This document shows, piece after piece, positions 1 through 64,000 of a stretch of DNA of 64,000 bases. Within the stretch, counting starts at the first letter, position 1, and each line of letters starts with the position of its first letter. The stretch comes from Ostreococcus lucimarinus. Taxonomy: Eukaryota. The stretch lies in assembly GCA_000092065.1 (NCBI GenBank), contig CP000594.1. One strand, given 5' to 3'. The notes under the pieces were generated by a model. The model had not been told where the DNA came from, ran no database searches, and was given only the letters and a program-made list of their open reading frames with translations. A program made the translations under genes and the position numbers.

Positions 1-26
1 TTCCCTCCGCCACGAGCGCCGCGACG

Positions 27-1499
27 ATGGTAGCCGACGATCGACAGCGAAATCGCGCGCTCGGACGGCGTCGTGCGACGGCAATACGCTTAGCCTTTAG
101 TGCGCTCATGTTCACGTGCGCGGCGAACTCGCTGGTGTGGCTTCAGGGATTGACGTCGAGCGCGGGTGCTACCGAACGCGAAGTGTCATCACGCGCGCGA
201 CGTCGAGATGCGGAGACGTGTAAAGTCGATGCGCCGACGAGGCTGGCTGAACGTACGGCGCGTGATAGACTTTTCGGGTACAGACGACGAGACGTAGGCG
301 CGCTCGCGGCGTTGCGAGGCGATGGTGTGACGCTCTCAACGTCGACGACGCGCTGGCGCGATCTCCAATATGGAGACGCACTGGATCGGTACGGGTTCTT
401 TGTTACGTCTGAACCGGTTTTAAGCGAGAAAGAGGCGGACAAGACGCGGGCGCACCTGCTCAGTCTGTTGCGAAGTACGGATGTGTACGAGCAAAACGAT
501 GGGTGTCTCGGCGAACTTGCGGACTGTCAGGAGAGATTTGATTTGTCTCTTCGACTCACAACGACTGTGACACGCGCGGTGAATAAGATTGTGTCCACAC
601 TTAAGCCCGCACTGGTGGATATATTCGGCGATGAAGACTGTGAACTCGTAGAACTGAGTGCGTTGATCACATGTAAAGGCTCACCCACGCAAGGCATCCA
701 CAGTGATGCGGAAGGGGTGAAAGGAGACGATCGACTTGTCAGCGTGTTCGTATCATTACAAGACACCCCCACGAATCTTGGTCCAACGCACGTTTTCTTT
801 AACTCACCGAATGCTGTAACAGAGTTTGACTACTATTCCGCACTCATGCTGATGAGGATTGTGGCGGCCGAGCTCAAGAACTCGACGGTTGCGTTAAGAG
901 ATCATGGTCTTGGTGATATTTATATCAAGCAAGGCGTCGCAGCCATCCCAGAAAACGAGGTTGCGACAGAAGAAGAACTAAAATTCTTCAATGCGCACTG
1001 TAGAGTCGATGAGAGGGATAATACACTGGCATTCTATCCCCCTTGGGAGTCCTCCCCAAACGCCCGTCTCGTGTTTGGCGTCGTCGCTGCTACGCGACAG
1101 GGAGCCGCTCTCGTGTATGACTCGCGGACTCAACACAGAGGTGGAGCTAACACAGTAGGAGCGCGAGTACAACTTATGTTTAGTTTTCAGACGAAGCGTG
1201 CTTTTGTGGCTGGGTCGACATTCACAATGCGACGTAGGTATCATCGCATTGAACGCATGCCACTGACCCTCATGGAGAGAGCGACTCTGACATCATTTGG
1301 GCATGAATACGAGAAAAGCAAGTCGAACCTTGCGTGGTACCTGCGAGTATTCGGAAAGATACGCCTTCGAGACTTCCCATTACGAGCTGACACCACTGAT
1401 CAGGAACGTGAATGGGTGAATGCTGACTTAGTGCAAAACTCTGAAAACAAGTCGGACTTTGATGTCGATAGGATGGGGTTACAAGGTGGAGTGTTGTGA
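27..1499 (+). CDS. Membrane-anchored 2-oxoglutarate/Fe(II) dioxygenase-like protein (PhyH-like), 490 aa
   Basis: ATG-initiated 490-aa ORF with an N-terminal hydrophobic anchor (AIRLAFSALMFTCAANSLVWL). Candidate HxD (GIHSDAE) and distal H/R (SRTQHRGGAN) resemble phytanoyl-CoA-dioxygenase-type enzymes. Product assigned by eye only. Confidence 0.5.
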   Translation: MVADDRQRNRALGRRRATAIRLAFSALMFTCAANSLVWLQGLTSSAGATEREVSSRARRRDAETCKVDAPTRLAERTARDRLFGYRRRDVGALAALRGDGVTLSTSTTRWRDLQYGDALDRYGFFVTSEPVLSEKEADKTRAHLLSLLRSTDVYEQNDGCLGELADCQERFDLSLRLTTTVTRAVNKIVSTLKPALVDIFGDEDCELVELSALITCKGSPTQGIHSDAEGVKGDDRLVSVFVSLQDTPTNLGPTHVFFNSPNAVTEFDYYSALMLMRIVAAELKNSTVALRDHGLGDIYIKQGVAAIPENEVATEEELKFFNAHCRVDERDNTLAFYPPWESSPNARLVFGVVAATRQGAALVYDSRTQHRGGANTVGARVQLMFSFQTKRAFVAGSTFTMRRRYHRIERMPLTLMERATLTSFGHEYEKSKSNLAWYLRVFGKIRLRDFPLRADTTDQEREWVNADLVQNSENKSDFDVDRMGLQGGVL

Positions 1500-1537
1500 T
1501 GTAGATGTTGGTATAATTGCAGTTACCTCGACTACCG

Positions 1538-1723
1538 CTACATCATGCTCATGTTTGTTTTAAGTTCCTCTTCGAATCGAACGGTGCTCGGGTAATGCTC
1601 GGCGACCGGCGGCTCCTCAGAAATTTCTCCAGGTTCGTCAGAAGGCTCTTCAGATTGAACTGGATTCTTAACTATGATATTGTATGGTGTACCATCGGAC
1701 ATCGCGCGCAATATATTGGACAT
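1538..1723 (-). CDS. Hypothetical small acidic protein (61 aa), element-borne, divergent from the helicase gene
   Basis: ORF MSNILRAMSDGTPYNIIVKNPVQSEEPSDEPGEISEEPP... The first 17-18 codons recur at 47060-47116 (copy B), where the repeat is truncated. No recognisable domain; coding status unproven. Confidence 0.25.
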   Translation of the reverse strand: MSNILRAMSDGTPYNIIVKNPVQSEEPSDEPGEISEEPPVAEHYPSTVRFEEELKTNMSMM

Positions 1724-2064
1724 AACTTTTCATACTTAAAGGGGAGCCGCGTGATACACGAGGGACCATCTCACCACGAAGAAATGGGCACCTCTGGTAC
1801 CGAAAAACGTGGCACCCTCGTTCACGCGCGACCACTCTTGAGCCATGAACGGGAGCGACCCATCAAAGGAGACACGCGCACACCGATTCTCGACCACCCG
1901 TCTTCGCCGTGTGCTTTGCAGTACCCCGATCTCGTCGAAAAAGTAGCAAAATGTTGACCAGTGGGGCGTGCTGGCGTGCTTTTCCAGGCTGTTGAAAAAC
2001 TTGAAAATCAGTCATCGCGCCGATGTGACCAGGAAAAACACGGCTTAAAGAATTCTTTTCTTAT

Positions 2065-3096
2065 GTGATATATATGGACGCCAGAGAATTTACGAACGGC
2101 ATGCATCTGATCCCACTCGACCAGGACAAGGAACCAACATGCGGCAGGGGGTTCCTCGATGAAGCAAACTATGAACAGAACACGCAGAAAGTCATCCCAG
2201 GAGAAATGTACGGCGTGCTGACAGGGCGACCGAACCGTGTCCTCGTCGTCGACTGGGATTGTTACGGTGGCAAGTGCGAGTTTGAACTCACGGAAGAAAT
2301 GTTGACGCGCAAGGTTGGCGGGGAAGGCGCGTACATCGTCAAAACGCGATCAGGCGGGTACCACACGTACTTCGCATGGGACGAAGAACGAGTCGGCGAT
2401 TGGAAAGGCACAGTAGGCATCGAAGGGTTCGTCGATATCCGTACGACGGGTAACTACGTGGTCGGTGCCCATGCCCCGGGCTACGAGCTACTCCGAGGAG
2501 ACATCAACAATTTACCACCAATGCCCAACGATTTGTACAGTTTCTTTGATGGCAAAGTCGGTCACAAGGTCGAACGCGCCGACACGGAGTGCAGCTTTAC
2601 GCAAGCATCTGTGACACCTTTGCTCGAGGACATGGGGTTCACCGGCATACATTGGCTCAGTGGAGCGACATCGTATGATTTTGAATGCGACCAATGTCGC
2701 CCACAGCGAGGCACCTCTGTGGGCCAATGTCCTTGCTGTGGGGGCTTCCACGAAGGCAATGGAAAGGGCGGCGGGAACCACTTTTACGTCGCCGAGGTCG
2801 GCCTCGGCGTGCTCACCGTGAAAAACCATGGCAACTGCAAGCCCAGGCAGTTTCGCTTTGAGGTTGGGTGTCTGGTGACCGGTATCACCGAAAAGGAGCA
2901 GAACGAAATCAAAGAGGGCACGTCTGCGGGCTACATCGAGGTCCGCCGTGAGTTCGAGAAGCACGTCGCAAAGATCTTGACCAAGGACCTCTTCTGCGAC
3001 GATAGCTGTTATGGAACCACCGGGGAGATCGCCAAATTCAGCGAGGCCGCTTTGGTGAGGCGCTATCGAGAACTCTCCTTTGTCGATGAGAACGGC
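2065..3096 (+). pseudogene. Truncated PrimPol-helicase gene (N-terminal AEP primase and Zn-ribbon part only, 344 codons)
   Basis: About 97 percent identical in protein to residues 1-344 of the 736-aa ORFs and retains VVDWD, SGGYHTYF and DIRTTGNYVVG. After FVDENG the 426-aa track ORF continues into unrelated sequence (antisense of another fragment), so the SF3 helicase half is missing. Confidence 0.85.
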
Positions 3097-3330
3097 GCGT
3101 CCGATGAGCGTCTTGCTCACGGTGCAACCGTCCTGTTGGACCTTGAACTGAATTTTGGCGAAAGAGAGAAAGTCCTCGGGATCATTTGTCTTTTCAAAGA
3201 GCGCATTCAGACGGTCGCAGAGGTCGTCGTTCTCCGCCCATTCGGCGATGCTCTTCCTCACTGCATCGGGCGCGACGGGCTTCGTCGCCTCGTACGCCTT
3301 GAGGAGCAGCGAACGCGAAACGAACCGGTG
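3095..3330 (-). pseudogene. Fragment resembling the C-terminal region of a second, divergent D5/P4-type helicase gene
   Basis: The minus-strand reading is ...LLLKAYEATKPVAPDAVRKSIAEWAENDDLCDRLNALFEKTNDPEDFLSFAKIQFKVQQDGCTVSKTLIGRA, with no start or stop of its own. Its last 37 nt overlap the fragment at 15111-15147. The family assignment is pattern-level inference only. Confidence 0.3.
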
Positions 3331-3415
3331 ATATATATATATTAAGTAAAATTTGGCTATTGAGTCTTCATATGGGAAGCGTACCGATTACAAATTTCTA
3401 CTTCTGGCCCATCAC

Positions 3416-4132
3416 TTACTCAGCTGACTGGCACGAGGTGTACAGGTTCGCTGGGTCGTCCACCTTGACGAACTCGTACTTCGCGTGAGGGCTTATGGTA
3501 CCGGGGAAAGAGCACTCTTGCTTGCCACCCTTATCTTGACAGTACTTGTTCCGCTGCTGACTATAGATGGAGGTCTTGCCGTCTGCCAGCGTGGCGAGAG
3601 TAAACTTGGCGCCGACGAAAATTTCTTCGCCCTCAGCCTCCTTCGGCACGTCACACATAATTAGAGTCTTCCTCCATCCCGGGGGACCACGACTGAGGGT
3701 GTCATCAGCGTCCGTCGCGCAACGGAACTCGGCACCCGTCTCGTCCAAGCGAGTGAGGGTGTAAAAATTGCCCTCGTTCTTCAGGTACACGAGCTTTGGA
3801 GCGTTGTTCGCCGCCGAGGGATCCTCAGACGCAACGCATCGCTGCGAACAGGCGAAGCCCCACTGTCCATTTCCAGCGGTTCCGATGTTATAGTTGCAGA
3901 AGTTTTGATTCATCATGTTAGTCCCATACTTCGATGGGACCCAACCCCCTCGCATCAAGTACGCTCCGTCCTCGAGCGTCGCGCCTTGGCCGAGCGTCGG
4001 AAAGTGTGTTGAACCGACTCCCACGAGCGCGACGACACCGAGACAAGCGATCACGAGCGTTTTACCTCGGCGCACGTCGCTCGCCGCCTTGGCCGCGCGC
4101 ACTTCATCGCGCAGAGGCGTCGATTCGTCCAT
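3416..4132 (-). CDS. Type II membrane / secreted Cys-containing protein of unknown function (238 aa from the first ATG)
   Basis: The track ORF 3416-4270 begins at a non-ATG codon. The first ATG (MDESTPLRDE...) is at 4132. A single TM segment (LVIACLGVVALVGVGS) is followed by a Cys-containing ectodomain. Confidence 0.55.
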   Translation of the reverse strand: MDESTPLRDEVRAAKAASDVRRGKTLVIACLGVVALVGVGSTHFPTLGQGATLEDGAYLMRGGWVPSKYGTNMMNQNFCNYNIGTAGNGQWGFACSQRCVASEDPSAANNAPKLVYLKNEGNFYTLTRLDETGAEFRCATDADDTLSRGPPGWRKTLIMCDVPKEAEGEEIFVGAKFTLATLADGKTSIYSQQRNKYCQDKGGKQECSFPGTISPHAKYEFVKVDDPANLYTSCQSAE

Positions 4133-4356
4133 CGAATTAGTGTTGAGCGAACCCCTTCCGGCTGCTGTTTCGATCCCGTCGACCACGATTAACGACGCGC
4201 GTGTTTCACTCGTGCGTCCGACGCGCTTTTTCCCGACGCGGTTCCCGACTGCACTGACGTGCGTCGTCAAGTGCCTCGTCGTCGAGGGTGCTCGAGTTTT
4301 ACTTTTACTGTTGACGCGCCACGTCGGATTCCGACAGGCCCAGGCGCGGCCGCAAT

Positions 4357-4488
4357 GCTACTTTAAACTTAGTATATTTTTTTTGAAAAAAGAGTAGTAA
4401 GAGTAATAAAAACAAACTTTTTGCTACTTTAAACTTAGTATATTTTTTTTGAAAAAAGAGTAGTAAGAGTAATAAAAACAAACTTTTT
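4357..4488. repeat. 2 x 66-bp AT-rich tandem duplication in the element terminal region
   Basis: The unit GCTACTTTAAACTTAGTATATTTTTTTTGAAAAAAGAGTAGTAAGAGTAATAAAAACAAACTTTTT starts at 4357 and again at 4423. Copy B has a single unit. Confidence 0.9.
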
Positions 4489-4583
4489 TTTGAGTTGCGG
4501 CACCCCAACATGATAAAACCGCACATCGACGTCGATGTACCACATGTAAGATTTCTCCAGAACCAATCGTGTGAGTGAAGTGG

Positions 4584-5081
4584 TCAAACCAAGCCACGCA
4601 ACTCGTCTACCGTAAATTGATACTTGTCGAGACTGCGCTTCGAAGGCAGCGTGCCGCGCGCTCGAGCATTCTTGAGGCACGTCTTACGCAGTATTCTTTT
4701 CGCGTGCTGCTTGTAATAATTGAGTTGTCTGTAGTTACCATCGCCGCCGTCCCGCTTCGGCGTATATTTAGCTCTGCCAAGGGTTCGACTCTCGTCCACG
4801 TTCTCGTGGCACGTGTGTTTCTGGCTGAGTCCAGCAGCTCGGGAGTTGAATAAGCCGTCACGCTTCTCTCTCATGTAGGCACTTTTACGTTGATGGAGCT
4901 CTCCAGCTGGAATGTCCTTTTCGAGAACTCTCACGTTCGCGTCGCCAAACTTGAAGATTGGATGCCGTGCGTATTTATGCGAGGCAAGGCGCGCTCTGAG
5001 CGAACCTGTCGTCGATCCGATGTACGTTTTGTTACATTTTGCATTATCGCTAAACATTTCGTACACGCATCCCGACGGCAT
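4584..5081 (-). CDS. GIY-YIG family nuclease (165 aa), element-borne
   Basis: ATG ORF. The N-terminal GCVYEM...KTYIGSTTGSLRARL...H matches the GIY...YIG...R signature. It differs at 15 of 165 aa from the copy at 15262-15759, with the changes clustered in a central linker. Confidence 0.8.
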   Translation of the reverse strand: MPSGCVYEMFSDNAKCNKTYIGSTTGSLRARLASHKYARHPIFKFGDANVRVLEKDIPAGELHQRKSAYMREKRDGLFNSRAAGLSQKHTCHENVDESRTLGRAKYTPKRDGGDGNYRQLNYYKQHAKRILRKTCLKNARARGTLPSKRSLDKYQFTVDELRGLV

Positions 5082-5258
5082 TTGTCCTGGTCACCTATCT
5101 ATCCCTAAGAAAATATAGTTGCCAAAAGTGCTCCTCTTGCGGTTTGCAGTCACATTCGAGAGATCATAGGTGCTCGTGTTGCTGCGTGGGGTGCAAGGTC
5201 TGGGATGTAGATATCGAACCGCCTGATTTCACACCTGGACGTTCGTGATCCGACGAGA

Positions 5259-5449
5259 CCTGACGAAATGACGAACTTGTTTTGTCGTCCCCAAATTCGT
5301 CAGCCCGTCGTTCGGTCACACTTTGTGTGTACCAATGATGAAAATGACGAAATGTTAAAATATTTCAATGTTTATTTTTATTTTAGATCTATGAAAAGCA
5401 ACAGTGTAGACCTTTATGAAAACAGTTCGTCATTCGTCATTTCGTCAGG
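5259..5449. other. Iteron / inverted-repeat / AT-rich block in the element spacer (origin-like), fragment 2 copy
   Basis: Same 191-bp block as 15927-16117 and 44245-44435: CCTGACGAAATGACGAAC ... AT-rich core ... GTTCGTCATTCGTCATTTCGTCAGG. Confidence 0.4.
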
Positions 5450-5657
5450 ATCCAAACCATGGTCTTTTTGGTGTCTTGTTGAGTCTTCATATTGCAAATG
5501 TACGAATCACAAAATTAGTATGAACACCAGACGACCGCCGGCGCGAGCTCCGTCTCCCCCGTTTACCCATTGTCCTTCAGCCACTCGAAGCACCCGTCGC
5601 GGTCAATTTCCCAATAGACGCCATTCTCGTCCCTAGCTTGCCTCAGGTGGTCCTCTT

Positions 5658-5841
5658 AATACACCAAAAAGTAAATGCAATTATGGTGTTTCATTATTCC
5701 ATACGAGTACCCCAGAACGACGAGTCGTGACCCATACGGTAAAAATATCACGTCCCGCCGGTCCGGTCCCCATAGTATATAGAATTTATACAATTCAGCC
5801 CGCGTCATTACGGGGGTACAGTAATCTATGTGTCCGACATT
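5658..5841 (+). repeat. Intergenic module R1, copy a
   Basis: CCAAAAAGTAAATGCA...TTTCATTATTCCATACGAGTAC...GACGAGTCGTGACCCATACGGTAAAAATATCACGTCCCGCCGGTCCGGTCCCCATAGTATA...GTACAGTAATCT. It recurs at 19862-20125 (same orientation) and 36231-36410 (inverted), with a partial copy at 51131-51177. Confidence 0.7.
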
Positions 5842-5868
5842 AAACTCGATTTTTGCTAGGGTTTAGCG
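5842..5868 (+). promoter_or_regulatory. Conserved 27-nt 5' motif AAACTCGATTTTTGCTAGGGTTTAGCG (contains a telo-box-like AAACCCTA core)
   Basis: Identical 27-mer at 36494-36520 (+) and 19754-19780 (-), each immediately upstream of and oriented toward a large gene. Confidence 0.6.
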
Positions 5869-5889
5869 TCCCCGGTGTCCCGCGCGCGC

Positions 5890-8800
5890 ATGCGTTGGCG
5901 CCGTCGACACTCGTCGACGCCCCGGCCCGCGGTCGTTCGCGTCCACACGGTTCAAGTAGTGCCCTTGGACGACGAACGTGCGCTTGTGCACCCTTGCGCG
6001 GATGAAGTGCGTTTCCATCGTGCGTCGCCGCCGTTCGGTCCTTTAAGGGCGACCGTAGCGCAACCGGGCGATCTCCGTGCGGACGGCGCGATGCCGGCGT
6101 ACGCATCGCAAGGAGTGCACACCGGGGGCACTGCGCCATTCGCGACGTACCGTGCAGCACAACACGCGTTTGCAACGCCAGACGGCATGCATTGGCGCGG
6201 TGGACGCAGCGTTTCATTGAAAATTGCGCGCAGCACTAGTGGGCAAAGCGGCTCGTTGGCACCCCAACGGGTCTTAAACACAATACTTGTTTTGTTCGGA
6301 TACTCGCCCAGGGATCTAGACACACGTGAGGGTAGTCGAAGGGCTAGCGTCCGGTGCCAAAAGAACATGCTCTTTGCTACGGCCACGTGGATGCTGCTAT
6401 TGCTCACGTCGTTTGTCGATGGGGCAATAGTAGACCGCGACGCTTTGAAAGTTGCAGTGGACAACTGTTTGGCGGCAAATGCCACTGGTAACTGCGATTG
6501 TAGCAGTGACTCTGTGGACTGCGGTACCGCTGGAAGTCTTCCCATCTCGCAGTGGGATACGAGCCGCGTGAACGATATGAATAGACTATTCAGCAACCAG
6601 GGTTCATTTAACGCGAATATCTCCGCGTGGGACGTGAGCGGCGTGACGGACATGACTCGAATGTTCGAGGGCGCTAATAGTTTCGCTCAGGACATCAGCT
6701 CGTGGAACGTGGTGAACGTCACGAGCATGGACACTATGTTCTATCGCGCGGATGCGTTCAACGCGCCCATCGGCAGTTGGAACACAGACGGCGTGACAAA
6801 CATGTTTCAGATGTTCCACTCAGCACATTTGTTCGATCAACCGATCGGAAGCTGGAACACGGAACGGGTGACGACCATGCAGTGTATGTTCATGTATGCG
6901 CGTGAATTCAATCAGGATATCAGCTCCTGGAACACGGCCAACGTGGTAAATATGTGGGATATGTTTTATAGTGCGGATGCGTTCAACCAGAACATTGGGT
7001 CATGGAACACAGAGGAGGTGACGGATATGAGGTACATGTTTTATAGTGCGGATGCGTTCAACCAGAACATTGGGTCATGGAACACAGAGAAGGTGACGGA
7101 TCTGAGCGGAATGTTTCAGGGCGCAGCGGCGTTCAACCAGGACATTGGCTCATGGAACACAGAGGAGGTGACAGACATGAGCGGAATGTTTCAGGGCGCA
7201 GCGGCGTTCAACCAGGACATTGGTTCATGGACGACGACGTCGGTGAAGAACATGGAGAGCATGTTCGAGGATGCGACGGCGTTCAACCAGAACATTAGCT
7301 CCTGGAACGTCAGTGCCGTCACAGACTTCGATCGGATGTTCTACACAGCGACCGCCTTCAACAAAGGCATAATCACCACGAAAACGACATGGACTGGCGC
7401 CACCGGCGCGTCCGCGACAGACATGTTCTCCGCCGCCACGGCGTGGCTGCAGAGGTATGAGTACACGACGAATCCCAGCGGAAGCGTCGTGAATGGTCCC
7501 GCGTCGGCTTGGAGTGTGAAGAAGTGTTCGTCCAATCAGTACGTTTTGAGCAACACATGCAAGGCGTGTGCCTCTGGCAAATTTCGCAGTGCTGGTGACG
7601 ACCCTGATGGCTCCAATACGGCGTGTACGTACGCGTCGCCGTTTGCTTCAAATACCCAGCTGAAAGACACGATCGAGTCTTCGTACTGCTTGGGAGGCAG
7701 CGACGCCACGGGCGCGAATTGCACGGACGGCAAGGGTATGTATATAGCGCAGTGGGATACGAGCTTGATCACGGATATGAATCACTTGTTCTACAACAAA
7801 ATTTCATTCGACGCCAATATCAGCACGTGGAACACGGCGAAAGTGACAAAAATGGATAGCATGTTTTCTCAAGCACGTGCATTTAACCAGAGGATTAATG
7901 AATGGAATACATCGAGCGTGGTGACAATGGAAGCTATGTTCCGCTACGCCGAGTCCTTTGACCAGCCCATTGGTGAGTGGAATACCGGAAGAGTCACCAA
8001 TATGAAAGACATGTTTTCGCAGGCGTCTGAATTCAATCAGAATATCGGTAATTGGGATACATCGAGTGTGACGACGATGGATACTATGTTTCGCTACACC
8101 GAGTCCTTTAACCAGCCCATTAGTGAGTGGAATACCGGAAGAGTCACCAATATGAAAGACATGTTTTCGCATGCGTACGCATTCAATCATTCAATCGGTG
8201 ACTGGAACACGGGTGCCGTGGAGAATATGGAGCTTATGTTCCAAAATACCGGCGTTTTCAACCAGGACATCAGCAGTTGGAACACGGCGGCGGTGACTCA
8301 GATGGACTCAATGTTTTACGGTGCTTCAGCCTTCAATTATGACATCACTGGTTGGAGTTCAGCAAGCCTTACGTCGTCGACGGACATGTTTCTCTCCGCG
8401 ACGGCTTGGCTGGCGAGGTACAAGAACACCGCCTCCCCAGGTAGCAAAAATGGGCCATCGTCGAACTGGCTCGGTCCCGGTCCGTTCACGACCAAGTCGG
8501 CGTTGGAGACCGCTACATGGAACTGCTTGGCGGGGAGCGCCGATGCCGATGGCAACTGCGACTGTACGACCGTCGATTGTGGCGCGGCGGTGTATGAATC
8601 GATTTCGAACTGGAACACGAGTTTGATCACGGACATGACCGGTTTGTTTGAAGGTAAGTCTTCATTCAACGCGAATATCGGCGGATGGAACACGGGGAGC
8701 GTCACAAACATGCACCAGATGTTTAACGGCGCGACTGCTTTCAACCAAGACATCGGTTCTTGGGATGTCTCGGATGTAGCGGACATGTATCAAATGTTCG

Positions 8801-11800
8801 GTAGCGCGTCCTCGTTCAATCAAAACATTGGGTCGTGGAACACAGGCAGTGTGACGGATATGAGCGGTATGTTCATGAATGCATCTGCGTTTAACCAGCC
8901 CGTTGGTGACTGGAACACAGGCAGCGTCGTGGATATGAGCGGCATGTTTGAGAGCGTGTCTGCGTTTAACCAGCCCATTGGTGAGTGGAATACCGGAAGA
9001 GTCACCAATATGAAAGAAATGTTTTCGCAGGCGTCTGAATTCAATCAGAATATCGGTAATTGGGATACATCGAGTGTGACGACGATGGATACTATGTTTC
9101 GCTACACCGAGTCCTTTAACCAGCCCATTAGTGAGTGGAATACCGGAAGAGTCACCAATATGAAAGACATGTTTTCGCATGCGTACGCATTCAATCATTC
9201 AATCGGTGACTGGAACACGGGTGCCGTGGAGAATATGGAGCTTATGTTCCAAAATACCGGCGTTTTCAACCAGGACATCAGCAGTTGGAACACGGCGGCG
9301 GTGACTCAGATGGACTCAATGTTTTACGGTGCTTCAGCCTTCAATTATGACATCACTGGTTGGAGTTCAGCAAGCCTTACGTCGTCGGCGAGCATGTTTC
9401 TCGACGCGCCGGCTTGGCTGGCGAGGTACAAGAACACCGTCGCCTCTGGTAGCAAAAATGGGCCATCGTCGAACTGGCTCGGTCCCGGTCCGTTCACGAC
9501 CAAGTCGGCGTTGGAGACCGCTACATGGAACTGCTTGGCGGGGAGCGCCGATGCCGATGGCAACTGCGACTGTACGACCGTCGATTGTGGCGCGGCGGTG
9601 TATGAATCGATTTCGAACTGGAACACGAGTTTGATCACGGACATGACCGGTTTGTTTGAAGGTAAGTCTTCATTCAACGCGAATATCGGCGGATGGAACA
9701 CGGGGAGCGTCACAAACATGCACCAGATGTTTAACGGCGCGACTGCTTTCAACCAAGACATCGGTTCTTGGGATGTCTCGGATGTAGCGGACATGTATCA
9801 AATGTTCGGTAGCGCGTCGTCGTTCAATCAAAACATTGGGTCGTGGAACACAGGCAGTGTGACGGATATGAGCGGTATGTTCATGAATGCATCTGCGTTT
9901 AACCAGCCCGTTGGTGACTGGAACACAGGCAGCGTCGTGGATATGAGCGGCATGTTTGAGAGCGTGTCTGCGTTTAACCAGCCCATTGGTGAGTGGAACA
10001 CAGGTAGCGTGGCGGATATGAACGGTATGTTCAGGAGCGCATCCGCGTTTAACGAGCCCGTTGGTGCATGGAACACAGGCAGCGTGACGGATATGAGCGG
10101 CATGTTTGAGAGCGTGTCTGCGTTTAACCAGCCCATTGGTGAGTGGAACACAGGTAGCGTGGCGGATATGAACGGTATGTTCAGGAGCGCATCCGCGTTT
10201 AACCAGCCGATTGGTGAGTGGGCCACAGGAAGCGTGGCGGATATGAGCGGCATGTTTGAGAGTGCATCCGCGTTTAACCAGCCGATTGGTGAGTGGGACA
10301 CAGACAGCGTGACGGATATGAGCAGCATGTTTGAGAGCGCGTCTGAATTCAATTATAACATCACTGATTGGAGTTCAGCTAGTCTCACGACGGACATGTT
10401 TCTCGATGCGACAGCTTGGCTGGGAAGATTTGCACGCAAAGATGGCGAAGACACCACTGATGGCCCACCATCCAAGTGGGGCGAACCGTGTGGCAATGAG
10501 TGGTACGATGCGACCTTTGAGGAGAAGTGTGAGCCAAGAGTGAACGGGATTGAAGTGAAAGGATGCAATTCTACGTGCGGGATAAAAGACAACTGGCGGT
10601 GCGACAATTTCGACTTGCTACGCCCCCCCGGTGATGACTTAGATAGCTACAATTGTACGTGCGACAACCCGGCGGGCACGTACGCATCGCCTGATCTTGA
10701 TTGTGCTCGCACAGATTGCATTTACGGCGAGCGGTGTCTCGCTAACGGCCTAGGCTGTGCGCCCGGTGCCGGTGGAAACGCATGCGACCGGTGTTTGACG
10801 GCCGCTGATATTGCCGAGCTTCCACTCAACGAACGAAGTCTCAGCAAGAATGGCTATTACAAGACTGGGCAGATGTGCACGGCTTGTCCAGAGACATCGG
10901 CTGGTCAACTTTTCGCTGCGGCTGCGGTTGTCGTCGTCCTCGCTTTTTGTGGTTTCAAAGCCTCTCAATTGATGGGCGCTCAAGCGACGAACAATTTGAA
11001 GAAAATTGTCGAGTCGCTGCAGTTCTTCTCTCTTTCGCTCAGTATGAGTATCAAGTGGCCTGGACCCGTACTCAATCTCGGTAAATATTTGGAAGCTTTC
11101 ACGTTCAGTATTGAGTTTCTACGACCCGAATGCGTCGCTACGGGGCTGAATTGGCTCAATATATTTTTGTCCTCAGTGTTTTTCGTTCCCGCTCTCATCT
11201 TCATAATCATCGTCGTGAACAATAGACGGGCGAAGCACCGTTACAAAACAACGGTGCGCGCGATCGACAGTGAACGACACGAGGATGGCGAAACAGTCTA
11301 CTGGATCAAGAAACCAGGTTTCTTGTGGGGTACGCGGAGAGCTTACGAGTCCAAGGGTGGAGATAAGATTGTTCGCGAGTTGCAGCGCCAGTATCGGTTT
11401 CGAGCCGCGCTTCGATCTTTCGGCGTACTGTCGCTGACCGTCCTATACCTTCCCATCGTGCGTATGTGCCTTCAGTCATACGATTGCATAAAGATAGACG
11501 GCGTGGATGGGCTTCGATTGGAGCATGACATAGATATCCTCTGTGAAAGCGAAGGGCACGTGATCATCCAGGCCGCCGCCGCGGTGATGTTGGCCATTGT
11601 CGGTATCGGCATGCCAATTTACGTCATAATGCAAGTTCGTAAGATCCGTTTGAGCGGTAAACTGGATGATCCACAGACTATCGACTCGTATGGTCCGTTC
11701 TACGACGTCTACCGGCGCGAGGAGCTCACACACGATCACAAATTGGAGATTGCGAGCATTCGACAAACCGCGGTCGAGTCGTCCTCATTTCGACGAGGCG

Positions 11801-12597
11801 AAGGCACGAGCGACGAACGTCCTTTCGATGCAGCAACTGATGATATTGCAGAAGAAATCGCAAATGAAGCCAGGGTCGATACGGAAGAAGATTCAAGCGA
11901 CGTTGATCGTGTTGACGTCGAGGACGATAGTGATACTCCACCACCTCAGAAAGTTGCATCCGGTCTCGGTAAGCTCGCTCGGGCGTTAACGATGACGAAG
12001 TCTGCTTTAGGCCGGACGACGTCAGCGAAAGCGCGCGAACGGGCACATCGAATGCACTGGAAGGACAGGTTCGCGCTTCACTACCTGGCCGTTGAACTAG
12101 TGCAGAAGAGTTGCGTCATTTTGACGACGTCTCCGCTAGTGGCCGAAACCGCGGTGAGCGGTTGGGCTCTGGTTGTCGTACACTGGTTTACCGGCGCCTT
12201 CGTCTACGTGTGTCAGCCTTGGCGCATCATGACGCTCGGCTTCGGCAAATACAAGGTGCGAAATTGCTTAAACAAAGTCGAGTCCTTGGCTGGATTTTTG
12301 CAGGGCGTGGGACCGTTCTTGGCGATGATCTTCCCTGTTCAGAGAAACGAGTTGGGCGAGGTGAAGCAAACTGTGACACTCTCAGCCATAACTGTCCTGC
12401 TGACCATCATAATCACCGGGCTGCTTTCTATTCGTATCATTGTTTTCGTCGGCGAACGCGTCGCCGTCAAACGAAAGAAGATGGACATTGACAAGGATCC
12501 CGAGAAATGCATGCAAAATGTTCACAAACAACTGGTCAAGCTCGCAACCAACAGAGCGATTGTGAGCATGTTGCTTTCAAGGCAGATTTCGACATAA
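5890..12597 (+). CDS. Large DUF285/BspA-like leucine-rich-repeat surface protein with Cys-rich stalk and C-terminal multi-pass TM region (~2,236 aa)
   Basis: 6.7-kb uninterrupted frame.
- It holds dozens of ~25-aa units of the type FN(Q/A)xIxxWNTxxVTxMxxMF.
- A hydrophobic segment MLFATATWMLLLLTSFVDG lies at 6367.
- A Cys-rich region lies at about 10.5-10.9 kb, followed by about 7-9 hydrophobic helices.
- The start is uncertain: an in-frame ATG at 5890 lies 22 nt after the 27-nt motif, and 6367 is the alternative. Confidence 0.85.
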   Translation: MRWRRRHSSTPRPAVVRVHTVQVVPLDDERALVHPCADEVRFHRASPPFGPLRATVAQPGDLRADGAMPAYASQGVHTGGTAPFATYRAAQHAFATPDGMHWRGGRSVSLKIARSTSGQSGSLAPQRVLNTILVLFGYSPRDLDTREGSRRASVRCQKNMLFATATWMLLLLTSFVDGAIVDRDALKVAVDNCLAANATGNCDCSSDSVDCGTAGSLPISQWDTSRVNDMNRLFSNQGSFNANISAWDVSGVTDMTRMFEGANSFAQDISSWNVVNVTSMDTMFYRADAFNAPIGSWNTDGVTNMFQMFHSAHLFDQPIGSWNTERVTTMQCMFMYAREFNQDISSWNTANVVNMWDMFYSADAFNQNIGSWNTEEVTDMRYMFYSADAFNQNIGSWNTEKVTDLSGMFQGAAAFNQDIGSWNTEEVTDMSGMFQGAAAFNQDIGSWTTTSVKNMESMFEDATAFNQNISSWNVSAVTDFDRMFYTATAFNKGIITTKTTWTGATGASATDMFSAATAWLQRYEYTTNPSGSVVNGPASAWSVKKCSSNQYVLSNTCKACASGKFRSAGDDPDGSNTACTYASPFASNTQLKDTIESSYCLGGSDATGANCTDGKGMYIAQWDTSLITDMNHLFYNKISFDANISTWNTAKVTKMDSMFSQARAFNQRINEWNTSSVVTMEAMFRYAESFDQPIGEWNTGRVTNMKDMFSQASEFNQNIGNWDTSSVTTMDTMFRYTESFNQPISEWNTGRVTNMKDMFSHAYAFNHSIGDWNTGAVENMELMFQNTGVFNQDISSWNTAAVTQMDSMFYGASAFNYDITGWSSASLTSSTDMFLSATAWLARYKNTASPGSKNGPSSNWLGPGPFTTKSALETATWNCLAGSADADGNCDCTTVDCGAAVYESISNWNTSLITDMTGLFEGKSSFNANIGGWNTGSVTNMHQMFNGATAFNQDIGSWDVSDVADMYQMFGSASSFNQNIGSWNTGSVTDMSGMFMNASAFNQPVGDWNTGSVVDMSGMFESVSAFNQPIGEWNTGRVTNMKEMFSQASEFNQNIGNWDTSSVTTMDTMFRYTESFNQPISEWNTGRVTNMKDMFSHAYAFNHSIGDWNTGAVENMELMFQNTGVFNQDISSWNTAAVTQMDSMFYGASAFNYDITGWSSASLTSSASMFLDAPAWLARYKNTVASGSKNGPSSNWLGPGPFTTKSALETATWNCLAGSADADGNCDCTTVDCGAAVYESISNWNTSLITDMTGLFEGKSSFNANIGGWNTGSVTNMHQMFNGATAFNQDIGSWDVSDVADMYQMFGSASSFNQNIGSWNTGSVTDMSGMFMNASAFNQPVGDWNTGSVVDMSGMFESVSAFNQPIGEWNTGSVADMNGMFRSASAFNEPVGAWNTGSVTDMSGMFESVSAFNQPIGEWNTGSVADMNGMFRSASAFNQPIGEWATGSVADMSGMFESASAFNQPIGEWDTDSVTDMSSMFESASEFNYNITDWSSASLTTDMFLDATAWLGRFARKDGEDTTDGPPSKWGEPCGNEWYDATFEEKCEPRVNGIEVKGCNSTCGIKDNWRCDNFDLLRPPGDDLDSYNCTCDNPAGTYASPDLDCARTDCIYGERCLANGLGCAPGAGGNACDRCLTAADIAELPLNERSLSKNGYYKTGQMCTACPETSAGQLFAAAAVVVVLAFCGFKASQLMGAQATNNLKKIVESLQFFSLSLSMSIKWPGPVLNLGKYLEAFTFSIEFLRPECVATGLNWLNIFLSSVFFVPALIFIIIVVNNRRAKHRYKTTVRAIDSERHEDGETVYWIKKPGFLWGTRRAYESKGGDKIVRELQRQYRFRAALRSFGVLSLTVLYLPIVRMCLQSYDCIKIDGVDGLRLEHDIDILCESEGHVIIQAAAAVMLAIVGIGMPIYVIMQVRKIRLSGKLDDPQTIDSYGPFYDVYRREELTHDHKLEIASIRQTAVESSSFRRGEGTSDERPFDAATDDIAEEIANEARVDTEEDSSDVDRVDVEDDSDTPPPQKVASGLGKLARALTMTKSALGRTTSAKARERAHRMHWKDRFALHYLAVELVQKSCVILTTSPLVAETAVSGWALVVVHWFTGAFVYVCQPWRIMTLGFGKYKVRNCLNKVESLAGFLQGVGPFLAMIFPVQRNELGEVKQTVTLSAITVLLTIIITGLLSIRIIVFVGERVAVKRKKMDIDKDPEKCMQNVHKQLVKLATNRAIVSMLLSRQIST
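7963..9978 (+). repeat. Near-identical 2 x 1,008-bp in-frame tandem duplication inside the DUF285 gene
   Basis: The unit starts with CAGCCCATTGGTGAGTGGAATACCGGAAGAG at 7963 and 8971. Track ORFs repeat at exactly +1,008 bp (8321/9329, 8337/9345, 8190/9198). Confidence 0.95.
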
Positions 12598-14399
12598 AGC
12601 GCCGTAAAGCACGCGCGAGGCTGGAAGATACCCGCCAAGCGATGTTATCGCGCATCGATATCTTGAAGTCACAACAGACCGACGAGGACCATTCCGATAA
12701 AATTACCGCGTTGTACGAAGTGGCGAATGAAATGGCACACATCGTGAATACGATCGTACCCCAAGCACCCCCAACCGGTCCCAACGCAGAAGGGTCTATC
12801 GAATTGCTGGATGAACAACTGGCATCAATTCTCAAGGACGTCGACGTCCGAGCGCGGGCGAACGCGTTAGATGCCCCAAATTCTGCGGCAGTACATATCG
12901 TGATGAAAGTCCACGCGTTCGATACAATCATATGTCGACTTGACGAACATTTGCTCGAATTCGCGGCGGCAGAACTTGTGAGTGAGCTTGCCGAGCTGGG
13001 TCGAAGACACGCTGAATTACGACATACGCGAAGTTGTGTCGCGATAGGTTTCGGTGACGCAGAGCTTCGAGCTACTTTCGATGCGCTACGATCGTCTATC
13101 GAGACACTTCGCCATGCCGTTGAGAACGACGACTTCGAAGCTGTATTCACCACTTTGAATGGTGGGAAGGAGATCATTGATTCTCACTTACGATGGTGTC
13201 GGGATCAATGTGAATTGTTCAAGAGCGCCGAGGACGAGCACCCCGATTTCCTCGAGGACGAGCCTCCACTGACGACCAAGTTTTTCAAGGCGACAGTCAA
13301 GGTGATACAATCCCATGAAAAGCAACTGTCTAAATTCAAATCGGAGTGTATTCGTAACTGGCCCCCGCTTTTCAAGAACTTTGGCCGCGTCAAGTACATA
13401 CAAGGCTTTGCTGAGCAACTTCAGAATCAACTCCATCTCGATCTCAATGAAAGCACGCCGGAGGAGGCCAAGGCTGTTTTCGATCAGGTGTTGGCCTTCA
13501 CAGATGGCTTCGCGGTTTGGTGCGGCGATTTAGTGGCACAGGTCGAAGGCTCAGATGTCTTCATCTTGTTTGAGCCAATCGCCCGCGCGATGATGGAAAG
13601 CTTGAAAGCCATCAGAACAGACGCTGAGTCGCAAAGTGCACTCGCGAGGCAAGCATTGAGTATGATAGATTATGCGGTGACGCAACGGGCGTTGGCCGCA
13701 ACGACGCGATCGGGCTTGCAGACAGCACTCGCAGATGGTACGTCTGCGCTTGAAGACCAGCTCGCCGCAGAAATTGCACACATGGACGCTGCGAAGATTT
13801 CTCGAGAGACTACTTTCGAGACCGACAAGATGCGCATCGAGGAAGCTTTGACTACATCAGAGCAAGAGTCGGACGGTAGGCGAGCGGTTTTAGAGGATGA
13901 CATTCGATCGCAACAGGACACTATCGCGCGGCTACAAAACTTGAAACGGGAAGAGGCCGCGGCATCGAGCTCTATAAACCCGTTGAAATGGGAGCGTTTC
14001 AGTCGAAGCACTGAGCTCGCCGAAGCTGTAAGTGCACTCCGTATGAGCAAACAAAACTTGAAGAATGAAGAGCTTGCAAATGAGAAGGCCCGCGGGGATG
14101 CCCGTAAGGCTGTTCATTCGTTGGAACGGGGCCTGAAAAAGGACCTGGTCGAATGTGACGTCCGAGCAAAAAAAATCCGAGACGATGTGGCAAAGGAGCT
14201 GAAGAAACAAACTCTGGATGCTCAGAGGAAGACACCCGAAGACGCTAAAGCCCATAAGGCTAGTCTGGCTTCCAGGCGCGCGGTGTTCCAGCAACAACGC
14301 GCCGCCGCCAAACTCATCGCGAGCGAAAGTAGAGAAGCTACGCGAATCCAAGCACAGCTTGCATACTACATGCGAAATTTAAAGGCGCGCGAATCGTGA
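12507..14399 (+). CDS. Coiled-coil protein of unknown function (630 aa; possibly starting at M46 = 12642, or continuous with the upstream gene)
   Basis: Long ORF rich in heptad-like E/K/R/L/A segments. It overlaps the end of the upstream ORF by 91 nt in another frame. No recognisable catalytic motif. Confidence 0.6.
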   Translation: MHAKCSQTTGQARNQQSDCEHVAFKADFDIKRRKARARLEDTRQAMLSRIDILKSQQTDEDHSDKITALYEVANEMAHIVNTIVPQAPPTGPNAEGSIELLDEQLASILKDVDVRARANALDAPNSAAVHIVMKVHAFDTIICRLDEHLLEFAAAELVSELAELGRRHAELRHTRSCVAIGFGDAELRATFDALRSSIETLRHAVENDDFEAVFTTLNGGKEIIDSHLRWCRDQCELFKSAEDEHPDFLEDEPPLTTKFFKATVKVIQSHEKQLSKFKSECIRNWPPLFKNFGRVKYIQGFAEQLQNQLHLDLNESTPEEAKAVFDQVLAFTDGFAVWCGDLVAQVEGSDVFILFEPIARAMMESLKAIRTDAESQSALARQALSMIDYAVTQRALAATTRSGLQTALADGTSALEDQLAAEIAHMDAAKISRETTFETDKMRIEEALTTSEQESDGRRAVLEDDIRSQQDTIARLQNLKREEAAASSSINPLKWERFSRSTELAEAVSALRMSKQNLKNEELANEKARGDARKAVHSLERGLKKDLVECDVRAKKIRDDVAKELKKQTLDAQRKTPEDAKAHKASLASRRAVFQQQRAAAKLIASESREATRIQAQLAYYMRNLKARES

Positions 14400-14711
14400 T
14401 ATAGCGGTCGTCTACGAGGAATACACGCATAGTCTAAACATGACCATCCTGTTGGAGAAGGAGCTGAGTTTCCGCTTCGTTACGGATGAGATTGTCGCGA
14501 GGAGATGAGCCTTCAAATTCGGGGCGATGGCTCACAAATCAGGCAAGGGAAGACAGGTGCACGTGCAAACTCTCAGCGGAAAGAGTTCATCGTCTCGAAG
14601 ATCTCGGTGTTTGGTGAGACAAACTCGACACACAGCAGGAGCACTTCACTGCCTGAGTGTACAGAAGATGTAACTAGCCTGAAGCGTTCGACCGTTGAGA
14701 CCTCAAGTTTT

Positions 14712-14759
14712 GGTGCCCTCGCTTAAGATTTCTTCAGAATAGAATCTCTGAAAGCAAGG
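14712..14759. repeat. 48-bp 3'-flank module with a short hairpin (TTCAGA...TCTGAA)
   Basis: GGTGCCCTCGCTTAAGATTTCTTCAGAATAGAATCTCTGAAAGCAAGG recurs at 43111-43158 with a few substitutions. Both copies lie downstream of the stop of a large plus-strand gene. Confidence 0.5.
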
Positions 14760-15013
14760 GATGCTCAAAGCAGCAAAAATGACTTCCTACTACGGGCCAC
14801 ACAGGACGCCGAGCCCGATTTCTCTGTGCGTTCCGACCCCCCTTAACAGCGGACCCTTGGGTCTTAAGAAATTTCAACCTTTAAGGTTATAGGTTATATA
14901 GGTTATAGGTTTATTTATAAAGTTTACATGTGACGTTTTTTTTCAAAAATGGAAAAAAAAGTGACGGAGAGAAAGTTCCTCACAGGACCTCCAACCACTA
15001 AACCCATAACCGG

Positions 15014-15148
15014 TCACTCTTCCTCGCCCCGTTCTTTGATACACGTTCGCCCCACGACGGTTCGACCTGAAATTTTTTTCGGTTTGGCTTCGAACCCGAG
15101 CTTGGTCAGCGCGCGTCCGATGAGCATCTTGCTCACGGTGCAGCCGTT
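15014..15148 (-). pseudogene. C-terminal 44 codons plus stop of the second helicase-like gene family (fragment)
   Basis: The minus-strand reading is NGCTVSKMLIGRALTKLGFEAKPKKISGRTVVGRTCIKERGEEE*. Its first 37 nt match 3095-3131 (35 of 37). It abuts the left end of element copy A. Confidence 0.3.
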
Positions 15149-15261
15149 AAAAATATCAACTTTTTTGTTTCAGTTGGGGCACCCCAACATGATAAAACGC
15201 TCATCGACGTTGATGTACCGCATGTACGATTTCTTCAGAACCAATCGTTCGAGTGAAGTGG

Positions 15262-15759
15262 TCAAACCAAGCCACGCAACTCATCTACCGTAAATTGATA
15301 CTTGTCGAGACTGCGCTTCGAAGGCAGCGTGCCGCGCGCTCGAGCATTCTTGAGACACGTCTTACGCAGTATTCTTTTCGCGTGCTGCTTGTAATAATTG
15401 AGTTGTCTGTAGTTACCATCGCCGCCGTCCCGCTTCGGCGTATATTGAGCTCTGCTGTAGGCCAGACTCTCGTCCACGTTCTCGTGGCACGCGTGTTTCC
15501 GACTGCGTCCAGGAACTCGGGAGTTGAATACGCCGTCGCGCTTCTCTCTCATGTATGCACTTTTACGTTGACGGAGCTCTCCAGCTGGAATGTCCTTTTC
15601 GAGAACTCTCACGTCCGCGTCGCCAAACGTGAAGATTGGATGCCGTGCGTATTTATGCGAGGCAAGGCGCGCTCTGAGCGAACCTGTCGTCGATCCGATG
15701 TACGTTTTGTCACATTTCGCATTATCGCTAAACATTTCGTACACGCATCCCGACGGCAT
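15262..15759 (-). CDS. GIY-YIG family nuclease (165 aa), element-borne
   Basis: ATG ORF with GCVYEM / KTYIGST / R / E(MREKRDG) / N(FNSR) signature order. The C-terminal 60 aa are identical to the 4584-5081 copy. Confidence 0.85.
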   Translation of the reverse strand: MPSGCVYEMFSDNAKCDKTYIGSTTGSLRARLASHKYARHPIFTFGDADVRVLEKDIPAGELRQRKSAYMREKRDGVFNSRVPGRSRKHACHENVDESLAYSRAQYTPKRDGGDGNYRQLNYYKQHAKRILRKTCLKNARARGTLPSKRSLDKYQFTVDELRGLV

Positions 15760-15926
15760 TTGTCCTGGTTACCTGTCTATCCCTAAGAAAATATTGTTGT
15801 CAAAAGTCCTCCTGCTGCGGTTTGCAGTCGCATTCGAGAGACCGTATCGCTGCGTGGGCTGCAAGGTCTGGGATGTAGATATCGAACCGCCCGATTTCAC
15901 ACCTGGACGTTCGTGATCCGTCGAGA

Positions 15927-16117
15927 CCTGACGAAATGACGAACTTGTTTTGTCGTCCCGAAATTCGTCAGCCCGTCGTTCGGTCACACTTTGTGTGTAC
16001 CAATGATGAAAATGACGAAATGTTAAAATATTTTAATGTTTATTTTTATTTTAGATCTACGACAAGCAACAGTGTAGACCTTTATGAAAACAGTTCGTCA
16101 TTCGTCATTTCGTCAGG
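15927..16117. other. Iteron / inverted-repeat / AT-rich block between helicase and nuclease genes (candidate replication origin or bidirectional regulatory region)
   Basis: The heptamer TGACGAA occurs at 15929, 15937 and 16013, and its complement TTCGTCA at 15964, 16094, 16101 and 16109. An 18-bp inverted repeat brackets an AT-rich core (AATGATGAAAATGACGAAATGTTAAAATATTTTAATGTTTATTTTTATTTTAGATCT). Confidence 0.4.
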
Positions 16118-16182
16118 ATCCAAACCATGGTCTTTTCGGTGTCTTGTTGAGTCTTCATATTGCAAATGTACGAATCACAAAA

Positions 16183-18393
16183 TTAGTATGAACACCAGAC
16201 GACCGCCGGCGCGAGCTCCGTCTCCCCCGTGTACCCATTGTTCTTCAGCCACTCGAAGCACCCGTCGCGGTCAATTTCCCAATAGACGCCATTCTCGTCC
16301 CTACCTTGCCTCAGGTGGTCCTCGCGCATTGGGATCCTGTGGCCCTTTTCCTTCTTGAAGAAGTCCTTGAGCTTATTGCCGACCCTGGTCGCGCTATCTT
16401 GACCGCGCGTAGCCGCTGGCAACCACGTCTGGTATTCGATGAAGATGTCACTGTTGCGGATTTTATTTCCAACCCACTTCTCAGGGAATTCAACAGTGAC
16501 GCAATGCTCAAACCATCGAGTGAACTTGGGCATGCAGCCACGCTTCATTTCCGAATACGCGTCGGTCGTAGGTCTGTCTTTCACGTAGTCAAAAGTCGAT
16601 AGGTCGAGCCCCATGAGGTGGTCGTAGATCGCCCTCAAGTTCCTCAGATCCTTGATGTACACGTCGCGGAATTCCTTCAAGAATCCAGTCTGGTCGTTCA
16701 AGTGCGTGAGCAGTGGCTCCATAACGACGAACCGACGATCACTCATTTCCAGAAAAACGGGGTAGTCGTCGTTCGAGAAAAATAGGAACCCAACCAGATT
16801 CATGATGACGTACAGCTGCACGTGCTTCGGGTTGATTGTGAAACTCGTGTCCGTGAGCATCGATTTCAGCAACTTTCTATACATTTTCATGATGCACTCA
16901 TCTGCTTCGTTCAACGCGAGACACTTTTTGCCTTCAATCATGTTCGCATGCGTCCCAAATATGTCCTTTTTCGGATCAGCCGTCTCATGAAACGTCTTGC
17001 CCATGAGCGCATGAAGCAGGTGCAGGAAAGTGCCCTTGCCGGTACCTTGGACTCCTCGAAACACGAGCGACGTGATCGGCTTCTCTTCGGGTCTCTGGAA
17101 GAGACACGCGAACCAATTCAAAGCGTACTCGAGCGCATTTTCTGAACCGCCACATAGCACCAGGAGGAGCTCGAGGAAAGGCTTTACGTCGCCCTCTTTG
17201 CCCAGTTCACTGGGGATGCCTTCGACCGGATAGCCTCGCCACAGATTGTACGTCTTGTTGCTGCAGTTTTTCGGGACGACATCGAGGGTATCGTACACCC
17301 GTTTATTGTCGTCGTCGAGCCACTTTTCGATGAACCCGTTCTTCTTGCCTTTCCTCAAGACACCGTTCTCATCGACAAAGGAGAGTTCTCGATAGCGCCT
17401 CACCAAAGCGGCCTCGCTGAACTTGGTAATGTCCCCGGTGGTTCCATAACAGCTATCGTCGCAGAAGAGGTCCTTGGTTAAGATCTTTGCGACGTGCTTC
17501 TCGAACTCACGGCGGACCTCGATGTAGCCCGCAGACGTGCCCTCTTTGATTTCGTTCTGCTCCTTTTCGGTGATACCGGTCACCAAACACCCAACCTCAA
17601 AGCGAAACTGTCTGGGCTTGCAGTTGCCATGGTTTTTCACGGTGAGCACGCCGAGACCGACCTCGGCGACGTAAAAGTGATTCCCACCGCCCCTTCCATT
17701 GCCTTCGTGGAAGCCCCCACAGCAAGGACATTGGCCCACAGTGGTGCCTCGCTGTGGGCGACATTGGTCGCATTCAAAATCATACGATGTCGCTCCACTG
17801 AGCCAATGTATGCCCGTGAACCCCATTTCCTCGAGCAAAGGTGTCACAGATGCTTGCGTAAAGCTGCACTCCGTGTCCGCGCGTTCGACCTTGTGACCGA
17901 CTTTGCCATCAAGGAAACTGTACAAATCGTTGGGCATCGGTGGTAAATTGTTGATGTCGCCTCGGAGTAGCTCGTAGCCCGGGGCATCGGCACCGACCAC
18001 GTAGTTACCCGTCGTACGGATATCGACGAACCCTTCGATGCCCACCGTGCCTTTCCAATCGCCGAATCGTTCTTCGTCCCATGCGAAGTACGTGTGGTAC
18101 CCGCCTGATCGCGTTTTGACGATGTACGCGCCTTCCCCGCCAACCTTGCGCGTCAACATTTCTTCCGTCAGTTCAAACTCGCACTTGCCACCGTAACAAT
18201 CCCAGTCGATGACGAGGACACGGTTCGGTCGCCCTGTCAGCACGCCGTACATTTCTCCTGGGATGACTTTCTGCGTATTCTGTTCATAGTTTGCTTCATC
18301 GAGGAACCCTCTGCCGCATGTTGGCTCCTTGTTCTGGTCGAGTGGGATCAGATGCATGCCGTTCGTAAATTCTCTGGCGTCCATATATATCAC
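16183..18393 (-). CDS. PrimPol (AEP primase) / Zn-ribbon / D5-like SF3 helicase fusion protein, 736 aa
   Basis: Intact ATG ORF.
- AEP motifs: VIDWD, SGGYHTYF, DIRTTGNYVVG.
- Cys cluster: CDQCRPQRGTTVGQCPCCGGFHEG.
- Walker A is GVQGTGKGT, Walker B is LALNEAD and motif C is FFSND.
- A second copy at 44501-46711 differs at 13 of 736 aa. Confidence 0.9.
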   Translation of the reverse strand: MIYMDAREFTNGMHLIPLDQNKEPTCGRGFLDEANYEQNTQKVIPGEMYGVLTGRPNRVLVIDWDCYGGKCEFELTEEMLTRKVGGEGAYIVKTRSGGYHTYFAWDEERFGDWKGTVGIEGFVDIRTTGNYVVGADAPGYELLRGDINNLPPMPNDLYSFLDGKVGHKVERADTECSFTQASVTPLLEEMGFTGIHWLSGATSYDFECDQCRPQRGTTVGQCPCCGGFHEGNGRGGGNHFYVAEVGLGVLTVKNHGNCKPRQFRFEVGCLVTGITEKEQNEIKEGTSAGYIEVRREFEKHVAKILTKDLFCDDSCYGTTGDITKFSEAALVRRYRELSFVDENGVLRKGKKNGFIEKWLDDDNKRVYDTLDVVPKNCSNKTYNLWRGYPVEGIPSELGKEGDVKPFLELLLVLCGGSENALEYALNWFACLFQRPEEKPITSLVFRGVQGTGKGTFLHLLHALMGKTFHETADPKKDIFGTHANMIEGKKCLALNEADECIMKMYRKLLKSMLTDTSFTINPKHVQLYVIMNLVGFLFFSNDDYPVFLEMSDRRFVVMEPLLTHLNDQTGFLKEFRDVYIKDLRNLRAIYDHLMGLDLSTFDYVKDRPTTDAYSEMKRGCMPKFTRWFEHCVTVEFPEKWVGNKIRNSDIFIEYQTWLPAATRGQDSATRVGNKLKDFFKKEKGHRIPMREDHLRQGRDENGVYWEIDRDGCFEWLKNNGYTGETELAPAVVWCSY

Positions 18394-18695
18394 ATAAGAA
18401 AAGAATTCTTTAAGCCGTGTTTTTCCTGGTCACATCGGCGCGATGACTGATTTTCAAGTTTTTCAACAGCCTGGAAAAGCACGCCAGCGCGCCCCACTGG
18501 TCAACGTTTTGCCACTTTTTCGACGAGATCGGGGTACTGCAAAGCACACGGCGAAGACCCGAGAGATCAGCAGATCGACGAACTCCGCAGTGAGCTCAGT
18601 GACATCGTGTCAAGACTGGAGGCGGTGGAGAGCGCCTAATCATCGTTTTTCTATATCGCGCCATTCGTGGACAACAAAATATACGTCCACATATA

Positions 18696-19691
18696 TTAAC
18701 TCCCCGTGCTTGCCTCGTCCAAATTGGCATCGCCCATGCGCCGTCGAAGCGAAGACGTGTCATCTCCCGAACCACTGAGCGCCTTTAGCGCGCCCTCTAC
18801 GCCACGAAGCGCGCTGTAAAGAAGGTCTTGGGCGCCAACTTTGTTGTACCAATCTTGGAAGCTTTTGCACGCACAAAATTGCTTCTCAGGTCCCCATTCA
18901 GGCTGCCACTTTGGTACGTTACACTGACCATAACCATCATAGTTAACGTATCCATCAACGCTGAGGTTACTGCCATCGCAGCCAATGACACCCACAGGAT
19001 GAACAATGAAGCTACTTGAGCCACTTCGGTGGCCAACATACTGGGGTGGACATGACCCATAATTCCCACGATAATTCCACAGTGTGAGCCTCTGTTGTTC
19101 CATTTTCGCCTCGTAGCTGCGCAACGCATCGCTCAACTCCTCGAGGTTGCGTTCCAAAGATACACTAGTCCTTTTTCTTTTGTGTTGCTGGAGTTGTTCA
19201 GAGGCGTGTTCTTTTATGTCGGCAATTTTATCGGGCAAGCCTTTCAAATCTGCGATAACCGCATCCACATCGGCGCACATCGCGTTCAATGAATTGTCTT
19301 TCTCTTTTAATTTCGCACGAGTGTCCTCGATGTGCTGCGGGATAACCGACCGTCGCGTTTCGGAGATATTCTCGTCTTGTAGCTGCGCTTCCAGAACTCG
19401 GATATCTTTATCGATGCGCTCTACGGTGCGAAGATAACTCGCCCGTAAGAGGCGCTTGAACTCCTCGAGGCCGTCGGGCGTCGGTTTGTCATACTCGTCT
19501 CGTGATCTGGCGAATTTCTCGTAGCATGGGTCCTTGAAGAATGGCTTGTTCTTGTACGAGCGCTCGAGATCATCCTCCGCTGTTTTGACCGCCTCTGACT
19601 CCGCCGTGCCGTTCATCCAGTCCGGTTGCAGCGACGGGTCTAATGAGTTCGTTCTCCATGTCGGTGAGGCGTGCGCGACTGAATCGGTCAT
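18696..19691 (-). CDS. Coiled-coil protein with Cys-containing C-terminal domain, unknown function (331 aa from the first ATG)
   Basis: The track ORF 18696-19769 starts at a non-ATG codon inside the conserved 5' motif. The first ATG (MTDSVAHASP...) is at 19691, 62 nt after the motif. Confidence 0.6.
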   Translation of the reverse strand: MTDSVAHASPTWRTNSLDPSLQPDWMNGTAESEAVKTAEDDLERSYKNKPFFKDPCYEKFARSRDEYDKPTPDGLEEFKRLLRASYLRTVERIDKDIRVLEAQLQDENISETRRSVIPQHIEDTRAKLKEKDNSLNAMCADVDAVIADLKGLPDKIADIKEHASEQLQQHKRKRTSVSLERNLEELSDALRSYEAKMEQQRLTLWNYRGNYGSCPPQYVGHRSGSSSFIVHPVGVIGCDGSNLSVDGYVNYDGYGQCNVPKWQPEWGPEKQFCACKSFQDWYNKVGAQDLLYSALRGVEGALKALSGSGDDTSSLRRRMGDANLDEASTGS

Positions 19692-19719
19692 CGCGTGCGT
19701 CGATGAGTGGCGCCGACAC

Positions 19720-19751
<32 letters not shown>

Positions 19752-19753
19752 GC

Positions 19754-19780
<27 letters not shown>
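19754..19780 (-). promoter_or_regulatory. Conserved 27-nt 5' motif (reverse-strand copy)
   Basis: CGCTAAACCCTAGCAAAAATCGAGTTT is the exact reverse complement of the 27-mer at 5842 and 36494. The following leader resembles that of the 36586 gene up to the ATG. Confidence 0.6.
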
Positions 19781-19786
<6 letters not shown>

Positions 19787-19835
19787 TTGTCGATTTTTAA
19801 CACGTTTACAGTGGAACCTCTGCGGTTTTTGACGC

Positions 19836-19861
19836 CTAAACCCTAATTTCTAAACCCTAAT
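19836..19861. repeat. Two interstitial plant-type telomere-like units (CTAAACCCTAA x2)
   Basis: CTAAACCCTAATTTCTAAACCCTAAT lies directly adjacent to module R1 copy b. Confidence 0.6.
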
Positions 19862-20125
19862 GTGTAAATACGAGTACGACGTTTCATTAACCCATACGAG
19901 TACCCCCGAACGACGAGTCGTGACTCATACGGTAAAAATATCACGTCCCGCCGGTCCGGTCCCCATATACTATGGAATTTATGCTATTCAGCCCGCGCAA
20001 ACAGTCGGGTAGATTACTGTACAGTAATCTACCCGTATCTTACTGTACAGTAATCTGTGCGCGGAATCAGTAATCTGTACCCGGAATGACGCGGGATGTG
20101 GCGTAATCTATACCCGACATCCCGT
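19862..20125 (+). repeat. Intergenic module R1, copy b, with an expanded right part containing a 30-bp perfect palindrome
   Basis: The core matches 5690-5841. The right part holds four GTAATCT-containing units. CGGGTAGATTACTGTACAGTAATCTACCCG at 20006-20035 equals its own reverse complement. Confidence 0.65.
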
Positions 20126-20437
20126 GTTCTGTACACTGTGGGGCTTCAGGCCGCCGAGTATGATTAAGCCTATTTTGCATCACAATTGTCGGTCTACTCT
20201 TAACATTTGGCGGACTCGCGTTACATGCTATTCTGATCGAGTGGAATTTTCCATAGTTATTGTCCGTATGTTGAACGGCCCTCTCTTAAGATTGGGTGCG
20301 CATCTGAAGCGAGGCTTCCAGGATCTGAACAGTCGTGTACAGGTGGTTCGGTTAACGGCGTCTTCTGTACCCTCAGGTGGCGAACTTCATCTCCAAGATA
20401 TCAGGTTTTTGTGCCAAAACACACTCACTTCTTCGAC

Positions 20438-23400
20438 TCAACGGCTTGATTCCAAGGTCGAGCCGTAATCATACGCTCGCGAGCCTACGAACACCGCATC
20501 GCACTCGTTTATTGGCGCGCGTCGCGACTTACGACGTACAATCGCCACAAACGCAACAAAGGTAAACATCGCAAGGTACAGAGTTAATGTGAAGGGTCGA
20601 GGCGCCCCCAATCTGGCTCTCGACTGTTGCACGGCGTTACATTCGCACAGTTCCAATGCCTTGCTTCGTTGCTCGGCATTTTTCCAGTTACGCGTGAAGC
20701 TGACATTAAAGTTTGCGACTCCACGAAACATTTCGTCGACGTTCGCGTCAGCGCTCAATACCCACGAATTCAGATCTTGATTGAAACTTTTGGCGAAAGC
20801 AAACATCCGATGAAAGCTCTTGACGTTGGAGACGTTCCAATCGCTTAGGTTTTGATTGAAATTTCGATTGTACGCGAACATTTCTGACATGTCCGTAGCA
20901 GACGCCGTGTTCCACGCACTGATGATGGTCGCCGCCGTCGATCCAACGCCATTCAGACTATCGTAATGTGTTTGAAATAGACTTCTGAAATTCCTCACCT
21001 CACTTGTATCCACCATGTTTAGAGGCCCAAATCTACAACAGTAGCTGTACTTCGAGAAATTCGACCCCATGCAGTTACTCCGAGCTGACTCTTGGCTTCG
21101 GCAGGAGCGTATCACTTGGTATAAACTCGAACGATCGCCACGAAGTGGTGATAAACCTTGCGCCGTACCAGAATACGCAAAGAGATCTATAAACTGTTGA
21201 TGATCGCTTCGGTGAGTATTGACTTGTTTTTCCTTGATATTTTCGGCAAATGACGGCGAACGATAGCTTGGATTCAGAAAGTAGGTGGAATGGAACATCC
21301 CGTAAGCGGTCGTAACCGAGGAAACATCCCACGTCCACTTTCGCAAATCGCGCGAGAATGCGCGCGCGCCATTGAACATGTATTGCATGTTCTGAACTTT
21401 TTTCACGTTCCATGACGACAAATCCTGATCAAAACTTGTCGCATATTGAAACATTTTCACCATCGTCCCGACTTGCGCGACATTCCAAGATCCGATTGAC
21501 GCGTTGAAGTCTCTCCGATTTTGGAAAAGTTCATTCATGTTCGTTACCCTACTGACATCCCACGTCTCCATGGTCCCAAACTGTAAGTCTCGACACATAC
21601 CTCCGACGGGATCGACTTCCAAACATTTATCTATGATATCATCGATGTTGTCGTTATCGATGTGCTCCATAACTTTGGTTTCAGCGATTTTCGGTTTCCA
21701 ATTGCACGGGGGGCCATGTCTCATGTTCGACTTGCTGATTGAGACGAGTTTGAAATCGAACGAGCTCCGTCTGCCTCTTGCATAGTGACTGAACCATTTG
21801 GTAACGCGAACTTCGTCCTTCAATGCGTACTTCACCTTCCACGCGGCGGCGTTCAGGAACATGTCACCCACGATTGGCTGCAGAACGGTCGATTGCGACG
21901 TTGCGTGCTGGGCGAGACAAACGTACTCGCCTCGAACGGCAGCTTCGCCGCGGCCCCAATTTGTAATGTCGGCATCAAACATCCAAGCGTCGTCAAACAT
22001 TTTATAAAAGTCTGTGACTGATCTCACGTTCCAATCCCCCAAGTCTCCGTTAAATTTATAGGCGTTGGAAAACATCTGGTTCATGTCTTCAACCTGGGCG
22101 ACGTTCCAAAGTTTCAAAGAGCCCCGGAATCGACGCGCGCCGTAGAACATGCGGAACATACTCGTGACTGAAGCAACGTTCCAGTTTTCGATATTGCCAT
22201 TGAAGTCGCGTGCGCCCGAGAAGGCTTCAGACATATCGAACACACCTGAAGTATTCCAGGTTGACATCGCGCCATACTTGGAGTCGACGCAAGCGCCATC
22301 AGTGGGATGTGTCTCCAAACATTTGCCGACGGCGTACAAGAAATTACCTTGATGTACTTCGGCGAAGGTTGATGAATTCGTTGAGTTCTTGCTCGTTGTA
22401 GGCACGGTGCACTTAGCTGGCGAAGCACGATTTGGTTTCTTCGCCAACCCAACACAGTCGACATCACCATATATGGCGTGGCGACCATATTTCCCGTCTT
22501 TGTCGCGCCCCCACTTGTAGCCAATTTTCGTATTGTATTCCAGGCAAGTGCGCGGCTTGCAGGTCCACTTCGACACGGGACCAGAGAGAGACCACGTTCT
22601 TCTACGTTCGTGGCCTTCGCGCGTGCATGCCTCAAGCCAGGCCGTCGCAAGACCAAACATATTGGCACTCCCCAACCTGTCCAGACTCGCGGAATCCCAC
22701 TTGGAGATATCTTGCGCAAACTTCGACGCGCCGTAAAACATCCCCTCCATATTGTACACGTTGCGTACGTCCCAATTGCCAATGTCTTGATTGAAACTCG
22801 AAGCGCCTTGAAACATGCGCAACATAAATGTTACGGAACTCACATCCCAAGCAGATATATCGCCATCGAACTGGTCTCTGCCCTTAAATGCCTCGCGCAT
22901 GTCGGTGACTCGGCTTACGTCCCAGCCAGACATACATCCGTGTCTAAATCCAGAGCAGTCTCCGTACTTTGGGTCTTCACTCAAGCATTCTTCAATCGCA
23001 TCATAGAAGACAGCATTTTCAATGTTTACGTGCTTTCGTTTCCAAACAATCGGTGGTCCATCACTTTTCCCTCCGACGGCGAGAGGATCGCGATAAAACT
23101 CCATTTGAAACTCCGTGATGCCGTCGAACATCTTCGTCGAAACTTCCAACGAAGCCGTCGACCAAGAAGTGACATCAGGAAAGTCTGGGACCACTACTCT
23201 GGAAAACATCTCGCGCATGTTTTTCACTTTTCGCACATTCCAGTGCGATATCTCTGATGGGATCTTTCCAAAGCGAACGCCCTTGAACATCATTTCCATA
23301 CTTGTAGCCGAACTCGTGTCCCATGAAGCAAATCCTGAAGGCAAGCGGGTAGTGCGATATCGCGATGAAAACATGCTCCTAAAGTTCGTTATACCAATGG

Positions 23401-26400
23401 TGCGCATGTTGGATACATCGCAGGTCGTCGACACGGGTGAATTCAAACCAGAAAACATGGAATCAGCATCGACGTTTGATCCGAAACTCCATGAGATGTT
23501 GACATCCGTGCACTCAGAACCCTTCATCATTGCCTTGATATCATTGGCAGAGTCTAGTTTCCACGCGCTCGCTTGACGAAGAATGGGTGGTTTTGAGAAA
23601 GCAAACGCGGATTGCATCTTCTGAACTCGTTTAGGATCCCATTTGCCAAGACCGTCGATGGCGTCGTGACCAATCCGAGCAAATGCAAGCTCCATGCTCT
23701 TCACATTCCTCACGTCCCAAGAACCAATATCGCCGATGCGTCCTTGATTTGTCATTTTGAAGAATATTCCGTCCATGTTGGTGACCGAGGAGACATCCCA
23801 ATGTTTGAACATATTGTGCCAATCACGCCCCAGACCACTGAAGGTGAACCGCATGCTCCGCACGCTACTTACATTCCACGCACCCAAGTTACCAAAAGTC
23901 GCTCCCGGTAGAATGACCACAGTGCGTGGAACATCTAATCTGAAACGCGTTTCGGAATGCGAAGATGCCTTCCATTCTCCCGTATCATTGAAATACCGTT
24001 CTCCATATCTGAAAATGTGGTAATTATAGCGCTGCATGAACATTGCATCCATGTTCACGACTGAACTCGTGTTCCACTGTGACAAGTCGCCCACGTCGCC
24101 TTCAAAATCCTCAAACATCGCACCCATGTCCGTCACGGAGCTCACGTCCCATCTCGACAGGTCACGTGAAAAGTTGGGCGCGTCCTTGTATGCAGCACCA
24201 AACTCTCCAGGGCTTGCTTGAAAGAATTTCCATCGCAAACATACGTAGCCGAACGTTCGGTAATGTCCCGGAAACGCGGCTTGGTCAAACTGAAAGTGGT
24301 TAACAGTACCAATTTTGAACGCGTACGACATGTCGGTTACTCGCGAGACATCCCATTCTGACATCGGCCCGTATCTCAATTCGCATGTCGTTAAATTCTT
24401 TCTGCATGCGATGATCGCGGTATAGAAATCATCATCTGTACGAGTCAAGTTGAGTGGTTTGGATACCAGAGCGCTCAAAAGTCGGCGTCCAAGTGGAAGC
24501 CGAACAGGATCGTCGATACTTTTACCCAAACGTGCGCTGACGCTCATCGCCGGCGACTTGGCGGAGGTGAGCTCCTCTTCGAGCCTTCGCAGCTTGGCCC
24601 GCAAACCTACAAGCCCTCGGTTCCTCGGATTGCGAGCCTCGATCCGCGCAATTTTTGTGCGGAGCTTTGTCATTTCCGGCGTCGGGCTCGGTGGCGGCGG
24701 GCTCGGACTTGTCGACGGCGTGTCGCCGAAGAGCTCCTCTTCGAGCCTTCGCAGCTTGGCCCGCAAACCTACAAGCCCTCGGTTCCTCGGATTGCGAGCC
24801 TCGATCCGCGCAATTTTTGTGCGAAGCTTTGTCATTTCCGGCGTCGGGCTCGGTGGCGGCGGGCTCGGACTTGTCGACGGCGTGTCGCCGAAGAGCTCCT
24901 CTTCGAGCCTTCGCAGCTTGGCCCGCAAACCTACAAGCCCTCGGTTCCTCGGATTGCGAGCCTCGATCCGCGCAATTTTTGTGCGGAGGTTTGTCATTTC
25001 CGGCGTCGGGCTCGGTGGCGGCGGGCTCGGACTTGGTGTAGTCGTCAGATAATCGATCGATGAGCTCGGCGATTGACTCGGACTCGGCGAGCTCTTCTCT
25101 TCGTCAGCGTCCTCCTCTTCGTCAGCATGTTCGACTTCGTCTTTGTCTGCCTCTTCGTCCTCCTCTTCGTCTGCATTGTAAGGCGATGGACTCGGACTCG
25201 GCGAGCTCTTCTCTTCGTCAGCGTCCTCCTCTTCGTCAGCATGTTCGACTTCGTCTTTGTCTGCCTCTTCGTCCTCCTCTTCGTCTGCATTGTAAGGCGA
25301 TGGACTCGGACTCGGCGAGCTCTTCTCTTCGTCAGCGTCCTCCTCTTCGTCAGCATCTTCGACTTCGTCTTTGTCTGCCTCTTCGTCCTCCTCTTCATCT
25401 GCATTGTAAGGCGATGGACTCGGACTCGGCGAGCTCTTCTCTTCGTCAGCGTCCTCCTCTTCGTCAGCATGTTCGACTTCGTCTTTGTCTGCCTCTTCGT
25501 CCTCCTCTTCGTCAGCATTGTAAGGCGATGGACTCGGACTCGGCGAGCTCTTCTCTTCGTCAGCGTCCTCCTCTTCGTCAGCATGTTCGACTTCGTCTTT
25601 GTCTACCTCTTCGTCCTCCTCTTCGTCAGCATTGTAAGGCGATGGACTCGGACTCGGCGCACTTGCTTGTGCGTCGATACCTGTATATTCTGGTTCATCG
25701 GATGGCGTGTAGTTCTGAAATGGTTCATACGAATCTGTGGTTGTATTCGTTTTACTCGACGCAGCACGATGACCGATGGTATCCGCGTCGACCTCAAAAC
25801 TAAAATTGCCATTAAGACGGAAACTGGACTCCTTAGAGTCAAGAATTGCTTGGTCGTCGTCACTCACGGATACTTTATCGAGAATTTTGAGCGAATGTAT
25901 CGTTGGTAGCGGAGCACCTAGTACACTGCGGCGTACGTCATGAAGACGATCGCGAGTGGACAGCAAACGACGGTGACTTGGGCTCGTGGCAGTACACATC
26001 TTGAACAGTTTCTCGTCGTGCAATGACGAATATAGTACCTTTTTGCTTCGGGCGAGCACATCAAAGCTTGAAGTAAGTAGCGCGTCTAAATGACTCGGTA
26101 TACCAACGCCCCTCACGGACGTTAACAATTCAAACGAAGAAGCTCGTGGCGGTAAACTTTTCAGCTTTTCACGCCTCGCCCACGGGAGAGGCTTGGCAAG
26201 GTCTACCATTTCTTCCTCACCGTCTTCATTTTCGCATTTCCCATCGTCGTCGTAGACGCACATTTGACAGGTTGTCTCGTTGATGCTTGCTACATACTTG
26301 AGCGGTAGTTCGGGCAGTACAATATTCTGTAAAAAGCCAGTCACGTTTCCCACGATACTCAAACCCTGCTCTGAATCGGGATATTTCCCCCAGAAATTGA

Positions 26401-29400
26401 GCACCGGTTTGACGTGAAGATCCAGAAGGGTCCCGAATCGACTCTTCACATCACGCGCACCGTGGAAATTACTCTTTGATCGGTTCACCATGGCGTACAA
26501 AGGCCGAAGCGCATCTGTTGGCTCGACAAGTCGAGTTTCACATTCACCCCATGCCGCGCGAATCAAATCTTCGTACACATACGTCACATCCGATGTGTTG
26601 AACCATTGGCGTTTGCAATTATGATTCAGCGTGTGCAGCATCCATTTTCGCGCTTCGATATCGCAGAACGGCCGAGTAACTTGAATGACATCCTCCATGA
26701 GAATTTTGTGTATCTCTGGGTCCTCTTTGCATTTTAATGTCATAGATACTGAGCGTATCATCTTGTAGAATGTGCTCGGGTAATACATCGCGTGTGGGCG
26801 AAATACGGCGTACACACGCTTGATGAGGGTTTGATTCGTGATTGACGCCACGTCGATGTGGTTAATGAGCGTCTCCCAAGCCTCGATGTTGTGTGGATTC
26901 GATTCTAACGCTGAGAGTAAAATCGCACCGACGCGATCGACAACTTGAGCGCCAGCATCCATGTACACGTTCTGGAACAAAAGCATCGCCAAGCGCGTCT
27001 CAACGTACGAATCCAACCCTTTGCTTACCGCTCTTGAAAGTGCACGGACATGGTCGACGGAAACGATGGCATTCTTCTTCACACCTGGCGCGTTACGATG
27101 TTCCAAAATACTCAACGTCGTTCTCGCAAACGTCGAGTTGGTGGGCCAATGCAGTGGTACCGTACGCCACAAGCGCGAGAGTTCATCAAATTTAAAGCTA
27201 ATACCTCCAGGAATGGCTCCCCTCTTTTTGGAAACTTTCGTCGGGATCCCGAGACATGTTTGCATACCGATGGACAGATAAGCGATCATCGCGGCGTCAC
27301 CGCCGTCTTGAGCGATCCGTGGAAGAGAATTCGGGTGCCAGTTTGACGCCTTGCATAGAGTTTCCGCGCGTTCGGTGACGTTTGCGTGATTCAACCTCAA
27401 CCAAGTTGTATTGAGATTCCTTCTGCTGGCAATGTGCATGCATTCACTCGTTGGAAAGTGCGCACCAGCGTGCATGGCTACGACTGGCCACGGAATTCGA
27501 CCAAAATTCATCGCTCCGTTGACGTTTGCATTCAACGTGCTGTGCATGTAGTGAATTGCCTGGAGCGGACTCGGATTCAATTCTCGACTTCCTGGCATGG
27601 CCAATGTCCCATTTATGAGCTTCTTCCTGATTTCACAGACATCGCCGACTTCTTCATCCCGAGACTGATCCAAAAGCGTTGAAGTAGAGTCTGCGATGAA
27701 ATTCATATGACGATAATTGAAAGCTGTCGCAAGGATAGCATCGGATATGTTCGCGGCATCACCTCTAAAATAATTTGCCAAATATCGCACGTGATCCAAC
27801 GCTTTCATGTGCGTCGGCATCGTTAGACTATAAAGTGCTTTTCGAAACGAAACGCCTTGGCTTAACTTGGTGTGTTCTATCCATTCCCAAATAGGGTCGC
27901 TCTGCGGTATTCTCGTCAGCCGCTTGCTGAGACGCTCGTTGGATTCGAGAACTTGTTTTGAAAGCGCCTCACTCCAAGCACCCTTTGCATTTTGAACAGC
28001 AATCAAGAGCTCGTCTTGTGGAAACGCTGTGAGGAAACCACGACGCATAAATGTGTGCTCAGCAGAAATGTCCGAACGTGATAGAGAGGACAAATCAAAT
28101 TGAAGATGATGAATGAGCCGACACGTACCCGCGGCCGCAAACCCAATGAAGACGAATCCTGGGCACTTGGGCGTGTTCATACACAGAGAAGAGCACACAT
28201 CGACGGACACAGACACCGGCGACACTGGATAACTCGTCATCGTCATTTGCGGGAGGAGAACAAAATGAGTTGCAGCCGCTCGTCGCGCTGTGGTGTTCCA
28301 TGCGTGCGGTAAATCCATGATCGGTGTTGACCCTGAGACGCTGATTCTCGGCCGCGAGCCTTTAAACAGATTTGAGGAGCACCCTGTCTGTTGTTCCGAG
28401 GGTTTTGTCACGGGGTCGCAGACGACATCGCAATGCGCGTCTTCGTCATCCCTTCGAACACACTCTACGTCACGAATACGGATGCCGTTGATGCACGCGC
28501 CCCACGTAGTTTTCACGCGCCAGGACGCGCCTACACATCTGGGAATCTGAACATCGCAAGCGCCAGTTTCACCGCGTGTCCAACCATTCAAGCAGGTACA
28601 CTTGTAGTCGTAAGTCCAAGGTTTCGTGTCGTGATAATGTTTCTCACATGCGCCATTCGCGCACGACGTTGCGCCTCTTCTGGTTAAAGAGCAAGCTTGA
28701 GGAGGACACTCTTCACGCGTGTTGCAACTCCGAATACTTTCTGGCCTCGCGAGGGGACATAGAGCGCTTCTGGCGAGAGTCCCATTGGCATACGTACACG
28801 ATAACGATCTGACTTGAAAGGGCCGAGCGTCGTAGTCCAAAGTAGCACACTGTGCGCTGCACTCGCCATATGGCATACTGATCCAGTCAGCGTCGTCTCG
28901 TGGAGGCGGCGCGTAACATTCACGTTCGCGAAAATCTGTCATGATTACCCCGTCAGGTCGAGGGACAAAGCAACATCCATGATCTTCGCATACCAAAGCA
29001 CGAACTTCAGGGCTCGTGGAGCCCCGTCGATCATCGCTCTCGTAGCCAGCACACACCATTCTTCCGGAGTCTTGTCTACACTGCGCATCGCAATGGAAAT
29101 GATTACAGAATTCCTTTTCAGTAGGCTTTTCTGCGTGCGTACAGTGATCATCGGGCAGCGTTATATTTGTGCCTCTTTCGTCTTCGTGCGAGCACCAGAC
29201 CCTACGAATGCGCACTCCACCACCACACGATTTGGAACAAGAGGTAAAAGGGGAGGATTTCCAACGCACGAATTTGAGCTTTGTGAAGAAGCTTGACTGG
29301 ACGGAACTCACCACGAATTCGCGTAGGCCGTCGATCGTGACTGGGTGTTCGTACTCGACATTCGTGTACAACGTTGATCCAGATTCGCTCTCAATCGGCT

Positions 29401-32400
29401 TTGGTAAATCACTTCGTGAACGCACACCGTGAGGTTGTTCGGCGTCACCGCACGCAGATGACCATAAAGTACACTGTCCACTCGGCGAATATTCAGCCGC
29501 CGTGCACGAATTCTCTAGCGCGCATAGCGAAACGCATTCACTTGAAGAATTTGCATCTCGTGTCGCACCATTTCCAGTACAACGCTTCTTCAAGCATGAA
29601 CGAGAGAAAGTGCCATCCCGAACTAGGTCCGGCTCGGTAAATTCAATGGTCGCACACAATGGTATCACTTCACTAGGATTTTCCATCGGCGATCCGGACT
29701 TTTTAACTTGTCTTGTACCCCAAGTACCGTAGATTGGTGGGAGTGTGGGTATGACGTTATCCATCGCGCTCCAAAAGAAGCCAATCGCCACGCTATCAGC
29801 GTCGCACGCAAGATGATCGATATCGGAACTTTCCGGTATATCGTGCTCGGTGTAGTCCTTGACGCTGAATCCTGCCGGCACCCCGCATCGAGGCATGACA
29901 CCTGTAGTGTTTTCCGAAGATCCAAGAATGCCGGCAATACCGGTGAGGACTTGGCCGGGTGGACATAAAATACGAATCATACTTTCACCTCGATTGCGAT
30001 AGGCAGCGTTAACACTACGAGGTTTCCATCCATCGGTGTTGTAAATCTTGTTGCCTTGAGCGCTACCGCTTAAAACCTCTCCGGTAGTGGGATCAGTATA
30101 TCCATAGCCTGAAGTGAGGCTCAACGGGTGCGCCAACATACGCGATGTCATACCATGAATCTCCCCATTGAATCCAGGCCAATGTTGGAACTCTGTGTAT
30201 CTTTCGCTTGAAACGCACAAAGAGCTGCGAAGACGAAGTCGACACGTGCGGCGTAAGTGCTCAGAGCCAACGTTTAGGAATGGCACACCACTGGAAGTGC
30301 GATAACTTCCTCCAAAACGATTAACTCCATTGTCACCGAATGTGTTGGCCTTGGCCTGAAAAGCCATCCACAGCGAGTTGTCGCACGCAATCGCGTCCAC
30401 GGGCGCGTGCCAATCATCGGTGAGCATTTGAACTTCGCCACCCCTAAATCGTGTGTTATGCGATGCCTTCTCGCGTCCAAAAGGTCTGGTCCATTGCTCC
30501 TTGACTATAGCTTCGCATTCGCAGTAACCCCATCGGGAAAGCTTTTTGTTTGTGAAACAAGCTAGACGCGTACGATTTGGATCAATGTCTATAGAACACT
30601 GCGGATTAATCACGTCAGCGTTGCGTGGGTCTCTACTGAACATGACGTTACACGGAGCGCCATTCGCGTTTCCACCACAGGTTCGTCTCGGTTTCGCTTG
30701 ATACAGTCCCCCCTTAATTTTAGTGACGCTTCGAGGGGCGGCGCACTTTTGCGATTCGTCAAGCGATCCAGGAACATCATCTGATTCTGTGATGACAACC
30801 GAGACGTTTGCAAGTCGACCTCGGTTTTCTTCAGACGCGTACGGATATACAATAACTTTGGAAATGTCGACAACCCGACCAAGATCAATCATGAGGAAGT
30901 TTTGAGGGGTGTCCATCCGCATCGTGCTATAACGTTGCCATGTGCTATAACGTTGCCATGATATAGCACGATCGCTATATCCCGGTGATTTCTCCCCGTC
31001 GATGAGTGCAGGCCAATTTCCGGTTGCAGGCCAATTTCCGGTTCCGGTTGCGCTGATGGCAACATTCTCACCATTTTTGTCAATGATTTCCAATTCAGCA
31101 ATGTAGTAGCGGTACTCTCTACAACAAGAATTCCTCCAAGAGCTGCAGCAACTGTACGCGTACGTTTGATGATCTCCAGGTTTGACGTGCTTCCGCACGA
31201 TGACGTATCGTCCCCGTCCCCCCGCCACGGTGTAGTTGTCGTGAACGCCACTCAACTCACGAGTAACGCAGGGGGCATGAGTACGCATGTTCTCTTTGAC
31301 GCAGGAATCAAGCCCACTACGCCGTGGTATTTTTTCACTTGTTGAGCCGATGAACACGCCCCCCGTGGGAGGCGAGAAAGAGCCAGTTCGCTGGGCGGGA
31401 AGAAAATCGAATATTTGACCGTCTCCAGAATGCACGCTGTAATGACGGTCTTCGACGCCATCAATATGATCAGTTCGATCACCTTCAGCACGAAGGTATT
31501 CCAAATTGGAATTCCGCACGTATCGGCGCTGAGCCATTCCGTATGGTTTCCGACCAAACACGTGCATTGACATGAAGAAGTTCCGTAAACGTCTAAAGGA
31601 GACAGCAGAGACGTTGAAGAAATGAGCTCGGAATCCAGCCAGGCCCTCTGGAAGCTCTTGATCAAATCCAGCGGGAATTTGAATAACTCTGCGAGACGCA
31701 TACGTTTCATTTACCGAAGGATACCAATCCCAGTCTTCTCTTCGTGCAATTGTATCGAAATAAAATTCGTGCAAGGCTGATGGTACCTTGTGCAGAACGT
31801 AATTTTCACCACGTAGTCGACAGAACCGTTGAATAAGTCCGCGTTCGTCGACGCTGTCGGCGTGTACGAATTCGCCCTTGAGCCAAGAGTGAGGCATATG
31901 CGTTCTCAACTGCGACCCGTCGTGATTCATCTCATCGAGAGAAAGCGCGCTCGGACCGTAATCAAATCCGACGCACAGCGCATTCGCCTTGCAGCGTTGC
32001 GCGCAGAATTCCTTGAAGACCCCATGTTGACGCGAAACACTCGTCTTCGAGAGCGCAAAAGCCGGGTAGTGCGGAAGAACATCCGACATTGTGTATCGTT
32101 CCAACAAGTCTCCGCCAAAACCAATCACCCCGCTGGTGATTCGTCTATCCTTGATCACACCAGTCGCGTCCGGGCGCGTGACGCTCGTCTTGTAGATTTG
32201 AGTTTTCTCCGGAATCGACCCTGTCGTATAGCCCTGAAACCACGTCATGTCGCGAAGATCGATTTCGAAGATACCGAGATCGTGCCAGTTCGCAGCCTTC
32301 GAACACCGACTTGAGTCAGAGGCGTCGCATAAGCAAACGTGACCCCGGCGATCAACAAACGAGTCGCTCTTTTGGGCGCTCATATCCAACTCGAGATCGC

Positions 32401-35400
32401 GCCATTCCAAAAACGGGCGCATGGACGTCTCAATCTTTTGGTCGCGGGAATACAACTCTCCCGACAACAAGCCCGCACAAGTGGATTGGTTTACAGACTG
32501 GACTGAATCGACAGCACCGGGAAAGCACTGGCTCAAGGGATATCGACGTCGTTCAAATGTATCCGGCAAACCTTTGTCTCGTAGTCTTTGGAGAGCCTTT
32601 TTGTCGTACCTGTATGGTGCACGCATGCTGTACGACAAGTCCTCTTCGACGGGTCGGCCGACCGGCCGGACAATGTGATCACTTTGCCGAGCGAGCGTAG
32701 TCTCGGCCCAAATGGTGGTAGTATCGTCCCACGCGCCCATACATCCGACGTTGTCGCCCGCAAGCAGTCGTATCCATGCCTTGCGAGGTATTATGGACGT
32801 CCCACCTTCAACAAAGATCATATTCGTACGCTGACCAGAGAGCAGCCGCTTCGGCCCAAATCGTATCTGCTGCTCATCATATTTGGGAATACAAACGCTA
32901 GCCTTGTCGTCAAAACCATACTTGGCGCCGATCCGACGCGCGCATTGCAATCCGTAAGCGCACTGGTCGTCGCTCATGCAATGTCCTTCGTACGCCTGGC
33001 ATACCTCTCCACCTCCGAGACCTCCACAGTAGTCGTAGTCACCATTCGTGAGATTGAATCGAGCGTTGTAAGCTTCCTTGTTTTCAAAGTAGCCATCAGA
33101 GCCCGAAAAATCGGCGCAACACGCGTACGGGTGAATTTCACTCTCCAGCGCGCACTGCTTTCCAGGAAGTCCCCCTCGAGAAGCGACGAAATATCCTCTG
33201 TCTGTAGCGTTTCCACACGTTTCGTTTGTCCAATAATACTTGCCGACGATATTTGGATCTCCATAACGTCTGGGGTTGCCTCCCCATTGCGTTCGTACGT
33301 AGCTGAGATCACATGTGTCACCGAATGCAAACCCACCGACGACGCCGCTAAGAAGTTCGTTCGCTGAACACAGACGCGTGCCAGCCTGCGCACACTGTCG
33401 CATGGCAAAATGACGCGAGCCAATGCTCTTGCCGCTCACGCCAGGCAAATTTCCTCTCGCGACGTGTTCCATATCACTCAATGCCTTTTTACACTGCTCC
33501 GATTTCTTTGCGCTCGCATCTCGATCAAAGCATGCGGAAGTGTCCGGAGCCACGGCTCTGAAGCCAGGCGCGCCGCACGTGTCAGAGCCTTGCCTCAGCG
33601 CAAAATAGTTTTTGAAAGTGAATCCGTCGGGCTGCATTCCGCCTTCAAGCTTTTCACAGTTCCGTGTCACGTTACACTCATTGTAGCATATTTGCTCAAT
33701 CTCGGGTGGCCCATGACCAACCAATAAACCAATCCAACCGCTGGTATAGCGGCTAGAGTTTTTCGTCAAACTTGCCTTATCGTACGCAATAAGCCCTTGA
33801 GGATCATATGAATGCCAGTCCAAGTCGTATCGCTTCTCGCAGTAGTGAAGTGGCACCTCGCGCACGCAAGGATTTATCATATCACCAGCCGCAAAACACT
33901 TTACCTCCCGACGACGCGACACTGAGCATGTTTCAAAATCGGACGTCCAGTTCCGTGCGAGGCATGGCGACCATTCACCGATAGAGTAAAAATGATTATG
34001 TTGAAACACAATTCTGACAGTGTCATCGTCACCCGTTTTCAGCCTCAGGCCGTAATGCCATCCTTTCATTTGTGCATCCGCAGCGCCATTCACCATCACA
34101 GAAAGATCGCCCTCCAAATCACCAACGCCGTACTTTTTCTGAGTTTTAAAGTCGGTGAAACTCGCCACACAAATGGACTCTCGCCTATTGAAGTTAAACG
34201 AGTTGCAAGCCATGTTGCGAGTTGGACCTTTTTTTAGCGAATCACAGAGCGCAATACACTCTGCCATAGTGAAGGCGGCGCTGCTCTCGATCGCAATGGC
34301 TGGTACGTACTTTTCCGGGTACAAGCGATAATTGTCCTTCATTTTGTTGTCAAATCGACTGCACGCTCCTCGATTACTTCCGAGCATCGCGGATCCAACA
34401 GTATGCGTACAGGGTCCAAGTTTCGTGTCACCTCTGCAGCATGAGCGACCACACTGTGTGACTACGTTGGTCTTCGTGCGAGGCGCCATAGTCCCAGTGA
34501 TTGTATTTCTTCTCTCAGGGCACTGTAAACGGTTCCATTCCAAGTGTATCGAAAGTCTTCCGCCGACGATGGGGTCAATACATCCAGTGTCATCAATCTC
34601 GTTGCCATGATAACACTCGTGACCGGTCAGATTCTTGGCGAAATCAAAGCAGCACCCGTAATCATGGCACGCGCGCGCGCGAGAATCAATGGACATGAAC
34701 TCACTTCGAACGTCGCCGTAGTACGCCGTACACTTGAAACGATCTTCCATTTTAAGCGCACAATCAGCTTTACAAGAGTGGGTGTTACACTCTCGAGAAG
34801 TCTGTGGTAAAACACCACAGATGTGATCTTGGAGCTGCTCGCCGGATGTGGTGTTGACGCAAATCGCGCTCCGCGTTTGTCCACCTCGCTCGCACTTTCG
34901 CGAACAGTTACTCCATTCGCTAATTTCCCATCGGAATCCAAGTGGGTCTTCACCGTAACAATCAGCGTAGCCCCACAAGCCAGGCTTGGAGGTGTAGCAC
35001 CAAGGTCTCGTGGAAGGCTCGGCCGGCGCACGACCCACAAGGGTTGGTTCAAAGAATTCAACGACTGTCTGCCTTTGACGCGCGTTATAGTCGGTGGTAA
35101 AGGGAAAGACGCACGGCGCGCCACCAGCTGTACCTTCACACGTCGGTATCGCTCTTGAATGCACGACAAAATCTGCATCATTGAGCATCGAAGAGCCATC
35201 GGTGACGCTCTTGAGCAACATCGCGCTCGTCGTCGACACATCAAACGGACGCGTTGTCGAAAGTCCAAGCGTGTCGTGCTTTTTGTACATCCGCGCGGCA
35301 CAGTCCGTCGTGTTTATGCACGTATAATACCCTTGGCATTGGGAATCGCTTGCACAAAGCGTTCGTAGCCCAGTCTCTGATTTCCCGTTCACCGCGCGCC

Positions 35401-35908
35401 AAGCGAGAAGATCTGGAAACGCAACCATTTTCCCCTTGTGCGCCTTCCACTTGGCCTTGGAGTGCACACTCTTCTTGCGATAAAAATCACTCTCCGCCGC
35501 TCGTTGTAACCCGAATCCGCGACCGACCAAAGTACAGAAGTCCGTGGTCAGATCCTTCTTGAAACCCGCGCAGGCGAACCCTTTCGCGTCGCACTCGCGT
35601 TCACACGCGTCGAAAGACTCATAAGTCTCCATCAGGTTACTCCCGACTGGAATGCGGCTTCCGTGCCACCAATAATTTGTTAAATCATCCTCCAACGACC
35701 CAAGAGCGGCTTCGGGAACGTTCACGCCCGCTTTTTTCATGGCGCGCCCCAAGCGTCCTTCGGGAACGCACCAAGCATATGCCGTTCGACCGTGAATTCC
35801 GATTAACACGAACGTAGCGACGAGGATGAACGCGGCCGAGTTCCACCCAATCCATCTATCGCGCGTTCTTGTTCTTCTCGTCGTCATCGGTGCGTCAACG
35901 CCCGTCAT
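20438..35908 (-). CDS. Giant mosaic surface protein, 5,156 aa (signal anchor; PAN/Apple, TSP1, trefoil-like, FN2-like, EGF-like and discoidin-like modules; acidic and coiled-coil tandem repeats; DUF285/BspA-like LRRs; C-terminal TM anchor)
   Basis: 15.5-kb uninterrupted ATG ORF.
- TSP1 signatures include WSNCSRKCERGGQTRSAIC and CSKSCGGGVRIRRVWC.
- Trefoil-like signatures include C..R..C......C.DYGCCFD and C.DHGCCF.
- There are several PAN-like Cys patterns.
- The C-terminal third is full of W(D/N)VSxVTxMxxMF units.
- The C-terminal TM segment is LYLAMFTFVAFVAIV. Confidence 0.9.
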   Translation of the reverse strand: MTGVDAPMTTRRTRTRDRWIGWNSAAFILVATFVLIGIHGRTAYAWCVPEGRLGRAMKKAGVNVPEAALGSLEDDLTNYWWHGSRIPVGSNLMETYESFDACERECDAKGFACAGFKKDLTTDFCTLVGRGFGLQRAAESDFYRKKSVHSKAKWKAHKGKMVAFPDLLAWRAVNGKSETGLRTLCASDSQCQGYYTCINTTDCAARMYKKHDTLGLSTTRPFDVSTTSAMLLKSVTDGSSMLNDADFVVHSRAIPTCEGTAGGAPCVFPFTTDYNARQRQTVVEFFEPTLVGRAPAEPSTRPWCYTSKPGLWGYADCYGEDPLGFRWEISEWSNCSRKCERGGQTRSAICVNTTSGEQLQDHICGVLPQTSRECNTHSCKADCALKMEDRFKCTAYYGDVRSEFMSIDSRARACHDYGCCFDFAKNLTGHECYHGNEIDDTGCIDPIVGGRLSIHLEWNRLQCPERRNTITGTMAPRTKTNVVTQCGRSCCRGDTKLGPCTHTVGSAMLGSNRGACSRFDNKMKDNYRLYPEKYVPAIAIESSAAFTMAECIALCDSLKKGPTRNMACNSFNFNRRESICVASFTDFKTQKKYGVGDLEGDLSVMVNGAADAQMKGWHYGLRLKTGDDDTVRIVFQHNHFYSIGEWSPCLARNWTSDFETCSVSRRREVKCFAAGDMINPCVREVPLHYCEKRYDLDWHSYDPQGLIAYDKASLTKNSSRYTSGWIGLLVGHGPPEIEQICYNECNVTRNCEKLEGGMQPDGFTFKNYFALRQGSDTCGAPGFRAVAPDTSACFDRDASAKKSEQCKKALSDMEHVARGNLPGVSGKSIGSRHFAMRQCAQAGTRLCSANELLSGVVGGFAFGDTCDLSYVRTQWGGNPRRYGDPNIVGKYYWTNETCGNATDRGYFVASRGGLPGKQCALESEIHPYACCADFSGSDGYFENKEAYNARFNLTNGDYDYCGGLGGGEVCQAYEGHCMSDDQCAYGLQCARRIGAKYGFDDKASVCIPKYDEQQIRFGPKRLLSGQRTNMIFVEGGTSIIPRKAWIRLLAGDNVGCMGAWDDTTTIWAETTLARQSDHIVRPVGRPVEEDLSYSMRAPYRYDKKALQRLRDKGLPDTFERRRYPLSQCFPGAVDSVQSVNQSTCAGLLSGELYSRDQKIETSMRPFLEWRDLELDMSAQKSDSFVDRRGHVCLCDASDSSRCSKAANWHDLGIFEIDLRDMTWFQGYTTGSIPEKTQIYKTSVTRPDATGVIKDRRITSGVIGFGGDLLERYTMSDVLPHYPAFALSKTSVSRQHGVFKEFCAQRCKANALCVGFDYGPSALSLDEMNHDGSQLRTHMPHSWLKGEFVHADSVDERGLIQRFCRLRGENYVLHKVPSALHEFYFDTIARREDWDWYPSVNETYASRRVIQIPAGFDQELPEGLAGFRAHFFNVSAVSFRRLRNFFMSMHVFGRKPYGMAQRRYVRNSNLEYLRAEGDRTDHIDGVEDRHYSVHSGDGQIFDFLPAQRTGSFSPPTGGVFIGSTSEKIPRRSGLDSCVKENMRTHAPCVTRELSGVHDNYTVAGGRGRYVIVRKHVKPGDHQTYAYSCCSSWRNSCCREYRYYIAELEIIDKNGENVAISATGTGNWPATGNWPALIDGEKSPGYSDRAISWQRYSTWQRYSTMRMDTPQNFLMIDLGRVVDISKVIVYPYASEENRGRLANVSVVITESDDVPGSLDESQKCAAPRSVTKIKGGLYQAKPRRTCGGNANGAPCNVMFSRDPRNADVINPQCSIDIDPNRTRLACFTNKKLSRWGYCECEAIVKEQWTRPFGREKASHNTRFRGGEVQMLTDDWHAPVDAIACDNSLWMAFQAKANTFGDNGVNRFGGSYRTSSGVPFLNVGSEHLRRTCRLRLRSSLCVSSERYTEFQHWPGFNGEIHGMTSRMLAHPLSLTSGYGYTDPTTGEVLSGSAQGNKIYNTDGWKPRSVNAAYRNRGESMIRILCPPGQVLTGIAGILGSSENTTGVMPRCGVPAGFSVKDYTEHDIPESSDIDHLACDADSVAIGFFWSAMDNVIPTLPPIYGTWGTRQVKKSGSPMENPSEVIPLCATIEFTEPDLVRDGTFSRSCLKKRCTGNGATRDANSSSECVSLCALENSCTAAEYSPSGQCTLWSSACGDAEQPHGVRSRSDLPKPIESESGSTLYTNVEYEHPVTIDGLREFVVSSVQSSFFTKLKFVRWKSSPFTSCSKSCGGGVRIRRVWCSHEDERGTNITLPDDHCTHAEKPTEKEFCNHFHCDAQCRQDSGRMVCAGYESDDRRGSTSPEVRALVCEDHGCCFVPRPDGVIMTDFRERECYAPPPRDDADWISMPYGECSAQCATLDYDARPFQVRSLSCTYANGTLARSALCPLARPESIRSCNTREECPPQACSLTRRGATSCANGACEKHYHDTKPWTYDYKCTCLNGWTRGETGACDVQIPRCVGASWRVKTTWGACINGIRIRDVECVRRDDEDAHCDVVCDPVTKPSEQQTGCSSNLFKGSRPRISVSGSTPIMDLPHAWNTTARRAAATHFVLLPQMTMTSYPVSPVSVSVDVCSSLCMNTPKCPGFVFIGFAAAGTCRLIHHLQFDLSSLSRSDISAEHTFMRRGFLTAFPQDELLIAVQNAKGAWSEALSKQVLESNERLSKRLTRIPQSDPIWEWIEHTKLSQGVSFRKALYSLTMPTHMKALDHVRYLANYFRGDAANISDAILATAFNYRHMNFIADSTSTLLDQSRDEEVGDVCEIRKKLINGTLAMPGSRELNPSPLQAIHYMHSTLNANVNGAMNFGRIPWPVVAMHAGAHFPTSECMHIASRRNLNTTWLRLNHANVTERAETLCKASNWHPNSLPRIAQDGGDAAMIAYLSIGMQTCLGIPTKVSKKRGAIPGGISFKFDELSRLWRTVPLHWPTNSTFARTTLSILEHRNAPGVKKNAIVSVDHVRALSRAVSKGLDSYVETRLAMLLFQNVYMDAGAQVVDRVGAILLSALESNPHNIEAWETLINHIDVASITNQTLIKRVYAVFRPHAMYYPSTFYKMIRSVSMTLKCKEDPEIHKILMEDVIQVTRPFCDIEARKWMLHTLNHNCKRQWFNTSDVTYVYEDLIRAAWGECETRLVEPTDALRPLYAMVNRSKSNFHGARDVKSRFGTLLDLHVKPVLNFWGKYPDSEQGLSIVGNVTGFLQNIVLPELPLKYVASINETTCQMCVYDDDGKCENEDGEEEMVDLAKPLPWARREKLKSLPPRASSFELLTSVRGVGIPSHLDALLTSSFDVLARSKKVLYSSLHDEKLFKMCTATSPSHRRLLSTRDRLHDVRRSVLGAPLPTIHSLKILDKVSVSDDDQAILDSKESSFRLNGNFSFEVDADTIGHRAASSKTNTTTDSYEPFQNYTPSDEPEYTGIDAQASAPSPSPSPYNADEEEDEEVDKDEVEHADEEEDADEEKSSPSPSPSPYNADEEEDEEADKDEVEHADEEEDADEEKSSPSPSPSPYNADEEEDEEADKDEVEDADEEEDADEEKSSPSPSPSPYNADEEEDEEADKDEVEHADEEEDADEEKSSPSPSPSPYNADEEEDEEADKDEVEHADEEEDADEEKSSPSPSQSPSSSIDYLTTTPSPSPPPPSPTPEMTNLRTKIARIEARNPRNRGLVGLRAKLRRLEEELFGDTPSTSPSPPPPSPTPEMTKLRTKIARIEARNPRNRGLVGLRAKLRRLEEELFGDTPSTSPSPPPPSPTPEMTKLRTKIARIEARNPRNRGLVGLRAKLRRLEEELTSAKSPAMSVSARLGKSIDDPVRLPLGRRLLSALVSKPLNLTRTDDDFYTAIIACRKNLTTCELRYGPMSEWDVSRVTDMSYAFKIGTVNHFQFDQAAFPGHYRTFGYVCLRWKFFQASPGEFGAAYKDAPNFSRDLSRWDVSSVTDMGAMFEDFEGDVGDLSQWNTSSVVNMDAMFMQRYNYHIFRYGERYFNDTGEWKASSHSETRFRLDVPRTVVILPGATFGNLGAWNVSSVRSMRFTFSGLGRDWHNMFKHWDVSSVTNMDGIFFKMTNQGRIGDIGSWDVRNVKSMELAFARIGHDAIDGLGKWDPKRVQKMQSAFAFSKPPILRQASAWKLDSANDIKAMMKGSECTDVNISWSFGSNVDADSMFSGLNSPVSTTCDVSNMRTIGITNFRSMFSSRYRTTRLPSGFASWDTSSATSMEMMFKGVRFGKIPSEISHWNVRKVKNMREMFSRVVVPDFPDVTSWSTASLEVSTKMFDGITEFQMEFYRDPLAVGGKSDGPPIVWKRKHVNIENAVFYDAIEECLSEDPKYGDCSGFRHGCMSGWDVSRVTDMREAFKGRDQFDGDISAWDVSSVTFMLRMFQGASSFNQDIGNWDVRNVYNMEGMFYGASKFAQDISKWDSASLDRLGSANMFGLATAWLEACTREGHERRRTWSLSGPVSKWTCKPRTCLEYNTKIGYKWGRDKDGKYGRHAIYGDVDCVGLAKKPNRASPAKCTVPTTSKNSTNSSTFAEVHQGNFLYAVGKCLETHPTDGACVDSKYGAMSTWNTSGVFDMSEAFSGARDFNGNIENWNVASVTSMFRMFYGARRFRGSLKLWNVAQVEDMNQMFSNAYKFNGDLGDWNVRSVTDFYKMFDDAWMFDADITNWGRGEAAVRGEYVCLAQHATSQSTVLQPIVGDMFLNAAAWKVKYALKDEVRVTKWFSHYARGRRSSFDFKLVSISKSNMRHGPPCNWKPKIAETKVMEHIDNDNIDDIIDKCLEVDPVGGMCRDLQFGTMETWDVSRVTNMNELFQNRRDFNASIGSWNVAQVGTMVKMFQYATSFDQDLSSWNVKKVQNMQYMFNGARAFSRDLRKWTWDVSSVTTAYGMFHSTYFLNPSYRSPSFAENIKEKQVNTHRSDHQQFIDLFAYSGTAQGLSPLRGDRSSLYQVIRSCRSQESARSNCMGSNFSKYSYCCRFGPLNMVDTSEVRNFRSLFQTHYDSLNGVGSTAATIISAWNTASATDMSEMFAYNRNFNQNLSDWNVSNVKSFHRMFAFAKSFNQDLNSWVLSADANVDEMFRGVANFNVSFTRNWKNAEQRSKALELCECNAVQQSRARLGAPRPFTLTLYLAMFTFVAFVAIVRRKSRRAPINECDAVFVGSRAYDYGSTLESSR
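24569..25040 (-). repeat. About 3 x 162-bp in-frame tandem repeat (54-aa unit TPSTSPSPPPPSPTPEMTKLRTKIARIEARNPRNRGLVGLRAKLRRLEEELFGD)
   Basis: Units start at 24569, 24731 and 24893 and are almost identical at the nucleotide level. Confidence 0.9.
25094..25663 (-). repeat. 5 x 114-bp in-frame tandem repeat (38-aa acidic unit SSPSPSPSPYNADEEEDEEADKDEVEHADEEEDADEEK)
   Basis: 114-bp periodicity (for example ATGGACTCGG at 25186 and 25300), with only single substitutions between units. Confidence 0.9.
30924..30959 (-). repeat. Perfect 2 x 18-bp in-frame micro-duplication (WQRYST x2)
   Basis: GTGCTATAACGTTGCCAT occurs at 30924-30941 and 30942-30959. Confidence 0.9.
31018..31053 (-). repeat. Perfect 2 x 18-bp in-frame micro-duplication (GNWPAT x2)
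   Basis: GCAGGCCAATTTCCGGTT occurs at 31018-31035 and 31036-31053. Confidence 0.9.
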
Positions 35909-36150
35909 GGGCGTTCGATTCTCGACCTCGTTGCCACGGATGGTGTTGGCGGAAACCTCGAGTGATAGCGCGGGTGAGTCTCGAACGAACGGGTGAGTTA
36001 CGGGTGAGTCTCGAACGACTGTTTCTTTTCTCGGCCACGCGCGCGTTTTCTTTTGTCCGCCTCTCTCTCTCGCGCGCGTCGTCGAGTGATGCTGGTGCCG
36101 CTCGTGACGGATTTAAGGGCTTGAACACCCGCGTGTAAAGGCAGACACTT

Positions 36151-36230
36151 TATATAGCACTTTGGGAGGTTAAAAGGTGTCCCAAAGTCTCATACATTGG
36201 CCTATACTTTGGCAACATCCCGCGCTTTGA
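36151..36230 (+). repeat. Intergenic module R2, copy a (TATATAGC followed by a hairpin)
   Basis: TATATAGCACTTTGGGAGGTTAAAAGGTGTCCCAAAGT...ATCCCGCGCTTTGA. The 9-bp stem is ACTTTGGGA/TCCCAAAGT. An 80-bp homologue lies at 48791-48870. Confidence 0.6.
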
Positions 36231-36410
36231 TTACAGTACAGTAATATAACCCCCGCCAATGCGCGGGATGAATGGCATACATTCCATAGTATATGGGGAC
36301 CGGACCGGCGGGACGTGTGATTTTTACCGTATGGGTCACGACTCGTCATTCGGAGTACTCGTATGGAATAATGAAACACCATAACTGCATTTACTTTTTG
36401 GTTCATTAAA
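36231..36410 (-). repeat. Intergenic module R1, copy c (inverted relative to copies a and b)
   Basis: Its reverse complement aligns with 5658-5830 (CCAAAAAGTAAATGCAGTTATGGTGTTTCATTATTCCATACGAGTAC...CCGCCGGTCCGGTCCCCATA...). Confidence 0.65.
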
Positions 36411-36493
36411 AAAACCGTACGGGCATTTACTGCAGAATTGGCCACTTTTCGCGCGGGTTTCACTGGACACGTGTCAAAAACGTGGCTTTTCTG

Positions 36494-36520
36494 AAACTCG
36501 ATTTTTGCTAGGGTTTAGCG
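36494..36520 (+). promoter_or_regulatory. Conserved 27-nt 5' motif, third copy
   Basis: Exact AAACTCGATTTTTGCTAGGGTTTAGCG, 65 nt upstream of the ATG at 36586. Confidence 0.6.
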
Positions 36521-36585
36521 TCTCAGTGTCCCGACGGAGATACAGTGCGGGGATCCCGTCGGCAGCACTCTCCGTCGCGCACGCA

Positions 36586-39500
36586 ATGTCGAAGAAATCT
36601 GATCCACTGTATGTACCAGTCAACACGTGTGAAGACGACACAGTCGGTCTTCTTCGGACGATCGATGAAGTTCAAGTAGACGAGGGTGAAACCAACGTTA
36701 CTTCGCCCGAAGATAATAATTGTGACGGCGGCGTTCGAGTAGTAGACATGGTTGGGTTGATACGGAACGGGCTGCATGCGCGGAGGTGCGCGAGCAGACG
36801 ACGGTCCACCGCGATCATCCACGTTTTGTTAACTGTCGTTCTGGCAAGTTTTTTGCGTTCGACCTTGGCGTTTGAAAGGACAGATGGGTTTCAAGGCGAG
36901 CTTGAAGATACCGCACACGAAGGACCGGGAGCATCAAGGAGTTCGGTGGCGAACGAAACCGCGGCGCTGGGGTGTGCATGGGGGATACCTTGTCCGCCAG
37001 TGGCTCAGGCGGTGGTGGATGTCGTGTCAGATCCACATGGTGCTGCCGAAGATGCTGCGAACCTGGCTGGAGATGGACTCAATAGTGCTGTAGATGCAGC
37101 AGCGGCTGGGGCAACATTTTTGTACGATCAAGGGACGGCAGCCGCGAGCGCAGCAGCGGCAGCGGCGACAGAGTTGGCGTCGGCTGGATTTGAATTCGCC
37201 AAGGGTGCGGCCACAAGCGCATACGCGATGGGTTGCTCCGCGGCGGCGATGGCTTGGAACACGGCGACGGCGGTCTATGACCGTATGAGCGACCCAGAAA
37301 AATTTTTGTCAGACATGATTGACAGCTTTCCCACATCTTTGGGGGATTTGAAGTCGCTTTCGGGCAAGGCACTCGCAGTCGGTGGAGAAGCCTTCGTGGA
37401 GATGAATGCGAATAATCCCGTTGGACGCCAAGCGCTCGCTGCTGTCAAAAAGGCAAACGAAATCGGCGGCAAGTACGGTTTCGAGAACCTTCAGAAATTC
37501 ACCGCTGTGGGCGCGTCGTTGACGAATCGCGTTATCCCCGGCGGTGGCATAATTTTTGAAGCCGTGGACGTCGTCGGTGAAACGGCGCAAGATGCTGTGG
37601 ATACTGCGATTCTCATCGTGGAGTCTATGCTCAACGCTCTTGAGTGCAAAGTGTCGCCAGTCGATGTTATGGAGGTGATACAAAAAGTTGTCATCGAACA
37701 AATATCAAGCTGGAATGCGTTTGCGAAAATGTTCGAGGAGAAGAAGGGGACTGACTTCTTCTACAAACTCGATCATGTCATCTGCAATACTCTTTGGACA
37801 GTGGCTATGCCGCATGCGGACTTGATGGTGACGGCGATTGGCGTCCTCCTGGAAAAAGTCCAAGCCACTTGTCCAGGAGTTATCCCAGCGGATTCCAAAC
37901 CAGCAGCTACGCTGGGGTTGATTTTTGACGCGTCTGTAAAAGGGGGCTCAATGAAAGGTGTATCTGCTGAGGTTGGCATCGGTGCTGACATTGATGGGAA
38001 CAAATTTTGCTATTTCGGCTCCTGCGCTTACGCAGGTATATCGTTTGGTGGCTACGGTGCTGATGGGACGATGTTGGCGGGACTCAGTGTTTGGAAGTCT
38101 ATGGATTCAGTTCCGGGCACCTCGAGTACATTTGCGTTCGCGGCCGATATCACCATGCCATTACTCCCCTCGTTTGATCCCGGAGTCACGTTCGTTTCAA
38201 ACGACGCCGGGCTCATCGGCATCAGTGTCTCAAAAGAAATCCCCGGCGGCGACGAACCAAGTGGTGAATTTTCGGTCACGAAAGGGCGATGCGTAACGCC
38301 TGTTTGTGTCAAGACAGATGGTAATCCTTGTGGTGAGGGTCAGGCTGCTTGGTCCGACGTGGGCTCGCATGCGACTGCTGCAGTGGAGGCGATCAAGACG
38401 GATGAGTGCATAGTTGCTGGTGCCGGTGTGATTGAACAAAATGGTGGAATTTCCGTGAGTCGAGAAATCCGGTTACCGGCGTCTGGGGTGAACCTTCTTG
38501 CCGATGCTGAGGCAAACCCGACGGGAATGAAGAATTTTAAGCCCTCAAGCGTGAGGATTCCTGAGGGTAAATTCTTACTTGCGTTTACCGGTGGTGATGA
38601 AGCATTTAAGGGGAGCGAGACAGTGATTCGTAGCTATAAGTCAAAACTCAACAACCGTTTGTATTCAATGACGTCCTTTGTCGTTTCTGACATTGCAGCC
38701 GAGTTTCACGAAGAAGCGCCAAAATCAGTTGGCCCAGAACATGCTGGTTCAATCAGTAAATGTAAAGCGATGTGCGCGGTGAAGAAACACTGCTGCAATA
38801 CGGATGAATCCATCGGAAGTAACCAGTATCTAAGCTGCCTACAGGCATGCGTCGTCCGCGTGCGTGGAACCGACGAGCGGACATGTAACTCTTACTGTGC
38901 ATCTGCAACGACTTCTCGTCACATTAATGGTTACATGTACAACCTCGCAACATCTTGCGCTGATGTCGTTGCATCCGAAGGAAAGTTATGTTCTACTCGG
39001 TACGGTAGCGATCGTTCAACCTGCCTATACGGTTGTTCGATCGGACGCGACCCCGAACAATCGCTCGCAGTCGTCAAATCCACTGGATTCTATATGCAAC
39101 TTCCTGCGGCACATGTTACCCCCAGGTCGACGAATAATTTGCGCGATCGGACGTTGAGTAGTGTGATTGTTCGAGCCGGGTTTGTTGTTAAACTGTACGC
39201 CGGGCGCGACCTGAAAGGTCAATACCTGACGCTCGGGAGTTCGGCGACGCTGTATGGTAACCATGCGAGGTTCTATTCATCCTTACGCGGATCATTCCCG
39301 AACACGAAGTTTGCCTGGGCAAATTTCAATGACAGAACTCGGAGCATCGCCATCTTGGAGGCGCCTGTGACGCTTTATACGCAACCCAATTTCCATGGCG
39401 ATCATGAATCAAAACTTGAGCATGCATTTGACTACACCAGTCTCGGTCCGACAGTCGGGGACAGGCATGTTAATTCCATCTTTCTAAGAGAAGGATCTGT

Positions 39501-42500
39501 GGTTGAAGTATACGAGGGACGCAGTTTCAACGGTCGAGGCATGCAGTTCATATCCAGCGTATCAGATGTCCGCCGCGCAACTGAATCCATCGGTGACCTT
39601 TCTAGACCGACATGGCAAAGAGTTTATGGAACTGCAAGTATGGTTGACGCGGGTCGTGAAGAAGTATATAGTATTCACGCAGATGACGTCGCAAATACAA
39701 AGCCAGTTGATAATTCTGGTGACTGGTCGGACTTTTTGACACTGAAGTGGAGTCATATTTCTGTTGGGCCCACAGGCCATGTATGGGCGATTCGTAAACC
39801 TTACGGCAACGCTTATCACTGCATGCCACATCAAACCTCTTGCAAGACCAAATGGGAGTATACCAGGCTCACCCAGCTGGATGCTGGAAGTTTGTACGTT
39901 TGGGGGGTGACGTACTCGGGATACGTATACAGGCATCTCGTGAACACACACGAGGGTTCATGGACACGTGTAAATGCGCCAGATACGATGAAGCATATCT
40001 CAATAGGCCCAAGTGGCGATGTCTGGGCGGTATCGACGACGAATAAAGTATATTTCTGCGTGCATCCGTGTACTGGATCGTGGCGTGTCATCGGCGCATC
40101 CGCACCCGTAAAACGTCTCATATTTACTGTGAACAATGACAAATATATGGCTCGTGTCGATTTGAAGACTGACGGTAGTATTAATTTCAACGCTGGTCAT
40201 AAAGTAGCTGGCTGGTTGAGTCTAAGCGGAATCACGTACGCCACGAGCGGTCTCAACTATCTTTCCCTAAACTCGCGTTATTGGGAACATTATAGTGGCA
40301 TGAATGGCTACTGGTCGCCAGCCCAATACTCGTGCTCGAACGGCCTCGTTTCTGTGACTGGGCTCGTGAAGACAAAAAATCATGGCTGGGGGCAGGTCAT
40401 CGGTACTCTCCCGTCAGGGTGTCGTCCGACGAAAGCACTCATCTTCACCACGAATAACCACGATGAGCAGGCGCGAGTGAACGTATACGCCGACGGGACG
40501 ATCAAATGGGGTGCCGGCGGCAAGGGTCACGGATGGTTGAGCCTAAGTAACATTGTCTTTTCGACCAGTGGCAACGCGCTTTTACCTCTGAGCAATGGTT
40601 GGGCGCACTACAGTGGCACGAGTGGCTACTGGTCGCCTGCTGAGTACTCGTGCGCCGACGGCCTCGTGGTCTTGAGTGGATTAGTACGCGGTAGTAACTG
40701 GGGTTCTACTATCGGCACTCTTCCTCCGGGTTGTCGTCCGAAACAAGCTCTCATCTTCACCACGAACAACAGCGATAAGCAAGCGCGAGTGAACGTGTCA
40801 CCGGGGGGGGTGATCAAATGGTCACGTGGTGGCAAGGGCCACGGTTGGTTGAGCCTGAGCGGCATCGTATTTGCAATGACTGGGCTGCAGTTGATGCCTC
40901 TGAGCAACGGTTGGAAGTACTATAACGGCGCGAGAACGAGCGGGTATTGGGCACCCGCACAGGTCGCGTCTGTGCGCGGCCTCACCGTTGCTCAAGGCCT
41001 TATCAAAGGCGGTGGATGGGGTGGAACAATGGCAAAAATTACCGGTGGATGCGGATATATGAGTGATTTAATGTCCCTGACTAAGAAGAACGCGGGTCAA
41101 CATAGCACAGCACATAATGGCGTTGCAAGCCGCCCGTTGACGTCGACTCCAAATGGGCGCTGGGGGGGTGGCACGTGCACGCACACGAATCATGCGTCCG
41201 ACCCATGGTGGCGACTTGATATGGGGACGACGAGGACCTTGAGTTCGGTGGAGTTGTTGAATCGCAACGACTGCTGCAGTGACCGCTTTATCGGCCTCCG
41301 CGTCTACATCAGCAATCATAACTCCTACGTAAAGGATCATCCGAGTAACAAACAGTGCGGGCAGACGTTGGGATCGCCGAATACTGCCTGGAATATATTC
41401 GACTGCGGCGATGCCATCTCTGGGCGCTACGTATACGCCACCCTATATGGTAAAGCAGCACCGTTAACTATCTGCGGTGTCAGGATGTTCGAATCAAATA
41501 CGATGATAAAGCAGCTGGACGTTGGAAAGCGCTATGTTTACGGAACCAGTACGAATGGTCATCTTTTTAAAATCCGTGCCGATGGGGGCGAGGATAACTG
41601 GTCCCTCGTACATCGTTATAGCGAATTCGGCGGTATTGATGCCAATTATGTTTCAGTCTCACCGCATTCCGAACAATCGTCGTTCCTGTGGGTTACAAAC
41701 CAAGCGAACGAAATTTATCGCCAATCCATCGGAATACAAATCTCTTCCATGAGAGTCGCCTCGGCAATCGTAACTGCTTACAAAGGTGTGGGATTTACCG
41801 GTGATAGTCTGCCCCTGACTTCCGGTTTTTATAACTTTAAGACGCTCGAGGCAGACTCAGACGCCGGATTTAAGCTCACGAACCTCAGAGCGTTTGTGCG
41901 AAGCATCAAGTCTATAAGGATCCATCCAGACTACGAGGTTGAGCTGCGCGGTTATAATCAAGCACGAGCAGTCGTCACCTCTAGTACAATGGGAGTACAC
42001 GATTTTCATAAACTGGACACAGAGGGCAAGGAACACGAAGAGAATATAGTTGGAGCTACAAGATTTCCGCGACCGAGCGGTGTCTCACGCAAATCGACGT
42101 TTATGCCAATCGAAGCAACTACGCTAGGAACATGGATCCAAACACGAACTGCCAACGTTTACGTGATGTCAGATCTATCAGCCACCCCAAGTGCTCTCAT
42201 TAGGTACATTGCTGCGTACGGCGATGCAGAATATTGCAAAATGATCATGTTTCACGTGCGTCACGGCGATGAAGTCTCTGTTGTGCCTGAGGAGGCTGGA
42301 TATGCGACTTTTGGCATCAGAGATGCGTCTTCCGACAAGTGTCAGAATCGCGACGGTGTACTATCGCTCTGGCGTATAAAGCAAACTCCGAGATTGGCGC
42401 GCCGCGCGACAGATGCAGGCTACGGCATCGGAAAGTTGAAATTCTCGATTTTGGGAGGCTGGACGGGAGAAATAGCCTCAATGAAAGTGATGAGAAAACT

Positions 42501-42996
42501 CACTTATGTCCAAGGGTACTCCGGTGGCCGTCATCGTAATGAGGGAGGAAATCCAAAACGGACTCCACGAGAATGTCGGGACATCGCTAAAAGCAAGGGT
42601 TTACCTGCCTGGGGATTTCGAACCGGCCGTCATAATGATCCTAACTGGCGGTTTACGTGCTTCTTTTATGAGCACGGATTTGGGAGATTTGCGGGTAATG
42701 ATGACACAATGCATATGACAGGATGCGTCGATATATCCCGAAAGACCGCAAATGGCTGCGCACTGAGCGCATCAGCCAGCGCGCGGTTGGGTTCTGAAGA
42801 CTTAGAGACTTACCCTCGCGCGATGGCGAGACCAAAGGCGAGACTGCTAGAATCAGACTGGTACTATATCTCTGTCTGCTGTGTTCTCGTCAGCCTAGCG
42901 TCTGTGGTAGCGTTCGTCGCATTTCGACGCTCGCGAACGTCGGGCAAACGCATTCTACTTGAACGAGTCTCAACGAACTACGGTGCCACAATTTAA
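36586..42996 (+). CDS. Large membrane-anchored lectin-like protein, 2,136 aa (beta/gamma-crystallin-like, tectonin-like, three ~105-aa repeats, F-type (fucolectin-like) lectin domain, C-terminal TM)
   Basis: Uninterrupted ORF whose first ATG is MSKKSDPLY.
- The F-type-lectin-like signature is HTNHASDPWWRLDMG...VELLNRNDCCSDRF.
- Tectonin-like units include HISVGPTGHVWAI, YVWGVTYSGYVYRH and HISIGPSGDVWAV.
- Crystallin-like Greek-key patterns include VTLYTQPNFHG and VVEVYEGRSFNG.
- TM segments are AIIHVLLTVVLASFL and VCCVLVSLASVVAFVAF. Confidence 0.85.
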   Translation: MSKKSDPLYVPVNTCEDDTVGLLRTIDEVQVDEGETNVTSPEDNNCDGGVRVVDMVGLIRNGLHARRCASRRRSTAIIHVLLTVVLASFLRSTLAFERTDGFQGELEDTAHEGPGASRSSVANETAALGCAWGIPCPPVAQAVVDVVSDPHGAAEDAANLAGDGLNSAVDAAAAGATFLYDQGTAAASAAAAAATELASAGFEFAKGAATSAYAMGCSAAAMAWNTATAVYDRMSDPEKFLSDMIDSFPTSLGDLKSLSGKALAVGGEAFVEMNANNPVGRQALAAVKKANEIGGKYGFENLQKFTAVGASLTNRVIPGGGIIFEAVDVVGETAQDAVDTAILIVESMLNALECKVSPVDVMEVIQKVVIEQISSWNAFAKMFEEKKGTDFFYKLDHVICNTLWTVAMPHADLMVTAIGVLLEKVQATCPGVIPADSKPAATLGLIFDASVKGGSMKGVSAEVGIGADIDGNKFCYFGSCAYAGISFGGYGADGTMLAGLSVWKSMDSVPGTSSTFAFAADITMPLLPSFDPGVTFVSNDAGLIGISVSKEIPGGDEPSGEFSVTKGRCVTPVCVKTDGNPCGEGQAAWSDVGSHATAAVEAIKTDECIVAGAGVIEQNGGISVSREIRLPASGVNLLADAEANPTGMKNFKPSSVRIPEGKFLLAFTGGDEAFKGSETVIRSYKSKLNNRLYSMTSFVVSDIAAEFHEEAPKSVGPEHAGSISKCKAMCAVKKHCCNTDESIGSNQYLSCLQACVVRVRGTDERTCNSYCASATTSRHINGYMYNLATSCADVVASEGKLCSTRYGSDRSTCLYGCSIGRDPEQSLAVVKSTGFYMQLPAAHVTPRSTNNLRDRTLSSVIVRAGFVVKLYAGRDLKGQYLTLGSSATLYGNHARFYSSLRGSFPNTKFAWANFNDRTRSIAILEAPVTLYTQPNFHGDHESKLEHAFDYTSLGPTVGDRHVNSIFLREGSVVEVYEGRSFNGRGMQFISSVSDVRRATESIGDLSRPTWQRVYGTASMVDAGREEVYSIHADDVANTKPVDNSGDWSDFLTLKWSHISVGPTGHVWAIRKPYGNAYHCMPHQTSCKTKWEYTRLTQLDAGSLYVWGVTYSGYVYRHLVNTHEGSWTRVNAPDTMKHISIGPSGDVWAVSTTNKVYFCVHPCTGSWRVIGASAPVKRLIFTVNNDKYMARVDLKTDGSINFNAGHKVAGWLSLSGITYATSGLNYLSLNSRYWEHYSGMNGYWSPAQYSCSNGLVSVTGLVKTKNHGWGQVIGTLPSGCRPTKALIFTTNNHDEQARVNVYADGTIKWGAGGKGHGWLSLSNIVFSTSGNALLPLSNGWAHYSGTSGYWSPAEYSCADGLVVLSGLVRGSNWGSTIGTLPPGCRPKQALIFTTNNSDKQARVNVSPGGVIKWSRGGKGHGWLSLSGIVFAMTGLQLMPLSNGWKYYNGARTSGYWAPAQVASVRGLTVAQGLIKGGGWGGTMAKITGGCGYMSDLMSLTKKNAGQHSTAHNGVASRPLTSTPNGRWGGGTCTHTNHASDPWWRLDMGTTRTLSSVELLNRNDCCSDRFIGLRVYISNHNSYVKDHPSNKQCGQTLGSPNTAWNIFDCGDAISGRYVYATLYGKAAPLTICGVRMFESNTMIKQLDVGKRYVYGTSTNGHLFKIRADGGEDNWSLVHRYSEFGGIDANYVSVSPHSEQSSFLWVTNQANEIYRQSIGIQISSMRVASAIVTAYKGVGFTGDSLPLTSGFYNFKTLEADSDAGFKLTNLRAFVRSIKSIRIHPDYEVELRGYNQARAVVTSSTMGVHDFHKLDTEGKEHEENIVGATRFPRPSGVSRKSTFMPIEATTLGTWIQTRTANVYVMSDLSATPSALIRYIAAYGDAEYCKMIMFHVRHGDEVSVVPEEAGYATFGIRDASSDKCQNRDGVLSLWRIKQTPRLARRATDAGYGIGKLKFSILGGWTGEIASMKVMRKLTYVQGYSGGRHRNEGGNPKRTPRECRDIAKSKGLPAWGFRTGRHNDPNWRFTCFFYEHGFGRFAGNDDTMHMTGCVDISRKTANGCALSASASARLGSEDLETYPRAMARPKARLLESDWYYISVCCVLVSLASVVAFVAFRRSRTSGKRILLERVSTNYGATI

Positions 42997-43110
42997 ACAA
43001 ATCATTTCAAACCATCCTATTATTGGCATTGTGGTAAGTACAATCGACCTCACGGAAAAGGCAGGCGGTACTGGCGTCGAAGAGTCGCGTGAGATTTCGC
43101 TTAAGATTTC

Positions 43111-43158
43111 GGCACCCTCGCTTAAGATCTCTTCAGAATCGAATCTCTGAACGCAAGG
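43111..43158. repeat. 48-bp 3'-flank module, second copy
   Basis: GGCACCCTCGCTTAAGATCTCTTCAGAATCGAATCTCTGAACGCAAGG, matching 14712-14759. Confidence 0.5.
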
Positions 43159-43578
43159 CGTGGATGTACATTAAACCATGAACGAGGCGGGACACGGTTC
43201 GATTTTTGGATTACAAGTGTAGGTCTACTTTTACGTTTCGTGGACTCCGCTCGAGTCGGCCGATGTCACCATGTCAGGTGTTTCGAGTGCACTAGAGACG
43301 TGACCGCCGATACACAGGACGTCGAGCTCGGCGTGCCTGATTTCACGACTCGGCGACCATGGTTTGAAACCGAAATGACCATCGGCTTCAGGCCCAGGCG
43401 CGGCCGCAATGCTACTTTAAACTTAATTTTTTTTTTTTGAAAAAAGAGTAGTAAGAGTAATAAAAATAAACTTTTTTTTTGTTTGAGTTGGGGCCCCCCC
43501 AACATGATAAAACCGCACATCGACGTTGATGTACCACATGTAAGATTTCTCCGGGAACCAATCGTGTGAGTGAAGTGG

Positions 43579-44075
43579 TCAAACCAAGCCACGCAACTCA
43601 TCGACCGTAAATTGATACTTGTCGAGACTGCGCTTCGAAGGCAGCGTGCCGCGCGCTCGAGCATTCTTGAGGCACGTCTTACGCAGTATCTTTTCGCGTG
43701 CTGCTTGTAATAATTGAGTTGTCTGTAGTTACCATCGCCGCCGTCCCGCTTCGGCGTATATTGAGCTCTGCTGTAGGCCGGACTCTCGTCCACGTTCTCG
43801 TGGCACGCCTGCTTCTGGCTGCGTCCAGTAGCTCGGGAGTTGAATAAGCCGTCACGCTTCTCTCTCATGTAGGCACTTTTACGTTGATGGAGCTCTCCAG
43901 CTGGAATGTCCTTTTCGAGAACTCTCACGTCCGCGTCGCCAAACGTGAAGATTGGATGCCGTGCGTATTTATGCGAGGCAAGGCGCGCTCTGATCGAACC
44001 TGTCGTCGATCCGATGTACGTTTTGTCACATTTCGCATTATCGCTATACATTTCGTACACGCATCCCGACGGCAT
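43579..44075 (-). pseudogene. GIY-YIG nuclease gene with a 1-bp deletion (frameshift after codon 129)
   Basis: 497 nt against 498 nt in copy A. GCAGTATCTTTTCG (~43689) replaces GCAGTATTCTTTTCG. The 269-aa track ORF (43266-44075) is read-through into the AT-rich terminal region. Confidence 0.8.
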
Positions 44076-44244
44076 TTGTCCTGGTTACCTATCTATCCCT
44101 AAGAAAATATTGTTGCCTCCTCCTGCGGTTTGCAGTCACATTCGAGAGACCATAGGTACTCGTGTCGCTGCGTGGGGTGCAAGGTCCGGGATGTAGATAT
44201 CGAACCGCCCGATTTCACACCTGGACGTTCGTGATCCGTCGAGA

Positions 44245-44435
44245 CCTGACGAAATGACGAACTTGTTTTGTCGTCCCGAAATTCGTCAGCCCGTCGTTCG
44301 GTCACACTTTGTGTGTACCAATGATGAAAATGACGAAATGTTAAAATATTTTAATGTTTATTTTTATTTTAGATCTATGACAAGCAACAGTGTAGACCTT
44401 TATGAAAACAGTTCGTCATTCGTCATTTCGTCAGG
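44245..44435. other. Iteron / inverted-repeat / AT-rich block, copy B
   Basis: Same block as 15927-16117. Confidence 0.4.
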
Positions 44436-44500
44436 ATCCAAACCATGGTCTTTTTGGTGTCTTGTTGAGTCTTCATATTGCAAATGTACGAATTACAAAA

Positions 44501-46711
44501 TTAGTATGAGCACCAGACGACCGCCGGCGCGAGCTCCGTCTCCCCCGTGTACCCATTGTTCTTCAGCCACTCGAAGCACCCGTCGCGGTCAATTTCCCAA
44601 TAAACGCCCTTCTCGTCCCTACCTTGCCTCAGGTGGTCCTCTTGCATTGGGACCCTGTGGCCCTTTTCCTTCTTGAAGAAGTCCTTGAGCTTATTACCGA
44701 CCTTCGTCGCGCTATCTTGACCGCGCGCAGCCGCTGGCAACCACGTCTGGTATTCGATGAAGATGTCACTGTTGCGGATTTTATTTCCAACCCACTTCTC
44801 AGGGAATTCAACAGTGACGCAATGCTCAAACCATCGAGTGAACTTGGGCATGCATCCACGCTTCATTTCCGAATACGCATCGGTCGTAGGTCTGTCTTTG
44901 ACGTAGTCAAAGGTCGATAGGTCGAGCCCCATGAGATGGTCGTAGATTGCCCTCAAGTTCCTCGGATCCCTGATGTAAACCTCGCGGAATTCCTTCAAGA
45001 ATCCAGTCTGGTCGTTCAAGTGCGTGAGCAGTGGCTCCATGACGACGAACCGACGATCACTCATTTCCAGAAAGACCGGGTAGTCGTCGTTCGAGAAAAA
45101 TAGGAACCCAACCAGATTCATGATGACGTACAGCTGCACGTGCTTCGGGTTGATTGTGAAACTCGTGTCCGTGAGCATCGACTTCAGCAACTTTCTATAC
45201 ATTTTCATGATGCACTCATCTGCTTCGTTCAACGCGAGGCACTTTTTGCCTTCAATCATGTTCGCATGCGTCCCAAATATGTCCTTTTTCGGATCAGCCG
45301 TCTCGTGAAACGTCTTGCCCATGAGCGCGTGAAGCAGGTGCAGGAAAGTGCCCTTGCCGGTACCTTGGACTCCTCGAAACACGAGCGACGTGATCGGCTT
45401 CTCTTCGGGTCTCTGGAAGAGACACGCGAACCAATTCGAAGCGTACTCGAGCGCATTTTCTGAACCGCCACATAGCACCAGGAGGAGCTCGAGGAAAGGC
45501 TTCACGTCGCCCTCTTTGCCCAGTTCACTGGGGATGCCTTCGACCGGGTAGCCTCGCCACAGATTGTACGTCTTGTTGCTGCAGTTTTTCGGGACGACGT
45601 CGAGGTTATCGTACACCCGTTTATTGTCGTCGTCGAGCCACTTTTCGATGAACCCGTTTTTCTTGCCTTTCCTCAAGACACCGTTCTCATCGACAAAGGA
45701 GAGCTCTCGATAGCGCCTCACCAAAGCGGCCTCGCTGTACTTGGTAATGTCCCCGGTGGTTCCATAACAGCTATCGTCGCAGAAGAGGTCCTTGGTTAAG
45801 ATCTTTGCGACGTGCTTCTCGAACTCACGGCGGACCTCGATGTAGCCCGCAGACGTGCCCTCTTTGATTTCGTTCTGCTCCTTTTCGGTGATACCGGTCA
45901 CCAAACACCCAACCTCAAAGCGAAACTGTCTGGGCTTGCAGTTGCCATGGTTTTTCACGGTGAGCACGCCGAGACCGACCTCGGCGACGTAAAAGTGATT
46001 CCCACCGCCCCTTCCATTGCCTTCGTGGAAGCCCCCACAGCAAGGACATTGGCCCACAGTGGTGCCTCGCTGTGGGCGACATTGGTCGCATTCAAAATCA
46101 TACGATGTCGCTCCACTGAGCCAATGTATGCCCGTGAACCCCATTTCCTCGAGCAAAGGTGTCACAGATGCTTGCGTAAAGCTGCACTCCGTGTCCGCGC
46201 GTTCGACCTTGTGACCGACTTTGCCATCAAGGAAACTGTACAAATCGTTGGGCATCGGTGGTAAATTGTTGATGTCGCCTCGGAGTAGCTCGTAGCCCGG
46301 GGCATCGGCACCGACCACGTAGTTACCCGTCGTACGGATATCGACGAACCCTTCGATGCCCACCGTGCCTTTCCAATCGCCGAATCGTTCTTCGTCCCAT
46401 GCGAAGTACGTGTGGTACCCGCCTGATCGCGTTTTGACGATATACGCGCCTTCCCCGCCGACCTTGCGCGTCAACATTTCTTCCGTGAGTTCAAACTCGC
46501 ACTTGCCACCGTAACAATCCCAGTCGATGACGAGGACACGGTTCGGTCGCCCTGTCAGCACGCCGTACATTTCTCCTGGGATGACTTTCTGCGTATTCCG
46601 TTCATAGTTTGCTTCATCGAGGAACCCCCTGCCGCATGTTGGCTCCTTGTCCTGGTCGAGTGGGATCAGATGCATGCCGTTCGTAAATTCTCTGGCGTCC
46701 ATATATATCAC
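44501..46711 (-). CDS. PrimPol (AEP primase) / Zn-ribbon / D5-like SF3 helicase fusion protein, 736 aa (copy B)
   Basis: Intact ATG ORF with all motifs as in 16183-18393 and 13 aa substitutions relative to copy A. Confidence 0.9.
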   Translation of the reverse strand: MIYMDAREFTNGMHLIPLDQDKEPTCGRGFLDEANYERNTQKVIPGEMYGVLTGRPNRVLVIDWDCYGGKCEFELTEEMLTRKVGGEGAYIVKTRSGGYHTYFAWDEERFGDWKGTVGIEGFVDIRTTGNYVVGADAPGYELLRGDINNLPPMPNDLYSFLDGKVGHKVERADTECSFTQASVTPLLEEMGFTGIHWLSGATSYDFECDQCRPQRGTTVGQCPCCGGFHEGNGRGGGNHFYVAEVGLGVLTVKNHGNCKPRQFRFEVGCLVTGITEKEQNEIKEGTSAGYIEVRREFEKHVAKILTKDLFCDDSCYGTTGDITKYSEAALVRRYRELSFVDENGVLRKGKKNGFIEKWLDDDNKRVYDNLDVVPKNCSNKTYNLWRGYPVEGIPSELGKEGDVKPFLELLLVLCGGSENALEYASNWFACLFQRPEEKPITSLVFRGVQGTGKGTFLHLLHALMGKTFHETADPKKDIFGTHANMIEGKKCLALNEADECIMKMYRKLLKSMLTDTSFTINPKHVQLYVIMNLVGFLFFSNDDYPVFLEMSDRRFVVMEPLLTHLNDQTGFLKEFREVYIRDPRNLRAIYDHLMGLDLSTFDYVKDRPTTDAYSEMKRGCMPKFTRWFEHCVTVEFPEKWVGNKIRNSDIFIEYQTWLPAAARGQDSATKVGNKLKDFFKKEKGHRVPMQEDHLRQGRDEKGVYWEIDRDGCFEWLKNNGYTGETELAPAVVWCSY

Positions 46712-47181
46712 ATAAGAAAAGAATTCTTTAAGCCGTGTTTTTCCTGGTCACATCGGCGCGATGACTGATTTTCAAGTTTTTCAACAGCCTGGAAAAGCAC
46801 GCCAGCACGCCCCACTGGTCAACATTTTGCCACTTTTTCGACGAGATCGGGGTACTGCAAAGCACACGGCGAAGACGGGTGGCCGATGATCCATGTGTCC
46901 GTGTCTTCTCTGATGATTCGCTCCCGTTCATGGCTCAAGTGGTCGCGCGACCTCGCGCGTGAACGAAGGTGCCAAATTTTAGGTACCAGAGGTGCCCATT
47001 TCTTCGTGGTGAGATGGTCCCTCGTGTACCACGCCGCTCCCCTTTAAGTATGAAAAGTTATGTCCAATATATTGCGCGCGATGTCCGATGGTACACCATA
47101 CAATTTCATAGTTAAGCCACACTTATTATATGACGACAGTGCCTACCTGTCGGTGGTCACGGAAAAGTTGCGTCTCAGACT

Positions 47182-47320
47182 GAGGATGGCGTGGCTCATG
47201 CGAGCTATATATACCTCATATATACATATATTAACACTTATAACACTATTAATGTACAATTGATTGGATGAGGTGCTCAGTCCACCCGCGCGAGGTCAAC
47301 AGCAGCAATTGTCTATGCAC
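47182..47320. repeat. Module R3, copy a (about 139 bp; includes the last codons and 3' flank of the metallothionein-like gene)
   Basis: GAGGATGGCGTGGCTCATGCGAGCTATATAT...TTGATTGGATGAGGTGCTCAGTCCACCCGCGCGAGGTCAACAGCAGCAATTGTCT recurs as a direct repeat at 48869-49007. Confidence 0.8.
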
Positions 47321-47643
47321 TTGGAGCATGAGTTTTTGCACTCGCACGACGGACACGCGCAGGAGGTGCATCCGCACGACTTACACGTGGTCGCATCGGG
47401 ACACGCGCATTTGTCGGGGCCACAAGCATCACAGTCTTTCGGGCAGCACGCCTTGTCCGTGGACTCAGATTGTACCGTCCGTGCTGCAACCCGCGTCGGG
47501 CGCGAGACGACGCGCACGGCGCGTGGCGCGGTTCTTGACAATACGAAATCTGGTATCTGCGTACTCTTTACCTTAACGGCGGAGACTTTGAGCATTGTTG
47601 CGTCGAGGAATGGGCCAAGGGTAAGTAACCTCGTGGTCGGCAC
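47296..47643 (-). CDS. Metallothionein-like Cys-rich protein with an N-terminal extension (115 aa, or 99 aa from M17)
   Basis: The C-terminal 52 aa contain 18 Cys in CxC/CxxC/CC arrangements (KACCPKDCDACGPDKCACPDATTCKSCGCTSCACPSCECKNSCSKCIDNCCC). The N-terminal 45-60 aa are S/T/R/V/A-rich, like a transit peptide. Confidence 0.6.
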   Translation of the reverse strand: MPTTRLLTLGPFLDATMLKVSAVKVKSTQIPDFVLSRTAPRAVRVVSRPTRVAARTVQSESTDKACCPKDCDACGPDKCACPDATTCKSCGCTSCACPSCECKNSCSKCIDNCCC

Positions 47644-47810
47644 GTGCCCGCCTTATACAATCGACGCCTGAAAAGGGAGACTGGATGAGATCGAGGGCAC
47701 CCCGTGAGCGATCACTCTTCGACGCGGAACTCGTTCCTGTAGACGGCCAGCCACCACTCGAACGACCATACGGCAGCACAAAAGTACATCCACAACGTGT
47801 ACGTATCGAA

Positions 47811-48542
47811 ATGGCTGCCTATACTCAAGCGACGTTAACAGCACCTTCGTCGTCGACAGCCGTAAGCAATTCGAAGATAAGACTACGCCGTTCACGAACA
47901 ACTACGCGCACACATTCTGATCCGTCCGAAAGTACGCCGTTGAGTGAAGAGGCGCAAATCATAGTTGATGCATCGGAGGCGTACCCAGCGCAGACAAGCG
48001 TGGATTATTCGTTCGCAAGGAGTGGGTTCAGTAACCAGTGTGAACGAGCACTCAACGAGCAAATCAATGTCGAGTACAATATTTCGTACGTCTATCACGC
48101 CATGTGGGCGTACTTCAATCGTGACAATATCGCATTGGCTGGCTTTGCTGAACACTTTCGAAAAGAGTCACTGGAGGAGCGTGCGCATGCGGAACAACTC
48201 ATGGAGTACATGAACTTACGAGGCGGCAAAGTTGAGCTCCAACAATTGTTACCACCACAGAGTGAATACGATCGCCCGGAGAAAGGATGCGCACTATTAG
48301 CCCTGGAGCTGAGTTTGAGTCTCGAAAAGTTGAATAAAGAGAAACTGTGTGAACTGCATCGCGTCGCTGAGGATGCAGGAGACGCACATATGTGCGATTT
48401 TATTGAAGGCGAGTTATTAGACTCGCAGGTTCAAAGTGTGCGACAGGTTAGCGAGATGGTCGCCACGCTATTACGCATGGGACCGCCAGCAGATGGTATG
48501 GCAACTTGGCACTTCGATCAAACCTTACTTGAGGTGGCATAG
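47811..48542 (+). CDS. Ferritin with an N-terminal targeting-like extension (243 aa)
   Basis: Ferritin-like four-helix signature: NEQINVEYNISYVYHAMWAYF...FRKESLEERAHAEQLMEYMNLRGG...ALELSLSLEKL...DAHMCDFIEGELLDSQV. The first ATG in the 285-aa track ORF is at 47811. Confidence 0.85.
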   Translation: MAAYTQATLTAPSSSTAVSNSKIRLRRSRTTTRTHSDPSESTPLSEEAQIIVDASEAYPAQTSVDYSFARSGFSNQCERALNEQINVEYNISYVYHAMWAYFNRDNIALAGFAEHFRKESLEERAHAEQLMEYMNLRGGKVELQQLLPPQSEYDRPEKGCALLALELSLSLEKLNKEKLCELHRVAEDAGDAHMCDFIEGELLDSQVQSVRQVSEMVATLLRMGPPADGMATWHFDQTLLEVA

Positions 48543-48651
48543 AAGCGGATTGTATCTCGTTGAGTCTAGTCACTTTCGTGTGCTCGTTTCGTTGGTTTCT
48601 GGTTACGAGTTCTTCCGTTGTTCTAAATATAACATATATTTAGACATATCC

Positions 48652-48779
48652 AAACCCTAGTACAATCACCCTAGGGTTTAGTCAAACTTTAATCAGTTTT
48701 ATCTAAATTAATTTTCATCTGTCGTCGCGAAAGATGAATCCTCGCGACAGAAAAACAGGTCTAAACCTTAAACCCTAAC
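48652..48779. repeat. Cluster of telomere-like AAACCCTA motifs in a convergent intergenic region
   Basis: AAACCCTAG at 48652, palindromic CCCTAGGGTTTA at 48669, and CTAAACCTTAAACCCTAAC at 48761-48779. Confidence 0.55.
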
Positions 48780-48790
48780 TTCGGTTGGGC

Positions 48791-48870
48791 TATATAGCAC
48801 TTTGGGCGGTTAAAACCGCGCCCAAAGCCCCATATATTGTCCCATGTTTCGGCCAAATCCCGCGCTTTGA
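48791..48870 (+). repeat. Intergenic module R2, copy b
   Basis: TATATAGCACTTTGGGCGGTTAAAACCGCGCCCAAAG...AATCCCGCGCTTTGA. Homologous to 36151-36230, with the hairpin retained through different stem bases. Confidence 0.6.
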
Positions 48871-49007
48871 GGATGGCGTGGCTCATGCGACCTATATATG
48901 CCTCATGCGTACATATATTAACATTTATAAGGGTATTAATACATAATTGATTGGATGGGGTGCTCAGTCCACCCGCGCGAGGTCAACAGCAGCAATTGTC
49001 TTTGCAC
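48869..49007. repeat. Module R3, copy b (retains only ...CKDNCCC-stop of a metallothionein-like 3' end)
   Basis: Direct repeat of 47182-47320. It lies in the 3' flank of the minus-strand gene 49178-50968. Confidence 0.8.
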
Positions 49008-49177
49008 TGATCAGTCCGTGTTTGACAAGGAGACGTTCGCGCGAAAGTGAGTGGAGTGAGATAAGCAAAATTGGGATTTTTTGTTATTTAAAATGACTTC
49101 TTTTATATCGACGATCTTGTCTCGATTATACGCTGACCTTCGCGGGTGCTTGTTGTACTTGTACGTACACGACCCAG

Positions 49178-50968
49178 CTAGTCCGCTTTGTTGTGGATCT
49201 TGTCGCACTTGTCGAAAGCGTATGCGGCGACGGTACTGCTGACCCCGGACGGATCAAAGACTGATGCGAGCTCAGCTGCCGCGCGGACCGCATCCGTCTC
49301 TGATTCCGCGCTGTTTACGTTTTTCATCGCAGAAAAATAGCCGGTAGTCTTACCAACCGCCTCCATACCTTGGTCGAGACTATTTGCCGCCTTTTTCAAA
49401 GCAGCAAGCTTACTCCCAGCTTCGGCAACGTTAGCACCGGCACGGGCTGCAGCCTTGGCCCCAGTTGTCGCAGCTCCACTACTCCCAGCGGTCGCTACAA
49501 ATGCAATAATTTCCAACGGCCCGAGAATCATATTAGTTACCGCGGAGCCACAAGCGGCGTCATCTTTTGCGGCACCCATACCGCAGTTCACCCACTTCTC
49601 ACCGCTCACTGTTGGAGGTTGGCCCCAGCAAACTGGACCGACGCCATTGTAACCACTGCGACATTTCTTGTAACACAAACCAGCGTCGTACTCCAAACCA
49701 GGAGGACACGTGGCTGCTTCAAAGCCGTGTGAGCAGTATATCTTTTTCGGGCAACTCGGCGCAATTCCATGTGCGTACCCATTGCCGGTGCAAGAAACGC
49801 CGCACAAGTTGCAGCCAATCCGGTTCGGATGACTGCTAGGGCAAGGAGGATAACAAAGTCCAAGACAGTCTTGTCTTCCTTTTCTGCTACAGTGCCTTCC
49901 GCCGCATACGAGTCTTGTCCTCGCGTTCCCCAAAAGGCGTCGACCGTTGGCCGCATGTTCGCCAAGGGTGGATGATGATGATGACCAGTACTCCCAGCCA
50001 CACTGGACGGTACCAACACCACGACCGCGGTTACCTCTGTTACAAAAAAGACCATGATCATTCCAGCCCGAGCCGCAGCGTTGATGGCAGTCGTAGCCAA
50101 ATCTGGCATAATTACCGAGGTGGTGGCATTTGGTATAGCACAAGACGCCCCCTGCAATTGTTTCTTTATTGGAAGGGCAATGAGACGGGACTTTGCCCAC
50201 ATCGCGGCCGTATGAGTTTTTCCAACAGAACTCGACGGTGATGGCGTTCGCAACGACAGCACCCTTCGCATTCGACGCAGCACTTACACCATCACTAAAG
50301 CTGTCCCATTTTCCGCCCAACCGAGCAGATAGCATCGCTTCGTGTACCTCCAATAATGCCTTGTCTTGCTCAATCTCTTCGTGCAGTTTTTGCATATATG
50401 CTGAGACGTTCACTGGCGCCGGTTGCGTCGCACCCTCATCCACCGTGGCCTGCCAAACGAAGTTCGAATGCTCATCATTAGCAAGATTTTCATCGTCACG
50501 CCTGCGCAAATGTTGTTTAAGCATCTTAATTCGTAATAGCGTCGCGTTTCTTCCGCCCTTGGTCGATATGAACATGCCATCCTCGGCTCCTGCCGCATTC
50601 AACCTGGGTTCGGCACCTGGGATCACCTCCCCAGGACCCGCACTCCCGAGCAACGCGTGGACTTCTGGACCGAATTCCATCTCGTCAACGAATTCGTCCA
50701 AGTGATCAGGGAGATCAAATTCACCCTGGATCGAGTGCGCGGACAATCCCAGCAACGCAGACGGCCCTTTCGGTGCACTTTCACGGTACGAGAACGAAAT
50801 CACACCCACAGCAAACAGCACAGCGGCCTGCTTCACGGTACACCAGCCGCATGCCGCCGCTTTTCGCCCTTCACGTTCCTCCGTTTGTTGCCAACTGCGA
50901 GCGCCGTCGTTCGACGAGCCGGGCGCGCCGTATGTCTCACTAATCGCCGCCGCTTCGTACGTCGGCAT
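49178..50968 (-). CDS. Cys-rich membrane protein of unknown function, 596 aa
   Basis: ATG ORF with an N-terminal TM segment (AAVLFAVGVISFSY), a repetitive Cys pattern (..CP.G....G.LCY.KC..GY.GVGPVCW..) and an Ala/Gly-rich C-terminal part. Confidence 0.65.
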   Translation of the reverse strand: MPTYEAAAISETYGAPGSSNDGARSWQQTEEREGRKAAACGWCTVKQAAVLFAVGVISFSYRESAPKGPSALLGLSAHSIQGEFDLPDHLDEFVDEMEFGPEVHALLGSAGPGEVIPGAEPRLNAAGAEDGMFISTKGGRNATLLRIKMLKQHLRRRDDENLANDEHSNFVWQATVDEGATQPAPVNVSAYMQKLHEEIEQDKALLEVHEAMLSARLGGKWDSFSDGVSAASNAKGAVVANAITVEFCWKNSYGRDVGKVPSHCPSNKETIAGGVLCYTKCHHLGNYARFGYDCHQRCGSGWNDHGLFCNRGNRGRGVGTVQCGWEYWSSSSSTLGEHAANGRRLLGNARTRLVCGGRHCSRKGRQDCLGLCYPPCPSSHPNRIGCNLCGVSCTGNGYAHGIAPSCPKKIYCSHGFEAATCPPGLEYDAGLCYKKCRSGYNGVGPVCWGQPPTVSGEKWVNCGMGAAKDDAACGSAVTNMILGPLEIIAFVATAGSSGAATTGAKAAARAGANVAEAGSKLAALKKAANSLDQGMEAVGKTTGYFSAMKNVNSAESETDAVRAAAELASVFDPSGVSSTVAAYAFDKCDKIHNKAD

Positions 50969-51130
50969 AGTTTGTTCCTTTAGTCGAGCGTCGGATTGTG
51001 GCGAAACGGCGGGTGCCCTCGGTCGGTCGGACGGACTTTCGCGGTCGGTCGGACGAGGGGCCCGTTGGCGCCCCGCGGGTGTGTGTACCAGCCCTTAGGG
51101 TTTAATGTATATTAATGTATTTATGGGTAT

Positions 51131-51177
51131 CATCCCGCGCAATTCGAGGGGTAGATTACTGTACTGTACAGTAACCC
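51131..51177 (+). repeat. Partial R1-type module (right part only) at the compositional boundary
   Basis: CATCCCGCGCAATTCGAGGGGTAGATTACTGTACTGTACAGTAACCC, preceded by CTTAGGGTTTA at about 51093. Confidence 0.5.
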
Positions 51178-51222
51178 TCTAGTAGAACACGCTAGGTGAA
51201 ATCAAGCGCCGCGACCGTACGC

Positions 51223-51304
51223 TTATTCTCGTCGGCGTTTGCCGCTGCCGCTGCTACTGCTACTGCTACTGCTACTGCTCGAGGACGAGCTCGAAGACGA
51301 ACTT

Positions 51305-51342
<38 letters not shown>

Positions 51343-51912
51343 CCACGTCGATTCATCCTCGTCTTCATCCTCTCTTAATTCATCCGCAAACTCGCGCGAA
51401 CTGCGCACCAAAGCCTCTTCAAACTGCCGCTGCGCCTCGCTCCGCGCGCCTTCGAATCGAAACACCAACCGCGGCGTGTGTTTCATCGTCAACATCTTCG
51501 ACAGCATCGTCCGTATTTTCTGCGCGTTCCGCTCCAACGCGTTCCCCGCGATGTGTTCCTCCCCCATCCGCGTCGTTCCGTACAGCACGTGCACCGTCTT
51601 AAAATCTTTCGACACGCGCGCGTCCATCACGTTCGCCCCCGTGCCGTCAAACTTGTGCGCCAGCTCCTCGTGCACCACGCGCTTCAGCGCTTTGCGCACG
51701 CGCGCGCTCTGTCGAATCTGCGCCTTGTCCTGATCGATCGTCGTCCGCTCCACCTCGATCGGGCGTCGCGCCGCGCGCGGGCGCCGCGTCGTCGTCCCCG
51801 CGAAGTGCGCGCCGCTCGCCGCGCTCGCCGCGCCGCGCTCGCGCGCGCCCGCGCGCGCCGACGACGCCGTCGCGGTCAGGCGCATCAGCGCTCGCGTCGC
51901 GCGTCGACGCAT
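51223..51912 (-). CDS. RBFA: Ribosome-binding factor A (RbfA)-like protein with organelle-targeting-like N-terminus and poly-D/poly-S tail (229 aa)
   Basis: RVRKALKRVVHEELAHKF...VMDARVSKDFKTVHVLYG...KIRTMLSKMLTMKHTPRLVFRFEG fits the RbfA pattern. Of the 399-aa track ORF, only the part from the ATG at 51912 is plausible. Confidence 0.7.
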
Positions 51913-52008
51913 CGTCGCGTCCCGCGTCGCGTCGCGTCGCGTCCCGAGCGCCGCGATGTCCCGAGCGCCAATCGCCGCCGCGCCGCTCGGCGCCGCGCGC
52001 GGGACGCG

Positions 52009-52887
52009 ATGCCACCGCCGACGCGCGCGACGCCCGCGCGCGGCGCGCCCGACGTCGCCCGCGAGTGGGCGGCCGCGGGCGTCGGGTGCGCGCTCGCGGA
52101 CACGGTGTTCAACCCGCTCGAGGTGCTCAAGGTTCGCGCGCAACAACGACCGGACGCGGTCGCGCTGCGAGCGCTCGCGCGCGAGGCGATCGCGCGCGAT
52201 GGATTCGCGCGGGGCTTGCTCGCGCCGGGACTCGCGGCGACGTGGATGCGAGGGCTGTCGTACACGGGGTTTCGAATCGGGCTGTACCCGACGACGCGGG
52301 ACGAGGCGCTGCGCGTCTTCGGCGGCGACGGCGTCGGCGCGCGAGTGCTCGCGGGGGCGGTCACGGGCGGGATAGGCGCGGTGGTGTTTAATCCGATCGA
52401 CGTCGTGCGAGTGCGGATGCAATCGAGCGAGTGCGGGTATCGAAGCACGGTGGGGGCGTTCGCGGAGGTGGCGAGAGAGGAAGGCGTGAGACGCGGATTG
52501 TGGCGAGGCGCGGGGGCGTGCGTGGCGCGCGCGATGACGCTGTCGGGGTCGCAGTTAGCGACGTATGATGTCAGTAAACGATGGTTGTTGAAAAATGGGA
52601 CGTTTAGCGAGGACGCGCCGCCGTTGCACTTTACGTGCTCGTTCGCGAGCGGCGTCGTCGCGCAAACCGTCACGCAACCCGTGGACACGCTCAAGACGCT
52701 CGTCATGTCCAACGTCGGCGACAAGCGAGGCGCGATGACCATCGCGCGCGATGTCATCGCCAATCACGGCGTTCGCGGGTTATACAGGGGCTACTTTGCC
52801 GCAGCCGCGCGACAAGGTCCAGTCATGACGCTCCAAATGCCCATAGTAGAGGCGCTCAGAAGATTTTTGGGCCTCGAATACTTTTGA
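52009..52887 (+). CDS. Mitochondrial carrier family (SLC25) protein, 292 aa
   Basis: Three carrier signatures of the PxD/ExxK/R type: NPLEVLKVRAQ, NPIDVVRVRMQ and QPVDTLKTLVM. The start is the ATG at 52009, 96 bp from the divergent RbfA start. Confidence 0.85.
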   Translation: MPPPTRATPARGAPDVAREWAAAGVGCALADTVFNPLEVLKVRAQQRPDAVALRALAREAIARDGFARGLLAPGLAATWMRGLSYTGFRIGLYPTTRDEALRVFGGDGVGARVLAGAVTGGIGAVVFNPIDVVRVRMQSSECGYRSTVGAFAEVAREEGVRRGLWRGAGACVARAMTLSGSQLATYDVSKRWLLKNGTFSEDAPPLHFTCSFASGVVAQTVTQPVDTLKTLVMSNVGDKRGAMTIARDVIANHGVRGLYRGYFAAAARQGPVMTLQMPIVEALRRFLGLEYF

Positions 52888-53034
52888 ACTTTCGAGCGCG
52901 CGAGATTCGACGCTCGCAGCGATTCGTTGTATTTATCATCTATTCTTTCAGCGCGCTCGAAGCCTTCCCTCGCGCGTCGCGGTGCCAGAGCGCGGCCAAC
53001 CTCGTCCGTACCTCACACCTCGACGCGCCGAAGC

Positions 53035-53808
53035 ATGCGCGCCGCGACGTCGCCGCGGGTTCGCGCCGCCCTACGGCCGTCGACGCGTCTTTCGCGCGTG
53101 CGCACATCGCGCGCGACTCACACGCGCGCGGAGCCGTCGAAAAGCGAGGAAAAGGCGTCGAAAGACGCGCAAGATGAAGATGACGCGTTCGCGATTGATT
53201 TATCCGTCGACGTCGAAAAGGAGTTCAAACGCGGCCTGGAGTTCGGGAACACTGAAGTGCGCGCGCGCTTCCGCCCAGAGGCGATCTCTGAAGTCGACCG
53301 CGGGTTGCCGATCGCGGATTCGCTCGTCGCGGTGTCCGCGCAGGTGCTCGTGGCGGTGGCGGCGCTCAGCGCGGGAAACATTCCGTCGTGGTTGGCGCCG
53401 ATTGGACCGAGGTGGCGTGGATTAGCGTATTTGTTGCCCGCAATCGTGCATGGGGCGAAATTAGCGAGCGTGTGGGTCGTGGGGGGGCTGGCGGGGAAGG
53501 CGTACGAGCGGAAGGCGTTCGATGGGACGTTTCGGGAGGCTATGCGACGAACGGTGAGCGGCGGATGTTTCGCCGTGGGGCTGCTGATATTTATCACGCA
53601 GATTGAAGTGGCGCATAAGTTTCACGAGTTAGGGTTGGGAGATCCCGTGCTTGAATCGTCGCCCGAGGGTGATTTAGTGATAAATGGAGCACTGTCTGAG
53701 CTTTTGGTTGACATCTTCAGCGAAGCCGGCGCGTTGCTGACGTGGCGAGCGATTAGGTGGAACACGTCGCCGACTGATCCGGCATCATTGCTGGAGGAGG
53801 AAGAGTAG
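53035..53808 (+). CDS. Hypothetical organelle-targeted membrane protein, 257 aa
   Basis: The ORF from the first ATG has an R/S/T/A-rich N-terminus followed by 3-4 hydrophobic helices. No recognisable family. Confidence 0.55.
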   Translation: MRAATSPRVRAALRPSTRLSRVRTSRATHTRAEPSKSEEKASKDAQDEDDAFAIDLSVDVEKEFKRGLEFGNTEVRARFRPEAISEVDRGLPIADSLVAVSAQVLVAVAALSAGNIPSWLAPIGPRWRGLAYLLPAIVHGAKLASVWVVGGLAGKAYERKAFDGTFREAMRRTVSGGCFAVGLLIFITQIEVAHKFHELGLGDPVLESSPEGDLVINGALSELLVDIFSEAGALLTWRAIRWNTSPTDPASLLEEEE

Positions 53809-53887
53809 CGATTAATTGTTGTGATTCGATTCTTGTATTATATTATTTTCAACTTTCAATTCGTGTGTGTGTATTTGAGCGCACGCG

Positions 53888-56425
53888 TCATTCTTCGCCC
53901 CACGCTTGGTCGGCACTGCCCGCGTTCTCTTGGTCTTGTTGCGCGGCGCCTCGCAAGTGAGGCGGAACCCATTTCACCTGGGACGAAGTCGGGCGATCTT
54001 GTTCGTTGGAGATATCGTTTGACGTGGACTTTGTGAACGCACTGTCCATCATGATCTTTCCGGGAGGCTTCGCCGGTGCGGGCGCCTTCTCGGGTTCGGG
54101 TTCGGGTTCGGGCGCACGCCCACCTCCCCTCTTCTTTTCGGCTTTTCGTTTCTCCGACAACAAGTTGCCGCCCGAAAACTCTTCGCGCAACTTGGCTTTG
54201 TAATCGTCGAACGATCCATTGAAAACTTGTACGCTTCCTGGGACCGGAGGATTGGATTTCATGTCGCCCTTCGTGACAATCCAAATTTCATCGACGACGA
54301 GCGAAATGAGACGCTCGTCGTGCGAGACTAACACGACGCCGCCTTCGAAGTTGTTGAGCGCCATGGCAAGTGACTCGATCGTTTCCAAGTCAAGATGGTT
54401 AGTAGGTTCATCCAAAAGGAGAATGTGAGGTTGCTTCCACGCGAGTTCGGCAAATGCTAGACGTGACTTTTGCCCGCCGGACAAAACTTTAATCGGCTTT
54501 GTCGCGAGCTCGCCAGACAGGCCGAATCGACCCAAGTACGCTCGCGCCGTCTCTATAGGCATTTCGCTGTCTAGTCTCTTCATGTGCGCTACGCAATCTT
54601 CCTCCAAGTTCATCGTCTCCAAGTGATGTTGAGAGAAACGCGCTAGCCGAAGCTTGGTGTGACGATTAATCCAACCTTTGGTGGGCAAAATGTCACCCTC
54701 GAGAAGCTTCAAAAACGTCGATTTACCAGCCCCGTTCGGTCCGACGATTGCGACTCGGCTATCCATGTCTAACCCAAAGTCTAAGTTTTGGTACAAGGTT
54801 TGATAGCCTTCGTAACCGAACGCGACGTTCATCACGGAGATGCACGGTGGCGGCAACGGCGACGCGGATGGGAAATTGATGCGTAGATACGGATCATCGT
54901 AATCCACGTCCACCCGCTCGCTCTGTAATTTTTCGAGCATCTTCATGCGACATTGTGCCTGACGCACCATTTTCTTGTGACCTTGCCCAAATCGCTGAAT
55001 GAATTGCTTCAGAGATGACTCTCGCAAACTTTGGTTTCGCTGCATCGCCTCCTCGTTGGCTCGGTGCTCAGCGCGCACCTTGAGGAAGGTATCGTAGGAT
55101 CCGCCGTAGTAGCGCAACTTTTTGTGGTGCAAGAAAATTGTTGCCGTCGTGCAATCGTTCAAAAAGCCGCGATCGTGCGACACGATGAGGACCGTCTTTT
55201 CCCACTTTCGTAAAAACTCTTCGAGCCACGTCAAAGCGTGCACGTCCAAGTGATTCGTCGGTTCGTCCAGCAACAACAAATCCGGCGTCATGAACAGCGC
55301 CGCCGCGAGCGCGATGCGCATGCGCCAACCACCGGAAAATTCTTTCGTCGCCTTCATTTGCTCCTCGGGATCGAAACCGAGACCGCCCAGAATTTGTCCC
55401 GCGCGCGCCGTCGCCGTGTCGGCGTCTATTTCGTCCAGGCGCTCGTACACCTCGTTCAAGTCGATGCCATCGATTTGATCGAGTTCTTCGTCCAACATTC
55501 GCTTCTCTAGATTGAGCAAGTACAGACGCTCGGTGTCGGTCTCCACGACGGTCTGCAACGCGGACCGCTCGTCCGGTGACGCCTCTTGCTCGACGTGAAT
55601 GATGTGCAAAAATTCTGGCAACTTGATGACGCGTTCGGAAATCGCTCGCAACAGCGTCGACTTGCCGCATCCATTTCGACCGACCAAACCGTACTTCGTC
55701 CCGAACACTAACTTCAAAACCCCTTCCTGAATCAACTCATCGCGTCCGCCGTAGAGCTGAATACCGCTGATGTGAATGTCCATGTTACAGTTGGCGCGAC
55801 GATTCGCATCCGGGCCGCTTCGAATGTGAAAGCCCAAATCCTCCGAGCTCAACCGCCCCCCGTTCGCCGCGATTCGCGCCTCCCGCTCCTTCCTCGCCCG
55901 CTCCTCCTTTTTCTTCCTCGCTTGTTCCTCTTGCTCTTGCTTCACGCTCAACATTTTCCTCGTCTTCGCCTTGCCTCGCACGACTTTTTCCTCCGGCAGC
56001 GTCTCGCCGTTCGCCACCCTCTCCCCGTTTTCCCTCGCTCGCTTCACCCTCGCCAGCATCACCCTGTACTGCTGACAGCACTCCATCGCGTCTCGTCCAT
56101 CGACGTGCGTCGCGATCGCCTCCCACCTCTCCTCATCGCTCGTCGCCGCGTCCCTCGCCGCCGACGTCCCTCGCGCTCGCAAGCCCTCCACGAGCGCCAG
56201 GTCCTCCGCCTCGTCCCACGCCCCACCGCGTCGCGCGTCCTCGCGCGTCCGTCCCTCGTCCCGCGTCTCGCCCGCGTCGCCCGCGTCCTCGCGCGCCTCC
56301 GCGCGCGTCGCCTTGGCCGCGTCGCGCGCCGCGCGCTTCGCCGCGAGCGCCGCGCGCTTCGCCTCCTTCTCTCGATTCTTCTGTTCGAGCGCTTCGAGTC
56401 GCTCGCGCTCCTTCCGCGTGCTCAT
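53888..56425 (-). CDS. ABCF-type (GCN20/ABCF3-like) soluble ABC ATPase with a K/E-rich N-terminus containing a SANT/Myb-like segment, 845 aa
   Basis: It has two nucleotide-binding domains and no TM domain. Walker A is GRNGCGKST and GPNGAGKST, the signatures are FSGGWRMR and LSGGQKSR, and Walker B is LLLDEPTNHLD twice. Confidence 0.9.
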   Translation of the reverse strand: MSTRKERERLEALEQKNREKEAKRAALAAKRAARDAAKATRAEAREDAGDAGETRDEGRTREDARRGGAWDEAEDLALVEGLRARGTSAARDAATSDEERWEAIATHVDGRDAMECCQQYRVMLARVKRARENGERVANGETLPEEKVVRGKAKTRKMLSVKQEQEEQARKKKEERARKEREARIAANGGRLSSEDLGFHIRSGPDANRRANCNMDIHISGIQLYGGRDELIQEGVLKLVFGTKYGLVGRNGCGKSTLLRAISERVIKLPEFLHIIHVEQEASPDERSALQTVVETDTERLYLLNLEKRMLDEELDQIDGIDLNEVYERLDEIDADTATARAGQILGGLGFDPEEQMKATKEFSGGWRMRIALAAALFMTPDLLLLDEPTNHLDVHALTWLEEFLRKWEKTVLIVSHDRGFLNDCTTATIFLHHKKLRYYGGSYDTFLKVRAEHRANEEAMQRNQSLRESSLKQFIQRFGQGHKKMVRQAQCRMKMLEKLQSERVDVDYDDPYLRINFPSASPLPPPCISVMNVAFGYEGYQTLYQNLDFGLDMDSRVAIVGPNGAGKSTFLKLLEGDILPTKGWINRHTKLRLARFSQHHLETMNLEEDCVAHMKRLDSEMPIETARAYLGRFGLSGELATKPIKVLSGGQKSRLAFAELAWKQPHILLLDEPTNHLDLETIESLAMALNNFEGGVVLVSHDERLISLVVDEIWIVTKGDMKSNPPVPGSVQVFNGSFDDYKAKLREEFSGGNLLSEKRKAEKKRGGGRAPEPEPEPEKAPAPAKPPGKIMMDSAFTKSTSNDISNEQDRPTSSQVKWVPPHLRGAAQQDQENAGSADQAWGEE

Positions 56426-56563
56426 GCCGTCGTCGAGCGCCGCGCGTTTCGCGTAACGTCGCGTCGCGCGTCCTCGCTCGACGTCGCGATCGCGCGCCGC
56501 GCCGCGCCACGCGCCGACGAGTGCGCGCGACGACGACGTCTCGAGCGATTCGCAATCCGCACC

Positions 56564-57031
56564 ATGACGCGCGTCGTGCGCGGCGTGCGCCTGCGCGCCG
56601 CCTTCGTCGCGCCCGACGTCGACGCCGACGTCCTCGACGCGTCGAGCGATCTCGCGCGGCGCTTCCGGCGACGCCGCGACGCGACGCGCGACGCGCGGTC
56701 GTCGACGCCGTCGCTCTTTTCGTCGTCGACCGACGCCGACGCGCGCGCGATCGCGACGTCGAGCGACGCGCGCGACGCGCGCGACGACGACGCGGTCGAA
56801 CGCAGGGAGGCGGCGATCGCGACGACGCGGGTCTCGAACGCGTGCGATCGCGCGACGGCGGCGCTGGCGGTGGATTTAAGGATCGATCCGACGCGCGTCG
56901 GCGATTTCGCGCGCGGGTTGGAGGAGATGGCGCGGATGGGGTTCGTCGACGACGGGACGTGCGCGGGCGCGCTGGTGCGGTGCGGCATGGACGTCGCGCG
57001 CGCGGTGGAGACGGTGCTCGCGTCGCGGTGA
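56564..57031 (+). CDS. Small protein with a C-terminal UBA-like domain (155 aa), hypothetical
   Basis: Only the last third of the 419-aa track ORF looks protein-like. LEEMARMGFVDDGTCAGALVRCGMDVARAVETVL resembles a UBA fold. The start is the ATG at 56564, 138 bp from the divergent ABCF start. Confidence 0.4.
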   Translation: MTRVVRGVRLRAAFVAPDVDADVLDASSDLARRFRRRRDATRDARSSTPSLFSSSTDADARAIATSSDARDARDDDAVERREAAIATTRVSNACDRATAALAVDLRIDPTRVGDFARGLEEMARMGFVDDGTCAGALVRCGMDVARAVETVLASR

Positions 57032-57185
57032 CGCGCGAACGCGGAGACGGTGACGCGCGCGCGACGATCAGGCATTCGTCATTCGTTGTAACGCACTCGT
57101 AACGAACTCGACATCGCGCGACGCGCGGGCGACGCGCGGGCGACGGCGACGGTGGACGACGACGCGGATCGACGCGCGACGGTCG

Positions 57186-60143
57186 ATGGACTTCGTCGCG
57201 CGCGCGCGGGCGAGGGAGACGCCGCGCGGAGGAGGACAGGAGGCGACGACGTCGGCGACGTCGGGAAGGGAGATTTTGCTGCGCGAGGCGAGGGACGCGA
57301 GAGACGCGCGGCGGTGGGCGCGCGAGCGCGCGAGCGCGGCGGTGCGGTGTCAACGCGCGCGTCGGAGGCACGTGGCGCGACGGGAGGCGACGCGGCGGGA
57401 GATCGAGGCGTTGGACGCGGTGATTGAGAGAATGGCGAGGGAGGCGAACGCGAACGCGAACGCGAACGCGAAGGCGACCGTCGCGTTTTTCGACGTCGCG
57501 ATCGCGATCTTGCGCAGGAGGGGAAGTTTTAAGGAAATGGGACTCGAACGTGCGTTCCGAGCGTACGCGCTGGCGCTGAAGTGGGTGGAGGGATTGCGAA
57601 TGGGATACGACGCCGGGACGCTCGAGGCGCTCGCGACGAACGCGTTGGCGACGGCGAGCGACGAAGACGCGAGGGCGCGTTTACCGGCACTCGTGGCGTG
57701 TGCGGTGAAATTCGCGTGCGGATTGTGTGATGCGGATGAAAATTTGGCGGCGCGCGTGCACGGTGCGGTGTGTGAGGCGTTGACGGTGGTGTTGGAGGCG
57801 GACGGGTTCGAGCATCGCGCCGTCGTGGCGCGAGCGCTCGCGCCGTCGGCGTTTGCGCCGTTGACGAGCGGTGGTGACGACGCGTCGTTCAGCGCGCTCG
57901 CTGTGCGTTTGCTCGGCATACCGCAGTTGCGAACAAATCTACCTGCCGATGCCGTGCGCATTCTGGAAGAGCCGAAAACGTTGACGCGCGTGCTCCGCGC
58001 GTGTTCGGCGAGACGCAATCGAGGCGCCGAGTGCGCGATTGAAAACGTTCTCGCGTTGATGTGCAAAGGCAGTAAGGGAGGCGAAAACGTTCGAGCTTTC
58101 GCGGAAGCGGATGATGATAACAGTGTCACGGCATTGCGCGCGCTCGCAGAGTTGTCCGCGAGCGCGCGAGCGCAATCAGCGAATTGGCACAGTCGACTGT
58201 CAAGCGAAAGTCGATTTCGAGCGAGCGCGACGAACGCGATGAGCGAGACGTGGTTTTTGGCGAGCTTAGTCGGCGGAAACGACGGGTGCATCGCATCGCC
58301 CGATAAAGCAGCCGAAGTGGCGTCGCTTTACGCCGAGTTGTCGCGCGCGAATAAAGATGGAGTGTATTCGGCGTGCGCTTTTTCACCTGGCTACTTGCAC
58401 TCGCTGTGGAACCATCTCGCGCGAGCGTTGTCGCTGCCAAGCAAAGTCTCAGACTCTGATCGTGCGTCGTGGGTCGCCTCGACGTTCGCGCACCGAGGCA
58501 TATTAGATTTATCACACTCCGAGCTGGAGAGATTTGGTTATTTCTGCTCGGCGTACACGTACCTTCTCGTCGTTTTGCGAGACAAGCAATTCTTTGAAGA
58601 GCAAAAGCCGTTCTCGCTGGACGAGCAGCGAGCCATAGCGGTGGCTGTGAACACTTTGATTGTTCGCTCGCATGCGTCGAATCAAGTACACTTAATCACA
58701 GAAGATATGAAGCGGTCTATAAATGCCGCGAGTGAGTTACTTCACGCGCTCACCACGCGCGATGCGCGACGCGCCTTTGCGCCGAAGGAATTGTGGCTTG
58801 CGCCGAATTCCATGGAGCTCGAGCCAGCAGTCGCCGCGTCGGCTTTGCAATCACAAATCGACGGCGGCGCGCCGACACAAATCACGGGTTTGCTGAACGA
58901 TTGTCCACATGCTTTGTCCTTCGACGAACGAGTGAAGATATTTCGTGAACTCATCAAGGCCGACAGACTCAAGGCTGGATATAGACCACAAGCCGGCGGT
59001 GCGGACGCGGCGCACGGCGATACATTTGCGCGGCCGGTGGCGCAGGTGACACTGCGACGCGAGAGCGTACTAGAGGATACGCTCACGTCAGTTTTACCTC
59101 TCGGTGCGAAAGCTCGAGGACGCATACTCGTGAAATTCGTCAACGCTGCGGGTCAAGAAGAGGCTGGCATTGACGCCGGAGGTTTATTCAAAGAGCTCCT
59201 CAGTCAAGTCACCGAACAAGGCCTCGACCCGAACCGCGGGTTGTTTCAGTCCAACGCCACTGGACTGATTTATCCGAGCCCTCGCGCAGGAGACACGCAC
59301 GAAGGGATATTGCTTCTTGAGATGATTGGAATGATGATCGGAAAGGGAATGTACGAAGGTATTTTGCAGGACATAAACATGGCACCATTCTTCGCGGCGC
59401 ACGTTTTGGGAACAGCGCGAACGATTGACGACATTCCCAGCCTTGATGAAGATCTGGCGCGATCGATCGTACAAATATTAGAATATGAAGGTGATGTCGC
59501 CGATCTGTGTTTAGACTTCACTTGCAGCGAAGAGATTTATGGCGAGCTTGTGACCAGAGAACTCGTCGCCGGCGGGAGAGACGTTGAAGTGACGGCGGCG
59601 AACAAATTATTCTACGTCTTCTCACTAGCAGATTACCACTTGAATCGACGCATTGCGACGCCAATGCTCGCTTTCATGCGAGGTCTAACGAAAATCATCA
59701 ATCAACGCTGGCTCAGGCTGTTCAATGTGACAGAGTTGAGTCTACTTCTCAGCGGCGGTGAATCCGCGATAGACGTCGACGATTGGGAGCTCCACACAAG
59801 ATACTCGGGTGGATATTCGTCCTCGAGCGCGACGGTGCGCAACTTTTGGCGCGTGATGCGAAAATTTACCCCAAAACAGCGCCAAGACGTCTTAAAATTC
59901 GTTACGTCGTCACCAAGACCACCGCTCCAAGGATTCAAGCACCTCAATCCGCCCTTTGTCATTCACAAAGTTCGCTGTGAGGCTTCGATGTTCGCCTACT
60001 TCGGCGCTACCGACGTGCGTCGCCTTCCCAGCGCCAGCACGTGTTTCAATATGCTCAAGCTTCCAAATTACCGCCGCGCGTCGACGCTGGAAAAATCCGT
60101 GTCGTACGCCTCGCAATCTCGAGCCGGTTTCGAGCTTAGTTAA
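57186..60143 (+). CDS. HECT-domain E3 ubiquitin ligase (UBE3B/UBE3C / UPL6-like, IQ-like N-terminus), 985 aa
   Basis: The C-terminal HECT domain ends ...LPSASTCFNMLKLPNYRRASTLEKSVSYA with the catalytic-Cys context. An N-terminal basic IQ-like segment is AAVRCQRARRRHVARRE. Confidence 0.9.
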   Translation: MDFVARARARETPRGGGQEATTSATSGREILLREARDARDARRWARERASAAVRCQRARRRHVARREATRREIEALDAVIERMAREANANANANAKATVAFFDVAIAILRRRGSFKEMGLERAFRAYALALKWVEGLRMGYDAGTLEALATNALATASDEDARARLPALVACAVKFACGLCDADENLAARVHGAVCEALTVVLEADGFEHRAVVARALAPSAFAPLTSGGDDASFSALAVRLLGIPQLRTNLPADAVRILEEPKTLTRVLRACSARRNRGAECAIENVLALMCKGSKGGENVRAFAEADDDNSVTALRALAELSASARAQSANWHSRLSSESRFRASATNAMSETWFLASLVGGNDGCIASPDKAAEVASLYAELSRANKDGVYSACAFSPGYLHSLWNHLARALSLPSKVSDSDRASWVASTFAHRGILDLSHSELERFGYFCSAYTYLLVVLRDKQFFEEQKPFSLDEQRAIAVAVNTLIVRSHASNQVHLITEDMKRSINAASELLHALTTRDARRAFAPKELWLAPNSMELEPAVAASALQSQIDGGAPTQITGLLNDCPHALSFDERVKIFRELIKADRLKAGYRPQAGGADAAHGDTFARPVAQVTLRRESVLEDTLTSVLPLGAKARGRILVKFVNAAGQEEAGIDAGGLFKELLSQVTEQGLDPNRGLFQSNATGLIYPSPRAGDTHEGILLLEMIGMMIGKGMYEGILQDINMAPFFAAHVLGTARTIDDIPSLDEDLARSIVQILEYEGDVADLCLDFTCSEEIYGELVTRELVAGGRDVEVTAANKLFYVFSLADYHLNRRIATPMLAFMRGLTKIINQRWLRLFNVTELSLLLSGGESAIDVDDWELHTRYSGGYSSSSATVRNFWRVMRKFTPKQRQDVLKFVTSSPRPPLQGFKHLNPPFVIHKVRCEASMFAYFGATDVRRLPSASTCFNMLKLPNYRRASTLEKSVSYASQSRAGFELS

Positions 60144-60205
60144 ACGTAGCCGCTTGTAGCAAGCTCGAGCGCACGAGCCAAACCACACACATCGCCGCTC
60201 GCGCG

Positions 60206-60535
60206 ATGCCCAAACGCCGCGGTAAATCCGGTCGTAAACACGACGGTCCGACGCTCCCCGGCGTGCTGTTCCGCCAGCTCGACGGTTTCGACGACGGCGG
60301 CACCGACGGTGTCCCGACCAAAAAGCGCACCGACCCGAAACTCGACCGAAAGGCGCGCCGAAACGCCGCCAAGGCGGAAGCGGCGAAGAAACGCCAGGCG
60401 AGCGCGAAGTGGAAGGCTGACGGCGCGGCGCGGCGCCGAGAATCGCGGCAGACGAGCGACGACAAACGCACGGTGGCGACGAACGCGCACGCCGGCGGCG
60501 GCTCGAAGATTTCCGTCGACGACGACGATGGACGC

Positions 60536-60572
<37 letters not shown>

Positions 60573-62617
60573 AAAGAGATAGAGCTGAAAAGAAACGTGC
60601 GGTCAATACGTCGGAGGCCGCGGTGAAGCGGGTCAAGACGGTGAAGGAGTCGAAGACGACCATGCGCGCTTCGATGCGAGAGGCGTATGAGCGGGACGAG
60701 GCGAACGCGAGACGGTTGGAGAAGAAGCTGAAGGGAAGGAAAGGACCGGACGATGGGTTGGATTCTTTGTTCGAGGGATTGCCCGGTATGGACTTTTTGG
60801 AGGAGGAATACGGCGAGGATGATGAAGAGGCAGAGGGGAGCGAAGACGATGAAGAGGGCGAGGACGACGAGAGCGATGAGAGCGATGAGAGCGATGACGA
60901 AGAGGAAGAAGAGAGCGGAGACGAAGATTTGGGCGACGAGGACGCTGAAAACGAGATACAAGGGCATGAAACAAAAATGTCTGATCCGACGGCGAACACG
61001 GGGAAGTATATACCGCCGGCACAACGTGCATTGATGGCGGCCGCCGCGGGGAAATCGCCCGGCTTTGAGCAGTGCGCGAGGCAAATCAGAGGTTTGATGA
61101 ATAGAATGGGCGAGGCGAACGTGGCCGGCATCGTCAACGATGTCTCAGATTTAGCGCAAAAGTATCCTCGCTTGGAAGTGTGCGACGCAGCGACGAAAGA
61201 AATCATGGTTGCCCTCACCGAGGGGCCTCGCGCGAGCGACCAATACTCCGCCGCCATCGCGGGCTTCGTCGCCGGCATTGCGGGCTCCATCGGGCCTGAA
61301 GCTGGCGCGCGCTTCGGCTCGGCCATTTGCGTAAGATTAGAACAAGAGCAAATGGATGGAAAGGCGAGATCATGTAGCAACATAGTGAACGTTCTCGCGA
61401 GATTGTACACGTGCGGGCTGTTTCCGTCGGCGTGTTGTTACGGTTTTCTAGTCACCTTGGCCAAGAGTTTGAGTGAGCTCGACTCTACGCTCATGCTCAC
61501 CTTGCTTCGCATCGCAGGGAACCGCTTGCGTTCAGAAGATCCAGTGGGGATGAAAGAGTTCATCTTGGCTTTGCAAGCACGCGTGGCTGAGTTACAGAAG
61601 GAGCGCGGCGACGGCGAAGACGGCGGCCAACTCTCAAAGCGCGCACGCTTGATGCTCGAGATGGTCATCGATTTGAAAAACAACAAGAAGCGAGACAGCG
61701 CACAAGATGTCGGTAAAGATCAGTGGGGCTTCCCTGTCGCGCTCAGCAAGTGGTTGCGGGGGACAAACGTGGGCGAGGCTACCGTGGCGCTTCGCGCATT
61801 GACGTACGAAAAGCTCATCAAAACTGAGAGTCAGAAAGGCCAGTGGTGGTTACCCGACGCCGCAGGAACTGCAGAGTGGTTCGCGGCGCGTGCAGCGCAA
61901 GGTGCGATCACCGAACAAGCTGGGAAGACACGCGAGGGTGGTGAGTTGCTTCAACTTGCGAAGAAGATGCGAATGAACACAGAAACGCGTCGAGCCATTT
62001 TTTGCGTCGTCATGGGCGCAGATGATTTTGCCGATGCTCTCGAGCGTTTACTGCGCTTACCACTCGCTGACAAGCAAGATCGTGAAATTCCTCGCGTTCT
62101 GCTCGAGTGCTGTCTTCAAGAAAAGGCGTACAATCCGTACTACGAGGTTCTCGCCAGCAAATTGTGCGAGCGTCAGCGCTCGCATCGGCTGACGTTTCAG
62201 CTCTGCATTTGGGATCAGCTCAAAGAGATCGACGATCCGTCATCTTCGGTCAGACGCATATCGAACATGGCGCGATTTTTTGCCGGATTGGTGCTTTCAG
62301 GTGCGCTCGCACCGACTGCGCTCAAGGCTTTGGAATTCGGCGTCGACATCGCGCCGCGCGTCGCGCTCCATCACAAGCTCTTCCTCCAAACTGTCCTAGA
62401 CGATCGCTCGCGAACGTCTGCCGCAGATAGCCTCTTCCAAAGGATTGCTGTCCACCCAGAACTCATGTCCGCCAAGGCTGGCTTCTTACGACTTCTTCGT
62501 GATCCTGCGTCGCTGGCCGCCGTCGCCGTCGGCGGCTCGAGCGATCCTAAAGCCGCCGCCAAGCGGCTCGCTGCGCGCGCCGGTGCGGCGCGCAACCTCC
62601 TCGGTGGCGTCTCGTGA
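60206..62617 (+). CDS. NOM1/SGD1-like nucleolar protein with MIF4G and MA3 domains, 803 aa
   Basis: Basic/acidic N-terminus. The MIF4G-like region is IRGLMNRMGEANVAGIVNDV... and the MA3-like region is TETRRAIFCVVMGADDFADALERLLRL...QEKAYNPYYEVLASKLCE. Confidence 0.75.
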
Positions 62618-62764
62618 TGATAGCACTATTTAGTAATTCACATTCCTAGCGAAATATACACATCCTCGGCGAATGCATCGGCACCGAAGTCGTCCGAATC
62701 CGTCGCGACGGCGCGACTTCGATGCTAACCCTCGTCGCTCGACCACTCTGGCGCTCGCGCGACG

Positions 62765-63772
62765 ATGTCGTCGTCGTCCGTCGCGACTCGATGCGCGCGC
62801 CTCGCACGAGCGATGGTCACGCCGCTCATCGAACGCCCCGCGCGCGCGCTATCGTCCTCGTGCGCGCACGCCGACGCGGCGGCGCGCGACGTCGCGACGA
62901 TCGCCGGCGGCTCGACCGCGAGTTCGACCGCGAATCCAGCGCGCGCACGACGCGAACGCGCGAGCGGCGCGCGCGCGAGCGCGACTGGGATGTTTGTGCG
63001 CGAGTACGCGGCGCGTGGGCGGACGTTCGCGTCGACGTCGGGGTCGGGAGACGAGGGCGAAGGCGCCGAAGGCGACGCGAGTGAAGCCGCCGCGAGCGAA
63101 AGCGTGACGGAGGAGAAAACGATGACCACGGAGAGCGCTGAGGATGGTGGGTGGGTGTTCGGGATAAAAAACCAGCGAAGACCGACCAGGAGGGATAAAG
63201 GGTCGTACGATGGATTCTTGACGGAGATGGATTCGTATCCCACGCGTCACGACGTTCGGGACGTGTACAACGCTCGAGAGTGGGTGGAGGCGAGTCTGGA
63301 AGAGAGCTGCGCGCGAGCGGAGGAACTCATCGATAAGATGATGCGTGGTGTGAGAGAGGGCGAAGAGTTGGCGGCGAAGTACGCCGATGTGTTCCCGAAG
63401 ACGCTCGGTGAAGAAGTCGATCCGGAAGCGGTGTTGACGTGGACGAGCGAATTCATCATGGAGCCGGGAGACGAGCAGGAGCACCCGCTCAACTGGAAGG
63501 TTTCGATGGAAGTGAACCTGAGCGAGTTACAGCGCGTCACTGGTTTAAGCGATGAGGCTATCGAGTACATCAAGCTGTTGGTGGACAAGAGGTACAACGC
63601 GAAGCAAGACGTATTGCGGATTGTGTGCCGAAGAAACGCCAATCGCGAGCACAACAGACAGTGGTGCTTAAAGGTGCTGTACGATTTAATTCAAGAAGGC
63701 AATAGAGAGTACCCTAGCGACTCTTATCAGTTTACTGGGAATTTAGGAGGCGACAACGCGGGCGAGGCGTAA
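62765..63772 (+). CDS. Mitochondrial small-subunit ribosomal protein S35 (MRP-S35/S24 family)-like, 335 aa
   Basis: ATG ORF with a targeting-like N-terminus. EHPLNWKVSMEVNLSELQRVTGLSDEAIEYIKLLVDKRYNAKQDVLRIVCRRNANREHNRQWCLKVLYDLIQEG matches the family pattern as I recall it. Confidence 0.6.
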   Translation: MSSSSVATRCARLARAMVTPLIERPARALSSSCAHADAAARDVATIAGGSTASSTANPARARRERASGARASATGMFVREYAARGRTFASTSGSGDEGEGAEGDASEAAASESVTEEKTMTTESAEDGGWVFGIKNQRRPTRRDKGSYDGFLTEMDSYPTRHDVRDVYNAREWVEASLEESCARAEELIDKMMRGVREGEELAAKYADVFPKTLGEEVDPEAVLTWTSEFIMEPGDEQEHPLNWKVSMEVNLSELQRVTGLSDEAIEYIKLLVDKRYNAKQDVLRIVCRRNANREHNRQWCLKVLYDLIQEGNREYPSDSYQFTGNLGGDNAGEA

Positions 63773-63891
63773 ACTCACTTTTATTAATATCATCGGAGCG
63801 CCGATTTTAGAAAATAATTCTTGGTTTGTTTTATTGACACCGTACACTTGTTCGCGATCTACCCGACCAGCGAATGAATGAATGGAAGCGT

Positions 63892-64000
63892 TTACTTCTT
63901 CGATTCATCCGCATACTTGCCCTTCATGACCCCGTACAAGCCCGCACCGACGATGGCGATGGCGGAACCGACCAGCGTTTGCGTGGAAATCTTGTTTCCG
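63892..64000 (-). CDS. 3' end of a DMT-superfamily (triose-phosphate / nucleotide-sugar transporter-like) gene, partial at the window edge
   Basis: The minus-strand reading ...GNKISTQTLVGSAIAIVGAGLYGVMKGKYADESKK* is a typical last TM helix plus basic tail. Only 36 codons are visible. Confidence 0.4.
   Translation of the reverse strand, partial: GNKISTQTLVGSAIAIVGAGLYGVMKGKYADESKK

What the first reader, a model, noticed from the sequence alone, without database searches (positions are those of the whole stretch)
1..51000. Accessory island pattern: giant surface genes alternate with copies of the helicase/nuclease element
Order along the window:
- dioxygenase-like gene;
- element fragments 1 and 2, around a small membrane-protein gene;
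- DUF285 receptor-like gene plus coiled-coil gene;
- element copy A;
- coiled-coil gene;
- 5,156-aa adhesin;
- lectin-like gene;
- element copy B;
- metallothionein-like / ferritin pair;
- Cys-rich membrane protein.

Both full element copies sit 3' of a large plus-strand gene. Each is preceded by the same 48-bp module (14712 and 43111), which lies about 230-390 bp before the element-related sequence. Nearly every host gene here encodes a membrane or secreted protein. The arrangement resembles a variable cell-surface island whose rearrangement may be driven by the repeats. The functional link is speculative.
Basis: inference. Interest (0 to 1): 0.5.

Follow-up and report, generated by a model that had tools for sequence, protein, structure and literature searches.

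The report
Hypervariable surface-gene island in Ostreococcus
The first 51 kb of this window is a low-GC block of giant cell-surface genes, inserted between two ordinary genes of the tiny marine alga Ostreococcus lucimarinus; wild relatives lack it or carry differently arranged versions, and it is littered with copies of a small virus-derived replication element.

Summary
The window is Ostreococcus lucimarinus CCE9901, on a 708,927-bp chromosome. Positions 1-51182 (GC about 50-53%) hold giant membrane or secreted protein genes alternating with two full and two truncated copies (94-97% identical) of a 3.4-3.9 kb element. Core genes at about 60% GC start at 51183.

The element encodes a primase-polymerase/SF3 helicase fusion (736 aa, dN/dS 0.13) and a GIY-YIG nuclease. 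An origin-like iteron/AT-rich structure lies between the two genes. It has no capsid gene, integrase or terminal inverted repeats. Its nearest outside relatives sit in polinton-like virus (PLV) genomes that carry a double jelly-roll capsid gene.

Environmental contigs about 99% identical to the core show the island is polymorphic:
- Many have an exact empty site (Apple-domain gene|RbfA).
- Others carry different cassettes at the same junction.
- Reciprocal junctions map to an 18-bp palindrome in shared promoter modules.
- Two junctions map to the element's left end.

Best reading: an outlier-chromosome-like hypervariable cassette island on an apparently standard chromosome, shuffled by recombination between dispersed repeats. 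A link to virus resistance is untested.

The parts
1..51182 (.). Window part of a low-GC accessory island. It continues a few genes to the left of the window.
   Evidence: GC is 0.49-0.55 here against 0.54-0.71 to the right. Homology with island-free conspecific contigs begins exactly at 51183.
27..1499 (+). 490-aa island gene (XP_001421291.1) with an N-terminal hydrophobic anchor. The 'dioxygenase-like' label is unconfirmed.
   Evidence: Exact match to O. lucimarinus CCE9901. No Pfam or NCBIfam hit. At least four different upstream neighbourhoods in environmental contigs.
1667..3095 (+). Element fragment 1, inverted relative to copies A and B: the promoter region plus Prim-Pol N-terminal half, broken at codon about 344.
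   Evidence: 96-97% identical to 47116-45681 and 18558-17363. dN/dS 0.15 against A and B.
3416..4270 (-). 284-aa type II membrane protein gene lying between the two fragments.
   Evidence: ORF. One TM-like segment at residue about 68. Cluster of 75 environmental members.
4335..5657 (-). Element fragment 2. It comprises 3'-module remnants with a 67-bp tandem duplication (4356-4488), an intact GIY-YIG gene (4584-5081), the origin-like region (5259-5449) and the last 47 helicase codons.
   Evidence: Contig L008 diverges from the window at 4469, inside the 67-bp unit.
5656..5876 (+). 5' promoter module with a half palindrome (5816-5826) and a telobox-like start motif, TCGATTTTTGCTAGGGTTTAGCG.
   Evidence: Repeated at 19760-20029 and 36229-36520.
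5875..14399 (+). DUF285 giant membrane protein gene (5875-12597) plus an overlapping 630-aa ORF (12507-14399).
   Evidence: PF03382, 13 stretches. Five TM-like segments. Internal 1-kb duplication at 98.7%.
14708..14759 (+). 48-bp module, copy 1. It is a remnant of the shared 3' flank of giant genes.
   Evidence: 88% identical to 43107-43158. No unusual folding.
15148..18558 (-). Element copy A: GIY-YIG gene 15262-15759, origin-like iteron region 15927-16117, Prim-Pol/SF3 helicase gene 16183-18393.
18696..19769 (-). 357-aa cassette gene. In contig L056 this unit abuts the core directly.
   Evidence: ORF. L056 matches window 18432-20027 at 100% and is then joined to core sequence.
19881..20060 (.). 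Promoter module plus two palindromes (GGGTAGATTACTGTACAGTAATCTACCC and a second copy). This is a crossover site.
   Evidence: Hairpin z-score -5.5. Junctions 20027|core in L056 and 51168|20040 in L018 and L019.
20438..35908 (-). 5156-aa adhesin-like type I membrane protein with PAN, TSP1 and DUF285 repeats.
   Evidence: Tandem 114-bp and 162-bp repeats at 24551-25773.
36151..36520 (.). Divergent promoter region: a D17 module, a palindrome at 36229-36246, an inverted 5' module and the telobox-like start motif.
   Evidence: Hairpin z-score -3.3.
36505..42996 (+). 2163-aa lectin-like membrane protein with Tectonin and F5/8 type C domains.
43093..43416 (+). Shared 3' module of giant-gene cassettes. 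It contains 48-bp module copy 2 (43107-43158).
   Evidence: 94% identical to L031 8840-9159, where it follows a different giant gene (PAN/TSP1, more than 3247 aa) and is joined directly to the core with no element. Also present in L008, L013 and L042.
43417..47321 (-). Element copy B: GIY-YIG gene from 44075 with a frameshifted C-terminus, origin-like region 44245-44435, Prim-Pol/helicase gene 44501-46711, and a promoter/right-end region that includes the D13 repeat (47181-47321).
   Evidence: Solo right-end fragments (about 46825-47292) occur in L008, L009, L015 and L042.
47296..48542 (.). Metallothionein-like Cys-rich ORF (47296-47643, -) and ferritin gene (47685-48542, +), bracketed by 141-bp direct repeats at 47181-47321 and 48868-49008.
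49178..50968 (-). 596-aa Cys-rich protein gene (XP_001421481.1), the terminal cassette in the reference strain.
51108..51182 (.). Terminal promoter module plus palindrome (51154-51176) and the island/core junction ...GTACAGTAACCCTCTAG|TAGAACACG.
   Evidence: At least five junction types were observed here.
51183..64000 (.). Core chromosome: RbfA, mitochondrial carrier, ABCF, HECT ligase, NOM1-like MIF4G/MA3 and MRP-S28 genes.
   Evidence: 96-99.6% identical in all contigs, with or without the island.

Best explanation
Window 1-51182 is the right-hand 51 kb of a hypervariable, low-GC accessory island of O. lucimarinus CCE9901.

Shown:
- The island sits in the 3'-3' spacer between two conserved genes (Apple-domain gene ABO99581 and RbfA) of a 709-kb chromosome.
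- It is built from cassettes. These are giant surface-protein genes and a few small genes, each bounded by shared 5' promoter modules that end in a half palindrome (GATTACTGTAC) and by shared 3' modules.
- Natural haplotypes differ in three ways: an exact empty site, different cassettes at the same boundary, and reciprocal junctions that cross over in the palindromes.

Inferred: content is shuffled by recombination, gene conversion and deletion between these dispersed repeats. Cruciform-prone palindromes are the main crossover points, and element copies supply extra homology.

The interspersed 3.4-3.9 kb element is the replication module of a polinton-like virus (PLV) lineage. It carries a Prim-Pol/SF3-helicase fusion, a GIY-YIG nuclease and an iteron/AT-rich origin, and it has lost or never had the capsid module.
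- Shown: it is multi-copy and its helicase gene is under purifying selection.
- Inferred: it is, or recently was, a self-replicating selfish element. It inserts next to the shared 3' module, perhaps through GIY-YIG cleavage followed by repair.
- Speculative: selection by prasinoviruses for cell-surface diversity maintains the polymorphism.
For: Organism and locus:
- The window's proteins match CCE9901 accessions exactly, on a 708,927-bp record.
- The left-flank core genes (RRS1 ABO99580, PAP ABO99758, Apple-domain ABO99581) carry accession numbers immediately before the island genes ABO99583 and ABO99584.
- GC steps up at about 51 kb.

Polymorphism:
- 9 of the 10 longest contigs carrying the identical mitochondrial-carrier protein are 96-99.6% identical to 51183-62900, yet carry high-GC core genes to the left. 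The tenth (L031) carries a different giant gene.
- An independent 28-mer scan of JGI metagenomes found 7 empty sites and 3 occupied sites, in two configurations that both differ from the reference.
- L017 confirms the reference junction.
- L043 and L044 give the left junction at the same dinucleotide as the empty site.

Crossover sites:
- L018 and L019 join 51168 to 20040, and L056 joins 20027 to the core.
- The palindrome motif occurs 9 times against 0.5 expected and forms strong hairpins.
- All breakpoints lie on repeats.

Element:
- Domains were identified, and catalytic residues are invariant across homologues.
- dN/dS between copies A and B is 0.13.
- There are 7 TGACGAA iterons around an AT-rich core in each copy. 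A diverged copy keeps the same architecture with a changed iteron, TGATGAA.
- GIY-YIG identity rests on motifs and on homologues that carry PF01541.
- Relatives L002 and L003 carry a double jelly-roll capsid gene.
- The 90%-identity clusters hold 601 helicase and 898 nuclease sequences, against about 50-190 for single-copy core genes.
Against: - The contigs returned first are the longest ones, which favours repeat-free (empty) haplotypes. Haplotype frequencies are therefore rough.
- Junction variants come from different samples and are not phased. 'Reciprocal' junctions could equally reflect a cassette swap, a deletion plus duplication, or a circle.
- Metagenome contigs can be chimeric at repeats, although several junctions recur in independent samples.
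- The island's left edge in the reference strain, and the chromosome number, were not seen directly.
- No terminal inverted repeats, target-site duplication or integrase were found, so transposition is unproven. Copy B's nuclease gene is frameshifted.
- Origin function and nuclease activity are inferred from sequence only. The GIY-YIG fold match is not significant.
- Nothing here tests virus resistance.
Confidence: 0.7

Rival explanations
1. The whole island is an endogenous viral element (an integrated giant virus or large polinton-like virus) rather than host-type hypervariable DNA.
For: - Low GC and precise insertion into an intergenic spacer.
- It contains virus-derived replication genes.
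Against: - There is no capsid, packaging ATPase, protease or integrase. tblastn with the L002 and L003 proteins finds only the primase-helicase and the GIY-YIG gene in the window.
- The gene content is eukaryotic surface proteins with PAN, TSP1, F5/8C and DUF285 domains, plus ferritin.
- Content differs between haplotypes at the same site.
Confidence: 0.07
2. The element copies are inert relics spread only by segmental duplication. Rearrangement is driven entirely by the promoter and palindrome modules, and the alternation of elements with giant genes is incidental.
For: - Most junctions map to palindromes, not to element ends.
- Copy B's GIY-YIG gene is frameshifted and two copies are truncated.
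- No terminal inverted repeats or target-site duplication were found.
Against: - Both 736-aa ORFs are intact, with dN/dS 0.13 over 41 substitutions.
- Iteron architecture is conserved, with a changed iteron in a diverged lineage.
- The 90%-identity clusters are very large.
- Copies occur in many different contexts, including other long contigs.
- Junctions at 4469 and 43416 coincide with the element's left end.
Confidence: 0.2
3. The apparent structural diversity is an artefact of chimeric metagenome assemblies collapsing at repeats, or of mixing sister species.
For: - All junctions lie in repeats, where assemblers mis-join.
- Three empty-site contigs are only 92-96% identical to the others.
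Against: - The same junctions recur in independent samples and assemblers: L018 and L019; L021 and L023; L049 and L054; and 16 empty-site contigs.
- Empty-site contigs are colinear over more than 20 kb at 99.2-99.6% identity, and some are long-read assemblies of 127-337 kb.
- An empty site cannot be produced by a mis-join at island repeats, because it contains none of them.
Confidence: 0.05
4. The region is part of the big outlier chromosome's low-GC mating-type region (BOC1), not an island on a standard chromosome.
For: - Low GC with a sharp boundary.
- Contig L008 continues into low-GC housekeeping-type genes (cobW, GTP cyclohydrolase II, FMN dehydrogenase).
Against: - Accession and UniProt order place this chromosome about 78-82% of the way through the proteome, whereas BOC is chromosome 2 (PMC7016971).
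- The island is flanked on both sides by high-GC core genes a few genes apart.
- The polymorphism is presence/absence, not two diverged haplotypes.
- Long ORFs here are uninterrupted, whereas BOC1 is intron-rich (supplement of 10.1101/2025.04.21.649811).
Confidence: 0.06

Closest known systems
Small outlier chromosome (SOC/SOC1) of Mamiellales: O. tauri chr 19, O. lucimarinus chr 18 (PMC5498103, PMC5082852, PMC3491373, PMC13390643)
   Same: - Low GC: about 50-53% here, and 53% for O. lucimarinus chr 18.
- Extreme within-species variation in content and order.
- Dense repeats and duplications.
- Enrichment for membrane components.
   Different: - This is an island of roughly 55-70 kb inserted at a defined spacer of a 709-kb chromosome with core genes on both sides. 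SOC occupies a whole small chromosome.
- Clean empty-site alleles exist.
- Crossovers map to a specific palindrome in shared promoter modules.
- Genes are giant adhesin- or lectin-like proteins rather than the glycosyltransferases and methyltransferases typical of SOC.
Polinton-like viruses and virophages with a primase-helicase (Pri-Hel) and GIY-YIG genes (PMC3671162, PMC10120064)
   Same: - A fused primase-polymerase/SF3 helicase and a GIY-YIG nuclease.
- Relatives at 33-36% and 50% identity lie on 17-21 kb contigs that carry a double jelly-roll capsid gene.
   Different: - The element is only 3.4-3.9 kb.
- It has no capsid, penton, ATPase, protease, integrase or terminal inverted repeats.
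- Several near-identical copies and fragments occur within one host island.
P4-alpha / NrS-1-type primase-helicase replicons of phages, satellites and plasmids
   Same: - Helicase half matches the NrS-1 helicase domain (PDB 6K9C, E = 2e-25) and TIGR01613, the P4-family primase C-terminus.
- A cognate-looking origin of inverted iterons flanks an AT-rich core next to the gene.
   Different: The host is a eukaryotic nucleus, the element is integrated in multiple copies, and origin function is untested.
Flexible ('metagenomic') genomic islands of marine bacteria that encode cell-surface structures, such as Prochlorococcus islands (cited in PMC5498103)
   Same: - A fixed chromosomal site with strain-specific content that is under-recruited in populations.
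- A bias towards surface-exposed products.
- Mobile-element remnants.
- Phage or virus avoidance as the proposed driver.
   Different: The host is eukaryotic and the genes are giant multi-domain ones. There is no tRNA or integrase hallmark. This is an analogy only.
Contingency surface-antigen cassettes, such as trypanosome VSG genes with their 70-bp repeats (from general knowledge)
   Same: Variable surface-protein genes are flanked by conserved upstream and downstream repeats that could serve as recombination substrates.
   Different: There is no evidence of programmed switching or expression sites. The variation seen is between individuals in a population.

Membership tests
SOC1-type outlier region of Mamiellales | GC content markedly below the genome average | tested here: met
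   0.49-0.55 in 1-51000 against 0.54-0.71 to the right. The published SOC value for this species is 53% (PMC3491373).
SOC1-type outlier region of Mamiellales | Hypervariable gene content and order within a species | tested here: met
   Empty site, alternative cassettes and alternative junctions in contigs about 99% identical to the core.
SOC1-type outlier region of Mamiellales | Occupies the whole length of a small (about 150-650 kb) chromosome | tested here: not met
   The record is 708,927 bp. High-GC core genes flank both sides.
SOC1-type outlier region of Mamiellales | Spatial insulation, hypomethylation, and size change on viral resistance | not testable with these tools
   Needs Hi-C, methylome data and infection experiments.
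Polinton-like virus / virophage (integrated) | Double jelly-roll major capsid protein gene | tested here: not met
   tblastn with the L002 and L003 proteins finds no capsid homologue in the window. The capsid fold is confirmed only in the relatives.
Polinton-like virus / virophage (integrated) | Primase-helicase or pPolB replication gene | tested here: met
   Prim-Pol (PF09250) plus DUF5906.
Polinton-like virus / virophage (integrated) | Integrase (tyrosine recombinase or rve) and terminal inverted repeats | tested here: not met
   The ORFs that were scanned have no such domain. Not every island ORF was scanned. No terminal inverted repeats around either full copy.
AEP Prim-Pol / SF3 (P4/D5-type) primase-helicase | Prim-Pol catalytic motifs (DxD, sGGxH) and a Zn-binding Cys/His cluster | tested here: met
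   D63, D65, S96-G98, H100, C208, C222, C225 and H229 are invariant in 10 homologues down to 34% identity. PF09250 is recorded on homologues and on the L008 fragment.
AEP Prim-Pol / SF3 (P4/D5-type) primase-helicase | SF3 helicase core with Walker A | tested here: met
   PF19263, E = 2e-14. PDB 6K9C, E = 2e-25. PHROG DNA primase, E = 5e-31. G450, G452 and K453 invariant.
GIY-YIG nuclease | GIY...YIG motifs with conserved Arg, Glu and Asn | tested here: met
   VYE(6-8), YIG(20-22), R29/R31, E61 and N79 are conserved with a 51%-identical homologue. PF01541 is recorded on three homologues. Direct Pfam hits are weak, E = 0.007 and 1.4e-4.
GIY-YIG nuclease | beta-beta-alpha-beta-alpha fold | tested here: inconclusive
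   The AF2 model has that order of secondary-structure elements. The top Foldseek hits are Slx1, R.Eco29kI and UvrC, but at E about 1.
Helitron (rolling-circle transposon) | HUH Rep nuclease fused to a PIF1-like SF1 helicase | tested here: not met
   Only Prim-Pol and SF3 helicase domains were found.
Cut-and-paste DNA transposon | Transposase, terminal inverted repeats and target-site duplication | tested here: not met
   No transposase domain and no terminal inverted repeats. The ends are defined only by comparing copies.
BOC1 / candidate mating-type region | Lies on chromosome 2, is intron-rich, and has two diverged haplotypes | tested here: inconclusive
   Accession order argues against chromosome 2. 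Long ORFs are uninterrupted. The polymorphism is presence/absence. The chromosome number was not read directly.

The most novel reading that the evidence does not exclude
The 3.4-3.9 kb unit (GIY-YIG nuclease, iteron/AT-rich origin, Prim-Pol/SF3 helicase) may be an autonomous, capsid-less, virus-derived integrative replicon. That would be a kind of eukaryotic mobile element not covered by current transposon classifications. It would spread within, and perhaps between, Ostreococcus species: copies 95-97% identical occur in Great Barrier Reef long-read contigs, a dataset whose Ostreococcus genomes were reported as clade B. It would target the shared 3' flank of giant surface-gene cassettes. It would then either seed the recombination that diversifies the cell surface or itself interfere with prasinovirus replication, as virophages and polinton-like viruses do in other protists.
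Probability: 0.2. Interest if true: 0.8.

Novelty: new variant of a known kind. Interest (0 to 1): 0.62.

Why it matters
Why Mamiellales algae keep low-GC, hypervariable 'outlier' DNA, and how that DNA diversifies so fast, is an open question tied to coexistence with prasinoviruses. Work so far concerns whole outlier chromosomes, where ancestral states and breakpoints are hard to define.

This locus offers a compact, tractable case:
- a defined insertion site with natural empty alleles;
- cassette boundaries that can be written down to the base;
- a specific palindrome at which crossovers recur;
- a candidate selfish replicon with a predicted origin.

It also names concrete giant surface proteins as candidates for virus-receptor or decoy variation. 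Finally, it shows that an element family exists in a genome recently described as largely lacking transposable elements in its outlier regions (10.1101/2025.04.21.649811).

Tried and rejected
- tRNA genes as integration targets: none in the window.
- Terminal inverted repeats around both full copies: none.
- Structure of the 48-bp module: folding energy no better than shuffles, z = -0.1 to -1.2.
- IMG/VR viral contigs:
  - A profile search found only weak 60-residue Prim-Pol matches.
  - The exact origin 24-mer was absent.
  - The single 18-bp palindrome hit lies in AT-rich coding sequence of a 194-kb viral contig and is a chance match.
- Pfam, PHROGs and PDB-sequence searches did not identify the L002/L003 capsid. 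Structure prediction was needed.
- The profile of the nuclease against PDB sequences found nothing.
- L058 holds a 736-aa gene near a PLV capsid fragment, but that gene is unrelated to the element. The equal length is a coincidence.
- Exact look-ups of the 736-aa and 630-aa proteins found no record.
- Palenik et al. 2007 (PMC1863510) is not held, so the chromosome number and the PAP/RRS1 duplication could not be checked against the genome paper.
- A possible 'TA' target-site duplication at the island edges is too short to mean anything.
- I considered treating fragments 1 and 2 as one element split by an inversion. Their internal break points (equivalent to 17363 and 16323) leave 1,039 bp missing, and L042 shows their flanks in other combinations. 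They are better read as separate truncated copies in a mosaic.

Full report
**What the window is.** Several window ORFs are exact matches to Ostreococcus lucimarinus CCE9901 proteins on a 708,927-bp record. Examples are 27-1499 (XP_001421291.1) and 49178-50968 (XP_001421481.1). The right-hand 13 kb encodes ordinary eukaryotic housekeeping genes: RbfA, a mitochondrial carrier, ABCF, a HECT ligase, a MIF4G/MA3 protein and MRP-S28. GC is 0.49-0.55 up to about 51 kb and 0.54-0.71 beyond. The species' small outlier chromosome is chromosome 18 (149 kb, 53% GC; PMC3491373) and the big outlier is chromosome 2 (PMC7016971). The accession and UniProt order of these proteins, about 78-82% of the way through the proteome, argues that this is neither. 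That is an inference. I could not read the chromosome number directly.

**Checking the observation.** Self-comparison confirms two full element copies and two truncated ones.
- Copy A is 15148/15161-18558.
- Copy B is 43417/43482-47116, with flank sequence shared with other loci up to about 47321.
- Fragment 1 is 1667-3095. It is inverted and carries the promoter plus the first 344 codons.
- Fragment 2 is 4335/4489-5657. It carries the left end, the small gene, an intergenic region and the last 47 codons.

All copies are 94-97% identical. The 48-bp module is real (14708-14759 and 43107-43158, 88% identical) and lies at the stated distances from the element. The order of host genes is as described, and domain and hydropathy scans support the labels for the giant genes.
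- The 2240-aa protein has DUF285 repeats and several transmembrane segments.
- The 5156-aa protein has PAN, TSP1 and DUF285 repeats between an N-terminal anchor and a C-terminal transmembrane segment.
- The 2163-aa protein has Tectonin and F5/8-type C domains and a C-terminal transmembrane segment.
- There is also a ferritin, a Cys-rich metallothionein-like ORF and a Cys-rich 596-aa protein.

'Dioxygenase-like' and 'coiled-coil' remain unverified.

**The element's genes.** The 736-aa ORF (16183-18393 and 44501-46711, minus strand) is a fusion of an archaeo-eukaryotic Prim-Pol domain and a P4/D5-type SF3 helicase.
- PF19263 matches at E = 2e-14.
- PF09250 is recorded on homologues and on an environmental copy of fragment 1.
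- The helicase half matches the NrS-1 primase-polymerase helicase domain (PDB 6K9C, E = 2e-25), PHROG 'DNA primase' families and, weakly, TIGR01613.
- The DxD and SGGxH motifs, a Cys/His cluster and the Walker A motif are invariant in ten homologues down to 34% identity.

The 165-aa ORF is a GIY-YIG nuclease.
- The GIY, YIG, Arg, Glu and Asn positions are conserved with a 51%-identical homologue.
- Three more distant homologues carry PF01541.
- The predicted N-terminal fold has the right beta-beta-alpha-beta-alpha order, and its best structural matches are Slx1, R.Eco29kI and UvrC. Those matches are not significant.

**The element's origin-like region.** Between the two genes every copy has seven TGACGAA repeats in two inverted clusters around an AT-rich core (15927-16117, 44245-44435, 5259-5449). 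About 0.05 such repeats would be expected by chance in a region of that size. A copy whose helicase is only 82% identical (L001) keeps the same layout with a changed repeat, TGATGAA. A distant relative (L002) has a 48-nt inverted repeat array at the same position, 3' of its helicase gene. This is the architecture of a replication origin matched to its own initiator. The function itself is inferred.

**Evidence for element activity and abundance.** Copies A and B differ by 27.5 synonymous and 13.5 non-synonymous changes, giving dN/dS = 0.13. The gene therefore diverged under selection. Copy B's nuclease gene is frameshifted. There are no terminal inverted repeats, and the ORFs that were scanned have no integrase or transposase domain. 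The 90%-identity clusters hold 601 helicase sequences and 898 nuclease sequences. Single-copy core genes from the same organism give about 50-190.

**Where the element comes from.** The nearest relatives outside Ostreococcus-like contigs (33-36% identity) lie on 17-21 kb low-GC contigs, L002 and L003. L002 also encodes the nuclease at 50% identity. The two contigs share two further adjacent genes. I modelled the 436-449-aa shared protein from a 37-sequence alignment (pLDDT 86). It is a double jelly-roll major capsid protein: Foldseek gives E = 7e-18 to PBCV-1 Vp54, and the top viral model scores E = 3e-35 with TM 0.81. The element's relatives are therefore small capsid-encoding viruses of the polinton-like kind. 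The window copies keep only the replication module, and the window has no capsid homologue. A fragment of an L002-like virus is embedded in a 185-kb algal-type contig. That shows such viruses do integrate into host genomes of this GC range.

**Presence or absence of the island in natural populations.**
- Of the ten longest contigs that encode the identical mitochondrial-carrier protein, nine are 96-99.6% identical to window 51183-62900. To the left they carry high-GC core genes instead of the island: a 287-aa Apple-domain protein, poly(A) polymerase, RRS1 and RRP12.
- In those nine, homology with the window starts exactly at 51183.
- The tenth contig, L031, carries a different giant gene (more than 3247 aa, PAN/TSP1) followed by the 43093-43416 module. 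That module is joined straight to 51162.

In CCE9901 itself the same core genes carry accession numbers immediately before the island genes: RRS1 is ABO99580, the Apple-domain gene ABO99581, then ABO99583 and ABO99584, which is window 27-1499. The island is therefore an insertion into the 3'-3' spacer between the Apple-domain gene and RbfA, and it extends only a few genes left of the window.

Contigs L043 and L044 give the left junction...GTTGTTATACATA|TACTTGTACAC.... It is at the same position as the empty site...GTTGTTATACATA|TAGAACACG.

An independent scan of JGI metagenomes for a core-side 28-mer returned ten contigs.
- Seven are empty sites. Three of these come from a lineage only 92-96% identical, which suggests the empty state is ancestral.
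- Three are occupied, in two configurations that both differ from the reference.

L017 reproduces the reference junction. Contig-length bias favours empty haplotypes in the first sample, so frequencies are only rough.

**Where the breaks are.**
- L018 and L019, from different samples, join window 51168 to 20040.
- L056 joins 20027 directly to the core.
- L020-L025 attach at least three other sequences at 51163-51168.

All of these cross over inside GATTACTGTACAGTAATC. This palindrome occurs nine times in the window against 0.5 expected. It forms strong hairpins (z = -5.5 and -3.3) and terminates shared promoter modules. Those modules also carry a telobox-like motif at the starts of three island genes.

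The 51168|20040 and 20027|core junctions are the two reciprocal products expected from exchange between the palindromes at 20012-20029 and 51154-51176. They could equally come from a swap of the cassettes that lie between an element copy and a palindrome. They are not phased, so I cannot tell which.

Two junctions coincide with the element's left end: 4469 in L008, inside a 67-bp repeat, and 43416 in L031. The remaining breakpoints (6185, 7436, 49041, 51108) also lie at repeat boundaries. Sampling is confined to the island's edges, because look-ups of interior genes found no records.

**The 48-bp module.** It belongs to a roughly 320-bp module (43093-43416) that follows different giant genes in different haplotypes, with or without an element. 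It is a cassette 3' flank. The element is repeatedly found next to it, which could reflect a target preference, but that is unproven.

**Comparison with what is known.** The island behaves like the small outlier chromosome of Mamiellales in GC, hypervariability and repeat load. Recent work shows exchange between that chromosome and standard chromosomes (PMC5498103, PMC13390643). The differences are that it is embedded at a defined site of a large chromosome, that it has clean empty alleles, and that crossovers recur at a specific palindrome. I found no description of this locus or of this element in the searchable literature. [quoted passage not shown] Absence from the held library is not proof of novelty.

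**Verdict.** This is a new variant of a known kind. It is interesting mainly because it makes the mechanism of outlier-type hypervariability testable at base-pair resolution, and because it exposes a virus-derived mini-replicon family.

Noticed in passing
Left of the window on the same chromosome (accessions only): In CCE9901 the poly(A) polymerase and RRS1 proteins next to the island each have two accessions with identical sequence, about 35 genes apart per strand (ABO99724/ABO99758 and ABO99545/ABO99580). The genes on the island's right side have one accession each. This suggests a recent segmental duplication of about 100 kb or more that ends at or near the island's left edge.
   Followed up: no
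L001 1-1232 and L042 9467-13045 (Great Barrier Reef long-read contigs): Element copies 95-97% identical to the window's occur in 112-kb and 296-kb contigs. These come from a dataset whose Ostreococcus genomes were reported as clade B (RCC809-like), a different species (PMC13558084). The host-gene clusters of these contigs showed no CCE9901 member among those read. This may mean cross-species spread of the element.
   Followed up: partly
window 5853-5876, 19760-19870, 36497-36520, 51090-51105: Telomere-repeat-like 'telobox' motifs (AAACCCTAA / TAGGGTTT) sit at or just upstream of the starts of several island genes, inside a shared motif TCGATTTTTGCTAGGGTTTAGCG.
   Followed up: no
window 47181-47321 and 48868-49008; L002 1475-1550: 141-bp direct repeats (90% identical) bracket the metallothionein-like/ferritin pair. 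A 77-bp stretch of the same repeat (84% identical) occurs inside the PLV-like contig L002. The first copy also forms the outer part of the element's right end in several loci.
   Followed up: partly
window 47264-47671: Two overlapping ORFs lie on opposite strands: a Cys-rich metallothionein-like one (-, 115 aa) and a His-rich one (+, 118-135 aa) that environmental gene callers chose. Which is expressed is unknown.
   Followed up: no
window 7957-8990 vs 8965-9998; 24551-25773: A 1,034-bp internal duplication at 98.7% identity lies in the DUF285 gene. The 5156-aa gene holds near-perfect tandem repeats (114 bp x 6, 162 bp x 3), so these genes probably also vary in length.
   Followed up: no
window 12507-12597: The 2240-aa DUF285 ORF and the following 630-aa ORF overlap by 91 nt in different frames. 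They may be one gene joined by an intron or a frameshift.
   Followed up: no
L008 10489-15753: In one haplotype the sequence after window 4469 continues into low-GC (about 50%) housekeeping-type genes (cobW-like GTPase, GTP cyclohydrolase II, FMN-dependent dehydrogenase). These genes have large environmental clusters, but no CCE9901 accession was seen among the members read.
   Followed up: partly
L058 2203-3271: A truncated capsid gene, 87% identical in DNA to the PLV-like contig L002, is embedded at the end of a 185-kb contig of 51-60% GC, next to SET, rhodanese and NDK genes. This is an endogenous PLV remnant in an unidentified alga.
   Followed up: partly
window 51308-51352 and 60528-60572: Long (TCG)n/(GAC)n tracts encode poly-Asp/Ser runs in two core genes (I7).
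   Followed up: no

Follow-up and report, generated by a model that had tools for sequence, protein, structure and literature searches.

Two-gene PrimPol-helicase and GIY-YIG cassettes of Ostreococcus lucimarinus as probable capsid-less derivatives of endogenous polinton-like viruses

The window examined here is a 64,000-nucleotide stretch of DNA from Ostreococcus lucimarinus CCE9901, set within a low-GC island of 50 kb that carries giant surface-protein genes. It contains a repeated two-gene cassette, and we consider the copies of this cassette to be probable capsid-less derivatives of a lineage of endogenous polinton-like viruses (PLVs) that is resident in Ostreococcus genomes. Each copy appears to retain a viral replication module, which is composed of a Prim-Pol domain, a Cys-rich zinc region and a D5-type SF3 helicase together with an inverted-repeat element. 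This module is adjoined by what is probably a free-standing, homing-type GIY-YIG gene.

Copies of the cassette and their ends

Two full copies and two fragments share DNA that is about 97% identical according to a self-BLAST of the whole window, in line with the near-identity that the earlier note had claimed. Copy A (15148-18558, minus strand), whose core repeat comprises the PrimPol-S3H gene, the inverted-repeat element and the GIY-YIG gene, matches positions 43461-46876 of copy B with 97.0% identity over 3427 nt. Copy B (43389-47116, minus strand), as delimited against the two fragments, reaches further than this match, out to 43389 and 47116, and its homology to locus L006 spans 43093-47292. 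Fragment 1 (1667-3095, plus strand) is an inverted 5′ part that includes the upstream region and approximately the first 340 PrimPol codons, and is 95.8% identical to copy B 45681-47116. Fragment 2 (4335-5657, minus strand) is about 95% identical to copy B 43389-44643 and includes the last ~47 PrimPol codons, an inverted-repeat element (5259-5449), an intact GIY-YIG ORF (4587-5081) and, at its 3′ end, a 67-nt tandem duplication. Because its counterpart in another strain (L007) is a full-length copy, fragment 2 is a deletion derivative here.

The island that holds the copies is rich in duplications and rearrangements. The flanks of the copies are not colinear duplicates. Neither are the flanks wholly unrelated, as had been claimed. 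The distal 3′ flank of copy A (14708-14824, minus strand) carries a degenerate second GTGAAATC...CGTCCTG motif (14806-14824) and a repeat of some 50-80 nt (14708-14759), and both recur in the 3′ flank of copy B (motif at 43328-43346; repeat, ~80 nt long, at 43093-43170).

A sharp terminus had also been described as common to copy B and fragment 2. The string CAGGCCCAGGCGCGGCCGCAATGC is indeed found at both 4335 and 43389, but it is not the end of an element. Rather, it marks a junction with another PLV backbone, since a remnant of a second PLV-type backbone (43270-43388, minus strand) lies just beyond it in copy B. This remnant is homologous to L001 12430-12545, which is the segment after PrimPol in a capsid-bearing element. 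The end points of homology over 29 metagenome loci fall at five different 5′ and three different 3′ positions. Terminal inverted repeats, target duplications and a single pair of ends, which the earlier note had proposed to look for, were found for no copy in the window or among the 29 metagenome loci.

Genes and conserved non-coding element

In both full copies, a Prim-Pol/zinc/SF3-helicase ORF of 736 aa is intact, and a GIY-YIG gene comes after it. The two 736-aa ORFs (copy A, 16183-18393; copy B, 44501-46711; both minus strand) differ at exactly 13 residues, in agreement with the previous manual count, and all of the motifs quoted previously occupy the same positions in both. Profile searches uphold the domain assignments, in that PF19263 (DUF5906, the SF3 helicase core) matches with E = 2e-14 and PF09250 (Prim-Pol) matches residues 1-248 with 38 bits against a cut-off of 22.8. 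There is no D5_N match in the window protein. The order of AEP Prim-Pol, Cys cluster and SF3 helicase, and the Walker A, Walker B and C motifs of the helicase, are those of D5-type primase-helicases from Nucleocytoviricota, virophages and plasmids. In contrast to those proteins, the window protein gives no D5_N match, and its gene is found in multiple chromosomal copies in an alga that is free-living.

The PrimPol dN/dS is 0.13 between copies A and B, and it ranges from 0.10 to 0.25 in all pairs, including copies of one genome. There are 41 nucleotide differences between A and B, estimated as 27.5 synonymous and 13.5 non-synonymous, versus a neutral expectation of approximately 9 and 32. The ORF is also intact in L004-L007. 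Such codon-level comparisons indicate that the gene is under purifying selection.

A conserved non-coding element that is a candidate origin or terminator directly adjoins the helicase gene (copy A, 15927-16117; copy B, 44245-44435; no strand assigned). In copy A, the arms form a perfect inverted repeat of 17-19 nt with TGACGAA iterons, and they enclose an AT-rich core of 157 nt. The inverted repeat is kept in four subfamilies with a spacing of 155-157 nt and a core of 64-71% AT, and its arms change in concert. An analogous 33-nt inverted repeat is present in L002. The homology of copy B to an 81% identical paralogue that lacks the nuclease ends at the outer arm of the element (44247). Inverted iterons at this distance around an AT-rich core resemble the origins of SV40 large T and papillomavirus E1, in which inverted binding sites lie on either side of an AT-rich stretch, and the position beside the helicase gene and the coordinated changes of the arms between subfamilies are likewise reminiscent of viral origins served by SF3 helicases. 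By this analogy, the inverted repeat is most likely a helicase loading site (an origin). The likeness is purely architectural, and the element could alternatively be a simple bidirectional transcription terminator.

The GIY-YIG endonuclease ORF of copy A (15262-15759, minus strand; XP_001421474.1) is intact and encodes 165 aa, as does the ORF of fragment 2. A nuclease ORF of this length had been claimed for each full copy. This is correct for copy A, but the gene of copy B (43579-44075, minus strand; listed as a 269-aa ORF at 43266-44075) has a 1-nt deletion at codon 129 that shifts the C-terminal domain out of frame. The GIY-YIG assignment itself holds, with a PF01541 match in 8 of 10 members of the nuclease family and a predicted fold whose best PDB match is the catalytic domain of I-TevI. 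The anticipated layout was also recovered: a catalytic domain is followed by a loose, flexible linker and a small helical domain, with the domains constrained and the linker free to evolve.

We compared this gene with I-TevI, the phage T4 Seg proteins and stand-alone genes of giant viruses and PLVs (PMC12220804). It shares with free-standing homing genes the GIY...YIG, Arg, Glu and Asn motifs, the three-part layout, a catalytic domain predicted to resemble that of I-TevI, and occasional inactivation (copy B and L011). It also resembles them in being present, absent or relocated beside the same conserved neighbour in sister lineages. Specifically, the gene is absent downstream of the 81% paralogue PrimPol, with homology picking up again beyond it; it is upstream in an 84% subfamily; and in L002 it is 51% identical to the window's gene and on the opposite strand. 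By these comparisons the nuclease gene is an insertion, which sister subfamilies either lack or carry at another place, and such changes of presence and position are typical of homing genes. In contrast to homing endonuclease genes, it lies outside any intron, and a diverged direct repeat of the target motif flanks the insertion on both sides, an arrangement atypical of homing. For its C-terminal domain, no similarity to the zinc finger or HTH of I-TevI or to NUMOD modules could be detected.

Capsid-linked relatives and variation between strains

Primase-S3H proteins, stand-alone GIY-YIG nucleases and tyrosine recombinases are recurrent PLV genes (PMC4642659; PMC12220804), and Ostreococcus genomes contain one or two PLV or virophage capsid genes (PMC10120064). 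The kinship with PLV and virophage replication modules that the earlier note had proposed holds. There are 15,852 database representatives matching the PrimPol-helicase protein, mostly over the helicase half, and the few full-length collinear relatives are only 33-37% identical.

Close paralogues are physically linked to capsid and other PLV genes. The 81% paralogue is found on three Ostreococcus-type contigs (L001, L009 and L039) within a block of ~17 kb, in the order two recombinase-like genes, PrimPol, a 308-aa P-loop protein, a 374-aa protein, a capsid homologue and a lipase-like gene. It is located 3 kb upstream of the capsid homologue, which profile comparison assigns to the double-jelly-roll major capsid protein type (hmmsearch E = 2e-7 and 5e-9; hhalign probability 91%, E = 1e-6). 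The adjoining P-loop gene recurs in the capsid-bearing loci L038 and L002 and is a packaging-type ATPase candidate (packaging-terminase family match, E = 2e-3); the start of this gene also follows the 84% paralogue. PrimPol genes of 33% identity in L002 and L003 adjoin a ~447-aa protein whose AlphaFold model (pLDDT 83) matches PBCV-1 Vp54 with E = 1e-18, as well as the Sputnik capsid protein and a viral model at TM 0.80. The predicted structure confirms this protein as a PLV capsid protein. L002 additionally carries a Dcm methylase, and decayed PLV insertions occur in the same lineage, in the form of a frameshifted capsid gene (L038) and of fragments (L035). The recombinase, ATPase and penton calls in these longer relatives derive from motifs, synteny and weak profile matches and are putative.

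The earlier note had named longer copies with capsid genes as a ground for rejecting its proposal, and this was largely borne out for the 81-84% paralogues but not for the 98% subfamily itself. All of the ~25 loci of this subfamily have the same two-gene layout, with no capsid-bearing or longer version among them, and for this reason the module may lead an existence independent of capsid-bearing elements. Profile and tblastn searches of the window likewise found no capsid, ATPase or recombinase genes, as the earlier note had reported.

PLVs and their endogenous protist copies (Yutin et al. 2015, PMC4642659; Bellas et al. 2023, PMC10120064) resemble the cassette in their primase-SF3 helicase replication protein, stand-alone GIY-YIG nuclease, GC content low relative to the host and integration in an algal nuclear genome. 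The 33-37% relatives and 81-84% paralogues extend the likeness through the double-jelly-roll capsid gene, the P-loop ATPase candidate, lipase-like and methylase genes and putative tyrosine recombinases. Unlike PLVs, which are 14-40 kb long, the window copies are 3.4-4.2 kb long, lack terminal inverted repeats and the three PLV-defining genes (major capsid protein, minor capsid protein and packaging ATPase), and are represented by several intact copies over a span of 47 kb.

The comparison sequences are mostly metagenome contigs, and their repeats may be mis-assembled. At loci orthologous between strains, element diversity is far above flank diversity, with mismatches at 29/1322 element versus 0/1435 flank positions for L007 (Fisher p = 5e-10) and 20/1232 versus 2/1666 for L015 (p = 3e-6). 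A second, independently made assembly (L014) reproduces the L007 haplotype, and L023 combines parts of the two haplotypes as a mosaic. Whole and truncated copies swap between near-identical strains. Gene conversion is not proven as the source of this diversity because 22 of the 29 variant sites in the L007 test are private to one haplotype and have no counterpart in the five paralogues that were sampled. A locally elevated mutation rate could be the source instead.

Competing explanations and the role of the cassette

The earlier note regarded the cassette as an undescribed autonomous mobile element of eukaryotes that consists of PrimPol-S3H and GIY-YIG genes only, drives its own replication, possibly as an episome, and depends on its nuclease for insertion or homing, with neither a capsid nor an integrase. 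The uniform layout of the 98% subfamily favours this idea, as do the intact ORFs with low dN/dS within one genome, the origin-like inverted repeat beside the helicase gene, the placement of copies in no fewer than four or five distinct flanking contexts, and clusters of 601 and 898 near-identical metagenome members. However, any gene of an abundant alga is expected to form large clusters. A new transposon class is unlikely, given that its relatives at 81-84% and 33% identity are capsid-linked, the 81-84% sister subfamilies sitting inside capsid-bearing PLV-type elements, and that TIRs, TSDs and reproducible ends are absent. Also against it, copy B adjoins a PLV backbone, some cassette copies have a third PLV-derived gene upstream, and the nuclease is a separable insertion rather than an integral part of the unit.

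We judge it equally unlikely that PLV replication and nuclease genes have been domesticated by the host and are selected for its benefit, for example in anti-prasinovirus defence or island DNA repair. Several copies are under purifying selection in an island of giant surface-protein genes, a type of low-GC compartment tied to virus resistance and high transcription in Mamiellales (bioRxiv 10.1101/2025.04.21.649811; PMC5082852), and protists can gain protection from endogenous PLVs and virophages (PMC10945749; PMC12220804). Yet many family copies are truncated or frameshifted, their presence varies among near-identical strains, several divergent subfamilies occur side by side, and a single conserved syntenic locus is lacking, all of which is more in keeping with a selfish or viral sequence than with a fixed host gene. 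Least credible of all is that decayed viral insertions left the copies behind as inert fragments, whose number rose passively as segments of the island were duplicated. The rearranged region, the decayed PLV insertions of the lineage and the damage to both fragments and the copy B nuclease gene would suit such relics, but the excess of synonymous PrimPol differences, the intact 736-aa ORFs here and in L004-L007, and the non-colinear flanks would not.

Under the favoured explanation of descent from endogenous PLVs, the copies would spread neither by cut-and-paste nor by self-priming transposition. Instead, recombination between PLV-derived sequences in the hypervariable low-GC island may spread, homogenise or diversify them. 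Double-strand breaks made by the GIY-YIG enzyme at related or nuclease-less sites probably stimulate this recombination, and the neighbouring PrimPol gene would be co-converted along with it. Since selection keeps PrimPol intact, the protein is presumably still used, perhaps with a helper (a full PLV or a prasinovirus) or by the host. A semi-autonomous, capsid-less lifestyle of the 98% subfamily is possible because no longer version was found among the ~25 loci of this subfamily, its ORFs are under purifying selection and its nuclease is homing-like. We regard the cassette as a pared-down version of an already known type of element, notable mainly for the selection that keeps its copies intact.

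The cassette copies and their genes

There are two full copies of the cassette in the window, and the ORF listing places all of their genes on the minus strand. Self-BLAST aligns copy A (15148-18558) with positions 43461-46876 of copy B at 97.0% identity across 3427 nt, and copy B reaches further, to 43389 and 47116. The same comparison finds fragment 1 (1667-3095), which repeats the 5′ part in inverted orientation, and fragment 2 (4335-5657), which repeats the 3′ part. Thus, the repeated two-gene cassette described in an earlier note, made from the sequence alone, is borne out.

Each full copy carries a 736-aa ORF for a fusion of a PrimPol with an SF3 helicase (S3H), located at 16183-18393 (minus strand) in copy A and at 44501-46711 (minus strand) in copy B. 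The two proteins differ at exactly 13 residues, as had been counted by manual alignment, and every motif quoted for them is found in both. With the N-terminal 248 residues as query, the Prim-Pol family PF09250 matches residues 10-151 at 38.4 bits (cut-off 22.8). The SF3 helicase core PF19263 matches residues 445-554 with E = 2e-14, and PHROG 'DNA primase' families match the protein with E = 5e-31. In both copies VIDWD is located at residue 61 and SGGYHTYF at residue 96, and GVQGTGKGT, LALNEAD and FFSND are present where Walker A, Walker B and motif C were sought. The protein therefore has the architecture of an AEP Prim-Pol/SF3 helicase fusion, wherein an N-terminal Prim-Pol domain with DxD and sGGyH is joined to a C-terminal SF3 core, and both domain assignments of the earlier note hold. 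The exact 736-aa sequence, begun with either GTG or ATG, is absent from a collection of 15 billion proteins, and both ORFs are therefore apparently unannotated. The adjacent 165-aa GIY-YIG ORF is already annotated in NCBI/UniProt (XP_001421474.1). The PrimPol gene, which is the largest of the cassette, was apparently overlooked or wrongly modelled when the reference genome was annotated.

There are four Ostreococcus-type PrimPol subfamilies in the results of a large homology search, at 98, 84, 81 and 57% identity. The same search gives a handful of full-length relatives at 32-34% identity on metagenome contigs of 10-21 kb. In an exhaustive search, collinear full-length relatives are again few (33-37% identical), and thousands of proteins match the helicase half. 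All full-length relatives carry Prim-Pol (PF09250) plus DUF5906. A scan of IMG/VR with patterns from close-relative PrimPols found one distant helicase only. The helicase of L038, a decaying insertion of a polinton-like virus (PLV), was rejected as a close relative of the window PrimPol because it belongs to a different DUF5906 lineage. The PrimPol gene of the 57% subfamily (L012) is a mosaic that shares 96% identity with the 81% subfamily over its initial ~930 nt and has diverged strongly in the middle. The 3′ non-coding element of L012 likewise belongs to the 81%-subfamily type. This pattern indicates recombination between PrimPol subfamilies. The dN/dS of PrimPol is 0.10-0.25 for every pair, including copy A versus copy B (27.5 synonymous and 13.5 non-synonymous differences), which excludes neutral decay.

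Directly 3′ of the PrimPol stop codon is an inverted-repeat element, located at 15927-16117 in copy A and 44245-44435 in copy B. The repeat is perfect over 17-19 nt and contains iterated TGACGAA motifs, with a spacing of 157 nt between the arms and a core that is 64-71% AT. It is present in all four subfamilies with unchanged spacing, and both arms have changed in parallel (TGACGAAATGACGAA versus TGATGAAGTGAYGAA). The distant relative L002 has a 33-nt inverted repeat at the same position. By analogy with other SF3-helicase replicons, we infer that the element is probably a replication origin. Alternatively, it could act as a bidirectional terminator.

The second gene of the cassette encodes a predicted nuclease whose family alignment has invariant Y7, Y20-G22, R31, H35 and N79, and the conserved Tyr, Arg, Glu and Asn of a GIY-YIG catalytic domain are in place. 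PF01541 is matched by eight of ten family members (best E = 6.5e-7), and the window protein itself is sub-threshold. In an AlphaFold model, residues 1-80 form a beta-beta-alpha-alpha-beta-alpha domain and residues 118-165 a helical C-terminal domain, both predicted with confidence, and the linker that joins them (81-117) has low confidence. A fold search with this model places the catalytic domain of I-TevI (1ln0_A, rmsd 2.8 Å) at the top, followed by the GIY-YIG domains of UvrC and Slx1, with E-values that are weak because the domain is short. The family profile finds nothing significant among PDB sequences, and the C-terminal domain has no likeness to a known DNA-binding module in profile and fold searches. 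Taken together, the PF01541 matches in the family, the model and the fold search support the GIY-YIG call made previously, as well as the predicted layout of catalytic domain, linker and second domain. It had also been claimed that each full copy has a 165-aa nuclease ORF. This is true of copy A, but copy B has a 1-nt deletion at codon 129, and the intact nuclease ORFs of the window are those of copy A and fragment 2. The gene is frameshifted in two copies (B and the related locus L011) and intact in most. Its dN/dS is 0.25-0.6 overall, wherein both structured domains are constrained, the C-terminal one strongly, and the linker is approximately neutral.

The nuclease gene is missing 3′ of PrimPol in the 81% subfamily (L001, L009 and L039), where homology resumes past the insertion. 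When copy B is compared with this subfamily, homology ends at 44247, in the outer inverted-repeat arm, and restarts beyond the nuclease module. The nuclease-less site is located at ~12430-12545 of L039 and contains CCATGGTCACCGACTCGTGAAATCTGGGAGATCGAGCTCGACGTCCTG. In the 84% subfamily (L008 and L010), a divergent member of the same nuclease family is located upstream of PrimPol, and in L002 the gene is one gene away on the opposite strand and encodes a protein 51% identical to that of the window. Thus, related genomes differ in whether a conserved site carries the gene. Judged from these comparisons, the nuclease gene is a separable insertion that behaves as a free-standing homing endonuclease gene.

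Capsid-bearing relatives

Of the 81% subfamily loci L001, L009 and L039, the last is complete and resides on a 949-kb contig. The gene order begins with two paralogous genes (404 and 476 aa) and PrimPol. Next come genes for a P-loop protein (308 aa), a small Pro-rich protein, a protein of 374 aa and a capsid homologue, followed by a lipase-like gene (441 aa) and a gene encoding 875 aa. A capsid profile matches the L009 and L039 ORFs with E = 2e-7 and 5e-9, and hhalign supports the capsid homologue with a probability of 91% and E = 1e-6 over 231 collinear columns. In L001, hhalign does not support 15288-15779, a candidate by eye, as the capsid N-terminus (probability 0.7%). The capsid signal of L001 is in the ORF after it, and the L009 and L039 versions are unbroken.

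The 308-aa protein has a Walker A (KQSGKT) and a Walker B (VIIDD) motif, and its gene recurs in L002 and in the capsid-bearing L038 insertion. Similarly, PrimPol is followed by the start of this gene in the 84% subfamily. The two motifs, together with weak matches to the B204 packaging NTPase (E = 0.4) and to a terminase family (E = 2e-3), lead us to consider it tentatively as a packaging ATPase. The 404- and 476-aa proteins share an R...K...(L)LRH...H-x7-Y pattern, and one homologue weakly matches PHROG integrase families. They are tentative tyrosine recombinase candidates, and PDB and Pfam profiles provide no confirmation of a recombinase. Searches of Pfam and PDB with single sequences or small profiles of the putative recombinases, ATPase and penton returned nothing significant, the PHROG matches are weak, and a scan of IMG/VR with the 374-aa protein yielded no match.

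In the distant relatives L002 and L003, PrimPol is accompanied by a conserved gene pair encoding proteins of ~330 aa and 447 aa. The 447-aa family was collected, 24 members were aligned, and a structure was then predicted (pLDDT 83, pTM 0.85). The model matches PBCV-1 Vp54 (E = 1e-18) as well as iridovirus and Sputnik capsid proteins, and it matches a viral model with a TM of 0.80 and E = 1e-35. The predicted structure identifies the protein as a double-jelly-roll capsid protein. L002 also encodes a Dcm-type methylase. On this evidence, both contigs represent genomes or insertions of PLVs. L038 is syntenic with L002 and is located on a 317-kb contig beside host genes of 60% GC (Xpo1, CwfJ). 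The gene content of these relatives agrees with the one or two PLV/virophage capsid genes reported for each Ostreococcus genome (PMC10120064), and with the published PLV repertoire of primase-S3H, GIY-YIG, lipase, Dcm and an OLV11-type tyrosine recombinase (PMC4642659; PMC12220804).

A family of small proteins with a conserved N-terminal membrane anchor (M.AYDS.ER...RPRTFTLTQLLVACVAV) is found in the PLV contigs L002 (923-1441 and 3089-3412) and L038 (8615-9034 and 12430-12727). It is also found upstream of 98%-type PrimPol genes in L007 (~700-900), L017 (4433-5086) and L025 (~4740-4940), where it is a third PLV-derived gene. The family is not found in the window. The PrimPol family also exists as heavily eroded relics, since a 39-kb contig (L035) has PrimPol/GIY-YIG debris at 7840-8457 and 10001-10442, scattered among ankyrin-repeat, GmrSD_C and methylase-like ORFs.

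When all ORFs of L039, L002, L003 and L038 are compared with the window by tblastn, only PrimPol and GIY-YIG are found. A search of the window with a profile for the double-jelly-roll major capsid protein of the PgVV type gives no match; this protein is found in L002 and L003 by structure and in L009 and L039 by profile. There are no window homologues of the minor capsid (penton) candidates, namely the ~330-aa protein of L002/L003 and the 374-aa protein of L001/L039, nor of the 308-aa P-loop protein as an FtsK/A32-type packaging ATPase. No PLV terminal inverted repeats are located at any candidate boundary of copy A or B, and the unit spans 3.4-4.2 kb versus the 14-40 kb expected of a PLV genome. 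Pfam, PHROG and NCBIfam provide no match to a transposase, integrase or PolB in or beside the cassette copies. Inverted and direct repeat searches and base-level alignment of all boundaries reveal no TIR or TSD. A class II DNA transposon or a Polinton/Maverick was therefore rejected, given that these hallmarks are lacking and the ends vary. The absence of capsid and recombinase genes from the window, as originally noted, is upheld by the profile and tblastn searches.

Variable ends, sequence exchange and the surrounding island

There are 29 loci from a metagenome scan that were mapped on copy B and the window. Homology stops at five 5′ points and three 3′ points, and there is no unique pair of ends. 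L006 matches copy B over 47292-43093 and otherwise has different flanks, and beyond the limits of copy B the mutual matching continues among L006, L011, L017 and copy A. The locus of fragment 2 holds a full copy in strain L007, and copy A is 5′-truncated in strain L021, with a flank identical to that in the window. Cassette loci therefore gain and lose sequence fast. The sharp terminus reported in the earlier note is indeed present as a string at 4335 and 43389. The sequence just past 43389 (43388-43270) is homologous to that directly after PrimPol in a capsid-bearing element, so at this terminus the cassette adjoins a second PLV backbone. The flank of copy A contains the motif in degenerate form.

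The divergence between copies A and B is also mosaic, with 0.6% in the 5′ third of PrimPol and 3.1% in the 3′ part. At orthologous loci of near-identical strains, the flanks are 99.9-100% identical and the elements differ by 1-2%. Mismatches number 0/1435 in the flank and 29/1322 in the element for L007 (Fisher p = 5e-10), and 2/1666 and 20/1232, respectively, for L015 (p = 3e-6). Assembly chimeras are an unlikely cause of this contrast, because the variant haplotype is the same in two independent assemblies (L007 and L014, identical though from different samples). A third assembly (L023) is a mosaic of the two haplotypes. A mutation bias resembling RIP is likewise disfavoured, as the private changes have no clear C-to-T bias by inspection. 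The excess diversity could come from gene conversion between copies, which the nuclease plausibly triggers, or else from faster mutation of the element than of its surroundings. Gene conversion falls short of proof because the majority of variant sites are private to a single haplotype when compared with five sampled paralogues.

The first ~50.5 kb of the window form a low-GC island (GC 0.49-0.54), and GC beyond it is 0.54-0.71. The edge is fairly sharp, near 50-51 kb, and is followed by normal Ostreococcus GC. The island is filled with giant intron-less genes encoding DUF285/BspA-type repeats and TSP1, PAN, tectonin and discoidin domains. Two ORFs, at 5875-12597 (2240 aa) and 20438-35908 (5156 aa), combine DUF285/BspA-like repeats with TSP1 and PAN domains, and the tectonin and discoidin domains belong to an ORF at 36505-42996 (2163 aa). 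In other strains (L011, L016, L017 and L023), PrimPol cassettes are flanked by homologues of these giant genes.

Several further features of the island were observed. The giant DUF285 ORFs contain, at 7957-10423 and 24569-25659, long tandem repeats that are nearly perfect (identity up to 99%) and have periods of roughly 114-162 nt and ~1 kb. A repeat of 160-300 nt occurs in both orientations upstream of the giant genes and of a 357-aa ORF (5656-5817, 19754-20029 and 36229-36520), and it resembles a promoter or 5′ UTR that these genes share. One copy abuts fragment 2 at 5657, and in L039 the same repeat brackets the 17-kb capsid-bearing element (4110-4403 and 21734-22060). Just past copy B is a Cys-rich, metallothionein-like ORF of 115 aa (47296-47643, minus strand; …CCPKDCDACGPDKCACPDATTCKSCGCTSCACPSCECKNSCSKCIDNCCC). 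A 141-nt direct repeat, 90% identical (47181-47321 and 48868-49008), brackets a ferritin gene at 47685-48542.

Derivation and significance of the cassettes

The cassettes are derived from PLVs, and each comprises a replication module, a candidate origin and a homing-type nuclease gene. Because they lack the genes for capsid, penton and ATPase, they fall outside the definition of the PLV family, and they persist as several intact and several broken copies in a fast-changing, low-GC island. The earlier note had proposed a minimal self-replicating element of an undescribed class, and had set against this a viral remnant, to be recognized by longer copies with capsid, ATPase or integrase genes. 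Such copies are found in the sister subfamilies, but not in the 98% subfamily itself. The proposal is thus partly supported, and the cassette is a reduced form of a known kind.

Perhaps the unit of PrimPol, inverted repeat and GIY-YIG gene is active as a 'homing replicon' without a capsid, having broken away from a PLV as a minimal selfish module, although we consider this unlikely. Such a unit would maintain itself in Ostreococcus when its nuclease cuts related PLV-derived sites and repair copies the unit in, and during infection by a helper virus it might also use its own origin for replication. Homing by repair would account for ends that vary, for mosaic copies and for the excess diversity. 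If true, such a homing replicon would drive structural turnover of the low-GC island of giant surface-protein genes.

Ostreococcus has the smallest genome of any free-living eukaryote. O. lucimarinus is regarded as almost devoid of transposable elements (bioRxiv 10.1101/2025.04.21.649811), with no more than one or two PLV/virophage capsid genes (PMC10120064). Here, a PLV lineage has left several intact, apparently unannotated copies of a replication gene that is kept by selection, together with a homing-type nuclease gene, in a hypervariable island. This raises the questions of whether capsid-less PLV modules are kept as selfish homing units or as host defences, whether a homing nuclease has a share in the rapid structural change of such islands, and whether the primase-helicase and the candidate origin could be used as a cognate pair for study. 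The finding is also a warning that screens based on capsid genes underestimate the amount of viral DNA in the genomes of protists.

Follow-up and report, generated by a model that had tools for sequence, protein, structure and literature searches.

The window analyzed here, a stretch of 64,000 nucleotides from Ostreococcus lucimarinus (contig CP000594.1 of assembly GCA_000092065.1), carries three copies of a repeated unit that consists of a primase-helicase gene, a block of short repeats and a putative GIY-YIG-type nuclease gene. Copy B spans 15148-18558 and copy C spans 43410-47116, while copy A is rearranged and comprises 4422-5657 together with an inverted piece at 1667-3095. Read along the minus strand, copy B holds the primase-helicase gene (16183-18393, 736 aa), the repeat block (15927-16117), a variable 5' region of the nuclease gene of ~167 bp (15760-15926) and the nuclease gene itself (15262-15759, 165 aa). 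In copy C an intact primase-helicase gene of 736 aa (44501-46711) precedes the block (44245-44435), both on the minus strand, and in copy A the block (5259-5449, minus strand) adjoins a disrupted, rearranged helicase gene. The first-pass annotation of this DNA had described a 191-bp block shared by all three spacers between helicase stop and nuclease start; we recover the same block in each, and the spacer lengths of 423-433 bp follow from the ORF coordinates. As the three copies are paralogues of 94-97% identity, they were counted as one observation, and independent support for any function comes only from diverged relatives elsewhere.

The N-terminal helicase part of copy A is inverted relative to its block and nuclease; the gene lacks about 1 kb, and its parts are separated by other sequence of 1327 bp (ORF 3416-4270, no Pfam match). 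The same arrangement is found in metagenome contigs L020 and L021 at 95-97% identity, and it is therefore a real, stable allele. In copy C the GIY-YIG ORF (43266-44075) is frameshifted close to its C-terminus and thereby extends to 269 aa, against 165 aa in copies A and B. At the nuclease-distal end of the repeated unit (43400-43480 and 4370-4470) lie a poly-T/A-rich stretch and a GTTGGGGC(A/C)CCCCAAC palindrome, and a piece of ~63 bp at this end is tandemly duplicated in copy A and in L009. Because the copy boundaries are ragged, the unit does not have the look of a clean cut-and-paste transposon. Giant intron-free ORFs occupy the sequence between the element copies (5875-12597, 20438-35908 and 36505-42996): one of 2240 aa made up of DUF285 repeats with 75-nt periodicity, one of 5156 aa with 114- and 162-nt tandem repeats, and one of 2163 aa with Tectonin and F5/8 type C domains. 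The GC content is ~51% over the first 50 kb of the window and then 60-74%, with a sharp rise at about 50000-52000, and the window seems to cross the border from a low-GC outlier-type region into normal Ostreococcus sequence.

The primase-helicase

The 736-aa protein carries AEP/PrimPol motifs in residues 1-170, which are readable directly in its sequence as DxD (DWD), sGGYH (GGYH) and DIRT. These are followed by a Cys-rich zinc-finger-like segment (residues ~205-260), an SF3 helicase domain (DUF5906, PF19263; residues 445-554, E = 2e-14) and a C-terminal winged-helix-like domain (residues ~644-718, window 16240-16464). Matches to the protein include phage "DNA primase" families and, in the PDB, the NrS-1 primase-helicase, and the PrimPol family PF09250 is recorded in its relatives. 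A megablast of the element against a phage collection gave no match, and a scan of IMG/VR with the helicase alignment found no relative. The chromosomal copies may be inert relics; dN/dS values of 0.11-0.16 between helicase copies, which indicate purifying selection, argue against this. The cluster of window-type helicases at 90% identity (P0001) holds 601 metagenome member sequences, which suggests that natural Ostreococcus populations contain numerous copies with slight differences.

Architecture of the repeat block

In the sense of the helicase gene the order of parts is the stop codon, ~70 nt, R1, TTTTCATAAAGGTCTACAC, an AT-rich core, R2, ACAC..AAGTGTGAC, R3, ~20 nt and R4. R1, the helicase-proximal arm (16093-16117, minus strand), comprises three direct repeats arranged as CC-TGACGAA-A-TGACGAA-TGACGAA-C, and R4, the outer arm (15927-15944, minus strand), comprises two inverted repeats; the sequences of the two arms are GTTCGTCATTCGTCATTTCGTCAGG and CCTGACGAAATGACGAAC, respectively, and for the 25-nt arm GTTCGTCATTCGTCATTTCGTCAGG the window has exactly three occurrences, with zero expected. 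Between them lie the 19-mer TTTTCATAAAGGTCTACAC (16072-16090, minus strand), the AT-rich core (16020-16055), the two inverted repeats of R2 (16004-16019, minus strand; TTCGTCA and TTCATCA in the helicase sense), a short palindrome (15982-16001; GGTACACAC-AAA-GTGTGACC) and the single direct repeat R3 (15964-15971, minus strand; CTGACGAA in the helicase sense). The core, a candidate DNA-unwinding element, is 36 nt long and 92% AT in a 191-bp block that is 62% AT overall, and the near-complementary arms around an AT-rich core that had been noted earlier are accordingly located.

All seven TGACGAA sites reported before were found again, at 15929, 15937 and 16013 on the plus strand and at 15964, 16094, 16101 and 16109 on the minus strand, together with an eighth, degenerate repeat TGATGAA at 16004-16010. 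This pattern of seven exact and one degenerate repeat in both orientations recurs in 3/3 copies (5261-5447 in copy A and 44247-44433 in copy C). The repeats are real, but the heptamer is not the full unit, which is 8 bp long and reads (A/C/G)TGAYGAA. In the whole window TGACGAA matches 46 times against 16.5 +/- 3.6 expected; 21 of these matches lie inside the three blocks, 12 in an unrelated coding tandem repeat with a 114-nt unit (25100-25628), and the other 13 correspond to background level. A clustered short repeat and an adjacent AT-rich element, two features of an iteron-type origin, are thus both present in the block.

Position and neighbors of the block in relatives

Protein and contig searches gave four close lineages, of which lineage 1 is the window type (L007-L009, 98% protein identity), lineage 2 comprises L002/L010 (84%), lineage 3 comprises L001/L011 (81%) and lineage 4 comprises L003/L013 (57%). 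Distant relatives (L004-L006 and L025-L030), on contigs of 4-21 kb, show 33-34% identity. In the four lineages (57-98% protein identity) the block starts ~70 nt past the helicase stop with any downstream neighbor. In the window this neighbor is the GIY-YIG gene, in L001/L002 a small minus-strand ORF together with a P-loop ATPase, and in L013 another block. The block measures 197-199 nt in lineages 1-3 and 177 nt in lineage 4, R2 holds two or three inverted repeats across lineages, and the AT-rich character of the core is kept in every lineage despite sequence drift.

The window nuclease is a putative GIY-YIG enzyme by virtue of its homology to ORFs in L002 (85-663), which passes the Pfam GIY-YIG cut-off, and in L004 (2995-3513), which falls slightly under it; searches of Pfam and PHROGs with the 165-aa protein itself gave no matches. 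The GIY-YIG gene lies on different sides of the helicase depending on the lineage. At the nucleotide level lineage 1 is homologous to lineages 2-4 precisely as far as the outer end of R4, and what comes directly after the block in lineages 3 and 4 (L001, L013) is found in copy C as a remnant beyond the nuclease (43281-43378, minus strand). The nuclease gene and its ~167-bp 5' region therefore constitute an inserted cassette. The block had been placed between two element genes, and it does lie in the spacer, but these comparisons assign it to the helicase module rather than to the nuclease, which is a later insertion at the edge of the block.

The L001 element lies on a 112-kb contig, where the helicase is accompanied by a conserved upstream gene, a small ORF on the minus strand, an ORF that resembles a P-loop ATPase and additional ORFs. 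Extra conserved genes are found in L001 and also in L004-L006; on some of the distant contigs both the upstream gene and an ORF of 436-449 aa are seen again. This type of element looks like a polinton-like virus (PLV). For the L001 P-loop protein, Pfam and PHROGs yielded a marginal terminase-like match only, and neither these searches nor a homologue search, which returned unnamed proteins, nor a structure model (of no use at pLDDT 32) confirmed a capsid identity for the extra genes. Beside the helicase in the window copies there are no capsid genes, the units being helicase, block and GIY-YIG gene only. One to two PLV/virophage capsid genes have been reported in Ostreococcus genomes (PMC10120064). 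Two independent lineage 2 metagenome contigs end in (TTTAGGG)n, ~580 bp past the block (L002:3889-3951 and L010:4189-4251), and the (TTTAGGG)n is joined within the ORF that encodes the P-loop ATPase in L001; these ends represent either a subtelomeric copy or a healed chromosome end.

The repeat word differs between helicase lineages

The word TGAYGAA accompanies helicases that are 81-98% identical to the window protein, and the word GGTGGTG accompanies a chimeric protein with a different helicase/C-terminal half. The lineage 4 protein, P0004, shares 85-92% identity with the window protein in residues 1-280 and 20-60% in the remainder, and the lineage 4 block has GGTGGTG/CCACCAC at all four places R1-R4. 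A putative recognition helix reads SATRVGNKLK in the proteins of lineages 1-3 and EGKFRNRMTK in that of lineage 4. In L003/L013 the upstream gene and the primase half are lineage-3-like, and the repeat word has switched with the helicase half; the replication module seems to have been exchanged as a cassette. The helicase at L013:182-2380 is a recombinant, and it is followed by a GGTGGTG block and a lineage-3-type block in tandem.

Relatives at 33-34% identity have the words ACTTGCCAC and GGTGGAGGG. In L025, ACTTGCC(A/C)C matches 12 times against 0.83 expected, with 8/12 matches within 190 nt after the stop; in L027, GGTGGAGGG matches 7 times against 0.06 expected; and L004 has an inverted repeat with 48-nt arms and internal repeats 3' of the helicase. 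The arrays of the distant relatives lie 3' of the helicase gene and start 10-130 nt past its stop, and an AT-rich center, surrounded by the arrays in L025 and L027, is present in these two as well as in L001 and L002. No such array follows the helicase stop in L005, L006 and L030. An array 3' of the helicase is common but not universal among relatives. Each of the four words (TGAYGAA, GGTGGTG, ACTTGCCAC and GGTGGAGGG) goes with its own helicase/C-terminal lineage, though we acknowledge that, with block and gene physically adjacent and the lineages few, co-inheritance alone would mimic this link.

Constraint on the block

Among six lineage-1 copies, 6/191 columns of the block are changed (3%), with no indels, compared with 39/180 columns of the other spacer sequence (22%, p = 2e-8), and between lineages 1 and 3 the p-distance of the block is 0.23 against a helicase pS of 0.43. 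Whether the heptamers stand out from neighboring bases, as would be expected from the first-pass annotation, depends on the comparison. When lineage 1 is compared with lineage 3, 9-11% of heptamer-core positions differ, as opposed to 28-29% of the other block positions (p = 0.003-0.009), but in lineage 2 they are no better conserved than other block positions. In lineage 1 alone 0/6 variable columns fall in heptamers, for which the chance is ~0.13 and which is not significant. The 19-mer TTTTCATAAAGGTCTACAC, nearly invariant in lineages 1-3, and the GTGTGAC part of the short palindrome, invariant in 5/5 block types with that of GGTGGTG among them, equal or exceed the heptamers in conservation. 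The pRN1 primase starts at GTG.

Candidate functions of the block

We favor, with moderate confidence, the reading of the block as an origin that acts in cis, or as a site of initiator assembly, within a replication module of polinton-like virus descent. On this reading the module consists of the PrimPol-SF3 helicase gene plus the ~260 bp directly past its stop codon. We arrive at the origin reading because of the observed repeat architecture with its local motif, its fixed position, the constraint, the change of the word with the helicase/C-terminal half and the domain order of the protein, and because of structure and precedent, to which we return below.

A transcriptional control region, in which the 3' end or terminator of the helicase mRNA is combined with a promoter for the downstream module, is possible but rather doubtful. 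On this proposal the palindromes would form a bidirectional terminator or a giant-virus-style 3' hairpin signal, and the repeats would be transcription-factor sites. Such a role is in keeping with an intergenic block that has hairpins on both strands and that in some relatives is flanked by convergent genes, a setting in which termination in both directions would help. It is also in keeping with the TGACG core of the repeats, which is a bZIP-type core, and with the 19-mer, which contains TCTA and reads TATAAAG (TATA-like) in lineage 2 and CATAAAG elsewhere. However, the repeat word is absent from the other intergenic regions of the same element; in the 12.9 kb of L001, 7/8 GTGAYGAA matches lie inside the block, and the word is not a general promoter motif. 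The word moreover changes with the helicase lineage and not with the downstream gene, and the block persists beside co-oriented, convergent or second-block neighbors. The nuclease cassette arrived with its own, poorly conserved 5' region, and eight repeats in 190 nt are far beyond the need of a terminator. The terminator/promoter reading is weakened by these points.

We regard it as improbable that the block is a recombination or target site, whether attP-like with arm-type repeats, a GIY-YIG recognition region or a former element terminus. The attP-like variant would assign the site to the conserved gene that precedes the helicase and has the appearance of a tyrosine recombinase. The nuclease cassette was inserted exactly at the outer arm, the block is near the contig end in L004 and L027, and PLV ends beside the primase-helicase have been proposed to serve integration and replication (10.1101/2023.10.16.562556), all of which agree with a site of this kind. 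Yet the window lineage, which is without the recombinase gene, keeps its block under constraint, the upstream gene of L003/L013 stays lineage-3-like while the word follows the helicase half, and the GIY-YIG gene changes sides of the helicase between lineages. A Pfam search and a profile search against the PDB, in addition, did not confirm the recombinase identity of the upstream gene.

Folding and strand pairing

Single strands of the window block fold better than shuffled sequences on both strands (z = -3.6 to -4.0). As DNA the fold z is -3.8 for the window block, -6.0 for L025 and -10.0 for L027, and the arrays of L025 and L027 fold as large DNA stem-loops. A consensus structure for lineages 1-3 has 95.8% of cells paired against 30-44% in slid controls. 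By sequence comparison R1 pairs with R4, with two-sided changes retained between lineages. Across lineages 1-3, 8 pairs are changed on both sides, which represent few independent events. Most of these two-sided changes affect the base next to each heptamer (A/C to G), altered in all four repeat groups at once, and the C/T position drifts independently between the arms. One word in all repeat groups of every lineage would be expected if a common protein binds them, and retained complementarity would be expected if a stem-loop is required. These readings do not conflict, and since the arms retain complementarity, a role as a stem-loop or cruciform has the same likelihood as simple binding to iterons.

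Since the two strands do not differ in how well they fold, folding cannot separate RNA from DNA structure. It is very unlikely that the block gives a structured non-coding RNA, for example a snoRNA-like one, or acts in the 3' UTR of the helicase mRNA: the fold z near -4 and the compensatory changes in the outer stem would suit it, but both-strand stability is expected of any DNA palindrome, independent RNA stems need no common word in four repeat groups of every lineage, and the C-to-T arm differences give C-A mismatches on one or the other strand. The Rfam U8 C/D-box match that could be cited in its favor (15965-16088, plus strand, E = 0.03) is weak, scoring 25.9 bits against a gathering score of 41. 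We rejected U8 snoRNA as a chance match, since it is sub-threshold, the repeats resemble a C box, there is no D box and the match is not conserved in the GGTGGTG block.

Discussion

Our analysis suggests a way in which the primase-helicase and the sequence directly behind its gene may work together. In the mechanism that we propose for the origin reading, the C-terminal winged-helix domain would recognize the 8-bp repeats (A/C/G)TGAYGAA, of which three direct and two inverted repeats flank an AT-rich core of 36-50 bp and one direct and two inverted repeats lie on its far side. The complementary arms could permit extrusion of a stem-loop or cruciform. The helicase domain would oligomerize at the block and melt the AT-rich core, and the PrimPol domain would lay the first primer. 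Binding, melting, priming and the firing of chromosomal copies are steps that we infer.

Precedent for this arrangement comes from the Sulfolobus plasmid pRN1, in whose putative origin a 100-nt stem-loop directly 3' of orf904 (PrimPol-SF3-wH) is required, and from phage BIP-1, whose layout is as in pRN1 (Berkner et al. 2014, PMC4234260). As in these systems, the window protein has the initiator order of AEP PrimPol, SF3 helicase and C-terminal winged helix, the last being winged-helix-like in the window protein, and a large stem-loop, or imperfect palindrome of 100-200 nt, lies directly past the stop of the initiator gene, with its structure kept while its sequence has diverged. Genetics in pRN1 indicates that stem integrity can be the essential feature, and ORF904 could not be shown to bind the stem-loop specifically (PMC4234260). 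Unlike the pRN1 stem-loop, which is without iterons, the arms of the window block are 8-bp repeats around a distinct AT-rich core, and the window element is virus-derived, chromosomal and located in a eukaryotic alga, with its candidate origin known from sequence alone.

The alpha protein of phage P4 binds origin repeats via its winged helix (PMC4234260), and by analogy P4 ori/crr may resemble the window system in the use of a single primase-helicase with a C-terminal winged helix and short repeated sites, followed by unwinding and priming. The P4 primase, however, is of the bacterial Toprim type and that of the window protein is AEP/PrimPol, and we draw the likeness from the summary in PMC4234260 only. 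A looser analogy may be drawn with animal virus origins. The core origins of SV40/polyomavirus and papillomavirus combine an SF3 initiator with inverted short repeats by an AT-rich tract and a palindrome, and in SV40-type origins a double hexamer assembles and melts the DNA. The SF3 helicase, the inverted repeats, the AT-rich tract and the palindrome would be the shared features, whereas the initiators of SV40 and papillomavirus use a Rep-like origin-binding domain without a primase and have no homology to the window protein outside the SF3 core.

Among PLVs a mobile "replicative end module" has been proposed that consists of a primase-helicase, a tyrosine recombinase and a GIY-YIG nuclease, and the same preprint guesses that the terminal inverted repeats are the PLV origin (10.1101/2023.10.16.562556). 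The window units and their relatives resemble this module in the primase-helicase and the GIY-YIG nuclease, to which the relatives add the conserved gene ahead of the helicase, and also in having a nearby repeat element that is postulated as an origin. They differ in that our candidate is an internal iteron/palindrome block 3' of the helicase and not a terminal repeat, and in that the L001 block lies between replication and ATPase/capsid-like genes, while the window copies are without capsid genes. In the literature that we searched we found no mapped origin in polinton-like viruses or their primase-helicase modules and no description of this block, and the sole proposal among these papers names the terminal repeats. 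The kind of element is known, and the window block would be a further instance of it, in a eukaryotic alga.

These results provide a concrete candidate origin 3' of the helicase in several lineages, with its own repeat word in each, and the natural swaps of the repeat word together with the C-terminal half offer a ready-made comparison of specificity. They also link, across domains, eukaryotic virus-derived elements with the pRN1/BIP-1/P4 style of replication start. In Ostreococcus, intact and selected helicase genes, each with a candidate origin, sit in a hypervariable low-GC region, a type of region that has been discussed in connection with virus resistance. It is conceivable, though we consider it quite unlikely, that the helicase-plus-origin modules in this low-GC outlier-type region are live replicons that fire, perhaps on prasinovirus infection, to give episomes or local over-replication, and that could in this way drive copy-number changes or rearrangements or act as a virophage-like antiviral decoy.
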